Below, piece by piece: positions 1 to 64,000 of a stretch of DNA of 64,000 nucleotides. Each line of letters opens with the position of its first letter. Within the stretch, counting starts at the first letter, position 1. The notes under the pieces were generated by a model. That model ran no database searches, had not been told where the DNA came from, and worked only from the letters and a program-made list of their open reading frames with translations. Made by a program: the position numbers and the translations under genes. The stretch comes from Hypanus sabinus (Eukaryota), in assembly GCF_030144855.1 (NCBI RefSeq), contig NC_082713.1:51088001-51152000 (forward strand), read 5' to 3'.

Positions 1-240
1 TACTGTTGTGAGCTTCTGCCGAAAACCATTCTGATTGAATCTTAGCTCAGGGTCAATGGTGATACGAATCCTGTTCAAGATCATCTGATTGTACAGCTTT
101 GCTAAGATGCAGTTCAAGCTGATACCGTGGTTGTTATCTGTCTTCGTGAGGGATCCAGACTTGGAGACAGGGATAATGTTTGAGAGTGATCACTGTTCTG
201 GTTTGTTGCCTTTCATCAGTGCCATATTACATTCAAATAC
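1..240 (-). mobile_element. RTE-clade LINE reverse-transcriptase fragment (degenerate)
   Basis: Minus-strand translation KPEQ*SLSNIIPVSKSGSLTKTDNNHGISLNCILAKLYNQMILNRIR..IDPELRFNQNGFRQ corresponds to the N-terminal RT subdomains of non-LTR elements. Confidence 0.75.
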
Positions 241-293
241 CTCTACTACTATGACCTATATAGATTTAATACCTTGTTTGTGTTAACAACCAA

Positions 294-489
294 NNNNNNN
301 NNNNNNNNNNNNNNNNNNNNNNNNNNNNNNNNNNNNNNNNNNNNNNNNNNNNNNNNNNNNNNNNNNNNNNNNNNNNNNNNNNNNNNNNNNNNNNNNNNNN
401 NNNNNNNNNNNNNNNNNNNNNNNNNNNNNNNNNNNNNNNNNNNNNNNNNNNNNNNNNNNNNNNNNNNNNNNNNNNNNNNNNNNNNNNNN
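294..489. other. Assembly gap (196 N)
   Basis: Run of N. Confidence 1.
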
Positions 490-2666
490 GGTGGAGTCAT
501 CAGGGTGCTGTCATGACAAGCATGGGGGTGGGGAGCCCATAAGTGTTGCCACATATTCTTGTGCAATCATAACAAGCTCACCTTTCAGGGCAGATTAACA
601 AGGAGCACAACAAATCAAAAATACCAATTGACAAAGCTACAATAACAAAACAAACCCCGTTCCTCCTTCACACTAGTCTCCAGCGGACCTGTGGATTCAC
701 AGACATTCAGTCTTCAACTTCCCTGTGGACTTGCAGAGACTTGGAGACTCAAGGTTCTGACCATCACACCTCGACTTCTGGACCTTCGGGCTTTGATCTG
801 GATGCTCAGTATCAACCCAGGACTCACCAATGACAATCAATGAGGACAACAGTCAAGCTCCGGATTCAACAATGACAGTACTCTGAACACTAGGCCGCAA
901 ATTACTGTCTCGCAATTCGCGTATTCGAGGGTCACTGCGTCATTTCTCCTGCCTGCGTGGAACTTTGATCCCAGAACACACCAATAATTCTACCCCTCAT
1001 CCTCACTGGTCTGCTAGCCAGACACCTGACCATAACCATGTCGCTGACCTTTGAACATGGAACAAAGCCTTAGGCTCTGGCCCATCCTCTAATTCCTCCA
1101 CATGTCTGTTCCTAAACCCTAACCTGGTCCCTAACTACCCTCTCTGGTCCAAAAACCATCCCTACAAACATAAAAAAACCTAAAAATCAACTAAGCCACA
1201 ACCTCGATGGAGACCGCAGCTTAGCATCATCTTGAATCATTCAATTTCAAGGTGAATTCGGAACACAAGGTTAATGCCTATTCGATAAGAGCTGTACAAA
1301 ATGGTAACAGTTGTAGTAGTGCTAGACTCTATTTGAAATTGGAATATTGGTATTGTGATGACCCTAAATCCTAATGGTTAGATATGATAAATATGATCAT
1401 ACAATGCAACTTGTCCTCAGTGCAAAACATTGCATTATTGATTTTTCTATGTGCATATGGATCATTACCATTTGAGGGACAGTATTCCCTGGTAATTTCT
1501 TCTCATAGTTTGTAATAATATTTGTAGCAAAAAAGTTGTATAAATAAAAATTATTCTAGTAACAAAGATGGCATGATTTTCATAGTGTCACTTATTTTGA
1601 CTTTAAATCAACATTGGTGTCACTATCATCCATTCCGCCCATGATGATAAATTTAAAAACAATTTACATTGCTTTCACACAATTACAGTCATGCATACTT
1701 TCTACTGACTGGGAGAGTTACATGTTGCAATTAGTCACCAGGTATACTGGTTGAAATTCAAGATTCTTCAATATAATAGTTTGATTAGGCCTCAGAAAAC
1801 CACTAGCACCCATTGAGCACATGATGTCAGCTTTAAAAATGCTCAATGTTTCTATTTTCGTTAAAAGCAAACTACCAAAGGAGTTCCTTGCCATTCCATT
1901 TAAATGGGACCACCACAGGGAGATCAAATAATTTGTCCCACTTCAAGATTGATGGAAAAAAATTACTGGATCATATCCAGTATTTCTTCATATGTCATTG
2001 AAACATACCTTAACCTTAAGGGGCATGGCATGGTAGATACACAGTAGATAGTTTTCCTGCCTGTCTAGTCCAGAACCAGTGATCACAACCTGAAAACAAA
2101 AAGTTGGCCATGTAGCATGAAAATGAGAAATTCCTCACTCAGACAATAGGGAATCTTTGAAGATCACAGCCCAGTATGGATGTGGAGGCTTAATCACTAT
2201 GCATATTCAAGGAAACAACCAATTGATTTTTGAAGATTGGAACAGTCAAAGAATATGGCATTTGGAGAAAAAATGGTTCCAATGCAAGAGTTCAGCCATG
2301 ATCAGCAACAGAATCAGAGTAAGGTTTACTATCACCGGCATATGTTGTGAAAATTGTTAGCTTAGCAGTTCAATGCAATACATGATAATATAGAAAGATA
2401 AATAAATAAATAACTACAGCTGTGTATGTGTATATGTATATATTTTTGAATACATTAAAAATAGTGCAAAAACAGAAATAATGTATATTTCTTTAAAAAG
2501 TAACAACATTTGTGCAACAAAAGGCTTCTATTTATTATGTTTTTATCCCTGGCTTATAATTAAGTTTGGTCTTTGAGAATGCGACTCATCTGACTGTAAT
2601 CCATATTTGGTTGGTTCTGATAACCATTGCAAAGTTCAAGGTGAAATTTATACTTACTTGTCCTCT

Positions 2667-2850
2667 GAATTTAGGTCGGCTGCTGGTGTAATGGCATCAG
2701 CACTTGACTTTGAGGTAGATGGTCCTGAGTTTGAATCTGGCTGCGTCCCAACCTGCACAGCTGCAGTCTCTGTACAGTAGAAAGGCCTGGCAATCTCTTC
2801 TGTATCTTGCCACAGACACCCTATGGACAACTATACAATCCATAGGGTTG
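2667..2850 (+). mobile_element. tRNA-derived SINE head (degenerate)
   Basis: A-box-like TGGTGTAATGG and B-box-like GAGTTTGAATC at tRNA spacing; no closed cloverleaf. Confidence 0.5.
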
Positions 2851-2859
2851 CCATTAGTC

Positions 2860-4120
2860 AATGACAATTCAATGGCACTCAACAAAAACATAAATGTTAC
2901 CACATACAAACCTGAGATTTCTTTTTCCTGAAAATCAATAAAACAGTAACTATAAACAGGATCAATGAACAACAAACCATGTAAATGCAAATATAAATAA
3001 ATAGCAATAAATAATAAGAGGAAGAACTAATAAGATAAGAGTTACTAAAGTGAGACCATTGGTTGTAGGAACACCAGAAATATAATGAGTGTAGTTATCC
3101 ACTTTTGTTCAAGAACCTGATGGTTGAGGATAGTAACTGTTCTTGAGCCTGGTGGTGTAAGTCCCGAGGCCCTTGTACCTTCTACTTGATGGCCTGGATC
3201 ATGAGGATCATTGATGATGAAAGCTGCTTTTCTACGGGGACGTTTCAAGTATATGTACTCAATAGTTGGGAGGGCATTACCTGTGATGTACTGGGCTGAA
3301 TCTACTACCTCTTGTAGGATTTTCCACTCAAAGGCATTAGTGTTCCCATACTAGGCTGTAATGCAGCTAATCAGCACTTTCCACCACACATCTATAGACA
3401 TTTGCCAAGGTTTTCATGACATGCCGATTCTCCGCAGACTCCTGAGGAGGTAGGGGCTTTCTTTGCAATTATATTTATATGATGGTTCCAGGACAGGTCC
3501 TCTGAGATAGTTACACCCAGGAATTTAAAGTTACTGACAGTCTCCACCTGCAATCCTCTGATGAGTACTGGGTCATGGACCTCTAGTTTCCTTCTCCTGA
3601 AGTCTACATTCAGTTCCATGGTATTACTAACATTGAGTGAGGGGTTGTTATTATTACACCACTCAGCCAAATTTTCATCTCCCTCCTGTATACTGATCAC
3701 CACCTTTGATATGGCCCACAATAGTGGCGACATCAGCAAACTTATATATGGTTTTGGAGCTGTACTTAGCCACACAGTTCTAGATGTAAAGCAAGTAGAG
3801 CAGGGGGCTGAGGACACATCCCTGTGGTACTCCTGTGCAGATGGAGATTGCGGAGGAGATATTTTTGCCAATCCGAACCGATTGCAGTCAGCAAGTGAGG
3901 AAATCCAGGATTCAATTACATAAAGGGATGTTGAGGCTCTTGTCGATCAGTCTTGGAGTCTATTGATTAGTTTTGAGGAGATGGTGGTATTAAATGCTGC
4001 ACTGTAATCAATGAAGAGCATCCTGATGTATGCATCTTTGCTGTCCAGATGTTCCAGGTTTGTGTGAAGAGTCAATGAAATGGCATCCACTGTAGACTTG
4101 TTGCTTCAGGAAGTGAATTT
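2860..4120 (-). mobile_element. Rex1/Babar-type LINE 3' fragment
   Basis: ORF 3392..3871 contains WCNNNNPSLNVSNTMELNVDFRR...VSNFKFLGVTISEDLSW (RT C-terminus/thumb); ORF 3045..3248 has the RKAAFIINDPHDPGH tail motif. Confidence 0.8.
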
Positions 4121-5404
4121 GCTGTTTACTTTCCGTGTTCCAACATAAACTTGCTTTTGAACTGTTTTATGATATTAATACTCATTTTCAATTAATGTGT
4201 TCTTAATAATAATAGTGTAAGAGAGAGCAGCACGTTAGAGATTTCTTCCACCAGCTACATTCACTTTTTTCCAATCAACAAGGGAGTAGTTAAGACTGGT
4301 CCATTACAATGAGTCAGATGGGCTGTGTCAACTTCTCTATAAAAGCATGCACTGTTGAAACCCCTAATTAATTTTATAAATAGCTTTCCACTTTTGCAAT
4401 TAGACCAAATCTATTCTAGCTTCACAAAAGACCAAAAAGACTTCAGTAAATAGACTACAATTATCTATTCAAACGGTATATAATAATGATAGATTTGGAC
4501 ATTATATCGCTGGTGTCTGAGAATTTACTAATGTAAGTTCTTCCTTTACCTCAGCTTTTTTTCCTAAGCATTAATGTTCTTGATGAGTCAACTTCCTCAT
4601 GCACAAGTGCAAATTGCAAGTTAACAGACTTCTTAATTGCAAAGACTATTGTAGTTGCACCTGATTACTATCAGTGTTATTATTATTATTTCCATATATC
4701 AATGAAGTATGTATGTCTGTCTGCAAAAACTGCTCCTTGAGGAGAAAGAAGAAGAACTTAGCCCACAAATATATTTTAAAACATGCAGATGCTGGAAATC
4801 TGAAATAACAGAAAATGCTGGAGATACTCAGTAGGTCATGCAGCATCTGTATGGAAGGAAACAACAACCCTCTGCGTATCTGTGACTAATGTGACATTCT
4901 GAGACAAATATAAACCAATTATCACTCCCATTTCTTGAATAAAGATGACCCCATTGTGGGCAAAGTTCATATGCAAACTGAGATTTTGTTTTAAAGTTAT
5001 TCCCCTTAGGTGGAAAAGGTGCACTGTCAACTCAATATTTAAAGATGAAACTGTAAATGCCACTGGAAAATAAAACATTGTTTATATATAGGAGGATTTA
5101 ATAAAATGGAAGTCTTAGTTCCTCAGTGTTATCAATGATCAAATGGATCTCTTGATATGAGAGAAAAGGAGTACTTAGTCTCAGGCAGGTTAATCACAAC
5201 ACAGAGATTAACAGTTTTGGTATTGGTATTACTGTAGCTGTTAAATAATTTGCCACATGAACTAACTGGTAAAATACTTTGTTCAAAGCTCTCCGTCATA
5301 AACCACCCTTGGAATATCTTTTGTTATTCATAATGTGAATCTTAAATTAAGTGAATAGCATTCAATAAAACTTGTTAGAACTCACTATTACATCTTAGAA
5401 GTAA

Positions 5405-5765
5405 AAAGATTGCAGATGCTAAAACTCTGAAAAAACTGAAAATGCCGGAGGTCACTCAGCATCTGTATAGAGACAAATAGAGTAAGCGTTCACAAACATG
5501 AGAATCTGCAGATACTATAAATCCAAGCATCACAAACAAAATGCTGGAGGAACTCAGCAGGCCAGGCTGCAGGGTCTCAGCCTGAAATGTCGCCTGTACT
5601 CTTTTCCATAGTTGCTGCTTGGCCTACCAAGTTCCTCCAGCACTCTGTGTGTGTTGCTTAGAGTAAATGTTATAGATTCTGATAAAATATCATCAACCTG
5701 AATTGTTGACTTTGTTTCTTTGTCTATAGATACTGTCTAACTTGTTAAATATCTCCAGTATTTAT
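5405..5765. mobile_element. Penelope-derived fold-back element (5491-5658) nested in an older copy of the same family
   Basis: Inverted arms GCTGGAGGAACTCAGCAGGCCAGGC / GGCCTACCAAGTTCCTCCAGC; imperfect 13-bp TSD TAGAGTAAGCGTT (5478-5490) / TAGAGTAAATGTT (5659-5671); partial hammerhead GGGTCTCAGCCTGAAATGTC. Confidence 0.7.
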
Positions 5766-8294
5766 TAGTCTTAGTACTTCTGACTTTGTAATCTTAATAG
5801 CTGTAAATAGATCAGACCACCAAGAAATTAAACTAAATCATTTTGATCACAGTTCAGTATACAGAGCTAAGTGAAATTTTCAACTATAGCAAGCAATTGA
5901 TATAAATCTCATGCAACTCTCACATTAATTTTCCAACACATGGTGAGTTCTAATTGCAGGAAAACATTTGGAGAAATATAGTCAATGAATGGATGAAGAT
6001 TTTGTCCAGTACAATACTAAGGGTGGGGTGGGGGGAGAGAAGCATAATCCCCCTGTCAATTTCATTTTTATATTAATTGAATTGATAGTACATGGAACAG
6101 AAATTAGCCATGATAACTAATCTCAGTACTTTTGATCTGTAGAGAACATTATTCTTGTGCTGGAGGGTGTTTGTGTGTGAATGCCCATGCATTTGCTCGA
6201 AAATAATTTAATCCTTTGGCTCAAGATAAAGTTAAACAATACCACCAAAGTTCGTTAATAAACAATGGCCATTTGCTTGAGTTGTCAATGTCTGTAAAAC
6301 AAAGAACATCATGATTCAGATCTCCAAAAGTGATGGGAGTGGTAAATGACAAATGAGGAGAATGAATCTTAGAAACTGTGTACATCCTGAAATAGGGTAG
6401 AGTAAGGTAAAAGGCTCAATTGAGGTCAGGGAGTATTTTGCTCTGGCAGTAATTACACATCAGCTTAAGGTGTCAAGGATAGGTCTTTTGTTCAGGCAAG
6501 CCGAGTAGAAAGGATAGGGAGAATATAATAGGGAATATTGTCATGGCATGTTCAGGTTGAGTACCATTGATCTCAAGGGATGTGGCGTGAGGCAAGTCAA
6601 TTATTTCCCTGTAATGCAACCAAATGAATGACAAAAAATAAATTCCTGATCAACAGTTCTTGCCATTGCTGCCAACTTTCATAAATTCACAAGGTTTAAG
6701 GTTGAAGATGAAACAGCTTTAGCTCGTTGAGACCTGATATTCATTTGACTTCATTTTATTTTCTTTCTTCACTCTTGGACTTCTTAGATGTGCCAGAATC
6801 AGTGATTCTGCCTGCAGTAGCCTTTTCTTGCTATTTGCACTATCAGTAGTGACAGCTATCTAAATCATTTTGTGAAATCCTTCATATTTGAACCCAGTTT
6901 ATCAGGAATTATGTAGCATTTGGAATTACTTTATAAATAAAAGTTGTTGAATATGTCGTTATCCATCTGACAAAGTCAGGGTGGGCATCTAATTTTGAAA
7001 CAAGTTATCAGTAGCTTTCCAAGTGCACATTTTAAAGTTCTATTCACTGAAGATCTTGCTGCAGTTTCAGAAATTATCTGACACATTAAAGAATTAATAC
7101 TATACAAGTACCATGAGACCAACTTTCACATGTATGATATATTGAGTAGGCAAAACAGGTTGATCTCTACAACCACACACTAAACTGATCATCTGCTAGG
7201 CAGTAGTGATCCCTGGCTTCCTGTTTTTCGGTTCCCAGTCTTCCTACAGCACGGGATAGATACTACCTATGCCGTCTGCAAAAAAATCTTTCAAAATTCA
7301 ATTTAAGAATAAGTGAACCAGTATCAGTATTATCTCTCAGGTGAATATCCCCCTCACTGATGCCCTAATTACATTCCATTCCATTGGGCCATGTAATTCT
7401 TATGCCCAACACCAGTACCCCAACACAATATATTCCAAGCTCTGTTATGGGAAGAGATTACAAGGTTGACAAAGGATAGAAGTAAGGAATTTGCTCACTT
7501 TCCTTGATAAAGTGCAATATCACCACTAGTTCTTGAGAATCCTTGGCCCTGACCATTCAGAATAGCAAAGAAATAGTTGATATCAAAAACCTCAAGTCCT
7601 TACATTGGGAACAAAGAAAATCACTGTGCATTTGGCAGGAGGAGCTCACCACCCACCATTTAGCCCATGGAAGAGTCCACAGTTTTCATATGGGTCACAT
7701 CAGTCTCTTCCAAACATAAACAAATGGAGTGAAAGCAAGTTATTCTACAGTCTAGGGATTGATAAAGAAGAGGAATACAAATTGACTGCTACTTCTGCTC
7801 CACATAAGCAAAATACTGTTTGTTTTGTTTGATGCTTGGGTCTCATTTAAATTTGATTAGCAAGTTGCCAGTGCTAATTGTGTTGTTTGGCAGTTTGGGA
7901 AATCTGTGAAGAATGTTGCATTTTAAAGTGACTACATTTTCTAAAGCAAAAGTGACATAGAAAAAAGTACACTGTTGAAACAAAAACAGCAAGTAGCCTA
8001 GTTTATGAGTACTAGCATCAAGGTAGTTTTTGAACGTGTCAATAAAGTAGATAAGCAAGGTAACAACCCATAATTCTGTCAACACTTCCAATTTAGAACA
8101 AAAACACAAATTTTCTAAGATTTGTTGGTTAATTATGGAGCATCTTTCCTTGTAGTAGCTCATGGCATCATGCAGTGAATATCTGACCTTTAGACTACAT
8201 TCAGGGGTGGGATCATTAGCACTAACGATAGAGGTAGTAGTGCAATCACTCAAGTCAAGTATTATGTTTTCCTAAGGGGTTGTTCCCTTAATGG

Positions 8295-8615
8295 AGAATG
8301 CCTGTGTATAACTTTATTTAACAAGGTCAGGCTGATGCATGGATGGCCACCGCATGCTCTTTTACAGATTGGGGCCTGGGACCAGTGGGACTGGGGACCT
8401 TTCACTGCTGCAGCCTTCCTCTTCCTTCACTTCCATTGTGATATCTCATCAGCTTCCACCAGCTCCAGGTCTTGGTCGTATTGCTCTTTGTCTGGAACTT
8501 GTCCTTACTGCCATAGGTGACCCTACCAGGTGCTAAGCTCCAGAAGGCATTGCCCTTAGGGATCTCAGGAACTGACAAGCCAGTCCACCACAACAAGGTG
8601 ATGATCCTTGAAAAA
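8295..8615 (+). mobile_element. RTE-related short element / 5'UTR remnant
   Basis: GACCCTACCAGGTGCTAAGCTCCAGAAGGCATTGCCCTTAGGGATC...CCACCACAACAAGGTG resembles the RTE/Expander-type 5' region as I recall it. Confidence 0.4.
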
Positions 8616-10009
8616 GGCTTAGGGTTGACAGAACCTTATCAATATATGATAAGTCTAATGACAGGAGTTTCATTGTTGGTTGAAATACGAAAGGCAGTGT
8701 TTCTAAAACAATGACTTTTTTTCTGAAGCTTGCTCATGCTCCAATAACATGTGATCATCAAAAGGCAGATCACTGCAATAAATATAAAGTGTTTAAACTC
8801 TCAATGCTGTCACAACTTCAGCACTTATGTTAGTTTTGTCTCTGTTGCTCTTTATTGTTCCCACTGCAGATGTTTCAAGCACCAAAGTTTTAACTGTTGA
8901 ACTAACTTTTTCTTCAACATCAAACCCTTGTAAAATAATGCATAAAAATGCTGGAGGAATTCAGCAGGTCAGGCAGCATCTACAGATAGCAATAAGGAGG
9001 ATACTTCAGGTCTATAAAAAATTAAGTTTTATATCAAATGAAATTCCTTTATAAGGTTATTCAGGTTTATTATGGGAATTTGAACCTGCTGCTCTTTTTC
9101 AGATATTTTGAAGGAAAATAGAACACAGAAATCTATAGCACTTTCACAGGCCCTACGGCCCACAATGTTGTGCTATACAAATAACCAACAGGTTACAATG
9201 AGACCTGAGACCCTCCCCTATTCGTGTGATTACTTTGAGTACAGGAGAGGAGATATGAAATGCTCAGATATAAACCTTTTCACTCTGGAAATCACTGGCC
9301 ACTCTTCAAAGCCATCGCATCTTTCCTTATGTAGTAATATTTCTCACAAGAATCGAAATGCAGTCCAACCAGCTCTATACAAAACCACAATACATTCTGG
9401 CTTTGATACCCTTGAAATAAATGCAAACATTCCATTTGCCTTCTTTCATCTCACTTGCAAGTTAACCCACAGGAAATCCTGAACTCGTTCCCCAGTCCCA
9501 TTGAACTTCAATTTCCAAATTTTCTCCATTTTCCTTTCTCTTACTATTAATTAGGGATCCCACTGATAGTGAAGCAGATCATAATGAATTGCATAAATAT
9601 CTGACTGGTCAGGAAATGGGGTGAGGAACAGCAAGTGGAGTGATGCATTTTGCACCATCAAGCAAGTGAATATGAAAAATTATATTAAAAAACCCTACTA
9701 GACAGCAGGAGCAAACTGAACCTGCTGTGCTAATTGAATTCTCACAAGCCACATGCACCAAGAAATACAAGTTGAACATATGGAAAAGCGAGAAAATTTG
9801 TTGTTTCTTTAATTTATTGTCTGCATAAATTTGATGAGTGAATTTTTATTCTGCCATGTTATATATTCTATATTTTTTGTGATTTGTGAAAGGGCAAATT
9901 TCTGTTACCTGAACTGCCCTATTACAGGGCTACACTGTGCTTTCAAGTACATAGGCTAGCAAGTGGTTGGTAGTAACCTGAATGCACAATGACAAATTAG
10001 GGATGGCAA

Positions 10010-10235
10010 ATCTGGCGACGCTGCAGAGTCAGCGGAGGTGCTGCCTCATGCCTCCAGCAACCAGAGTTCAATTCTGTTTTCACCCCTTGTGTTTTATGTG
10101 TGGAAGTCATATGTTCTCCCTTTGATTCCATGCCTGCTCTGGTCTCCTCACAATTGCCAATGACGTAGGTTAATTGAGCACTAATAAGTTGCTCCGTTAT
10201 CATGCGGAGGGACTGTGGGGAAAACTAGAAGTAAA
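10010..10235 (+). mobile_element. tRNA-derived SINE (degenerate)
   Basis: GCTGCCTCATGCCTCCAGCAACCAGAGTTCAATTCTG (B-box-like) followed by a TGTGTGGAAGT...GTTCTCCC core typical of fish/shark SINE2 elements. Confidence 0.55.
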
Positions 10236-10399
10236 GTTAGGAAGGCTAAAGGCACCGCTTCCGTCCTGGAATCAAAACTGAATTTGTGTTGTCTACTCAT
10301 CACCTTCTTTCTATTTTGTTGCTGAGCCGAAAGGGTTGCTGTGATTTCTTCACGGTATTTCTTGTGCCAGCAGTGTGAAGTGTTCTTACACCGTTTTAC

Positions 10400-10990
10400 C
10401 GATGTTGTGGAATGCCCACCACGCTTTTCCATTTAATCCATCCCGTCACCAAGGTTCGTCTCCCTCCCTCAACGCGTCACCCGGATACCTGAAGGTCTGG
10501 GGTTCTGTTCCCTGTGCCTACACTTGCTCTTTATACCGGCTATCTTCCCACCACGTTCTCAGTCCTGATGTAGGACCCGACTAGAAACACCGGGAATCTT
10601 TGCCTCCACAAACACAATCCGACCCGCGAATTCCGAATTCCTCCATAGCCGGCTCCACCGCTTCGCATTTTACAGCACGCCGCCCGGTTTTGCGACAGTG
10701 CGACTTTATGCGGAAGTGCGTCGCTTGACGGCAGCGTGTCTCGTCGGGATCCATGTGCGGCGGCTGCAGGAATGGCAGGGCAGTCGGGGACGGAGGCGGA
10801 TTTCACCAGGTGGGCAGGAGCTTTCTACACCTGGATTTCTGTGTGTTTGGGAGAGGGCATTGCTATAATCGTAGAAGCAGGGAGAGATCGGGATTCCGAT
10901 GTTGTCACATCGCAGATAGTTGAAGACAAGGTAGTGAAAGCGAGCAGCAACACTGGTCCGATTTCTGAGGTGAAAGTCGGGTGATTTTTG
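10400..10990. promoter_or_regulatory. CpG-island, TATA-less promoter of UTP14A with an ETS/GABP-like GCGGAAGTG motif at 10710-10718
   Basis: Sharp local rise in GC and CpG content around exon 1 in an otherwise CpG-depleted window; CGGAAGTG lies about 55 bp upstream of the ATG. Confidence 0.75.
10772..10809 (+). CDS. UTP14A: UTP14A coding exon 1 ([13 protein letters not shown])
   Basis: Strong Kozak ggaATGG inside the CpG island; donor AG|GTGGGC, phase 2, matches exon 2. Confidence 0.8.
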
Positions 10991-13900
10991 GTTTTGGAGT
11001 TAGGGCCATTACAAATTGTTAGTATCTTTCAAGAGATCAGAAGCATTTGTTAGGAATAATGGGGTAAACTTCCTTTCCAACAACCTTCTTAAAGGTTGAT
11101 TGTGTGGTGAGCAACAAATTTTGACCTAGCCATCACTGCACGTATCACCGGAGAAGATAACTTGGAACATATTTAAATGCAGTTGTGGTATTCATATAGA
11201 AGATCTATATAACGTGTTGAAACGTGGTAGCTCTCAAAGCATCAGGCAGCTAATGAACTTCTGCAGATGTAAACGGAGGAGTGTTCCATCAAAATGTCTT
11301 GGAGTCATTCAGCATGAAAACAGGCCTTTCAGCCCAACCTCATCCATGCCAATTGTGTTGCCCAGTGTGCTAGTCCCATAGCCCTCTAAACCTAACCTAT
11401 CCATGTACTTATCCAGATAGTTTTTAAATGTTGCTAATGTGACTGCCTCATTGACTATTTTTCACATACAAGTTTATTATCATCTGACTATACATATATA
11501 CAACCAATAGAAACAATGTTCTTCTGGATCATGGTGCGCCCACAAAACATATATCACACACAGCACATAAAACAATAATATTACCACAAATAAGTTAATG
11601 AAACTTATTCATAAAACTTGCAGTATGCAGCACAACAACTCGCTGTCCTAGCGATGAGATCTGGTGGTGGCAGGTATTCGCTAATCTCACAGCCTGAGGA
11701 AAGAAGCTGTTACCCAGTCTGGCATTCCTGGTCCTGATGCTCCTGAACCACCTCCCTAATGGTAGTAGGTCAAAGTGATTGTGGGATGGGTGGTAGGTAC
11801 CCTCAACAATGCTACAGGCCTTGTGTATACATTCCCAGTAAATGTCACAAGTGTAGTGGGGGGGGGAGGACCCCAGTGATCCTCTTAGTGTGTTTTTACT
11901 ATACTTACTATTAGCAGCTCATTTCAAATACACGCCACCCTTTGCATGAAGGTGCCACTGATAAATAAATAATTATCATTTATATTGCAGAACCTGCAGC
12001 AGGAGATTTTCTATGTAATCGTTTTATGCTCTTATTTCCTGTACAGTTGTGCTTGATTCCTTGGTCAGGAGTAATTTTTGAGCTGTGGTGCTTTACACTG
12101 GTGCAAGGAGGGATTTAAAGCACATTTGGAAACTTGACATTGCAGAATTTTGTTTCATTTACATTCTACCACTGCAAAGAGAATGTATGTGCAATACTTC
12201 AATACCTGATAAATAAAGTTTTGTACTATTCCATTTCATGACACAGTTGAACTAGGCATTGGGACTAAAAGTGCATTTTGGGTCCTGGGGTGTGCTTGGA
12301 GTAGTTAGCTGAGTGATCAGATGCCTGATAATTTTCTCTTTTCCATTGTCTGTTGCCGTGCACTGCTCGTCATTATTGGCACAGTGGAATTAGAGTTCAC
12401 AGATCTGATTAACTTGGAATTGATGTTAATTGCAGGCCTTTTATAGTGATTGTGCTTTTCCCTGGAGCTGACAGTTGCCTTCTATAATTTAACTACTCAA
12501 TAAGATGGTTTATTCATGTCAGCAGAAAACCAAGTGGGCTTAGAGTGAGCAAAATCTCAACCCGAAACATTAACAGTTTATTCCCCACCATAGGTGCTAC
12601 CTAACCTGCTGAGTTCCTCCAGCGTTTTGTGGGTTCTTTTGATTTCCAGCATCTGCAGAATTTCATATGTTTATGATTTACTGCTGCACTTTGAGTTGGT
12701 GTCATTTTCCTCTCGAGGTGGCTTCATAAAGTACACTCTGGCCACTTTTATTTGGTACATCCTGATGAAGTGGTCACTGTTCATGATTTTCTGCTGCTGT
12801 AGCCTATCCACTTCAAGGGTTAACGTGTGTTTGAAGATGCTGTTCTGTACACCACCGTTCTAACGCATGGTTATTTTGTTACTGTCGCCTTCCTGTCAGC
12901 TTTAACCCGTCTGGCCATTCTCTCAGACCTCTCATTAACGAGGAGTTTTCACCCATAGAGCTGGATGCACTTTTTTTTTGCACTATTGCCTAAACTGCTG
13001 AGACTGTTATACGGGAAAATCCCAAAAGACCAACAGTTTCTGAGGTTTTCTGAGATACTCAAACCATCCCATCTAGCACTGACAATCATTTCACGGTCAA
13101 AGTCACTTAGATCACATTTCCTCCCCATTCTGATGGTTGGTCTAAACAACGATTGAACCTCTTGATCATGTCTGCATGTTTTTATGCATTGAGTTGCTGC
13201 CACATGATTGGCTAGTTAGATATTTTCATATTGAGAAAGGGCACAGCTGTTCCTAATAAAGTGGCCGGTTCGTGTATGTTCCCAAGGGCAAGTTAAGAAA
13301 AGATGTTTGTTATTTTTAGCTTGTCTTCACTAAAATTGTCAGTTGACTGACATAATTTCAGAAACTACCTCATAAAGTAACTGAGAAGTTAATATTATGT
13401 GATTTTAAGTAATTTCCAGTAGTTAGGACAAAAGAATGTTTTTGCTTCACATAATTAGTGCATATGAATTGTGAATGAGCTTGTATCTGTCTATTTCAGA
13501 GATTTACTTTTCCTTGGTGTGGAAGAGGAGGATTTGTTTAAGACTAAATATTCCTTGACTGCCAGCGAAGATGAGGTAATAACTTCTATATCTTGAGGTC
13601 TTCTTTAAATTATTCTTTGAAGCAGTAATGGACAATCAGAGTCAAGTTTATCATTGACAGTGCATTACATAAACATTCTATAAATTGCAAGAAGAAATAG
13701 ACTGTTCAGAAATCTCATGGAGGAGGTGAAGATGCTGTTCCTAGAACATTGAGTGTGGGTCTTCAGGCTCCTATACTTCCTTCCTGATGGTGATAATGAG
13801 AAAAGAGCCTGTCCTGAGTGGTGGGGATCCTTAATGACGGGTGCTTCCTTTTTTTTTTGGGTATTGGCTTTTGAAGGTATCTGATGCTGGAGAGGCTAGT

Positions 13901-16900
13901 GTCCTTGATGGAGCTGGCTGAGCTTACAACTGCCTGCAGTTTTTTCTGATCTTGTGCAGTGTCTCGCCACACCAGATAGTGATGCAGCCAGTTAGAATGC
14001 TCTCCATGATATATCTGTAGAAATTTGCCACAGTCTTTGGTGACATTCCAAATCTCAAATTTCTAATGAATTGTAGCTGTTGGCTTTCCTTCAGAATTCA
14101 TTAATATGTTAGACCCAGGGTAGATCTTCAGCGATATTGACACCCAAGAGCTTGAAACTGCTCACCCTTCCCACTGTTGACTCCTCAGTGAGAACTCTAG
14201 TGGGTTCTCTCAACTTTCCCTTCCTGAAGTCCATGATCAATTCTTTGGTCTTCTGATGTTGAGTACAAGGTTGTTCGTTGTGACAAATCAACCAGCCAAT
14301 CTATCACACTCCTGTACACCTCCTCAACAGTTGTATCATCGGCAAATTTGCATTTGTCCTGTGCGAAGCCACACAGTCATGGGTGTAGGGAGAAAAGGGT
14401 AGCTTTTTTTTATTAAAACTTTTTTTGAGTTTTCAAATAATTACAGAAATAAAAGAAAATATATGAAAATATATATATATACCCTACCCCCTTCCCCTTA
14501 ACCCCTCCCCCCTAACATCCCTATATAAAAAAGAAAGAAAGAAAGGAAAAAAAAAGAAAGAAAGAGTGCCTGGATATCGGAAGATCCCCACATGCTCCAT
14601 GGAGTTCGTAATAACTTTAGTATATATATTTACTTCTTTCCCCAAATAACCAATTATTTCATCTTCGGAGCACCTATATATTTAATCCTGTCTTTTGTAA
14701 ATAAGGGCGGCAAATTTTCAAAAATGTTTCATATTTATCTCTTTAAGTAATTTTTTCAAGTGGAATACAGCCATAAATTTCCTTCTTCCAACGATCTATA
14801 CTTAAGTATGTATCCGATTTCCAAGTAACTGCAATAGCCTTTTTGGCTACTGCCAATGCAATTTTTATAAATTCTTTCTGATATTTATTCAATTTGGGTT
14901 TAGGTTTTATCCCTTCAATATCGCCTAGTAAAAATAATATTGGATTATGTGGAAGTTGTGTTCCAATCATTTGTTCCAATAAAACTCTTAAATTTGTCCA
15001 AAAAGGTTGAATTTTAGAACAAGACCAAAAGGTTGAATTTTAGAACAAGACCAAGTAGAATGTAAAAAAGTACCGATTTCTTTGTTACATCGGAAACACT
15101 GATTGGATAAATTTGGGTTTAATTTATTTATTTTTTATAATATATAATTGATGTAAAAATTATATTGCACTAAATCTTAATCGGACATTTATTGTATTTG
15201 TCATACTATCAAGACATAGTCTTGACCAATTTGTTTCTTCAATTTTAATATTCAAGTCACTTTCCCATTTTTGTCTTGACTTATGGACTCCTTGTTTAAT
15301 TGCCTGCTTTTGAATCAAGTTATACATACAAGAGATAAATTTTTTAATCTTTCCTTTTTGAATTAAAGTTTCTATTTCATTAGATTTGGGCAATAACATT
15401 GTTTGACCTAATTTTTCTCTTAAATAAGTTGGAAGTAACAAAAAAGAGTATTGTTTGATACTTTATATTTATTCTTTAATTGATCAAATGACACTAATAT
15501 ACCTCCTTCAAAACAATCTCCTATATATCTAATCCCTTTTTGAAACCAATTATATAAAAGTTGATTATCCATTATAAAAGGAATAAGTCTATTTTGAATT
15601 AAAGATCTCTTTGCTAATAAAGATTTCTTCATCTCATCATCAACATTTATCTTATTCCATAAGTAAATCAAATGTTTTAATATAGGAGATTCTTTCTTTT
15701 CCCGTATCCATTTAGATTCCCATTTATATATAAAATCTTCTGGTGTATTTTCTCCTATTTTATCTAGTTCTATTCTAATCCATGCTGGTCTATCTTTCTC
15801 AAAAAAAGATGCAATAAACCTAAGTTGATTTGCTTTATAATAATTCTTAAAATTTGGAAGTTGTAACCCTCCTAGATTCTTGACATCTTACCTTTCCAAA
15901 GAAACTTCCTCACATATTTATTTAACTCTTGAAAAAACTTCTGGGGTAGTTGTATTGGTAGTGATTGAAATAAGTATTGTAGTCTAGGGAATATATTCAT
16001 TTTTATGGTATTTACTCTACCTACTAATGTTATTGGTAATACCATCCATTTATCAAGATCTTCTTGAATTTTTTTCAGTAATGATAAGTAATTTAATTTA
16101 TGTAAGTTCTTTATATCATTATCAACTCTTATACCTAAATATTTTATACCATTTGTCAGCCATCTAAATTGAGTTATTAATCGACATTGACTATAATCTC
16201 CTTTAGTAAGAGGTAAAATTTCACTTTTATCCCAATTTATTTTATAACCTGATATTTTCCCATATTCTTCTAATCTATAGGATAATTTACGCAATGAGTG
16301 CAATGGGTTTGTTAAATAAAGCAGAACATCATCAGCAAATAAGTTAAGCTTGTATTCTTCCTGATTAACTCTAAAACCCTTAATATCTGGGTCCATTCTA
16401 ATTAATTCAGCTAATGGTTCTATCGCCAACACGAATAAAGCAGGTGATAATGGACAACCTTGCCTAGTTGACCTTGTTAGCTGAAATGGTGTTGAAATTT
16501 GACCATTTGTCACTACTTTAGCTTTGGGATTAATATTTAAGGTTTTAATCCATTTTATAAAATATTCTCCTAATCCATATTTTTCCAATATTTTAAATAA
16601 AAAATCCCATTCCAATCTATCAAATGCTTTTTCTGCATCCAAAGCAACTGCCACACTCATTTCCTCCCTCTTTTGTGCCAAATGAATTATACTAAATAAC
16701 CAAGTTACATTATCTGCCGATTGTCTGTTTTTAATAAATCCTGTTTGATTCATATGTACTAATTTTGGCAAGTATTTAGATAATCTGTTAGAAAAGATTT
16801 TTGCTATTATTTTATAATTGTTTAATAAAGAAATAGGTCTATATGATGCTGGCTTTAAAAGATCTCTTTTTTTTTGGCAATACTATTAAAATATCTGTCA

Positions 16901-19900
16901 ATAAAGATTCTGGAAGTTTATGCGTTCTTTCCACTTGATGTATTAACATAAAAGGAGGAATTAATAAATCTTTAAACTTTTTATTATATTCAGGCGGAAA
17001 ACCATCTTCTCCTGGAGATTTATTACTTTGAAGTGATCCTAGGGCTTCTTTGACCTCTTTCAATGTAAAAGGCATATCTAATCCCTTCTGTTCTTCCGTA
17101 TTTAATTTTGGAAGAGTTACTTGTGATAAAAACCTTTCTATCTTGACATTATCATTTTGTGATTCTGATTTATACAACTCAGAATAAAAATTCTTAAAAG
17201 TTTCATTAATTTCTAAAGGTTTATAAGTAATTCTATTTACTCTTGTTCGAATTGCATTTATTGTTTTAGAAATCGGGTCTGTTTTTAACTGCCATGCAAG
17301 GACCTTATGTGATCTTTCACCTAGTTCATAATATCTCTGTTTAGCTCTCATAATTGCTTTTTTCTGTTCGATATGTCTGGAGTGTATTGTAACTTCTTAT
17401 TAATAAGTTGTCTTTGTTTTTCTTCTGCCATATTTCTTTGAGATTCGTTTTCTGATTTTGTAATCTCTTTTTCCAATTGATCTATTTCTATCATATATTC
17501 CTTCTTAATTTTAGAAGTATAACTTATTATCTGACCTCTCAAGTATGCCTTCATTGCTTCCCACAATATGAATTTATCATCAACTGAATGTGAATTTGTA
17601 TCTAAAGAGAACTGAATCTGCTTTTTCATAAATCACAAAAATCTTGACTTTTAGTAACATTGAATTAAATCTCCATCTATAAATTGATTCCTCTTTATCT
17701 GTCATTATCATTGTCATTATCAAAGGAGAATGATCTGACAATATTCTCGCTTTATATTCCTCATTTTTCACTCTATCTTGAATATTCGTTGATAATAGGA
17801 AAAAATCTATCCTTGAATATGTTTTATGTCTATTTGAGTAAAATGAGTAATCTCTTTCTTTTAGATTAATTCTTCTCCATATATCAATCAAGTTTAAATC
17901 TTTCATCAATGATAGAGTTAATTTTACTACTTTTGATTTTGTGACAACCTTTGTTGATCTATCTAAGACTGGATCTAGACAAAAGTTAAAATCTCCACCT
18001 ATTAATATTTTGTCATGTTCGTTAGCCAAATTCAAAAAGACCTCGTATAAATTTTACATCATTTTAATTTGGTGCATAAATATTCATAAAAGTCCGTAGT
18101 TCCGAAAAAATTTGACAATGTGTAATTACATATCTCCCCGCCGAATCAATGAATAAGTTTTGTATTTTAATTGGTAAATTTTTATTAACCAAAATTGCAA
18201 CTCCTCTCGCCTTTGAATTAAATGAAGCTGCAATAACATTTCCAACCCAGTCTCTTTTTAATTTCTGATGTTCTTTGTCTGTTAAATGTGTTTCTTGTAA
18301 AAAAGCTATATCTGTTTTCATTTTTTTAATGTATGTTAGAATTCTTTTTCTTTTTACTGGTCCATTAAGCCCATTAACATTATAACTTAAAAAATTCAGT
18401 AAATTAGTCATTATTTTTAATTATGTTACTCCAAGCTATTATAATATCTAATCTTTCAACTTTCGTGGTATCTTGGGAGATCTTTTTAAAATTCTCCATG
18501 TTGCTGTGTGTGTCCCCACCAATCATCCAGGCAGAAAGATAGAAGAAAAATAGAGTATAAAGAAAAAAACAAAATACCCCCCCTACTAATATTGTGGGGA
18601 AAAAAAGGAACACAACATTACCCCCCTTTGTTGTACGGGTCATGGCAATCGCCATGATTACACACGTGAATCCCGCAGTAAACGATCCAAAGCTCCCCAG
18701 CCCCCCCGCAACATAAAAAGTATATAGTATATATAAAAGACAAGAAAAAAAATACTATTCTCAATTAGTATTTCTGAAATTTTGCTTTTCTCCCCTGTAT
18801 CATCCTTAAATGTCCATCACTTCCATTCACTGTCTCTATCTTCATCTTTAATCCATCACGCTTGAAAGTCTCTATGCGTAATTAGCGAATAGATGGAAGT
18901 TTTTGTGCGAACTCCTCCGCTTCTTGATAATCGGTAAAAAATCTTCTTTTTCCGTCCTCCAAAAAAAATTATCAGCGTTGCTGGGTGACACATTATAAAT
19001 TTATAACCCTTTTCCCATAAGACATTTTTTGCTGGGTTAAATTCCTTCTTTCTCTTCAAAAGGTTATAACTTATATCAGGATAAAAAAGAACTGCCTTCC
19101 CTGCTATCATCAATGGCCCGTTTCTCTTTTTGGCACATTGGGCAGCCGCCTTCAGGATCTTTTCTTTATCTTGGTATCTTAAGCATCTTATCAGAATTGA
19201 TCGTGGATTTTGATCAGCTTGAGATCTTGACCTTAAGGCTCTGTGAGCCCTTTCGATCTCAATTAGAGTTTCTTCTTCCATTTCCAATATTTCAGGGATC
19301 CATTTTTGAAAAAAAATTATTGGATCGTCTCCTTCTATATATCTTCTTTAAGTCCAACTATTTTAATATTGTTTCGTCTACTAAAATTTTCAGGCTTATT
19401 AATTTTTTCCATAAATTGTTTTCTTTCTGATGTCCAGGCAGTAATATCATCTTTCATTTTATTCATTCTTTCAACCATGTCTTCCATTGTACTTTCCAAA
19501 TCTATAATTCTCTTTTCCATTTTTTCCCATCTTTTTGTCATTTTATCAAGCATCATCTCCATATTTGTCATGTTTCTTTTGATTACTTTTAATGCGCCTA
19601 GTTTACGCATTATTTGTATCAAAGTCTTTTCTATATTTCCAGAAAGACTTTTACCTCCATCCTCGTCTGGTTTTTCCAGAGAATCTGACTCTCCCTCAGA
19701 TTCACTTTCACTTTCTGTTTCAGTCGTAACTGGGATTTGTAGTTCTGGTTGCTCCCGTTTGCGCATGCTCCTTCCTTCACGTTTGCACAGTTCTCGTTGA
19801 TCTTTTCCTTTAGAAATGGTTGATGTTGCCGCAGATTCCTGTTCTGTATCGCTGGCGGTATAATGTACCTGAGCCCGCGGTTCTTTGGCAGAAGTGGGCC

Positions 19901-22900
19901 TTGATTCTGTTCCAACTTGCGTTGCCTTCACGGTAGTAGCTTTCTTCATCTTCTGTTTGTGAGGCATAACTTGAAACAATCCGGAGTAGTTTATAAGTAA
20001 CTTTTAGAAAGTATTGACTAACTTTTCTTCACTTAGACATTAATTTATTGATTTTTTACGGGAGAGCTGGGTTCCAGCGTCTCGATCCTACGTCATCACG
20101 TGACGTCCCCGAGAAAAGAGTAGCTTGATAAGCATGCTTTCTTGAGGTGTGCCTGTGCTGATTGTCAGCAAGGAGTAGATGTTATTTCCGATTTGCACTG
20201 ACTGTAGTCTCCTGGTGAGGAAGTCATGATCCAGTTGCAAAGAACAATATGGAGTCCCACGTTTTGAAGCTCATTGATTAGTACTGAGGAGGTGATGGTG
20301 TAATGTGCAAGCTGTACAGGTTTCCCCCGCTATCCGAAGGTAGAGTGTTCCTATAAAACCACTTGTAAGCCAAAATGTCGTAAAGTGAAGTAGCAATTTC
20401 CATTAATATATATGGGAAAATTTTTGAGCATTCCCAGACCCAAAAAATAACCTACCAAATCATACCAAATAACACATAAAACCTAAAATAACATGAACAT
20501 ATAGTAAAAGAAGGAATGATATGATAAGTATATAGCCTATATAAAATAGAAATATTGTATGTACAGTGTACATACAATATCAAAATTGGGAAGACAGCGA
20601 CCCAAAATTGATTTGGGGAAAAAGAATCGGCACGTATGCGTGCAGGCAGCAAAGCTTCACAGTTATGGTAATCTTTCTCAGGGTAAACACAAGTATAAAG
20701 TGGGCGTCTTTTTTCATAAAAGCGAAAATCACTAATATAGGTCTTTCATAACAGCAAGCTGTCATAAAGCGAACGTTGGAAAAACGGGGGCCACCTGTAA
20801 TCAGTAAGTAGCTGTCTGATGTAGGTATCATAGTTGTCCAGGTGGTCCAAGGCCAAGTGGTGAGCCAGTGAGATTGCATCTGCTGTTGACCTATTGTGGT
20901 GATAGAAAAATTGCTGCAGGTCCAGATCATTGCTTGGGCAGGAGTTGCTTCTAGCCATGAACACTTAAAACACCATCACAGTAAATGTGAGTGTAACTGG
21001 GCAATAGTCTTTGAGGAAGCTTGCCCTGCTCTTGGATGATCATGCTTTTTTGAAGCAGTTGAGAACCTCTGACTGCAGCAGTGAAAGTATTGTAAGGACA
21101 AGCAGTACTGTGCAAAAGTCTTAGGCACCCTAGATTTTTTATATAAATCTTGTTTTGGATGTTGATTTGTTGTCTTCTGCTTTAGTGTGTCAGTAGAAAA
21201 GAGCACATTTTAGATTTCCAAATATTCATTTACCAAAAAAACTGTTACAGAGAAAATTTTGAATTTCATTAAAGCGACGAAAGTAATGGGCCACTTTTCA
21301 AATATAAACTTGATTACTTTGTAGGAGTACAGCCCAGTGTATGATTAAACATAGATAACTAACAGGTGCTAGTTTTCAATGACCTAATGAATTGAATGAA
21401 CTCAATGCATGTCATCAAAAACTTTGGCAAACTTTTATAAATGTGTGGTGGAAAGTGTACTAACTGGCTGCATTATGGCCTAGTATGGTAACACCAATGT
21501 CTTTGAGCAAGTAGATTTGGCCCAGTACATCATGGTAAAGCCCTCCCAACTGCTGAGCATATCTACATGAAACATTGCCATAGAAAAGCAGCATTGATCA
21601 TCAAAAATCCTCACCACCCAGGCCATGCTGTTTTCTTGCTGCTGCCATCAGGTAGAAGATACAAGTGCCTCAGGACTCCCACCACCAGCTTCAAGTTACT
21701 ATCCTTTAACCATCAGGCTCTTGAACAAAAAGTGATAACTACACTCATTCTATTTCTGGTGTTCCCAAGACTTATGGTCTCACTTTAAGGACTCTTTATC
21801 TTGTTATTTCATGCTCTTTCATTTCATTTTTTTTTACTTGTTATTTATTGCTATTTATTTATATTTGCATTTGCACAGCTTATTGTTCATTGATCCTGTT
21901 TTCAGTTACTGTTCTATAGATTTGCTAAGTTTGCCCACAGGAAAAAGAATCTCAGTGTTGTAGGTGGTGACATGTATGTACTCTGATAATGAATTTTTTT
22001 TTGACCTTTGAACAAAACTGATTAACTGAAATAGAATGGGTGTAGAAGAAATCAAACTGGGCAAAGGACAATCAAACTAAAAGGTGAAGGTGTGGCAGAT
22101 GTGACATTTTAACCTTCAAATCATCAATCTTTATACCATGGCTAGAGTGAGCATAGCAAAAAACATATGGTGGTCATCAGCAAGGTCTCTCCCAAGCAGA
22201 TATTTTGCAGTAGACGGGAGTTTGAAGATGCATTGTCCAAGCTCTTCTGAAGAAGCTCAAAGTAACTGGGAAGGTTGAGGACCAGAAACATAGTGGTCGG
22301 CCAAGGAAACAGTGCTTCATACAAGAGATGCACCAAATGTCCTTTCTAAATCAGAAGTCCAGCACTGCTATCAGTTCTGAGCTCACAGAAACCACTGGAA
22401 CCCAAGTACATCCCTCTACATTCTGGAGATGTCTTGTCAGAAGTGGTCTTCATAGAAGAGTTGCTGCCAAAAAGCCATTCCTTTGAAATGGAAAGAAGAC
22501 CAAAAATCCTATGTGCAAAAACGCAAGGGCTGGGGTGCTGAACAATGGCAGCAAGTGCTCTGGACTGAAGAGTCAAACTTTGTAATTTTTGGCTCAAACA
22601 GGAGGCAGTTTGGCCATAGAAGAGCTGGAGAGCGCTACATAGATGAGTGTCTAGCCAAAAGTGAAGGACAGCGGAGGTCCCCTGCAAGTTTGGGGCTGCA
22701 TTTCTGCAAATGGAGTTGGTGATCTGGTCAGAATTAATGGAATTCTCAATGCAGAGAAGTACAAGTAGATTCTCTTACATCATGCAATACCATCAGGGAG
22801 ACATCTGATCAGTCCCAACTTTATTCTGCAGCAGGACAATGACCCCAACAAGGACCTCAGCGATAGGAGAACGAAGTGTTCTGCAACAGATGGTATGGTC

Positions 22901-25900
22901 TCTGCAGAACCCTGATCTCAACGTCATTGAGGCTGTCTGGGATAACCTGGAGAGACAGAAACAAGCGAAACAGCCAGTCTGCAGAAGAACTGAGGCAAAT
23001 TCTCTTAAGATGCTTGGAACAATCTACTAGCTAATTTTCTTATAAAACTGCATGACAGTTTACCTCAGAAAATTGAAGCAGTTTTAATGGCAAAGTGTGC
23101 TCACACTAAATAATTGATTTAATTTAGCTTTTTACCGTTTACTGCTCTTTATAGTAAATTTTTTGAAATTTTTAGTAACTTTTCATTGCATGATTTTTGA
23201 AACCATCCTTGCTTTACAGAATTTTTTTACATGTGCCTATGACTCTTGCTCAGAACTGTATCCTTACAATTTTGCAAAAGCTAGATGTTATCCATGTAAT
23301 AGATTTCTCTTTCTTGGTTACTCAATTTTTTGGAGTATCTGAAGGTATGCGAGCTGTGCTCCATAGCGCCCTCTGTAGTGTGAAACTGAACTAGAACACT
23401 GTATCTGCAACTTGATACAGTAATGATGTTATTGGGATGCTTGTTATAGTTATTTTAGGGTTTTGAGGAATATTAACGATTAAAAAAAATGTTCAGCTAA
23501 AGCAAGAATCAAAGATGAGCTTTGAATACGTACACAACACTGGAAGAACTCAGCAGGTCAGGCAGCATCCATGAGAAAAGAGTAGCCAACATTTTGGGCC
23601 AAGACCCTTCATCAGGAATGGTGGGGGGGAGAGAGAGAGAGAGGGCCGAAGCCCAGTAATAGAGATAGGGGAGGGGGTAGGACCTAGAGGCGCCAGTTGG
23701 AAAACCAATCAGAGGAAAGATAAGGGGGGAGGGGAGGGGATAAGCATGAAAGAACTGTAGAGATAAAGAAGCAAAAAGTTGAAAGGGGAGAGAGGCAGAG
23801 AGGGACCTGGGATAGGGAAAGGAGGAGGGGGAGGGAATTACCGGAAATTGGAGAATTCAATGTTCATACCACCAGGCAGGAGGCTACCCAGACGGTAGAT
23901 GAAGTATTGCTCCTCCAACCTGAGTTTGGACTCATCATGGCAGTAGAGGAGGCCATGTATGGACATATCTAGATGGGAATGAGTGGCAGAGTTGAAGTGG
24001 GTGGCCACCGGGAGGACCTGTCTATTGTGATGGACGGAGCATAGGTGCTCGACGAAGTGGTCCCCCAATCTGTGTTGGGTCTCGCCGATGTAGAAGAGGC
24101 CGCACAGGGAGCACCGGATGCAATAGACGAAACTCTGACAACACCGGATCCAATGGACAAAACTCTGATGACCTTCCCCTATCCCAGGTCCCTCTCTTCC
24201 TCTCTCCCCTTTCAACTTTCTGCTTCTTTATCTCTACAGTTCTTTCATGCTTATCGCCTCCCCCTCCCCCCTTTATCTTTCCTCTGATTGGTTTTCCAAC
24301 TGGCGCCTCTAGGCCCTACCCCCTCCCCTATCTCTATTACTGGGCTTCAGCCCTCTCTTCCCCCCCATTCCTGATGAAGGGTCTCGGCCCAAAACGTTGG
24401 CTACTCTTTTCTCACGGATGCTGCCTGACGTGCTGAGATCTTCCAGCGTTGATCCATAGCATCTGCAGTTGTATTTTTGTGCTAAAATGAGCTTTCTTGT
24501 TTTCTATCAGAATTCTTAATCCCTTAAGGTAAAACGTAACTTGTACCCACATTACCACCAAATGTACATATATTATGTATTGGTGTGTACATTCTTTAAT
24601 TATGAAAGAACTTCTCTGTTGATTGAACTAGCTTTAGGGTAAGAAGCACTTGGCAGCTGTTCAGTTTTGTATTTTTAGGGAAATATTTTAAACTTCTGTA
24701 TTAGATAATGAAAAAAAATGTTTTTAAATGTAAAATTTGGTTACCTCTTGGCCTGTATGAAACCTGAACCTGAGGGAGCTAATAATCTAGTGGGCAGGTT
24801 TTCTAGAGCTGTTGGGGAGAACTTAAAACTAATTTGACAGGGAGTTGGGAACCACTGTGATAGAAGTGGTGATGGGACAGTTGGTATAGGAGTAGATGCA
24901 GTGTGTAGTGAGATTGTGTGAGGAGGGACAGGCAGTTTAGAATTATATACAGGCCTCCAAACAGTAGTCAGGATGTGGGATCTAAATTAAAGCAGGAGAT
25001 AGAAAAGGCATGTAAAAAGGCCAGTCATGAGGGAATTCAATATGCATGTAGATTGGAAAAATCAAGTTGGTGCTGGATCCCAAGAGAGAGTATTTGTAGA
25101 ATGCCTATCAAATGGCTTTTTCAAGCAGCTTGTGGTTGAGCCCACTATGGGAAAGACAATTCCAAATTGGGTGTTGTGTGATGAACCAGATTTGTTTAGG
25201 AAGCTGAAGATGAAGGAACTCTTGGGAGGAAATGAAGCTAGTATTCTGCAATTTCAGAGCTGAAAGGTAAAGTCAGATGCATCAATATTACAGCGGAGTA
25301 CTGTAAAGGGATTTACAGAGAGAAGCTCACCAACTTTGATTGGAAGGGGGCACTAGCAGAGATGATAGAACAGCAATGGCTGGAATTTCTGGAGGCAATT
25401 TGGAAGGTGCAAGAGAGGTATGTCCTAAAGATGATGAAGTATTTTAAAGGGTGGATGAGGCCACCGTGGCTGGCAAGGGAAGTCAAAGAGGGGGCATATA
25501 ATATAAAATATAATATATAGAAGTTATTTCAGATACACCAGAAGTAAGTTGCAGAAAATGCAACTAAGTGGGACACATACAAAGATCATGCCAGACAGAC
25601 AAAAGTAAATGGACTGCACAGGAAAGAGATAAGAAGTCAAGTTGCAGTTTCAAAAAGAGCACTAATCTGTATGCTATTGATGAGAAATCTGACAATATAA
25701 GATTTGCACAGGACCAGGTAGCCTTGAGATTTACAAGAGACGGGCAGTATGGCTTGCACCAGAAGTGTAGAAATTAATTAAGATGGAATTGGACACAGGC
25801 TCAGCTGTTTCAGTCATTTCCCAAAATAAGTTTGAATGGCATTTCAAAGATACTGAACCAAAACTTGCAGGTATCCAACCAAGAACTTATTCTGGAGAAA

Positions 25901-28900
25901 AGATGTCTCCTGTGGGAATGGCATTCATAGCATTGAAATACAACAAACAACAAGCTACATTGGGCTTGTATGTGGATAAGACAGGAGGGCCAGCATTGTG
26001 AGGCTGTGATTGAGACAACTACAATTTGATTGGAAATTCATCCACTATTTGCATGCCATTTACCCTGCAACAGAGTCAACTGAAAGCACATTAAGAAAGG
26101 TATTGGATGATGCCACAGCGGTGTTCAAGGAAGGTATCAAGAAACTCAAACATATTAAGGGTAAAATAGAGTTAAATAAAAATGCCACACCCATATTTTA
26201 CAATGCCCGTCCAGTTCCTTATACTGTCCATGATAAAGTAACCAGTGAGCTAGCTTGCATTGAGGCTGAAGGAATTCTTTCCAAGTTTGAGTGGAGACTG
26301 CAGGCAATGTCAATGGTCCTAATAGTGAAGAAGAATAGGTCTGTCAGGATCTCAGGATTTTAAGATCACCATCAACCAAGTACTAAAAGTAGATCAATAT
26401 GCTCTTCCTAGAATAGAAGAAATTTTTGCAAACCTTTTTGGCGGAAAACACTCACAAAGAGCTTTATTGTTATGATAAGCTTATTTTTGGAGTAGCATCT
26501 GCACCTGCACTCTGGCTGAAAGCTGTGAGTCAGGTGCTGCTAGGCTGCCCAGGCATTCAGCACCTGGATGACATCATGGTTCCCCGTAGACAAGGAACAT
26601 CTCCAAAATCTCAAGACAGTGTTAAAAAAAGATTAGATGATTGTGGGCTGAGAGCATGATGCAACAAGTGTGAATTCGTTAAACTAAACATCACTTACTC
26701 TGGTCATACTGTTGACACAAAAGAATTACAGAAGTGTGTTGAGAAAATTCAAGCAGTGGTCGATGCCCGAAGGGCAAAGAACTGTCATAGTTGTGGCCCT
26801 TTTTAGATTTGTCAATGACTAACAGGTTTCTGCCAAACCTGGCTACTGTGCTCCACTTGAACTTTTTACTAAGATTGGGAGAAATGGCAATGGACAAGGC
26901 AGTGTGATGTGGCTTTCCGAAAAGGTACAGTAAAAGGTGATGTCAGACATTCTTGCACATTATGATCCACATCCAGTGAAGCTTTCCATGTGCTATTCGA
27001 GATGTTAACACATCTAGAAGAAAGGTATACAGAGCTGTCAGAGCCAGTTCCTGCAGTCCCAGAGACATCTCTTGCAAACAACATGGAGGCCCCAAAACCT
27101 GGGATTGTTCCACAGCCACAACTCTCATGCCAATAGAGTGACTCCCCTTTTTGACTCCCACAAGAGTATGAAGTCTTCCACAGCAATTAAATCTTGGCCT
27201 GTAAAGTTATTGGCATGGATAGAAGAGTGGGTGTCTCTCAGGAGAAAAGTGGGAATAAAGAGGGCCTTTTCTGGGTGGCTGCTGGTGACTAGTCATGTTC
27301 CACAGGGGTCAGTATTGGGACCGCTTCTTTTCACATTCTATGTCACTGATTCGGATGACAGAATCGATGGCTTTGTAACCAAGTTTGCAGACAATATGAA
27401 GTGGAGGGGCAGGTTGTGTAGAGGAAGCTGGGAGTCTACTAAAGGACTTAGACAGATGGTGAAAATGGGCAAAGAAGTGGCAGATGGATTATAGTGTAGG
27501 GAAGTCTTTGGTAGGAGGAATAAAGGCAAAGGCTATTTTCTACTTGGAGAAACCACAAGTACAAAGGGCCTTGGGAGTCCTTGTGCAGGATTCCCCACAG
27601 GTTAACTTGCAGGTTTAGTTGGTGGTAAGGAAGGCAAATACAATGATAGCATTCATTTTGAGAGGACTAGAACATAAGAGCAAGGATGTAATGCTGAGGC
27701 TTTATAAAGCACTAATCAGACCACACTTGGAGTACTGTGAACAATTTTGGGACCCTTATTTAATATGATATGGTTAACATACAAGGAGCATTTGGCTCTG
27801 GGCTTGTACTCACTGGAATTTAGATGGGGGGATCTTATTGAAACCCATTGAATATTGAATGGCGTAGAGTGAATGAAAACAATCTGTATTCTATAGTGGA
27901 TGAGTCTAGGACCATATGGCACAGCCTCAGAATAGAGGGACATCCATTTAGAACAGAGGAATTTCTTTAGTCTGAGGGTGGTAAATCAGCCTTGATGGAA
28001 TGGCAGAACAGACTTGATGGGCCAAATGGCCAAATTCTTCTCATGTGTCTTATGGTCTTCCATATAAGTTATCCGATGATCGTTTTTATTTTGCATCAAC
28101 CCTTATGTCCTCTCTCTACTGATACTGTGATGGTTCTAGGTAATGTCTTCATAATTTAAAATACACACACTATACAAGTCATTTACCTGGAAAAGAATTA
28201 CAGGAGAAGTGTGGTGCACTGATATGTAATATGAATGAGTCATAGATTTTACACTAGCAGTAATGTTTCCTGATGAGAAAGGTATCAAGACTTAAAACAG
28301 TTGAAAGATTTTCATCTGTACTTGCAGGTTGACTGTTCAAGCTGCTAATAGCTTCTTTCCCTTGTGGAAATACTAACTCATTTTCTATTTATTTTCAGGA
28401 TGGCAGTGACGATGAGAGAAAGCACCAAAAATTGCTGGAGGCGATCAGTTCTCTCGGTGACAAAAAAAGGTAATGCAATCTAAAATGCTTATAAATGACA
28501 GTGAACACTGACATAACCTTCAAGTAACATGTTGCAATATTTTTAACACTACTAAACAATTAATTGACTTGACAGGCTACCAGTGTGATTGCTTCTATGA
28601 CACATTTTGTTAGAGAGTCTGAAATAAGATTATTAATCCATTACAGATAACATCCAAGGTGGTTCCATTTTAATTTGCCAGCTGCTATGTAAAGCAATGT
28701 ACAATTGTATTTATATTATTTCATTGCATATTTAGAAAAGGGAATAAATATTCAATCCTATACAACTGTTTTTTTTTGTTATTAATATATGTTCATTTAT
28801 CAAAGTGGATCACTATTCTGAGCAATGTTTCTCAAACTGGGATGACAACTTCTTGCCCTAATATAATTATGCATGTTCCTCGTTCTCAATTCTGATTCAG

Positions 28901-31900
28901 GAAGAAGAAAGCAGAGAGAACAGAAGCTAGTTTGCAGATTTCAGAGTTCACTGTCAGTTCAGAAGGTACGGTGCTCTGTGATTTTTCTGCCTTTAGCTTC
29001 TGTAATACTAATACTAATGCATTGATCTTTTATTTTCTTTTGATTCTATTGGTTTCCTTTATCTCCTTTTCAGATGAATTCCCTGTTTTTCTTCAGTGCC
29101 CCCGGCTGTAGTTTCCCAAAGTTCTTTCTTTGCTGCAACCAAGAATAGAAACATGTAAAATTCATTTAAATCCTGGTTTTGTTTTCTTACTAGGACTGGA
29201 GAATTGTTGCTATAATACTGGGCTATTTATGGGGTTTTTTGGGGACAGGAAGACTGAAGGGAGAATTAGATGCGGTGTATAAATCTGAACGGCCTAAATG
29301 AACAAAATGAAATTACCCCCTTTCCATAGCGGTGAGGTCTAAAACTAGGAGACATAGATTTAAAGTAATTGGTAAAACATTTACATTAAAGGCAAGGGTA
29401 ACATTTTGAAAAAAATGTTGCTTGTGAAGGTAGTGAGTACAGAAGCCTTAACCAGTTTGAGGAGCCTGGACCTGAGATTAGGCTAGGCAGATAGTTTTTG
29501 ACTGCATAGGCATGATGAGTCAAATGGCTGGCTTCTGTCTGATAAATTTTCAGTGATTTAAAAAGGGGTTTGCCTTCAAGACCCATGTTATGCATTAACT
29601 GAAAGGCCAGGCAAAAACTTGTAACAGAGGCCCATTATAATTATTCCCAAAACATGAGTGAGATTGGCTTTATTTTATTAACCAACTATTTGTTGCTTCC
29701 TTGAAAGGCATAACAGTGCTTGGAAGATTTGTGGGAAAACATACTTAATGTTTTCTTTGAAAAGACATAATTTGCTCTAGTTCAGATTGAGGACATAGGG
29801 AATTTTCTGCATGGCCCATTTAACCTTATTTATCATGAACAAATATTTATAACTTCTATGAAGTTCATCTTTTGTTCAGTATTTTATACTTTCCGAGAAG
29901 AATCATCTCCATAACCTTAGAATGCCAGGCTTCACAGGGATTGATGGTATCTCTTGGTAGCTGTACTTTATCAGGTTTTTTTTTGTGATCATTGCTTTCA
30001 CTGTGATTCAAGCACCTGTCATTCTCTTTCATTAATTAGAAATGCAGACTGAGTCAAACAATGCCAGATCATGTACAGAAAGCAAAATTAAAAGGGAGAA
30101 AGAAAGATGGGATTAATTGCAATAAAATATGGAATCAAAGTAAGAAAAAAGAGATCTGTTTTATCTTTAGCAACATTTAGTAATCAAGAGATCCCATGTC
30201 TTAGGTCATTTTAAAATGCCAAAGAGGTAGTTTGTCAGTAATTAAGATGTAACAGTTTCATAAAAATCATTTGGAATTGAATGGATGAACCCCAGCTTTC
30301 TGGGTAGAATATGTTTTGTACAGTATCTGAGAACATATATCCAAAAATACAATGCATTTACTCTATTATAATGTTTTTGGTAGCTATATCATAAGTAAGA
30401 TTAGTTAATTATTTACTCTTTAGCTTAGTATGACTGAAAATTATTAATTGCATTACTCATCTCCCAACATTTTCCAGGTACTAATGAGAAGATTGAGCTC
30501 TCAGATTTGGTGGGAACCATCCAACCATCCTCTTCCTCTTTGAACAAAGTGAAAAAGCAGCTCACGAAATTTGAGAAAACAAACAAGCCACTGGATTTAC
30601 CCCTCAATAAACAGCAAAGTGAAAAGGTGAATTAATTTAGGGTTCATATAGTGTATGGCAAAGACACAGATAAATGTTGCTTTTTGAATTTTAATGAGTT
30701 TTGTACTTTTGAGTCAAGCAGAGTAAGTGGCAAGTGAAGAAATTGTGAATGCAAAGTTTAGATTTCTATGGAAAAGGTACAGTGAGAAATCCAGAGTAAA
30801 ATAAAGTATCTATTTGGAGAAGAATCATTTTCAGTAGCTTGTAGACATGCCTGGCCAAGGTAAATTGAAATCAAAAATTAATGACAAAGCTAACTTAATC
30901 CAAAGTACTGTAGATGCTGGAAAACTGGAGAGAGAAGTATACTGATACTTTTGGTAGGAAGAACAAAGAGAACAAATGAAGTATGAAGGGTACAGTTCTA
31001 AAGTGGGTTGAGGAACAGTAGCTTGCCAGTATGTTTGTACAAACACTTGACGATCACTGAGGAGACAGGTGCTGAAAAGACATATAGGATTGTGGGCTTG
31101 AGAAGTGGTATGATGTGTAAGTGAGTATGATATGAAACACTGTTTGCCTACAGCTTGAGTACTGAATCCAAATCTGGACAGCACTATTTAAAAGATAATA
31201 TGAAAGATTTAGTGAGGATGCAAAATATTCATCTGACTAGATTTAGAGTAATCAATTAGATAGAGATGCCAAGTATGTTTTTCGTAGAACCACGAAGTTG
31301 AGATATTATTTGCAAAAATGGTCAAAATCATGAAAGGACTATGTAAAGTAAATGCAGCAAAACTGTTTACATTGATAGAAAAGGAACGTTTTTAAGATCT
31401 TTTTTTAAAGAAGGTCAAGGGCAACATAAAGAAAAAATCCCCAAAAAAAGTAATCTTTTAAAAAAAAAAAGGATTTGATCTTGGAGGAAACAAGGGACTT
31501 TAGGAAAATAGCCAGAAAATGATTTTTTATGGTTTGTTCTTCTGAATACGTGACGTGCGTTGATGTGGGAGGAACAGTAAAGGTGTCAAAGGTTATGGGG
31601 AGAAGGCAGGAGAATGGGGTTAAGAGGGATAATAAATCAGTCATGATGGATCGATGGAGCAGACTCAATGGGCCCCATTGCCTAAATCTGCTCCTATGTC
31701 TATGGTCTTATAATTGCAGCACTTTGTAATAATAATTGTATGCTTCTCTTGAAAGGTTCAAAGGACATTAGCATATGAGAAAACAACAAAGGAGATTACG
31801 AGATGGGATCATGTAGTGCGACAGAACCGGAAAGCAGACCAGCTCACCTTTCCACTAAACAAGGAACAACTCACTGTCAAGCCGGTGGAGGAAGTGATGG

Positions 31901-34900
31901 CAAACTGGAAGGTATAGTTTGGCTCATGGTCCATACTCTGTATGCTGCAGGATATATTGCATTGATCAGCATAAGTGTAAGTTCCCGCATTCATGTGTGT
32001 TGCTTTTGATACTCACTGTTTGGATAGGCTTAAATTACAGCCACTGAATAATAAAACATTTTGGTGCATAGAGGGTATGGTGGCACTGAAATTATAGACA
32101 GAAATCCAAACATAAATTATCCCAAAAATGGATTTTGCATATAGGAAAGTTAGTTTCAGAAATGCAAGCTTTTTGGGAGTTATGGAATAGGGATAACAGT
32201 AATAAAAAATACCTCCAGTGTTCCTAAAAAGTCAGTCTTATACATAACCTACCCACAGTAATTAAACACATTATCTATTATGAATGCAGCTGTCAGATCA
32301 CAGCAGGAGGCCAGTTAAGAAATTTATTTTGGAAACTGACAGGACAGTTTCTTCTATTGTAAAATATTTTATCACACCATGTAACATCATTGATTCTTTA
32401 AGGCCATCAAAACTAGCCATTGGATGTGCAACATTCATTATAACTACACAGAGGAAGACAGTAATTAGTCATCCATGTTAATCGACTTATCGAAATTGGT
32501 ATGGAAAAATCAGTTTTCGGATATTTCTTAGCAACAGAAACCTTGTGTAGCCTGGGGACTATCTATAACTTTGATGTAACCAGATATATATATATCTGAT
32601 AGTGGAATTTCCCACAATGAGTCTTTACATAAGGGTTCCATAAGAGTGGAATGGCTATCTGCCTTTCATAAACCACAGACTAGCATTGAATAATTTCATT
32701 GATGCTGTATTCCAATCCTGTTGTCTGACTCATTATCTATTTCATTATTATTCTTTGCATCCATCATTTGCCTTCAAATAATTTGTTAAAGACACATAGT
32801 CTAGGAAGCAGTTAGTATTTATAATTTCTAGTCTATATAACCACATTTCACCCAATTCCCTGTTAACTATGTTAGCGTCTTAAATCAGAGATACTGTTAT
32901 TGTTGTTTTTACTTGTTGTAGCAACCATCATTTTTATGTGATCACAATAGTAATAATTTTGAAAGAATTCTAGATAAGCCTCAAAGTTTATGTAGATTTC
33001 CATAATTGCAATTTGGGGTATAACTCATTTAATGTTATCTCCAAATTTCAATAATAATCTCTTAATTTTTACATCTGAAGCATTTGTGTATTGAGTGAAT
33101 AAGTTACATCTTAATCTCTGGAACAATATCCACTATGTTTTTCCCAATATATCCACTATATTTTGCTTTTATGCTTTGGTTTCTGTTCTGTATTCAATTG
33201 GCAACATTACCTGTAGTTCCACAGTTGCTTAAGCCAGTTTTGCTTTGCAACACAAACGTAAATTGTTGCTTAAGGGACAGGAAGGAGCTTTTTGAAAATA
33301 AGTTTTCAGATGAATGTTCCTTGATTGTGTTGTCTTCATTTCAGGCACGGACACCCTTAGAACAGGAAGTTTTTAACTTGCTTCACAAAAACAAGCAACC
33401 GGTAACTATGCCTTTTGTGACTGCTCGGGAACAGGCTTCAATGCGAGCTATGTGTCTGGAGGAGGTATGTTTCATGCTTTAATTTGCATACTTGTTCTTT
33501 CATAGATGTTATATCACATGCATACTGTTTTCTCACCATAGGATGATGTAGATTAGACTTCCATTTTCAAATTTTGGAGAGGTGTCCAAATACTCGTGTG
33601 CTGCTGTGCAGAACACAATACTCTAGGACTGAAGTACAGACTGAATTAACAATATCACCAAGAAAGACCAAAGGATTAAGGATATGAGGAATAGAAAAAT
33701 ATTACACTGTTCAGTGGGAGGTGATTTTTTTTTGCTAAAAGAAAGGAAGTTTCACTAAAAGTTACAAAGAAGAAAGGTTTACCTTGATCATGGAGTTCTA
33801 AAATTATGCAGCACAAGTAAGTTTCATTATGCAAGAAGAGTTAAATGGCCAAATCCCATTGTCCAGCTCTTGATTTGTTGCTTTGTATATTTGTGTACAT
33901 TAATATCTCTCTTGCAGCTCTCCTCACACATAGCTCAGAGAAGAGAGGCTGCCTATGAAGCCTAATATTGGGAGAGTCAAGCAAAACATATGACTGTTCA
34001 CTGCTGTAACAATAAAGGAGCTTTCAGGCTCGGGTGAGCATTGTAGCTAAATAGATGGAAGCAATAGCTTCCATCATATTTGACAGGAGTTGATGAGTGA
34101 ATCTGCAGACTCTGGATGATATATGGAACAGGTTCAGTCAGGTTCCAAAATCTCAGATATGAATGACTGCACTATTTGCCCCAAATCACCCATGCCAAAC
34201 CATGGATCACTCTGCTGCCGGAGCACAGGGCTTCAAGAAGATTTTCAGCCACAGTGATTTGTGCAAAATTCTGTTTTAGCAGCCCATAGCCCAGGGGTGG
34301 GCAAACTTTTTGACTTGTGGGCCACAAAGGGTTCTAAAATTTGACAGGGGGGCCGGACCAGGAGCAGATGGACGGAGTGTTTTAGTAATACACCTCATAA
34401 GACAAAATAAAATATCATGGGGTATGTAGAAAACATGTGCTTTAATTTCAATTGAAAATGAACAAATGCATTACAACAAAATATCTGTCTTTGAAGTCCC
34501 ATGGTATTTAGCTATTTATTGAAATGACTTTTAAAACACTGAAAATTAAATGAATAAAATACAGCTTTTTTTTAATAGAAACAGTTATTATTTTAAAGCA
34601 CTGAAAATTCTGTTATCCTTCAAGATATTATCATCATCACTCTCCTCCTGACTGTCTTTATTTCAAAAACGGTAGGAGATGCAGGTCTGCTTGTCCTGCT
34701 CCTTCTTATTCAATTGTCCCCTGTGCCAAAACTCAACAACGACCAGCACAAAGACAGAACAGTGACAGCGCGCCAGTATGCGGAGCGCGTAATTTGATCT
34801 TTAGCGCATTTTTTATTTTGAGAACGTACATGCACCTGCGCACTACTCATGTCCATCACTGAACAGAAATGACATGTAACATGTAAGGCTTATTGAAAAA

Positions 34901-37900
34901 AATATTTTCAAATGCATTTTTTACATAACACAACGAAGAAACTTATTTTTAATTTCAGTGGGAACAGTGTTGTTGGTCTCCCTTTTTAGCCAGCGCATCA
35001 AAGTCTGGATTTAGTTTTGTTGTGGCAATTCTCAGGATGGATCTGAGGTGTTGGTCAGTTAACTTGGATCTGTGGCTGGCTTTGTTGGTGTTCATGACGC
35101 TGAACGCCTGTTCACACAAATAGGTCGAGCCGAACAAAGAGTAAAGCGCAAATGTGGAGTAATACGCTGCACCTCAACAAAGGTCAATGTGTAGCGGTGT
35201 GCTACATGCAGCGCTAAAATTACGACACGGAGTCGGTAGTCGAAGAAAAAAACTTTATTCGAAATCCCCAGCCTCACTTTTAAGCCTCCCTCAACCTGCC
35301 CCCCTGCGCAGAGGCTCCAAAGCTCTGTGCTCGCAAATCCCCGCAGGCTATCTCCCTTAGCCGGATCGCTGGCTAATTGTGAGCCGGTTCGGATGTGCCA
35401 GGAAATGGGTCGCCACAAATGTATATAGTGTGTCATCTATTGGGAAAACGCCAGAATTGTGGGGAAAAAACATTAACAAGGTTTATTAATATAATTTCAT
35501 CAAGTTCTGCGGGCCGGATTAAAAAGCTTAACGGGCCGTAGTTTGCCCATGCCTGCCATAGCCCTTGCCAATGTCTTTCTAAAATGCGGGTTGGGGTGGG
35601 GGGGGGAGTGCGTATTTGGTTTGGAGGTCTTAAGAGCACTTGACCAGCATTCTGCAGTGGCACTCAAAGTATAAGTGGATGTATATTACAGTGTGATGAC
35701 AGTTTCTTCCTCTACTATCCTGTTTTTATTCCAAGCACTAATTTGAATTTCAGTTATAGTTTTTCCTCAACTCCCCTCTAATTCTTCTACCTTTTACATT
35801 TTAAACTACTTTATCCTTCTTACACATTCAAAGTAAGCTTCAAGTAGGTTTGTGTAAATGATTATATTTCCTTTGGCCTTGTCCATTTCAAAGTAAACAA
35901 CACTGCTTCTCTCCTCATAATTAAAAAATTTTAGTTTCCTTGTGGTATCCTTATAGGAGTGGTCACCAACCTTTTTAAGCCCAAGATCCACTACCTCAGC
36001 CTTTGTGAACGGCAAGATCGACTCCAAATTGATTAGTCACACGCATGCACAGTGAGGCAGAAAAGACCGGAAGTAAAACCCCGCAACCGGGAAGTAGAAA
36101 TAATGTATAAGCACCAGGGGTACCCACCCTTTTTTGGACAGTGGACCAGTTTAATATTGACAATATTCTTGCAGACCGGGGGGGGGGGTGTTAAAGACGA
36201 CCTTCATGGCTCTCGGCACTTAGCTGCTGTCCCGCCCTGCTCACTTATTTGCTAAACCACAATGGTGCCACCACTGATCCCTGAAGGACACCACTAGATA
36301 CAGAGATCGTGAAAGCAACTCTAATCATTACCCTCTACCTTCTATTACTATTTTGGATGCAGTTTACCAACATATGGTATCTTGGATCCCACATGTCCTA
36401 CATTCAGGACCAGCTTAACGACAGGGATTATGTCAAAAGCCTTGCTGGTTTTAAGCCCAATCCTTTATCTGCCTTATTTGGTATTGTTGAGGAAGGAACT
36501 ATAATTTTGGAGCCTTCTTATTCGTGGGTACTGGCTTTTATTTCTCTTATGGCTAGGAGGGTGATCTTGCTTAAGTGGAAGGAGATTGCCCCCACCACAC
36601 ATGCTCAATGGTTATGTGATGTTATGTCATGTTCAAATCTAGAGAAGATTCATTGTTTGCTTTCCAATTGTAACCAAGATTTTCAAAGATTATGAGGACC
36701 CTTTCTGAACTATTTTAAAAATCTTTGAATTGTTATTATAATATAAATCTGGGCTATTATTATAAAATACTATATGGTAAAGTACTCTTCTTTTTCTCTT
36801 GTTTTTCTTTCTCCAACCAGCTTTGTCTTGGTAGGGGGTGTAGATTTTTTTTAATATAATATAATTAACCATATTAGTACATTTCATCATTCAATTTATT
36901 TTATTTGATAGATCATCAATATGGGATACTGTGATTATATCACTGTGATTTATATATAGTGCATTTTGTGTTATCTTATTTTGATTTATAATAAGTATCC
37001 TTATGAACTCTGTATTTGTGTATATGAAATACAATAAAAATACTGGAAGAAGAAAGAAAAGCCTTGCTGAAGCTATCACTCCATAAATTTCAAGAGTAAA
37101 AAAACATCTGTGCCATCTTTCCAACTGTACATTCATCTACATTGTCCTTGTACTTTTGTACTCACAACCACAGGACGCTGGAAGTTATTTGGAGACTACG
37201 TTTGTGATCCTATATCATTTTTCACCTGCAGAATTTCCTCCCTCTCTTTGCCTTTGAGACATGAACCAAGATCATTGGCAGTGAACTACTTCCCTGCTAC
37301 CTCAGAAAGTTCTGCATCTATTCAGTAATATCCTTAACCTTGGCATCAGGGAATTAACATCCAGGAGTTGATTTTTACTAGAGAAACCATTGGCTGTTCT
37401 CCCAACAATTAACTCTCCAACTCTATTGCTGCCCTATCCAGTGCCCTTTTTTTTCTCATCAGCTAAACATTGTTTCTATATCTGTATAATCATGCAACTA
37501 AATTTGTTGTTTTGTACTGCCTGTCTCAGTCAATGCAGCCCAAAGAAACATCACATCTTGTATGTTTTCTACTAGTTTCCATAAAGAAAAAAGCTATGTT
37601 ACTTAAATAAGTTAACCAAGATGATTTGTTCACCCATTCAGAGTTAATGCACTGACTCAGTAAGTTCCAATGATCAACTTTCCATCCTTTAAGATGACTA
37701 TTTTGGGAAATAATCAAAGGGTAGAAGCATTGTTTACCAGCTTTACTTTAAAGCTTCACAACACTTGTGCAAGTTATGAATGGACGCTTCCTTTTCACCA
37801 TCTCACCCATGTGCTTCTTGTCAGCGCCTACCAAGCTTGACAATGCAATTTAATTTAATCAGACAGATAAGCTGCCTGTGGAGGTGAATGTGATTGTTTA

Positions 37901-40900
37901 GATGGGACGGCACTTAAGACTTGCAGTCTGAACAAGAATTATTGGTATCATTTGGTTCTGAAAATAAAACTCGGCTTGATTCTAAATGCACTTTTCTTGT
38001 TTTACTTAAGGCACGAGAACGTCGAGCTGAGCTGCAGAAAGCAAGAGCCCTTCAGTCATATTATGAAGCTAGAATGAAAAGGGCAAAGAAAATCAAGAGC
38101 AAAAAGTAAGAGTTGCAGTTTCAGAATTAGTTTCTTTAATTGAAAAAAAACTCATTCCTTGTTGATAATGAGCCTGATCTTATTAGACCTGTGCATGTTA
38201 TAGTCATACTATATGGAAACAGGCATGTCAGACTACCATGTACTCATTTGTATTAATCCTATCTTCCAGCACTTGTTCCATAGCCTTCTATACCTGAGCA
38301 ATTCAAGTACTCAACTAAGCACCTTTTAAATGCTTTTAGTGACTCTGTTTTCATCAGTACATTCCAGGTACTCACCACTTTCTGGGTGAGAAAGCTTCTC
38401 AAACAACCTCTAAATTTGTAACTCCTTACCCTAGCTTTATGTCCTTCAGTTTTATTCATCTCTCATAGAGGAAAAGTTTCCTGCTGCTTACTCTGTACTT
38501 CTCTTTCATTATTTTTATATACCTCAATAATGTTCCTTATTAACTTCCTCTTCTAAAGGGAAAACCGGCCTCACCTCTCAAGTCTCTCCTAAAAACTGAA
38601 ATGCCCAATCCCAGGAAACACCCTGATGAATCTCCCATGAACCCTCTCCAATGCTATCACACCCATCCTATGTTGTGTTGACCAGAAATGCACACAGTAC
38701 TCCAGTCTGACCTATGTTTTAGAAAAGTTGAAGTGTAAATTCCACACCCTTGAACCCCAGTATCTTGACTAGTGAAAGTCAATATCATATATTTCTTCTT
38801 AACCATATCACTTACCTGCACTCACAAAATGCTGGTGGAACACAGCAGGCCAGCCAACATCTGTAAGGAGAAGCACTGTCGACGTTTCGGGCTGAGACCC
38901 TTCATCAGTCCTGACAATTGTGAGGTCGACAGTGCTTCTCCTTGTAGATGCTGCCTGGCCTGCTGTGTTCCACCAGCATTTTGTGTGTGTTGTTTGAATT
39001 TCCAGCATCTGCAGATTTCCTCGAGTTTGCACTTACCTGCACTGCCACCTTCCAGGGTTTTTGGACTTGTGCACAATAGTCCCTTGATGTGACAAATTAA
39101 ATCAGAGTGCAAATTAGTGTTCCTGATCAGGCAGTAATAGAGGGCCAACAGTGTAATGAAGGCTTAATGCCAGATGACTATGGTCTTTTCTGTTGGATGC
39201 CAGATTCTACACCCATGTTGTGTAGTTTGAAGATCTGATGGAATCCCAGGGGTCCAGGTCCTTCTAATTTGAGCTTGAATCCATGTAGATTGAATCACAT
39301 TTACACAGTTATAGGGATCATTGATGCACATTTTTTTCATATTTCTGCATATCTTTAGATATTTTTGGTCAATATTTTCCACAAACGTAGAATGATAATT
39401 CAGTATCTGAAGGACTACGACTCTATAGATTAAACAATTCAAACTAGAGCAGAGGTTTATTTGCAGTCATTAACAATTATCAAGTCATTAAAAAGATTCT
39501 TCGAAGGCTGGCTACAAGATTTATAGTGAGTTTGATAGACTGCCCATTAAGTAACCTAAGTCTGAAGTAGAGAATGTCATGGAAGAGTACAGTGCAGAAA
39601 TAGGTCATTTGGCCCATCTGGTCCATGCCAAACATTTAAATTGTCTACTCCCATCGACCTGCACCTGGACCATAGCCCTCCATATCCTTACCATCCACAT
39701 ATGTATGCTTGTTCCACACTCACGACCCTCTGAGTGAAGTAATTTCCTGTTGTTCTCTTTAAACTTTTCACCTTTCACCCTTAACCAATGACTTCTATTT
39801 GTAGTCCCACCCAACCTCAGTGGAAAAAAGCATGCTTTCATTTACCATTTCTATACCCCTCATAATTTTGTATGCCTCTATCAGATTTTTCCTTATAACT
39901 CAGGTCCACCACTTTCAATGAATTATATACCTGTATTCCTAGATCCCTTTGCTGTACTGCACTCCTCAGTGTCCTACCCTGGTTGGTCCTCCCACAATGC
40001 AACACCTCACAATTGTCTACATTAAGTTCCATCTGCCATTTTCAGCCCATTTTTCCAGCTAGTTCAGATCCCTCTGCAAGCTTTGATAGTCTTCCTTGCT
40101 GTCCACTACATCCCCAATCTTGGTGTCATCCACAAACTTGCTGATCCAGTTAACCATATTATCATCCAGATCATAGATATAGATGACAAACAAAGCACTG
40201 GTTCTGTGGTACTCAGCTAGTCTAATCAGAAAGGCAACCATTTGGTACCACTCTCTGGCTTTTCCCCATAAAGCCAATGACTAATCCAATATTCTACCTC
40301 ATTTTGAATGCCGAGTGACTTCCATTCTGGACCTTGTCAAAGGCCTTGGAAAGTCCAAGTAGACAACCTCCACTGCCTTGCCTTCATCAACTATCCTGGT
40401 AACTTTCTCGAAAAACCCTATAAGGTTGGTTGGACATGACCTACCACACACAAAGCCATGCTGACTATCTCTAATCAGTCCATGTCAATCCAAATACTCA
40501 TATCCAGTTCCTTAGAAAACTTTATAACAACTTTCCCATTACTAATGTCAGGCTCACCAGGCTATAATTTCCTAGTTTATTCTTAAAGAATGGAACAACA
40601 TTAACTATCCTCCAATCCTCCGGTACCTCACCTGTTACAAATGATTTAAATGTCTCTGCTAGGGCCCCTGCAATTTCTGCACTTACCTCCCAAAGGATCC
40701 AAGGGAACATCTTGTCAAGGCCCTGGGGATTTATCAACTCTTAATTTGCCTCAAGATTATAAAGACCACCTCCTCTATAATCTATATAGGGTCCATGACC
40801 TCACTGCTGCTTTGTCTGCCTTCTATAGACTCTGTGTCTGTCTCCTGAGTAAATACAGATGCAAAAAAAAAACTCAATTTGAGACCTCCCCCATCTATTT

Positions 40901-43900
40901 TGCATAGATTGCCATTCTGATCTTCTAGAGGATCAACTTTGTCCCAACTTTTGTTCTTCACATATCTGTAGAACCCCTCAGCTCGTCTGCTTAGAGCAAC
41001 CTCATTACTTCTTTTAGCCCTCCTAATTTCTATTTTAAGTGTTTTCTTGCATTTTTTATACTCCTCAAATACAGAATTGTTTCTACCTTCCAATACCTGC
41101 TATACACCTTTTTCTCTTAACCAGGGCCTCAATATTCCTCAAAAACCAAGGTTCCCTAAAACTCTTGGCTTTACCTTTTATTCTGAAAGGCACATACAAG
41201 CTTTGTATTCTCATAATTTCACTTTTGAAGGCTTCCCACTTACCAAGTACACCCTTGCCAGAAAACAGCTTGTTCTAGTCCACACTTTCCACATCCCTTC
41301 TGATACCATCAAAATTGGCGATCCTTCCGTTTAGAATCTGAGCCTGAGGACCAGACTGTCCCTTTCTATAATTACCTTGAAACTGATGGCATTATGATCA
41401 CTAGATGCGAAGTGTTCCCCTACACAAACTTCTGTCACCTGCCCTGTCTCATTCCGTAATAGCAGATCCAGCATTGCACGCTCTCTCATTGGAATGTCCG
41501 TGTGCTGATTAAGGAAACTTTCCTGAACACATCTGACAAACTCTATCCCATCTAGTCCTTTTACAGTATGGGAGACCTAGTCAATATGTGGAAGGTTAAA
41601 ATCACCTACTGTCATAACCTTGTGTTTCTTGCAACAGTCTGTAACCTCCCTACAAATTTGTTTCTCTAAGTCCTGCAGACTGTTGGGTGGTCTATAATAT
41701 AACGCAGTGAATGTGGTCATACCTTTCTTATTCCTCAGTTCCATCCATAAAGCCTCACTAGACGAGTTCTACAGTCTATCCTGACTGAGCACAGCCATAA
41801 CATTTTCCCTGACTAGTACCGCCACTCCTCCTCCTTTAACCCCTCCTACTCTGTCGCATCTAAAATGACAGAATCTCAGATTACTGAACTGCCGGTCCTG
41901 CCCCCCCTGCAACCAGTCTCATCAATGGCCACAATATCATAATTTCAGATGTTGATCCATGGCCTGAGCTTATCTACTTTCCTTACAATACTTCTTGCAT
42001 TGAAAAATACGCAGCTCAGAGGCATATCGGAGCAACATATATTAACCAACAGGTTCTGGAGATTTATAGCTTATTGTGCATCTCTTAATTTTTTGGAATA
42101 TTTTGAATATTATTGATGCATGCAAAATTTTTGCAGAATTCAATATTTGATCCTGGCTTGTGCTGTTGTTGTTAAACCATCCTTTGCTAGAATATGACAA
42201 TAGATGATTGTTTAATGAGGACACAGGCAGGTTCAGCTAGAATAATCTGTGGTGGTTCAGGTGTGTAGAGTTCTACTGAATGCTGCCTTAAGCAAGATAC
42301 ATGAAGATACTTCACATCTTTGGGGTGTCTGCTCAGGTGAGGCAGGAAAATTGGTTTAAAAAGAGTTTTTGCCAAGAATCAATGCACCATTGCAGATTTA
42401 AGAAGATCTAATACAATCTTTCTCTAATAGTGACACAGTTAAATGAACAAATAACTATTTGAATTGGCTTTGTATATGCAGCATCATAATAGATCCATCC
42501 GTTGATGTGGCAACATGCTGCGGCAAAAAAATAGTAGCCTGCAAATCTTGTTTGGCGATTATGCTTCAGGATTGTGACAGATGGGGGCTAGACATTTCCC
42601 CTCTTACCTTCTACTGCTGTTCCTCAGTGTGGAATACAGAAATGCTAGCAATATCCCCTTTGCAGGTAAACTCATCTCTGATTTCCACACATCTGTTGGA
42701 ATGCAGATAACAGAGATTCTTTACTGAGTCAAGGGCAGAGCACAAATGTACAGAACTGTATTATTTACTGAACTGGATTGTTAATGTTAGTTGAAGAAAT
42801 AAGTGTCAATAAATAGTTTGTTTATATTTTAGCTTATCAGTTCCATTTTAATCCATTTCTAATTCTGTGTTCTAAAGGCAAGGTGATACAACTGTGGCTA
42901 ATAAGAGAAGTCAAAGTCAACATAAAAGACAAAAGGAGGGCATGTAATAGAGAAAAAAATTAATGGGCAGTCAGAGGATTGGGAAACTTTTAAAAACCAA
43001 CAGAAGGCAACTAAAAAAGGTTATTAACAAGAAAAAGATAGATTACAAAAGTAAGCTAGCCAATAATATTAAAAAGGATACCAGAAATTTCTTCAGATAC
43101 ATAATGTAAAAGAGAGGCAAGAGTGGATATTGGATTGCTGGAAAATTGCTGGTGATGTAGTAATGGGGAACAAGGAAGTGGCAGATGAGCTGAATAAGTA
43201 TCTTGCATCAGTCTTTACTGTGGAAGACACAAGCAGTATGGTGGGAGTTCTAGGTATCGGGGTCATGAAGTGTGAAACGTTAGATTACTAGGGAGAAGGG
43301 TCTTGGGAAACTGAAAGATCTGAAGGTAAATAAGTCACCTGGACCAGATGGTGTACACCCCAGAGTTCTGAAAGAGGTGACTGAAGAGATTGTGCAGGCA
43401 TTAGTAATGATCTTTCAAGAATCAGTAGATTCTGGAATGGTTCCGGAAGATTGGAAAATTGCAAATGTCACTCCACTCTTCAAGAAAGGTGTGAGGCAAA
43501 AGAAAGGAAATTATAGGCCAATTAGTCTGACCTTGGTGGTTGGGAAGGTGTTGGAGCCGATTGTTAAGGATGTGATTTTGGAGTACTTGGATGCATGTGA
43601 TAAAATTGGCTAAAATCAGTATGGTTTCCTCAAGGGAAAATCTTGCCTGACATATCTGATGGAATTCTTTGAAAAAAAAACAATCTGGATAGACAAAGGA
43701 GAATCATTTGATGTTGTGTATTTGGATCTTCAGAAGGCCTTTGACAAGGTGCCACACATGCGACTGCTTAACAAGCTATGAGCCCATGGTATTACAGGAA
43801 AAATTCTGGTATGGATGCTGACTGTCAGGAGTCAAAGAATGGGAATAAAGGGAATATTTTCTGGTGACTAGAAGTGTTCCACAGAGGTCTGTGTTGGGAC

Positions 43901-46900
43901 CGATTTTTTTAATATATTTGTTAATGATTTGGATGATGGAATTGGTAGCTTTGTTGCAAAGTTTGCAGATGATATGAAACTAGGCAGAGGGACAGGTAGT
44001 TTTGAGGAAGTAGAGAGGCTACAGAAGAATTAGACAGATTAGGAGAATGGGTAAAGAAGGCAGATGTGTCAGGAAGTGTATGGCCATGCACTTTGGTAGA
44101 AGAAAAGAAAGAGTTGTCCATTTTCTAAATGGAGAGAAAATAGAAGAAACTGAGGTGCAAAGGGACTTGGGAGTCCTTGTGCAGGATTCCCTAAAGGTTA
44201 ATTTGCAGGTTGAGTTGGTGGTGCAGAAGGCAAATGCAATATTAGCATTCATTTCAAGAGGACCAGAATACAAAAGCAAGGATATAATGTCGAGTCTTTA
44301 TAAAGCACTGGTGAGGCCTCTCTTGGAGTATTGTGAGCAGTTTTGGGCCCCTTATCTCGGAAAGAATGTGCTGACATTGGAGAGAGCCCAGAAGAGGTAC
44401 AGAAGAATGATTCTGGGAATGAAAGGGATAACATAGCATTTGATGACTATGGGCCTGGAATTCAGAAGAATGTGGGATAATCTCATTGAAACCTATCGAA
44501 TAGTGAAAGGCCATGACAGAGTGGATGTGGAGAGAATGTTTCTTGCGGGAGAGTCTAAGACCAGAGAACACAGCCTCAGAATAGGTGAGGCATCCTATTA
44601 AAACAGAGATTAGAAGGAATTTCTTTAGCCAGAGGGTGGTGAATCTGTGGAATTTCTTGCCATGGGCAGCTGTGGAGGCCAAGTCTTTATGTATCTTTAA
44701 GGCAGAGGTTGGTTGGTCAGGACATGAAGGGATATGGGGAGAAGGCATGAAATTGGATTAGTCATGATGAAATGGCAGAGCAGACACGGTGGGCCAAATG
44801 GCCTAATTCTGTTCCTATATCTTATGGTCTCATTCCTTATCATTTTAAGTATTTTGTGATAAGTGCTACACCTCCTCCCTCCAGATAGTGCAAAAGACTG
44901 TAAGACATTGGAGCAGGCTTAGGCCATTCGGCCCATCGTGTCTGCTTCATCATTCCATCATGGCTGACTTATTATCCCTCTTAATCCCATTCTCCTGCTT
45001 TCACCCCATAATCTTTGATGACCTTACTAATCAACCTATCAACTATCAACCTATCAACCTATCAACCTATCAACTATCAAACTATCAACTATCAACCTAT
45101 ATTTTAAATATACCAAATGACCTGGCCTCCACAGCCATCTTGGTAATAAGTTCTACTGAGTCACCTCCTTCTGGCTAAAGAAATTCTTCCTCATCCCTTT
45201 TCTAAAGGGAAGTCCTATTCTGTGCCTTCTGCTCCTGGACTCTCCTACTATTAAGAAACATCCTCTCCATGTCCACTCTATTTGGACTTTTCAATATTTA
45301 ATAGGTTTCAATGAGATTCATTCTTGTTCTTCTAAACTCAGGATGTAATTATTGAAAACATTGTATGAAGGAAGTCTATTATCTACACTTGCACAGCAAG
45401 TACAAACACAGACTAAGAAACTCTTCTCATAAGTTAACCCTGTCATTCTGTGGACCGCCAGCAACGCTGTCACATCCTCTCCTAGATAAGGTGCGAAAAA
45501 CTGCTCACAGTAGTCCAAATGCAGTCTGACTAATGCCTTATAAAGCTTCAGCATTATATCTGGCTTTTATATTCTAATCCTCTCAAAATGAATGCTAACA
45601 TTGCATTTGCCACTGACTCAACCTGCAATTTACCTTTAAGGAATCCTGCACAAGGACGTCCAAGTTATGTTGCACCTCTGATTTCTGAATTTGTTTTCCA
45701 TTAGAACATAGTTTACACTTTTATTCTTTCTATTGAAGTACATGACCTTACACTCCCTACACTGTGTTTCATTTGCCATTTCTTTGCCGGTTCTCCTAAT
45801 CTCAGTCCTTCTGCAGATTCCTTTCTTCATCACTACCAGCCCCTTCATCTTTCTTTGTTTCATTCACAATCTCAGCCACAAAGCCATCAATTCCAGCATC
45901 CAAACTATTAACATATAGCGTGAAAAGCGGTTTTAACACCAACCTCTGCAAATCACCACCCGTGGGCTCATAACTTGTTCGGCAGCCTCATGTGTGGCAC
46001 CGTTTCAATGGCCTTCTGAAAATCCAAGTAAACAATATTCACTACTCTCCTTTGTCTATCCTGTCTGTTTTTCCTCAAAGAATTCCAACAGAAGTATCGG
46101 GCAAGATTTCCCCTGAGGAAACCATGCTAACTTCAGTCTATTTTATCGTGTGCCTCCCAGTACACAGTAACTTTATCCTTAATAATGAATTCCAACATCT
46201 TAACAGTCAGGTTAACTGGCCCATAATTTCCTGTCTTTTGCCTCTCACCCTTCTTCGTGTGGAGTGACATTTACAATTTTCCATTCCTCTGGAACCATTC
46301 CAGAATCTAGTGATTCCTTTCAGGTGAGGTGACATTTCACCTGCAAGTCTTTAAGAGTCATCTTTTGAATCCGATGCTCCTGGTGTAGCCTCCTTTATGT
46401 CGGTAAGACCCAGCACAGATTGAGAGACTGCCTTTTTGAGCACCTTTGTTCTATCCAGCAAAAAAAGTCATGATCTCCCTGTGACCATTTCAATTTGACT
46501 TTGCATTCCCATCCTGACATGTCTGTCCATGGCCTCCTGTAACTGCCGTGATGTGGCCTAGCTCAGGTTGGAAGAATGGCTTCTCATATTCTGCCTGAGC
46601 AGCCTCCAGTCTGATGGTGAGAACATTGATTTCTCCAACTCCTGGTAATCATTCAACACCCCCCCCCTTTTTTTAATTCCCTATTTTGGTTAGCCTCTCA
46701 CCCCCTCTCTAATCCTCACCTGCCTATCAGCTCCCTCCTGTCCCTCTCCTTCACTTTCTTCCATGGTCCACTGTCCCGTTCTTTCATATTCCTTTTTCAA
46801 CTCTTACACCTATCCCCTCGCAGCTTCTTACTTCACCCCTTCCCCCACCCACCAACTTCCCCATCAGCTGATCTCTCCTATCACCTGCCAGCTTCTACTC

Positions 46901-49900
46901 CATTCACTCACCTTTCCCCTTATTCTGGCTTCTGTCCCCTTTGCAGTCCTGAATGAAGGATCTTGATCCAAAACATAGACTGGTTATTCCCCTCAATAGA
47001 TGTTACCTGGCTTACTGGGTTTCTTCAACATTTTGTGTGTTCCCTTTAATTCTACAGGTTTTCATTATTTCCTTATATATGAACCATTTTCAAAGTGTGC
47101 TGTAGCAGAAGTACAAGAAATAAAAGAAATGCAATCAGCAGGCCAAATTTTTATCAAAGGAGTCATTTAAAGAATTGTAAGAGCAGATTTCTGTTCACTT
47201 CATAATTTTAAGAAGCAGCAAAGTACTTTCTTTCTGTTTGAACCACATTCTGACAATCTGAATCATTCCTATGAGCTGTTTGTGAAACGTATTTTGTTTC
47301 AACTATTCTGAATTAGATAATGATTATACATAGATAAGCAGTTGCTAGAGTTTTAACAGCTTTATTTATGTTTTGATTGCTACCAAACTTGATCTAAGTA
47401 ATGATCCCTTTGATTAAAATACAGGAAATTACGATGGGTTTGTTCACATGTTGCCAGCTTCATCTGTTTGAAATATTTAAAAACTTTTATTAGTCTTGAT
47501 AGCACTAACATTCTGGCTTTTTTTGATCCAATTAGTGTCACATCAATGATCTTAGAGTAGTCATAGCTTTCTAAATTCAGTTAATTATACTAATTTGTAA
47601 TTTAAAAAATACAAATTATAATACCATGTTTAAATGTATTGCAATTTCTGCTGTCTCAGGTCTCCTAAAAGATTGAGTAAAATAAAATATGTTGTCTTTT
47701 ATGTGATTGGTACCAACATACCCAATAAACAGCATGTCATTGTGCACTTCAGGCATAATTCTGATTGTTTGAATTAATTTTCCTTCTCTACTATCTTTTC
47801 TTATACCATTACTATCTTAATTTGCCATCACCTCCTAACGCTCTTGTTTCAGGAGCTTCATGACAAATTCTAGCAGCGTCATACTGTCATGATGTGAAAG
47901 ACCTGACTTAAGATTTTGTTTAACTCTGTCAGCGAGGTAACAGGAGAAAGTAAAATAGGTTTAACTTATTGTCTTATGCATAAATACAGTGAAGTACAAT
48001 ACAATGAAAATCTGGTTTGCAGCAGTATGCCTGTCATGTAGGTACAGACAATACACAGAATATAAGTTGTACATAAAATTATGAAATACAGTGGGTGGTG
48101 GGGGAGTCCGGGGTCTGCAAAAACAGGACTTGATACTCAAAAAAGGCAATTGAAGAGAAGTCCATGGTAGTGCTAGAAGTGATGCTCAATCTTCTTTTAA
48201 TCAGAATCAAGTCTAATATCACCAAGTCTATATCATCGTGAAATTTGTTGGTTTGTGGCAGCAGTACTTTGCAATATATAGTATTAACTATAAATTACAA
48301 TAAAAAGTATATACTCAAAATAAATTTAATCAAAAAATAAGGGAAAATACTGAGGAAGTGTTCATGAGTAAATTTCCATTCAGCAGTCTGATGGTGGAGG
48401 GGAAGAATTTGTTCCTGAAACATTGTGTTTGTGTGTCCTCGAGCTCCTGTACCTCCTTGATGGCAGTAATGAGAAGAGGGCATGTCCTGGAGATGGATGC
48501 ACTTTTTTAAGGCATCACCTTTTGATGGTGCCCTGGATGATGGGGAGGGTAATGCCTACGATGGAACTGGCTGAGTAGCCTCTCCATACCAGATGGTAAT
48601 GCAGTCCGTTAGAATACAGTCACTTTTCTTCTTTTATCTCTCATCCGTCCTAACTGGTCATCCTCCTGTTCTTTATATATGTATAGGACACCTTGGAGTT
48701 TTCCCTAATGGGACCTTCTTGTGTCCCCTTTTCGCTCTCCTATTGAAGGGAGTTGTGGTTACTGTGTCGGAAGTGCTCACCCACAGAGATCTGTCACCTG
48801 ACTAGTAACAGTATGGCCTCTCCTCTACCTGGCCTGTCTGTATATTGTGACAGGAATCCTGATGGTTGTAGGGAAATTGCTGTTCCTGAACCTGGTAGTA
48901 TGGGACTTCAGGCTTCTGTACCTCATGCCTGATTATAAAAGCAAGAAGAGTGCAGGGATTCTTGATAATAGGTGCTCCCTTCTTGAGGCAGTGGTTCCTG
49001 TAGATGTGGAAGTTGATAGGTTCTTGATTAGTAAGGGTGTCAAAGATCAAAGATTACAGGGAGAAGGCAGGAGAATGGGGTTGAGAGAGGTAATAAATCA
49101 GCCATGATGGAATGACTCAATGGCCCGAATAGCCTGATTCGGCTCCTGTTTGTTATGGTCTCATTTATTTCAGTGATCTGAATTCCAGCTGTGATATGTC
49201 ATCACCAAGTGACCAATGTAAAGACCTCACTTGTCAACTGAGCAACTTCTGGGTGTGGACAGTAAGATGGATGCTGCTTGGCTACTCTCTCTTAACATTT
49301 AGGCCTTTTGATTCTTTCACAGCTCCAGGAGAGGTGTAGGAAATTACCCACGTTGGTGGCTTGATTGGAAGCTTTGGGCCAAACTGGAATGAAATGTCCA
49401 GAGGGCCACACCCATAGATTATGTTTTGTACCATGATCCCGAAGACTTGAAAATAATAGAAGGAGCTAATGCAGAGATCAGTCAGATAACTTTGATATGC
49501 ATGAATAAGCCAACAAGCACAATGAAAATACATTATTATTGCTGGCAATAATAACATAGAAGAACTTGCTTGGGGAAGAAAAGATTAAGTGATCTCCTGG
49601 ATGTAATTAGAAAAAAATGAGATTCATCCAAATATTGAAGCGGAACCAGATAAGATACTAAGCGTACAGTAGAGTTAAAATTTTAGAAAAAATTGCAAGT
49701 AAATTGCATGATGATGTATGCATATATCTGGCCAAATTAATAGTGTATTCAGTCATAATGAAGGTTCTCAGCCTGAAACGTCGACTGTTAATTTGTCTCC
49801 ATGGATGCTGCCTGACCTAGCAAGTTCCTCCAGCGTTTTGGGTGTGTTACTCTGGATTTCCAGAATCTGCAGATCAGTTGTGCTAATAGTGTGTGATTTA

Positions 49901-52900
49901 GTGATTTTGTTTAAAATGAAATTTTGTAAGCCTATTTAACCTGACTGTTTGAAGCATATTTGCTGAATGGTGTATATTTAAATTCATAGGTTCCATAAAA
50001 TTGTGAAGAGAGTTAAACAAAAGGAGATCTTGAAGAAGTTTGAAGAACTAAGGAAGACTAATCCTGAGGCAGCTCTTGAGGAATTGAATAAAATGGAACA
50101 AATGCGAATGGAGGTGGAAAATCACATCTACTTAACTTTATATAGTCTACACATTTATGTATAGGCCATTATTTGTTTACAGCATCCAAACACAAAAAGT
50201 GCTAGATGCTTTAATAAATCAGTATCTATTTGAATTGCTACATTTGGGAGTAGTATAGTTCTTAAAGGGAAGTCAAGTTCATCGTTCATCCTTACTGCTG
50301 TTTATTTGGTAGGATCATACACACACATGCAGTAACTACTGCTAAGTTTTTATTAGTTCATTTATATATTGTGCTATGCAGTCCTTTCAATTTGTCATGT
50401 TTAGTATTTAGCTTTGACAGTATGTTGCATATTGACTTTATGGGTGCTGAATTTAGCAATTAGTCATAGAAAATGACAGTACAGAAACAGGCTTTTCTAC
50501 CCATCCAGTCCATGAAGATTCATTTATTCAGCCTGGTCCCCATCGATCTGCAACTGGACCATAGCCCAGTACCCTTCTCATCTGTGTACCTATACCAACG
50601 TATCTTGAAAGTTGAAATCAAAATTGCATCCACCACTTGCGCTGGCAGCTCATTCCACACTTTTACCACTCCAAGTGAAGAAGTTTCCCCTCATGTTCCC
50701 TTTTCATCCTTAACCCGTGACCTCTAGTTGTAATCTCAACCAACCTTAGTGGAAAAGGCTGCTTGCATTTACCCTGTCTATATCCTCTAAATTTTGTATA
50801 CATCAATCAAATCTTCTATGTTCTAGAAAATAAAGTTCTAACCTATTCATTCTTTCCTTATCTCTTCCCGGCAACATCCTTGTAAATTGTACTCTTTCAA
50901 TCTTATTTCCTGCAGGTAAGTTGGCCAAAACTGCACACAATACTTCAAATTAGGCCTCATCAATGTAATGTACAACTTCATAACATCCCAATTCCTGTAC
51001 TCAATACCTTGATCTATGAAGGCCAATGTGCACATGCTTTTTTAATGACTTTATCTACCTGTGATGCCAATTTCATTGAGTTATGGACAGGTATTTCCCA
51101 GATCTCTTTGTTCTTTGTACTCCTCACTGCTCTATTGTTCACTGTAAGAGACCTACCCTGGTTGGTCCTCCCAAAGTGCAACACCCCACAGCTGCTTACA
51201 TTAAATTCCGTCTGCCATTTTTCTGCCTATTTCTCCAAACAGTCCAGATTCCACTGCAAGCTCTGATAGTCTTCCTCGCTTTCCACTACACACCCAATCT
51301 TAGTGTCATCTGCAAGTTTGCTAACTAAGTTATCATGTAGATCATTGATATAGACAACAAACGACAATGGACCCAGCACTGATGCCTACACCATTCTGGT
51401 AGTCACAGGCCTCCAGTCAGAGAGGCAACCATCTACTACCACTCTCTGGCTTCTCCCACAAAGCCAATAACTAATCCAATTTCCTTATCTTGAATGCCAA
51501 GCAACCAAACTTTCTTGACCACCCTCCCATATGGGACTGTGTCAAATGCCTTGCTGAAGTCCATCTAGACAACATCCACTGCCTTGTCTTCAACAACTTT
51601 CCTGGTGACATCATTGAAAAATACTATAAGATTAGTTAGACGTGACCTACCACACACAAGGCCATTCTGACTATCCTTAATCAGTCCATGTCAATCTAAA
51701 TACTTGTATATCTGGTCTTTTAGAATACCTTCCAATAACTTTCCCACTAATGGTGTCAGGCTAAAATGCCTAAAATTTCCTGGTTTATTCTTGGAGCTTT
51801 TTTTAAACAGTGGAACAACATTAGCTATCCTCCAATCCTTCAGTACCCCACCTGTCTCTAAGGATGATTTAAATAAATCTGCTAGGGCCCCAGCAATATC
51901 TGCACTTGCCTCGCATGGTCCGAGGGCACACCTTGTCAGGCCCTGGGGATTTGTCCATCCTGTTTGCCTCAGGACAGCAAACACTTCCTCCTCTGTAAAC
52001 TGTATAGGGTCCATAACCTCACTGCTGCTTTGCCTCACTTCCATAGACTTTGTGTCTATACAGATGCAAAAAATCCATTTAAGATCTCCCCCATCTCTTT
52101 CAACTCCATGCATAGATTACCATTCTGATTTTCCAGAGGGTCAGTTTTGACCCTTACAATTTTTTTTTGCTCTTAACATATCTGTAGAAGTCCTTAGGAT
52201 TCTCCTTCACCTTGACTGTTAGAGCAACCTCATGCCTTTTCTTAGCCCTCCTGATTTCTTTCTTAAGTGCTGTCTTGTATTTCTTATACTCCTCAAGTAC
52301 CTTATTTGTTCCTACCTGCCAAAACCTGCTATGTAACTCCTTTTTTTTTCTTAACCGGAGCCTTTATATCACTCAGAAACCAAGGTTTTTAAACCAGATA
52401 GCTTTACCTTTTATTGTGACAGGCGCATACAAGCTTTGTACTCTGAAAATTTCACTTTTGAAGGCCTCCCACTTACCAAATACACCTTTGCCAGAAAACA
52501 GGCTGTTTCAATCCACACTTGCCACATTCTTTCTGATATTGTCAAAGTTAGCCTTTCTGTAATTTAGAATCTCAACCTGAGAAGCAGACCTATCCCTTTC
52601 CATAATCACCTTGAAACTAATGGCATCATGATCACTAGATGCAAAGTTCACAAATTTCTGTCAGCTGCTCTGTTTCATCTCCAGACAGGGGATTTTGTTG
52701 GGACTTCTACATTTTGATTAAGTAAACTTACTGAGTGCATTTGGCAGACTCTATCCCATCTAGTTCTTTTACAGTATGGAACTCTCAGTCTACATGTGAA
52801 AAGTTTAAAATCACCTATTCAAATCATTTGTTTCTGCAACCTCTATATGAATTTATTCCTCTAAATCCCACTGATGTTGGTGGTCTATAATATAGCCTCA

Positions 52901-55900
52901 TTAATGTGGTGATACCTTTCTTAATCCTCAATTCTACCCACAAAACCTCACTGCAGTCTCCAGTCTGTCCTGACTGAGCACTGCAGTAACATTTTCCCTG
53001 ACTAGTAACACTGCTCCTCCTCCTTTAACCGCTCTTGCACTATCACATCTTAAACAACAGAACCCCGGAATACTGAGCTTTTTGTACTTTCATGGAGAGT
53101 GTATCTCAATGACAGGACCAACACTTATTGTCCATCCCTAATGTTTTGGCATGTTCAGCCAATTAAGAGGACACCCAAGGGTAAATCACATTATTTTATA
53201 TTTGAGTCAGATGAAGGCAATGGATTTACTACCTTGAAGGGAATTACTGAACCACATTGTTCCCAAAACAACCCTCCACTGATCCTATGGCTACTGTTGC
53301 TCCACAATTGTTTAATTATCTGAATTGAATTTCTCTAGTAACTGTACTGGGGTTCAAGCTCTCATCTCCGGATCTTTGCTTCAGATTCTGGATAACTAAT
53401 CCACTAACATAACCACCATGCCATAATGCGAGGAACTCTGCAGATGCTGAAAATTCAAGCAACACACACAAAGTGCTGGTGGAATGCAGCAGTTAGTCCT
53501 GATGAAGGGTCTCGGCCCGAAACGTCAACTGTGCTTCTTCCTGTAGATGCTGCCTGGCCTGCTGGGTTCCAGTAGCATTTTGTGTGAGTGACCATGCCAT
53601 AATGCCCTGTGATCTGCTTGTTATAGTATTGCATTGAATTATTTCTAGGCTTCATTGCCATGACACTTGGGCAGCAATAATTGGTCATTATAGGATCCAA
53701 TGGTTGGAGCATTTTCCCAATTCGATGTCAATACGGCCTTTGACTTTTTCTTCCTTATTGAAATGCACCCCTTACATTGTTATGAGCTCAGCATGCACAT
53801 CTAACTATACATCACCACCATGAGTCTTGACTGGTTCATTGGTCCATGCTGGCAGACTGCCTGTTCAAACTGCTATTTAGATTTGGATAAGCCACAATTT
53901 ATGCAGTGTAACATGAGTCATTGCCCAGAATCTGGGTTCACTTCTCAAGAAATATTTGGTCTTAATCTCATGCAATTTCCTTGATGGGAATTGACTGATG
54001 AGGAAGTTACCTGTCCATCATACATGTCCCAGTTGTGGAGCTTCTCTGACATTCCAGGACATACATTAAAAAGAATTCTTCAAACTTTTTTTATCTAAAT
54101 AAAATTACACAATATTTAAAGATGTGTGAAATGACCTGCTAGAGGAAGTGACTGACAGAGGCACTTATCTACATTTAAAAGTTACTTGGACAGGTACATG
54201 GATCGGAAAGGTTATAGGCATTTGCATCAACCATGGCAAATGGGACGAGTGTAGATGGGAATCCTGGTTAGTATGAACTGGATGGGCTGAAGATCTCATT
54301 TCTGTGTTGTGTGACTATAAACTCAAACCCTTTTTTTCAATAATATACTTGATTTACTAGTACTTTGTTTCTTGCAGCTATTGATTAAACATATTTTAGT
54401 AAGAAAAATAGTGCCAAATTTCCCAATGACAGAAAACCATTTAAACCCAATTTTGTTTTGTTTTAGCAAAGAGCAGGCCGTTTCCAAAAATGACCAACCC
54501 CATATTCATTCTCATTATAATTGTTTTAACTGTGAATGAAATATATTCTTGGTTAACTAGAATTATCCCAATGGATATCTATATTCAATATTTTAAGTCA
54601 GAGAACTGTAAGTTGTTTCTGTTCTCTGGTCTTAATGATTGTTGATGGCAATAGGATTTTCCTTCTCTGTCAGTTATCTCTCTTGTTTGAAGTTCCAAGT
54701 GTTCCTGATGACAGAAATTATTTACTAATAGAGATTATTTAATAACTAATCTATGTGAATAGATTTACTGAATGTAGAGTAGTTTTGTAATTGGGTGTAA
54801 GCACATTTAGCTATATGTCTTAGTTACTTATCCATCATCTAATTTAAACCACAGCAATGAGTTTTTGTTCAATATGAAGCTATTAATCAGTTGATTTAGA
54901 ATCTAATAAAGGAAAAATAGTAAGTAGAATATCTGTTTTTGTTACCCAGATTAGCAACTAAATGATCCTATCTAAAATGAAGGCATTGCTTGTTTTTAAA
55001 GGACCCACAGCTATTGCCATTGCACGTGAGAGTAATGGAGCGAATAAATGAGGCAAAAGAACTATAAGGGGGAGAGATTATATATATCTAGATAGGAGGT
55101 TGGAAGACCAAATGACAGTGCATGGAATCCACAGTCTAACAAAGTCAGATGCTCTAAAACTATTCAGAATGGCCTACACAGTATGCCTATGGAGATGATA
55201 TAAATATCTGTAATCTGATTTTTTTTGTTTGTAAAATGAATGTTTTAGCTTTTCAGAAGTGTGTTGAAAAATCAGTTATGAAATAACACTCTTTCCTTTT
55301 TAATATGCATTCAGCTCTTTATAGGTATTGAACACACTTCTGACAGTTAACTTATTTCTATGCTATTAGTGGAACATTGAAATAATTGCCCGTTTTAATG
55401 GGGATTTACTGAACTGTTCACTGGTGGGAGTTATTGAATTATTAAACCAATAGGCTATGAAAGAGAACAAATAATGTATGTAACAGTCTCTGATTGTGCT
55501 TGTAATCAAAAAGCTGAAAGAGTGCTTGAACGTACAGACATCAGATGCTAGTAGTCTTAGCATTTTAGCAATCTGTTATTTCTTTGAGGGTGGAAAATAT
55601 TTGTATCATCATTTTATTGCTGCAAGTTGGAACAATGAAACTCCTTTAAACGTTATAAAGCTGTAACTGAGCACTAGACTGCGTAGTAATTTCACAATCT
55701 TGAAGTCAGTGGAAATTTCCACTTATATTTCATATGAGCAACAACCAACATTTTACTTTTGCAGTCAAGGTTGTTGCACAACTGAGTTGTTGGTTGCATA
55801 TAAGGGATGACTTTTTTTCTCATTATTAGGAAAGGATGTCGCTCCGGCACCAAAACAGTGGAAAATGGGCCAAATCTAAAGTTATCATGGCAAAATATGA

Positions 55901-58900
55901 TAATGAGGTGAGATTTTTTTTTTGAATGGATAGATAAATTTCACAGCTTTTACTTGTATATTATCAAGAAACAGAATAACCACAAGTTGGTCACCGCTGG
56001 CTTTCTTTGCATTTGAGCTTTTCTAAACTCAACACAATTTTCTTCCAAATTACAACTGAAATAAGTATTTCTTAATTCTCTATAGCAAGGTATTGTTTAA
56101 GCTGAAATGTGGTTTGTAACATTCCAATTCAGTTTGCACATCTGTTTCAATTTGTACATTTAACTAAAAGTTGAAATTTAAAAGGTGTATTTCTTTCACA
56201 CTCCCTCCCTTCTCCCTTCCCACTTTCACAACCATGATTCCCCTCTCCCTGCCTCCTCTAGGTCTACAATACAGACTCATATCAGCCATGATTTTTTTTG
56301 CAGCGTCAATATAGTGAAATACACAAAAATTACTACAGTACTGAATGCCTGCAAGGAAATGACTCTCGGGGTTGTATATGGTGACATATATGTACTTTGA
56401 TAATAAATTAACTTTGAATTTTGTTGTGTGGTGTTTCTTAATGGATTCTATTGTGTATTTTTTGTTTTGTGGCTGCCTGAAAAAGACGAATCTCATGATT
56501 GTGTGTAGGATGCATACTGTGATTTTAAAAAACGTTCTTTGAAATTTGAACTTTTTAATAGTTCGTGAGAAATAAGCAGTAGACAATTCAGAGCTCACAG
56601 CAGTTCAAGCATTCAGGCTTGGAGATGCACAAGTGGCTGTGAGGGAAAATGAAATGATTTCACTACTTCAAAAAGTTAGGAGCAATGAAGAATTTGAAGG
56701 TGCCACCAATCATCGTGAATGTTACAATGAAAATGAAGATTTGGAGGAGGCAGTCGGCAAAAGTGTATGTGGGCAGTCCAAAGTTCAAAGTAAATTTATT
56801 ATCAATGTACATATTCATCACGCTTTACAACCGTGAGATTCATTTTCTTGTGGGCAATCATAGTAAACATAAGAAAATACAATAGAATCAATGAGAGATC
56901 CCACCCAGCAGGATGGACAACAACTAACTTGCAAAAAAGAAACAACAAACTTCCAAATAAAGAAAGAAATACAGAAAGAAAGATAAAAAATATAGAAATG
57001 ATTAAATAAACAATGAATATGAAGAACATGAGTGAAAGTGTCCTTGAAAGTGATTTCAGTATAGTAGGAATAGTTCCATTATGGGATGAGTGAAGTTAGC
57101 CCTTCTGGTTCAAGAGCCTGATGGTTGGAGGGTGATAACTGTTCCTGAACCTGATGGTGTGGATCGTGAGGCTCTGAATCTTCTTTCTGATGACAGCATC
57201 AAGAAGAGAACGTTGCCTGGATGGTGGAGTTCCTTAATGATGGATGTTTCTTTCCTGCAACAGCACTCTGTATAGATGTGCTCAGTGGTGGGGAAGGCTT
57301 TACCTGTGAAGGAACGGGCTGTATTCTTGTAGACCATTCCGGTCAAGGACATTGTTGTTTCTATGCCAGGCAGTGTTGCAAACAGTCAATAGATTTCTCC
57401 ACCACACATCTATAGAAGTTTCTCAGAGTTTTAGATGAATGCTCAATCTTTGCGAACTCCTAAGGAAGGAGAGGTGGTGTCATGCTTTCTTCATAATTGC
57501 ACTTGCATGCTGGGCCCAGAATATGTCCTCTGAAATGATAACACCAAGGAATTTAAAGTTGCCCACCCCTGCACCCCCGACCCCCTGCAACGAGCATTGG
57601 GTCATGGATCTCCAGTTTCCTTTTCCTGAGCTCAGTAATCAGCTCCTTTTGTCTTGCTGACATTATGTAAGAGGTTAGTGTTGTGGCACCACTCAGCCAG
57701 ATCTTCAGTCTCCTTCCTATGTGCTGATTTGTCACTACCTTTGTCACTACCTTTGTTGTCAGCAAACTAAAATAGTGCTTGGAGCTTTCCTTAGCCTGAC
57801 AGTCGTAAATATAAAGTGAGTAGAGCTGGGGGCTTTTGGTGCACCTGTGTTGAGGGAGATTGTGGAGGAGATACTGCCAGTCCAAACTAAGTGAGATCTG
57901 CAAATGAGGAAATCAAGGATCCATTTACTCAAGGTGCATCTACTATTTGCACTTGGTGTCTGCATTGATACGTTCATTTACAGTCGATCAAAAGAACACA
58001 GCAGCAAATACTGGGTGAATTTTTCTGTTGGTAACTATCAGGAACTAATACAGTTTTATAATACTGTAGTAATATAGATAGTGTTCTAATTTGTACTGTA
58101 TTTAAATACACACTTTGTTACTCAGTTAATTGTAGTTTGTGGTTTTTATATATTTTTGGCTCTTTCCTTGAAACTTCTAATTGGGGGCAGCCACTTAATT
58201 GGGCCAAAATGTACTGGTCTGGATGTGTCCCAATGAACCAGAATCCACCGTATATGATGCACAGTGAAATCCACTTGTCCATAAATTAATAATGTCAGAG
58301 GTTCAGCATGTACATTGGTAGTGAAAATGGAAAGAGTGAAAGTTGTTAGGTTAAGTAACAGTTGTCTCCCATGAATGTCATGAAAATTTTAATTACTCAA
58401 AATACACTCAGTGACCACTTTATTAGGTACCTCCTCTACCTGACAAAGTGATTACTGAGTTTATGTTCATGGTCTTCTGCTGTTGTAACTCATCCACTTC
58501 AAGGTTCGATGTGTTGTTCATTCAGATACCACTGTTGTGATGAGTGGTTATTTGAGTTACTGTTGCCTTCCTGTCAGCTTGAACCAGTCTGACCATTCTC
58601 CTCTGACCTCTCTCATTAACAAAGCATTTTCACGCACAAAACTGCCGCTCATTATTTTGTTGTTCATTTTTTGTTATTTACATCATATATAAACTCGAGA
58701 GACTGTTGTGTAGGAAAATCATAGGAGATTAGCAGTTTCTGAAATACTCAAACCACCCTATGTGACACCAACAATTATTCCAGGGTCAAAGTCATTTAGG
58801 TTGCATTTCTTCCTCACTCTATTATTTAGTCTGAATAATAACTGAACCTCTTGACCATGTTAGCATGCTTTTATGCATTGAGTTGTTGCCATGTAATTGG

Positions 58901-60004
58901 CTGATTAGCTATTTGCATCAATGAGCAGGTGTACAACGGTGCCTAATAAAATGGTCACTGTGTGTACAACTGCTTTCTTTGTGTGTGATATTGTAATGGA
59001 AATACAGTTTCTGAATTAAGTTGGCAGTAAATAAATTGATTATTGAAATTTTATTGAATTTCTTGGCTAATTAGTTTCCTAATGATTTGTAGAAATGTAG
59101 TTTATATAATTTGATCTGCGGATGTTTAATATTATCTTCTCTTTAGGCACGAAATGCAATCCAGAAGCAGTTGGAAAAGAATAAAATGCTCACAACAAAA
59201 GTGGTCCCTCAGTCAGAGAGTGAAGATGAAGTTGAAATTGAAGTGGATAAGGATGAAACGGTTCCAGATTTTGTGAATGATGTTCAGATGAGCACCACAG
59301 CCAACCCCTGGATGGTGGGAAAATTGAGTACTGATCCAATAAATCTTGAAGCTGATAAACCACAGATTACTACTGCTGCTGATGTGAAGTTGGATGACAG
59401 TGAAGAATCTGATGAATTGGAGAATCTATCAGAAGACGAGAAGTTGCTGCAGGAATTTGAAGAGAGACGGAAAATTCGTAAAGAGCATGAGGGTGCACAG
59501 ACTGTTAAAGTGGATGCAAAGGGTGCAAATAACATTAACAATAAAAAGAAAAGCACTGTGTCCAATGGTCAAAATGAGAAAGAGAAACAACTTGAAGATA
59601 ATGTAGGTGAATTTAGTAAGATTTTTCAGACATTGAATAAATCACAGCCTTTGTCAAGCAGAGCTAAGAGAAATCAAACCAAAAATAAGAAAAAGAGAAG
59701 CGAGAAGAAGATGGAGGATGCACAGATACCAGAGGAGAAAGACGAACCATTACTAAATGAACAGTTAGAGCGCAAAAAGACAGTTGAAGAGTTTGATGCT
59801 TTGGGTCAGGATGAACAACATGAACTTACTGTGACAACAGCCTTGAGTACTTCTCACATCAGTAACAGTGCTGAAGAGTCAGAAGATAAATCAGATACTA
59901 AAACTGAAGTGAAAAAGAACAATATCATCAATCCAAATAGTGTTTTGACACTCACATCCAAAACCATTGATGTGCCTTTACTTCCATCTGCAATAGAGGA
60001 GGAG
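10772..60004 (+). CDS. UTP14A: U3 small nucleolar RNA-associated protein 14 homolog A, spliced CDS exons 1-11 (3' incomplete): join(10772..10809,13500..13575,28399..28469,28901..28965,30478..30626,31756..31911,33345..33464,38011..38105,49990..50113,55830..55907,59147..60004)
   Basis: Exons total 1830 nt (610 aa). All introns are GT-AG with compatible phases. Translation contains UTP14 motifs: [79 protein letters not shown]. Confidence 0.96.
12734..13274 (-). mobile_element. Non-autonomous Tc1/mariner element (internally deleted)
   Basis: TA TSDs (12732-12733, 13275-13276); TIRs CACTCTGGCCACTTTTATTTGGTAC / GTTCCTAATAAAGTGGCCGGTTCGTG; transposase N-terminal HTH remnant [27 protein letters not shown]. 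Confidence 0.85.
13500..13575 (+). CDS. UTP14A: UTP14A exon 2 ([25 protein letters not shown])
   Basis: Acceptor tatttcag|, donor GAG|gtaata; acidic SEDE motif as in the vertebrate UTP14A N-terminus. Confidence 0.88.
14743..18411 (-). pseudogene. L1 ORF2p (APE endonuclease-RT-CCHC), broken into at least 8 fragments
   Basis: ORFs 18064..18411, 17580..18035, 17348..17629, 16839..17351, 15872..16771, 15420..15671, 15160..15441, 14743..14979. Confidence 0.92.
18856..19967 (-). pseudogene. L1 ORF1p (RNA-binding, Transposase_22-like), frameshifted near 19330
   Basis: ORFs 19335..19979 and 18856..19287. Confidence 0.85.
20317..20797. mobile_element. Tigger/pogo-like MITE
   Basis: TA TSDs (20315-20316, 20798-20799); imperfect TIRs CAGGTTTCCCCCGCTATCCGAAGG and (reverse complement) CAGGTGGCCCCCGTTTTTCCAACG. 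Confidence 0.8.
21103..23258 (+). mobile_element. Tc1-family DNA transposon with a decayed DDE transposase (about 22138-23113), interrupted by a Rex1/Babar 3' fragment (about 21407-22010)
   Basis: TIRs CAGTACTGTGCAAAAGTCTTAGGCAC and (reverse complement) CAGTTCTGAGCAAGAGTCATAGGCAC, with TA on the right side; motifs [34 protein letters not shown]. Confidence 0.88.
23530..24470 (-). mobile_element. Penelope-like element: GIY-YIG endonuclease 3' end flanked by about 285-bp inverted pseudo-LTR arms, each with a hammerhead remnant
   Basis: ORF 23838..24215: [28 protein letters not shown]...VATHFNS..H...[21 protein letters not shown] (PLE-type GIY-YIG with CxxC/H). Arms 23535-23822 and 24172-24451 are reverse complements. 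Confidence 0.9.
24758..25500 (+). mobile_element. CR1 LINE ORF2 (endonuclease-region) fragment
   Basis: [12 protein letters not shown]; [11 protein letters not shown]; [23 protein letters not shown]. Confidence 0.75.
25520..27191 (+). mobile_element. Gypsy/Ty3 LTR-retrotransposon internal remnant (gag knuckle, protease, RT), deleted and without LTRs
   Basis: [13 protein letters not shown] (CX2CX4HX4C); [12 protein letters not shown] (aspartic protease DTG); ARPVPY; [10 protein letters not shown]; [12 protein letters not shown]; HLDDI. Confidence 0.85.
27204..28040 (+). mobile_element. CR1 LINE 3' fragment
   Basis: [12 protein letters not shown]...KFADN RT motifs; ends in the CR1-type TCTTATGGTCTT tail. 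Confidence 0.85.
28399..28469 (+). CDS. UTP14A: UTP14A exon 3 ([23 protein letters not shown])
   Basis: Acceptor attttcag|, donor AG|gtaatg; conserved [14 protein letters not shown]. Confidence 0.96.
28901..28965 (+). CDS. UTP14A: UTP14A exon 4 ([21 protein letters not shown])
   Basis: Acceptor gattcag|, donor G|gtacgg; conserved ER.EASL..SEF.V. Confidence 0.95.
30478..30626 (+). CDS. UTP14A: UTP14A exon 5 ([28 protein letters not shown]...[12 protein letters not shown])
   Basis: Acceptor ttttccag|, donor AAG|gtgaat; motifs VKKQL and LPLNK. Confidence 0.95.
31756..31911 (+). CDS. UTP14A: UTP14A exon 6 ([36 protein letters not shown]...NWK)
   Basis: Acceptor ctcttgaaag|, donor AAG|gtatag; conserved WD.VV..NR.A.QL.FPL. 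Confidence 0.95.
33345..33464 (+). CDS. UTP14A: UTP14A exon 7 ([21 protein letters not shown]...AMCLEE)
   Basis: Acceptor catttcag|, donor GAG|gtatgt; lies within ORF 33135..33482. Confidence 0.97.
34292..35555 (-). mobile_element. Non-autonomous hAT (Charlie-type) transposon retaining the C-terminal dimerization domain
   Basis: Perfect 8-bp TSD CCATAGCC (34284-34291, 35556-35563); TIRs CAGGGGTGGGCAAACT and (reverse complement) CAGGCATGGGCAAACT; [16 protein letters not shown]...RSKLTDQHL (34955..35137). Confidence 0.92.
35190..35417 (-). mobile_element. Solo LTR (228 bp, probably Gypsy) nested in the hAT element
   Basis: Termini TGTAGCG...CGCCACA; 4-bp TSD AATG (35186-35189, 35418-35421); AATAAA on the minus strand near 35255; CpG-rich. 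Confidence 0.78.
35957..36190 (+). mobile_element. Truncated hAT/Charlie MITE ends (two nested starts)
   Basis: GAGTGGTCACCAACCTTTTT and CAGGGGTACCCACCCTTTTTTGG resemble Charlie TIR starts; no partner TIR seen. Confidence 0.5.
36448..37056 (+). mobile_element. 5'-truncated L1 3' end
   Basis: 13-bp TSD AAAAGCCTTGCTG (36435-36447, 37057-37069); ORF2 C-terminus [24 protein letters not shown]; AATAAA near 37033 and an A-rich tail. Confidence 0.88.
38011..38105 (+). CDS. UTP14A: UTP14A exon 8 ([31 protein letters not shown])
   Basis: Acceptor tttacttaag|, donor AA|gtaaga; Utp14 core motif. Confidence 0.97.
38823..39029 (-). mobile_element. Penelope-derived non-autonomous fold-back element with a hammerhead core
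   Basis: Perfect 14-bp TSD CACTTACCTGCACT (38809-38822, 39030-39043); about 60-bp inverted arms; minus-strand CTGATGA-AGGGTCTCAGCCC-GAAAC-GTC at 38908-38881. Confidence 0.88.
39575..42015 (-). mobile_element. CR1 LINE (ORF2 remnant and 3'UTR)
   Basis: [46 protein letters not shown]. Confidence 0.88.
42875..44832 (+). mobile_element. CR1 LINE (RT and 3'UTR)
   Basis: [25 protein letters not shown]; QRDLGVLV; [18 protein letters not shown]; CTTATGGTCT tail. Confidence 0.9.
44895..46316 (-). mobile_element. CR1 LINE fragment, tail-to-tail with the preceding CR1
   Basis: [21 protein letters not shown]; the 3'UTR is reverse-complementary to 44600-44830. Confidence 0.85.
45030..45100 (+). repeat. 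Short tandem repeat (CTATCAAC/CTATCAA)n
   Basis: About 9 imperfect 7-8 bp units inside the CR1 3'UTR. Confidence 0.85.
46317..47040 (+). mobile_element. Penelope-like element 3' fragment (GIY-YIG remnant, pyrimidine tract, degenerate hammerhead/pLTR)
   Basis: [30 protein letters not shown]; CAGTCCTGAATGAAGGATCTTGATCCAAAACATAGACTG near 46944-46982. Confidence 0.8.
49750..49875 (+). mobile_element. Penelope-derived short element with a hammerhead remnant
   Basis: CAGTC-ATAATGA-AGGTTCTCAGCCT-GAAAC-GTC-GACTG followed by the family tail GATGCTGCCTGACC...TTCCAGAATCTGCAG. Confidence 0.78.
49990..50113 (+). CDS. UTP14A: UTP14A exon 9 ([41 protein letters not shown])
   Basis: Acceptor ttcatag|, donor GAG|gtggaa; conserved NP.AALEEL. 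Confidence 0.95.
50465..53080 (-). mobile_element. CR1 LINE (same subfamily as 39575-42015)
   Basis: [23 protein letters not shown]; [18 protein letters not shown]; collinear similarity to 39575-42015. Confidence 0.88.
53430..53590 (+). mobile_element. Penelope-derived fold-back element with the best-preserved hammerhead
   Basis: Perfect 15-bp TSD ACCATGCCATAATGC (53415-53429, 53591-53605); short inverted arms CACACAAAGTGCTGGTGGAA / TTCCAGTAGCATTTTGTGTG. Confidence 0.88.
53494..53531 (+). ncRNA. Minimal type I hammerhead ribozyme motif (retroelement-borne)
   Basis: Stem I 5' TAGTC; core CTGATGA (53499-53505); stem II GGGT-CTCG-GCCC; GAAAC (53519-53523); GUC triplet (53524-53526); stem I 3' AACTG with one mismatch. 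Activity is not shown. Confidence 0.7.
55830..55907 (+). CDS. UTP14A: UTP14A exon 10 ([26 protein letters not shown])
   Basis: Acceptor cattattag|, donor GAG|gtgaga; highly conserved motif. Confidence 0.97.
56780..57945 (-). mobile_element. Rex1/Babar LINE 3' fragment
   Basis: [28 protein letters not shown]; [17 protein letters not shown]; same family as 2860-4120. Confidence 0.75.
58405..58964 (-). mobile_element. Non-autonomous Tc1/mariner element (second copy of the 12734-13274 family)
   Basis: TA TSDs (58403-58404, 58965-58966); TIRs CACTCAGTGACCACTTTATTAGGTAC / GTGCCTAATAAAATGGTCACTGTGTG; collinear with 12734-13274. Confidence 0.85.
59147..60004 (+). CDS. UTP14A: UTP14A exon 11, 858 nt acidic/charged region ([16 protein letters not shown]...NPWM...PSAIEEE)
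   Basis: Acceptor cttctctttag|, donor GAG|gtaaat; open frame matches ORF 59171..60052; [14 protein letters not shown] motif. Confidence 0.92.
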
Positions 60005-60944
60005 GTAAATGAATTAATAATGGTTTTTATAGAGTATAGTTATACTGACTAATTGGTGATGGTAATAGTGCCTGTGTTAGTTGTTTATGATTCTTTAAAA
60101 GCATATTGATCTGTTGCTAATTTTTCTCTGCCAGATAATCTTAACAGGCATGACAGGAACCAACCAATGATTAAAGATCTTAATAACAAAGCTAAACACT
60201 AACAACTTTGCAACTTTCTACCTGAATTTTATTGTCATTTTGAAGGTTTTGTTAATAACAAGACTGATCCTGAAACACAATTAATGGTTTCTAAATAATT
60301 TGGATTCCCTTTGATTTTTAGAAAATATGTTTTTGAGTAAATATTGTGGAGTATATTATTTTCCAATTGCAAGTACAGGTCTATCTGGCGATGGTATTCT
60401 AGCATTTCTAGAAACCTATTGCCAGTACTAGAAGATAAATTTAGCTGAATTGTAATAGTTGTTTTTGAAAATTATTTCATAACTTCTGTTAGATTCTAGT
60501 CATCCTGTTATTTCACTCCATTAGATTTGTAAAATGCCAATAGGAATATGGTGTGCACTTGATTTACATATTCAACTGGTCAAATATTGACTACTGCGTG
60601 GTCCCCAGGTTGAAATTTAAATCTAGCATTGCAGCAAGTGTTCAATAGAAATTTCCTGTTTTAAAAGTATTTTCTATGCATCAAAGTTGTGAACATAATA
60701 GTGAATTCCAAAGAGCAGCAATTAATCAAACATTTTCTGCAGTAGAATAATTTAAAAAGAAGAATTTCTATGTAAAAGTAGGATATCTGTATGCTGTTTG
60801 ATATTTATTATGATTTACTGACAAACTAAAAGAAATTCTTGTAAGAAGCACCTAATTCATCACTTGAAAATATGCACGATTGAAGTGGGTGCATAATAAA
60901 CTGATCACATGCTGCTTACGGGTGAATACCAGCCCAGTGTCCCA

Positions 60945-61660
60945 TGAATTCAAACCTGCTTCTCCCACACCAACCTTTGAGGACACTTTTAGCTCATACT
61001 AACTGTGTGCCTATTTCCACCTGGTTCAGGCAACAATCCAGAGATTATTACATTTTTGGTTCTACATTTAATTTAGTCCCTAACTACTCAAATTCCCTGA
61101 GCAGAGCCTTTTTTCTTGTTCTTCCTACCTAGTTGGTGCCCATATGGACACATCAATTGGATCTTTCTTTCCTACTCCAAATTTCTATGCAGGTCAGAGA
61201 CATGTCCCGAATTGAGTACTAGGCAGACTACACTCTTGATCCTTGCAACAGAGAATTGTGTCTATTCCTCTGACTATACTATCCCCAATTACAAATACAT
61301 TTCTCTCTGCTATCTTCAATGACTTCCTGAACCATGCTGCCATGGTTCATTTGCTCATCCTACCCACCGACTCCGCTCTCATCCTCACAAGCAGCAACAA
61401 CCCCAGACCTTTTGGACAAGTTCAAGGGCTGAGGCTCCTCAAGCAGTACTCCTTGGGTGTCCCTACCTGCCCCACTCGCAGTCACACTCTCTTGTCCCTG
61501 GCCGCAGACCGAATTTGAAGTTATTAATCTATAGGATGTGACTGCCTCCTGAAACAGTGTCCATGTAACTTTCCCCCTCCTTTGTGTATCACAAGCTTAG
61601 ATTCCAGTAATCATCTTAGAGCCTGAGTTCCTCAAGTAGCCAACACTTGTGGCAGATGTG
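60945..61660 (-). mobile_element. Probable CR1 5'/ORF1-region remnant
   Basis: Similar in style to CR1 5' segments (e.g. AACACTTGTGGCAGATGTGG, TTAATTTAGTCCCTAACT); heavily decayed. Confidence 0.4.
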
Positions 61661-61670
61661 GTGATCAGTA

Positions 61671-62212
61671 TGTGACGCCTGTGTAGCGCTGGTCTTATTT
61701 TGTGTGACTGGTCGCCGCACTCCTTATGAAAAAAATCAAATTCCATAGTACCACACTAGGTGCTATTGGCCATCAGAAGCTCTAGGTAATGGAAGGAGAC
61801 AGTGAATACAAAATGCACACTTCTGGAGGTAAGTTTTGTTTATTTAAAAATAACAATATATACAAAATATAGACATGAGTAAGAATTCAAAATTCCAACA
61901 TTCTGTGTCGGCTCCAAATCTCAAATATCAAACAGAAACCAAATTCCTTGTTAGTTAGAATCAGTGAGATTCATTAGGAGAACCTTTATTTCTCTAGCCA
62001 GTTAGATTTAGTGTTATTCCCTATCTAAAGGTTTACAGATTAACTTTTCCTTTTTATTTATCCCTATAAGTTAGAAAACTAATTGACTTCCTACTCTTAA
62101 GTATTATGGTTAACTTCAGTTTCAGTTCCAATCAGTATGTCTACAAATTCAAATATTTTATTTATATATACACACAGCATAATTCCTTTCACGACAATTC
62201 TCCAACATCACA
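61671..62212 (-). mobile_element. Possible LTR remnant
   Basis: Termini TGTGACG...CATCACA; minus-strand AATAAA about 170 bp from the end; no TSD or PPT found. Confidence 0.35.
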
Positions 62213-62219
62213 ACTTTTA

Positions 62220-63362
62220 TAATATTTTATTTGTAATTTTCTACAAACTACAACGAAGAAAAGAAAATCAATAATATATAGAAGGCTCATTGCCATATAA
62301 ACAAAAATAACAATAATACATGTCTTAACAAATAAGCAAGTCACCCATAGTTAAAAAAAGAGAAAAAGAAAGAAAAGCACCCAATCCATCACCTATCCAA
62401 CCATTATATGAGATACACTTTTATTACCCCAGAACTACATATTGTAATAAAAAAAAAGTGGGGGGGGGGGGCAGCCTGCTACCTGATCAGGAAAAAACAA
62501 AAGTAAAAAAAAAAGCTGGAAATGTAGGGTCTGATTATCAAGGGAAAAAAGAACAAACACCTGTCAATCTATAAGAAACGCTTATAAGAAATTATCTATT
62601 CCAGCTTTACTTGGATTTGTTCTTCCTTGCCAATTGCCAAAATCTATTATTAATCCTGTAATCAGGCATACTCTGAGAATATGGGCTCAATTTAGAAAAT
62701 GCCTTGGACTTTATAGTTTTTCTCTCTCTAGTCCTATTCTATACAACCATTTATTTCAGCCGTCTATGCAGGATTCCACATTCCAAGACTGGTGTAGGAG
62801 AGATATCAGGCGTTTTGAAGATCTTTTTATAAACAATCGGTTTGCGTCTTTTGAACAGTTGTCTATAAAATTTAATTTACCGAATACTCATTTTTTAGAT
62901 ACCTTCAAGTTAGACATTTTATTAGCCCTTTAATACCACATTTTCCTGAACAACCTGATAAAAATGTTATAGACTTGTTTCTTCAAATGAACCCTTCGGG
63001 CAAAGGCGTAATTTCTACAATTCGTGTTAAATTTATGATTCTCAGACGAGCCCCTTGTGATAAAATTAAATTGTTATTTGGAACCTGATCCTTTGATCGC
63101 TCTTTTTGGTATTCTTCGAGACCCTGACAAGCATTTGACCCCGGCTAAACAACGAATATTGTCTTTTGCCTCTCTTCTAGCCAGACGAGCAGTACTTCTT
63201 AAATGGAGAGATGTAGTTCCCCCTACCCATGCTCAATGGCTTAGGGATATTATGTCTTGTTTAGATCTTGAAAAGATTCACTACTCACTTTCTAATTCGG
63301 ACATAAAGTTCCATAGGGTGTGGGGATCTTTTCTTGAATATTTTCATAACTCTCACCTAGAT
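62220..63362. mobile_element. 5'-inverted (twin-primed) truncated L1
   Basis: 17-bp TSD CAACATCACAACTTTTA (62203-62219, 63363-63379) at a TT|AAAA site; 3'UTR/poly(A) on the minus strand (62220 to about 62590) joined to ORF2 C-terminal coding sequence on the plus strand (62634..63380). Confidence 0.82.
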
Positions 63363-64000
63363 CAACATCACAACTTTTAAACAAGTCTCATTCAGTAACT
63401 TATCAGTCTTTGCAAAAATAATCAGTTGTTGCAGAAAATCAAATTCAGATCCTTCAAATGAAAATGAACTTAAACATCCAATCGTATTAAATTCTTATGC
63501 TATTAAACATTTCATTCCCACGCCTGATTCTTTAATCTTGGGTAGCTCGTCATCTTGTTTCTTGGTACTTTGGATGAAATAGTTGAGCATCCACAGAAAG
63601 TCGATTCACAAACTTTTATAAAAAAGCGTGACCTGTATACTACAGGATTACAATCTGTAAGTTTTTATGCACATTCTATTTTCTGTTTCAAAGTAACTCA
63701 GTATCACATTGTCATTTCCTAACATTTCTCAGTTACAACACGACTGAACGTATTTCATACACAAGTTATACACTCGGAATAGTAAAAGTTTTAACTCACC
63801 AAATCCCTTGGTATGATTTAACAGAACAAATTCCCTGTTACACAGTAGAGATCTTGGCACTCGTCTCTGCCAATATTGTCTCGTTACCACTGTAGCTTCA
63901 ACAGATTTTTTATCGCTATCGTCTCTCTTCCAGGGGTTTCACTGAGGTTTTCAAGTAAGTAGGGTAGAGATATTCACTACTAATTTCATTTTTAACTGTT

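What the first reader, a model, noticed from the sequence alone, without database searches (positions are those of the whole stretch)
5405..53605. At least seven related hammerhead copies reconstruct an intact consensus and link coding PLE remnants to short hairpin derivatives
Seen: copies near 5571, 23582-23618(-), 24366-24403(+), 38881-38908(-), 46944-46982(+), 49750-49787(+) and 53494-53531(+), plus a weak trace near 12550. They share CTGATGA-AGGGTCTCRGCCC-GAAAC-GTC-GACTG and the tail GATGCTGCCTGRCCTGCTG...TTCCAGCATCTGCAG. Two loci attach the motif to a GIY-YIG ORF and the rest have no coding sequence. Each copy has different lesions: 49750 has a perfect stem I but a broken core, 53494 has a perfect core, and 24371 has GAAAC changed to AAAAC. 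Inference: the ancestor was a functional ribozyme, and about one copy per 8 kb would imply a very large genomic hammerhead family. Every sense-strand intronic copy has a lesion, which could reflect selection against pre-mRNA cleavage or only CpG decay.
Basis: partly seen in the sequence, partly recalled or inferred. Interest (0 to 1): 0.72.

Follow-up and report, generated by a model that had tools for sequence, protein, structure and literature searches.

The report
Dead Penelope retrotransposon ends with hammerhead motif
The repeated "hammerhead" copies are real, but they are the cut-short and often folded-back tail ends of one very abundant Penelope-like jumping gene of a ray or skate, and that kind of element is already known to carry this minimal self-cutting RNA motif, so the finding is correct but ordinary.

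Summary
Observation confirmed. The window holds about ten independent insertions of one repeat family. Nine arms carry all or part of a hammerhead (HHR) motif: CUGAUGA, an extra A, a GGGU/GCCC stem II, GAAA, the palindrome ACGU, and the cut site GUC^G.

- **Motif identity:** it has every sequence hallmark of the minimal hammerhead of metazoan Penelope-like elements (PLEs), described by Cervera and de la Peña in 2014.
- **Link to the PLE:** two insertions continue upstream into a GIY-YIG endonuclease remnant. Its best relatives are stingray and skate proteins and full-length RT plus GIY-YIG PLE proteins.
- **The "short hairpin derivatives":** they show the published PLE insertion anatomy. That is 5' truncation, an adjoining inverted 5'-truncated copy, a 35-44 nt tail at one end only, and 8-15 bp target-site duplications. 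No trans-mobilised derivative family is needed.
- **Lesions:** they concentrate on the motif's four CpG sites. Non-CpG hammerhead positions vary less than the tail. Single minimal hammerheads are reported inactive as monomers, so selection against pre-mRNA cleavage is neither needed nor testable here.
- **Abundance:** contigs of public runs pile up about 100,000-fold over the element.
- **Not tested:** cleavage and expression.

An earlier agent of this scan reached the same verdict on another window of this genome. Novelty is low: a new member of a known kind.

The parts
53430..53590 (+). Fold-back insertion c53. Inverted 5'-truncated arm with tail at 53430-53492. Forward arm at about 53493-53590, with an intact hammerhead core at 53499-53526 (predicted cut after C at 53526). 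The base after the cut site has changed G to A at a CpG. Lies in a sense-strand intron of Utp14.
   Evidence: 15-bp target-site duplication ACCATGCCATAATGC at 53415-53429 and 53591-53605.
38822..39029 (-). Fold-back insertion c38. The forward arm runs 38913 down to 38822, with an intact hammerhead core at 38881-38908(-). The 5' strand of helix I is replaced by junction filler. The inverted arm with tail occupies 38924-39029 and ends at the GTCGAC of the cut site. As RNA the element folds into one long hairpin (-127.8 kcal/mol) that buries the 3' strand of helix I.
   Evidence: 13-bp target-site duplication at 38809-38821 and 39030-39042.
49747..49883 (+). Single forward 5'-truncated copy c49, starting at helix I. 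It has CAGTC/GACTG, but the core box is ATAATGA (C3 and G5 changed). The long tail is present. It lies about 100 bp upstream of a Utp14 exon.
   Evidence: 9-bp target-site duplication TAATAGTGT at 49738-49746 and 49884-49892.
46294..47060 (+). Older 5'-truncated PLE copy c46. GIY-YIG remnant with stops at 46294-46639, then about 300 nt of 3' UTR, a decayed hammerhead at 46944-46982 (G12 to A, and other changes), then the tail. Stem II carries a compensatory G-C to A-U change.
23524..24486 (-). One insertion with two arms (c23/c24). The forward arm runs 24170 down to 23524: GIY-YIG ORF remnant at 23838-24215(-), 3' UTR, hammerhead at 23588-23615(-), no tail. The inverted arm is 24172-24486 read on +: hammerhead at 24371-24398(+), with tail. 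The arms are 91.7% identical over 290 bp. Both hammerheads have G12 changed to A.
   Evidence: 9-bp target-site duplication at 23515-23523 and 24487-24495.
5486..5658 (+). Fold-back c5-inner. Inverted arm with tail, joined directly to a forward arm that starts inside stem II, so the CTGATGA box was never there.
   Evidence: 8-bp target-site duplication TAGAGTAA at 5478-5485 and 5659-5666.
5405..5768 (+). Older fold-back c5-outer, into whose centre c5-inner inserted. Inverted arm at 5405-5477. Forward arm at 5667-5768, with a strongly decayed hammerhead trace at about 5679-5715.
   Evidence: (hits 5483-5423(-) and 5693-5762(+)), 34
12549..12665 (+). Single forward copy c12. The 5' half of the hammerhead is absent or decayed. 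The GAAAC region, spacer and long tail are present.
8949..9013 (-). Tail-only copy c9. It starts close to the position of the hammerhead cut site and has no long tail.
   Evidence: The possible 7-bp target-site duplication is weak.
4775..4870 (-). Tail-only copy c4, with the long tail.

Best explanation
These are about ten independent, dead-on-arrival insertions of one very abundant, probably Neptune-like, endonuclease-bearing Penelope-like retrotransposon (PLE) of an elasmobranch, most likely a ray or skate.

**What each insertion is.** Each is a 5'-truncated copy of the element's 3' end. The full layout is: end of the GIY-YIG ORF, about 215-300 nt of UTR, the minimal type-I hammerhead, about 65 nt, the usual 3' end at ...CATTTTGTGTG, and an optional 35-44 nt tail.

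**The hammerhead.** It is the known PLE minimal hammerhead. It has no helix III of its own. The ACGU at positions 15.1-16.1 can pair only with a second copy, so it is expected to act, if at all, as a dimer in transcripts of tandem full-length elements, and possibly only with help from the element's protein.

**The fold-backs.** They arise because PLE protein cuts both target strands and primes reverse transcription on both. This gives two 5'-truncated cDNAs head to head. In all four clear cases here the inverted arm starts at the distal start site (tail present) and the forward arm at the proximal one.

**After insertion.** The copies decay neutrally, fastest at the four CpGs inside the motif.

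**Shown here:** sequence anatomy, family membership, target-site duplications, link to the endonuclease, abundance, CpG bias.

**Inferred:** the two-strand priming origin, dimeric or protein-assisted cleavage, and the clade.
For: - **Motif hallmarks.** Core boxes, extra A between A9 and G10.1, G10.1-C11.1, palindromic 15.2-16.2, short open helix I. Seen; these match the definition in PMC4209133.
- **Contiguity with the endonuclease.** GIY-YIG remnants lie directly upstream at two loci.
- **Relatives.** 1892 hits. The best are Hypanus sabinus and Leucoraja erinacea proteins. The long relatives are RVT_1 plus C-terminal GIY-YIG, preceded by CX3-4CxxC.
- **Insertion anatomy.** Target-site duplications of 8-15 bp flank five insertions. 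The inverted 5'-truncated arm with a one-sided tail, seen in 4 of 4 fold-backs, matches the published PLE structure (PMC8557442). Two-strand cleavage and extension with two RT start sites is published for a Poseidon PLE (PMC11167929).
- **Variable truncation.** Junction and truncation points differ from copy to copy.
- **Most genomic copies continue into the same 3' UTR.** Shown by the loose-end consensus before 53495. The same table shows continuation into the tail behind 53586, and a huge pile-up over the element.
- **CpG bias.** CpG sites differ at 12/40 positions, non-CpG hammerhead sites at 12/125, the tail at 55/274.
Against: - The existence of an intact autonomous master with this tail therefore rests on the cis-linked endonuclease remnants and on unchecked earlier notes.
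- Rfam models do not recognise the motif.
- No cleavage or RNA evidence was obtained. All runs were contigs, and the one guessed-RNA run covered neither the unique intron nor the Utp14 exon.
- The clade rests on a motif in relatives, not on a phylogeny.
- The divergence statistics use only five independent copies and a consensus drawn from those same copies.
Confidence: 0.87

Rival explanations
1. The short 140-210 bp fold-back and single copies are a distinct non-autonomous family, retrozyme-like or SINE-like. It would derive from the PLE terminal repeat and be mobilised in trans by PLE protein, possibly through cleaved or circular RNA.
For: - The terminal 100-200 bp is far more abundant than the coding part. 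In this window 8 of 10 insertions lack coding sequence, and there is a large pile-up.
- Non-autonomous PLE derivatives are proposed in the literature (bioRxiv 10.64898/2026.07.22.740005; non-autonomous Chlamys elements in PMC8557442).
Against: - Excess of 3' ends is what 5' truncation gives by itself.
- Every short copy has a different 5' or junction point.
- No tandem arrays are present.
- The loose-end consensus shows that many genomic copies run on into the PLE 3' UTR.
- The inverted arm and one-sided tail are features of autonomous PLE insertions as well.
Confidence: 0.09
2. Lesions in sense-strand intronic copies were favoured by selection, because intact hammerheads would cut the host pre-mRNA.
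For: - Xenopus retrozymes are reported to be depleted in introns.
- All three sense-strand copies in Utp14 introns (c46, c49, c53) carry at least one change.
Against: - The antisense copy c38 and the copies outside Utp14 are damaged too.
- c53, the least damaged copy, is on the sense strand.
- Lesions sit mainly at CpG sites.
- Monomeric minimal hammerheads show no detectable cleavage (PMC4209133).
- The Anolis PLE hammerhead needs the element's protein (PMC11167929).
- The sample is far too small.
Confidence: 0.03
3. The hammerhead-like motif is a chance resemblance in an ordinary repeat and never had ribozyme function.
For: - Rfam hammerhead models give no hit even at E up to 10.
- The minimal descriptor is short.
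- Published in vitro activity of such motifs is low.
Against: - All 11 core positions are in the right order.
- Features beyond the core boxes are present: the extra nucleotide at 9/10.1, G10.1-C11.1, and palindromic ACGU.
- The motif sits beside a PLE endonuclease gene, exactly as published.
- Its non-CpG positions are more uniform than the neighbouring tail.
- An old subfamily copy has a compensatory change in stem II.
Confidence: 0.02

Closest known systems
Minimal hammerhead ribozymes (min-HHR) in the pLTRs of metazoan Penelope-like elements (Cervera and de la Peña 2014, PMC4209133)
   Same: - Type-I layout with open helix I of 4-5 bp.
- CUGAUGA and GAAA boxes, with a GUC cut site.
- An unpaired nucleotide between A9 and G10.1, and a G10.1-C11.1 pair.
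- No helix III loop, with palindromic 15.2-16.2, implying dimeric action.
- Mostly dispersed single motifs from truncated PLEs.
- Pairs on opposite strands 100-700 bp apart.
[quoted passage not shown]
   Different: - The host is a cartilaginous fish (a ray or skate, judging by the nearest proteins). The passages of that paper that I read name no cartilaginous fish.
- Helix II here is only 4 bp with a tetraloop, against 6-8 bp in the Schistosoma and Drosophila examples.
- Abundance looks higher, of the order of 1e5 by contig pile-up. That figure is not a calibrated copy number.
Poseidon PLE of Anolis carolinensis (PAc; Frangieh et al. 2024, PMC11167929)
   Same: - A hammerhead lies about 65-100 nt upstream of the element's genomic 3' end.
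- There are two alternative 3' ends separated by a 30-40 nt tail.
- The protein cuts and extends both target strands, which explains inverted arms.
- An ATG lies inside the CUGAUGA box, about 25 nt before the cut site.
   Different: - In PAc the ORF starts in the hammerhead. Here the reading frame from that ATG is not kept between copies.
- The 3'-end region is GU-rich here, against an AC-rich stem-loop in PAc.
- The clade is probably Neptune rather than Poseidon.
- No biochemistry was done here.
Structural arrangement of PLE insertions (Craig et al. 2021, PMC8557442; Evgen'ev and Arkhipova 2005, as cited in that paper)
   Same: - Heavy 5' truncation.
- An inverted 5'-truncated copy abutting the forward copy.
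- A 30-40 bp tail at one end only.
- Target-site duplications.
- A CCHH-type GIY-YIG domain. The relatives have a CX2-5CxxC motif before it.
   Different: No partial tandem (direct pLTR) arrangement is seen in this window. The fold-backs here are extreme miniatures of 160-210 bp.
Metazoan non-LTR retrozymes (Cervera and de la Peña 2020, PMC7229834; Li et al. 2026 preprint)
   Same: - They carry a type-I hammerhead.
- They are evolutionarily linked to PLE pLTRs.
- They can be very abundant in vertebrate genomes.
   Different: Retrozymes are tandem repeats of 170-400 bp with canonical hammerheads (helix III stem and loop, loop-loop contacts) that yield circular RNAs. Here there are no tandem arrays, and the motif is the minimal variant.

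Membership tests
PLE minimal hammerhead (min-HHR) | Conserved core: C3 U4 G5 A6 N7 G8 A9, then G12 A13 A14, then A15.1-U16.1 and H17 at the cut site | tested here: met
   Exact in c53 (53499-53526) and c38 (38881-38908). The other copies differ by 2-3 substitutions, mostly CpG transitions.
PLE minimal hammerhead (min-HHR) | Unpaired nucleotide between A9 and G10.1, and a G10.1-C11.1 pair closing helix II | tested here: met
   CUGAUGA-A-GGGU(CUCG)GCCC-GAAA in all well-kept copies. In c46 the third helix II pair has changed from G-C to A-U.
PLE minimal hammerhead (min-HHR) | No own helix III; palindromic 15.2-16.2, so that two copies pair (dimeric ribozyme) | tested here: met
   GAAA-CG-UC gives the palindrome ACGU with no loop. 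Actual dimer formation and cleavage were not tested. The cofold runs are not specific.
PLE minimal hammerhead (min-HHR) | Short open helix I (4-5 bp) flanking the core | tested here: met
   CAGUC/GACUG in c49 and in the family majority. In c38 it was truncated or replaced at the junction. In c53 it is weakened by a CpG change.
PLE minimal hammerhead (min-HHR) | Self-cleavage of RNA, as a dimer or with protein help | not testable with these tools
   Only contigs of public runs were available, so no molecule ends could be seen (table 6: none).
Penelope-like element, endonuclease-bearing | C-terminal GIY-YIG endonuclease with internal CCHH, next to the terminal repeat | tested here: met
   The ORF remnant at 23838-24215(-) and the remnant at 46294-46639(+) align to the C-terminal ends of 800-920 aa proteins. 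Invariant Y, I, C, C, Y, G, T, H and N columns are seen.
Penelope-like element, endonuclease-bearing | Telomerase-like reverse transcriptase in the same ORF | tested here: not met
   No PLE RT lies in the window. Full-length relatives hit only their endonuclease part, because all copies here are 5'-truncated. The relatives P0028, P0031, P0065 and P0099 do have RVT_1 plus GIY-YIG.
Penelope-like element, endonuclease-bearing | Insertion anatomy: 5' truncation, adjoining inverted 5'-truncated copy, one-sided 30-40 bp tail, target-site duplication | tested here: met
   Four fold-backs, each with the tail on the inverted arm only. Target-site duplications of 8-15 bp. Compared with PMC8557442.
Neptune clade of PLEs | CX2-5CxxC zinc-finger-like motif upstream of GIY-YIG, and phylogenetic placement of the RT | tested here: inconclusive
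   The motif is present in the nearest relative P0001 and in the long relatives. It lies upstream of the truncation point in the window copies. No RT phylogeny with named references was possible.
Non-LTR retrozyme | Head-to-tail tandem repeats of 170-400 bp, each with a canonical type-I hammerhead | tested here: not met
   Tandem Repeats Finder shows no such array. The copies are dispersed or inverted, and the motif lacks helix III.
Rfam hammerhead families (Hammerhead_1, Hammerhead_3, HH9, HH10, Hammerhead_II) | Covariance-model score at or above the gathering threshold | tested here: not met
   No hit at gathering score in the whole window. No hammerhead hit at E up to 10 on 53400-53620. This is expected for a motif without helix III.

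The most novel reading that the evidence does not exclude
The family may be the largest hammerhead-bearing repeat family yet seen in a jawed vertebrate outside salamanders, of the order of 1e5 copies.

Separately, the 5' ends of its insertions may cluster at the hammerhead. Five of ten insertions here start within about 20 nt of the motif. The inverted arm of c38 and the tail-only copy c9 end at or next to the GUC^G cut site. That clustering would be in vivo evidence that the minimal PLE hammerhead cleaves the template RNA before or during reverse transcription. Frangieh et al. (2024) looked for this in Anolis RNA-seq data and did not find it.
Probability: 0.15. Interest if true: 0.5.

Novelty: new member of a known kind. 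Interest (0 to 1): 0.2.

Why it matters
The main value is for annotation. A 100-200 bp repeat occurs every 6-8 kb in this elasmobranch genome. It can look like a SINE, a MITE-like hairpin or a microRNA precursor, but it is the truncated end of a Penelope-like element that carries the known minimal hammerhead.

This places cartilaginous fishes among the vertebrates with very large min-HHR families. It also supplies clean natural examples of the PLE insertion products predicted by two-strand priming: fold-back, one-sided tail and target-site duplication.

It does not reveal a new ribozyme class or a new mobilisation mechanism.

Tried and rejected
- **Rfam.** The scan at gathering score and a permissive scan of c53 gave no hammerhead hit. 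There were only weak chance hits to microRNA and snoRNA models, caused by the hairpin and the UGAUGA box.
- **First motif search.** I used a spacer one base too long and it found nothing. Corrected.
- **The look-up of encoding contigs.** I called it to fetch the stingray and skate loci and look for a full-length element with the same tail.
- **Metagenome scan.** An exact scan for the 31-nt hammerhead found nothing. I did not use the second scan, because exact matching suits a decayed repeat poorly.
- **RNA evidence.** No listed run is on record as RNA, and all are kept as contigs. The guessed-RNA run X7 shows the family, but it covers neither the unique intron nor the Utp14 exon at 49982-50161. 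It may therefore be low-coverage DNA, and nothing can be said about expression, cleavage or circles.
- **Empty-site test in the other coded organisms.** Contigs break inside the repeats. They do enter c49 and c53 from the unique flanks in X1 and X2, and on the right-hand flank only in X5, so the insertions look shared; no empty site was seen.
- **An ORF starting at the ATG inside CUGAUGA, as in Anolis PAc.** Rejected, because the frame is not kept between copies.
- **An 8-bp 'target-site duplication' for c5-outer.** Rejected as chance, because the forward arm runs through it.
- **RT-like tblastn hits of P0002 elsewhere in the window.** These are not PLE, since full-length PLE proteins do not hit them. 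P0002 may be a chimeric gene model.
- **Utp14 exons.** I searched them one by one by reference and did not join them into a spliced model.

Full report
**Context.** The window is vertebrate DNA. GC is about 38% and CpG observed/expected is 0.26, with one N run at 294-489 that I left untouched. Three exons of a Utp14 gene lie on the + strand at 31753-31914, 37918-38106 and 49982-50161. They match Pfam Utp14 at profile positions 84-137, 176-208 and 208-253. I searched these exons separately by reference and did not join them. A weak COG6_N match lies on the - strand at 19338-20003.

- A profile built from the named copies recovers eight arms that carry the hammerhead region, with E from 1e-21 to 5e-27. 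It also recovers seven tail-only pieces.
- The core pattern CTGATGA-N13-GAAACGTC is matched exactly at 38881-38908(-) and 53499-53526(+). With up to 3 mismatches it is also matched at 23588, 24371 and 49755.
- The tail 31-mer has 6 matches against 0 expected.
- Self-comparison shows that c23 and c24 are the two arms of one inverted pair, 290 bp at 91.7% identity. The sequence between them is homologous to the sequence upstream of c46.

**What is upstream of the motif?**
- The ORF at 23838-24215(-) is a GIY-YIG remnant (Pfam E=0.015). The c46 homologue has the same reading frame with stops.
- Against 1.84 billion representative proteins the 107-residue remnant has 1892 hits.
- The best hit is 74% identical: a Hypanus sabinus protein named mucin-2 by its source. 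Others come from Hypanus and Leucoraja erinacea.
- The long hits of 800-920 aa have RVT_1 followed by a C-terminal GIY-YIG domain. The window remnants align to their extreme C-termini. That is the architecture of endonuclease-bearing Penelope-like elements.
- The nearest relatives carry a CX3-4CxxC motif just before GIY-YIG. Craig et al. give this motif as typical of the Neptune and Nematis clades. I therefore call the family Neptune-like, as an inference.
- There is no PLE reverse transcriptase in the window.

**What is the motif?** Read as RNA it is CAGUC / CUGAUGA / A / GGGU-CUCG-GCCC / GAAA / C-G / U-C^ / GACUG.
- Cervera and de la Peña (2014) defined the minimal hammerhead of metazoan PLE terminal repeats by four features that go beyond the core boxes:
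  - a conserved G10.1-C11.1 pair;
  - no helix III, with palindromic 15.2-16.2;
  - a short open helix I.
- They also noted that most genomic motifs are single and come from truncated PLEs, and that pairs occur on opposite strands 100-700 bp apart. All of this is seen here.
- Rfam's hammerhead models do not score it. That is expected, because helix III is missing.

**What are the "hairpin derivatives"?** I mapped the ends of each insertion.
- Target-site duplications flank c38 (13 bp), c53 (15 bp), c49 (9 bp), c23/24 (9 bp) and c5-inner (8 bp).
- The family has two alternative 3' ends. The short one is at ...CATTTTGTGTG. The long one lies 35-44 nt further on, at ...CAGCATCTGCAGAKTTCCTC.
- In all four clear fold-backs (c38, c53, c5-inner, c23/24) the inverted arm has the long end and the forward arm the short end.
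- The junction between the arms lies at a different place in each copy:
  - in c53, within the tail region of the inverted arm;
  - in c38, at the GTCGAC of the cut site;
  - in c5-inner, within stem II of the forward arm;
  - in c23/24, within the endonuclease ORF.
- This is the published PLE insertion anatomy: heavy 5' truncation, an inverted 5'-truncated copy next to the forward one, and a 30-40 bp tail at one end only (PMC8557442).
- The purified Anolis Poseidon protein cuts and extends both target strands. It starts reverse transcription at two internal sites, and the interval between them is the tail (PMC11167929). This gives a direct mechanism for head-to-head arms.
- The short hairpins are therefore miniature ordinary PLE insertions. 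They are not evidence for a separate trans-mobilised family.
The cis-linked endonuclease remnants answer it within the window, although I could not fetch an intact full-length copy.

**Lesions.**
- The 38-nt motif holds four CpGs: loop 2, C11.1-G12, C15.2-G16.2 and C17-G1.1. The 55-nt tail holds none.
- In six full-length motifs, 14 of 24 CpGs are lost, and 13 of those losses are TG or CA transitions (read).
- Over five independent copies, CpG positions differ from the majority at 12/40 sites and non-CpG hammerhead positions at 12/125 (p=0.003). The tail differs at 55/274, which is more than the non-CpG hammerhead positions (p=0.009).
- My reading is that the motif was held constant among source elements, while the tail varied between subfamilies. 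After insertion the motif decays mostly through methyl-CpG deamination. The sample is small and the consensus comes from the same copies.
- The strand idea finds no support. Sense copies in Utp14 introns are c46, c49 and c53, and the antisense copy is c38. The least damaged copy is the sense copy c53.
- Published work reports no detectable cleavage of a single minimal motif. It also reports a need for the element's protein in Anolis, with no RNA-seq ends at the cut site.
- In c38 the whole element would fold into a hairpin of -127.8 kcal/mol that buries the 3' strand of helix I.

**Abundance and age.**
- I laid contigs of four public runs on 49500-53800 at 80% likeness. Summed depth is about 2.1e6 over c53 and 3.2e5 over the c49 tail, against about 20 in unique flanks. 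The tool warns that this is not a copy number, but it fits a family of very many copies.
- The consensus of loose ends to the left of 53495 is the PLE 3' UTR, and to the right of 53586 it is the tail. So many genomic copies are longer than c53.
- Contigs from the unique flanks run into c49 and c53 in two of the three coded organisms (X1, X2); in the third (X5) only the flank to the right of each element does. The insertions are therefore probably shared by all three.
- All runs are contigs, so starts, ends, strand and circles could not be examined. The guessed-RNA run covers neither the unique intron nor the exon, so expression remains unknown.

**Comparison and verdict.**
- The finding is a correct recognition of a known thing: minimal hammerheads in truncated Penelope-like elements.
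- It is not a retrozyme. There are no tandem arrays and the hammerhead is not canonical.
- A 2026 preprint already links vertebrate hammerhead repeats to PLE terminal repeats. It includes one cartilaginous fish and reports intron depletion in Xenopus.
- This scan has noted the same family on at least eight other pieces of this genome. An earlier follow-up agent reached the same verdict elsewhere. I reached mine from my own tests.
- What is perhaps new is the host lineage, the very high abundance, and the clean 4-of-4 polarity of tail and arm. The possible clustering of 5' ends at the hammerhead is anecdotal and needs a genome-wide count.

Noticed in passing
window 38822-39029, 53430-53590, 5486-5658, 23524-24486: In all four clear fold-back insertions the 35-44 nt tail extension is on the inverted arm, and the forward arm stops at the proximal 3' end. 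This suggests a fixed polarity: which target strand uses which reverse-transcription start site.
   Followed up: partly
window 38913-38925(-), 9013(-), 49747(+), 53493(+), 5571(+): Several insertion 5' ends or arm junctions fall within about 20 nt of the hammerhead. The inverted arm of c38 ends at the GTCGAC of the cut site, and tail-only copy c9 begins close to it. This could be chance, or a trace of template cleavage. It needs a genome-wide count.
   Followed up: no
window 5405-5768: One fold-back (5486-5658, with an 8-bp target-site duplication) inserted into the centre of an older fold-back of the same family. This is nested self-insertion.
   Followed up: partly
window 31753-31914, 37918-38106, 49982-50161 (+); 59147-60049 (+): Utp14 exons lie on the + strand (Pfam E from 1.7e-13 to 1.3e-3). 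A 301-codon acidic open frame at 59147-60049 may be a further exon, but it gave no Pfam hit. c49 lies only about 100 bp upstream of the exon at 49982.
   Followed up: partly
window 19338-20003 (-): A 222-codon open frame has a weak COG6 N-terminal match (E=8.6e-4). It may be the first exon of a divergently oriented neighbour gene.
   Followed up: no
window 50400-53100, 40975-41887, 39973-40312, 43419-44344, 45400-46316, 27216-27546, 16097-16555, 3696-3911: Other abundant retroelement fragments, with LINE-type RT pieces and a typical 'LYKALVR.HL.YC' C-terminal motif at 45318-45554(-). They are also heavily piled up in the public runs. They are not part of the PLE family.
   Followed up: no
proteins P0001, P0003, P0008 (Hypanus sabinus RefSeq models): Public gene models named mucin-2 and ATP synthase subunit C3-like, and one with DUF4518, end in this PLE endonuclease. 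They are likely annotation chimeras caused by the repeat.
   Followed up: no
window 49500-53800 versus runs X1, X2, X5: Unique flanks in all three coded organisms share the same differences from the window, at about 1.5-3%. The window's source therefore differs from all three, or it is another haplotype or population.
   Followed up: no
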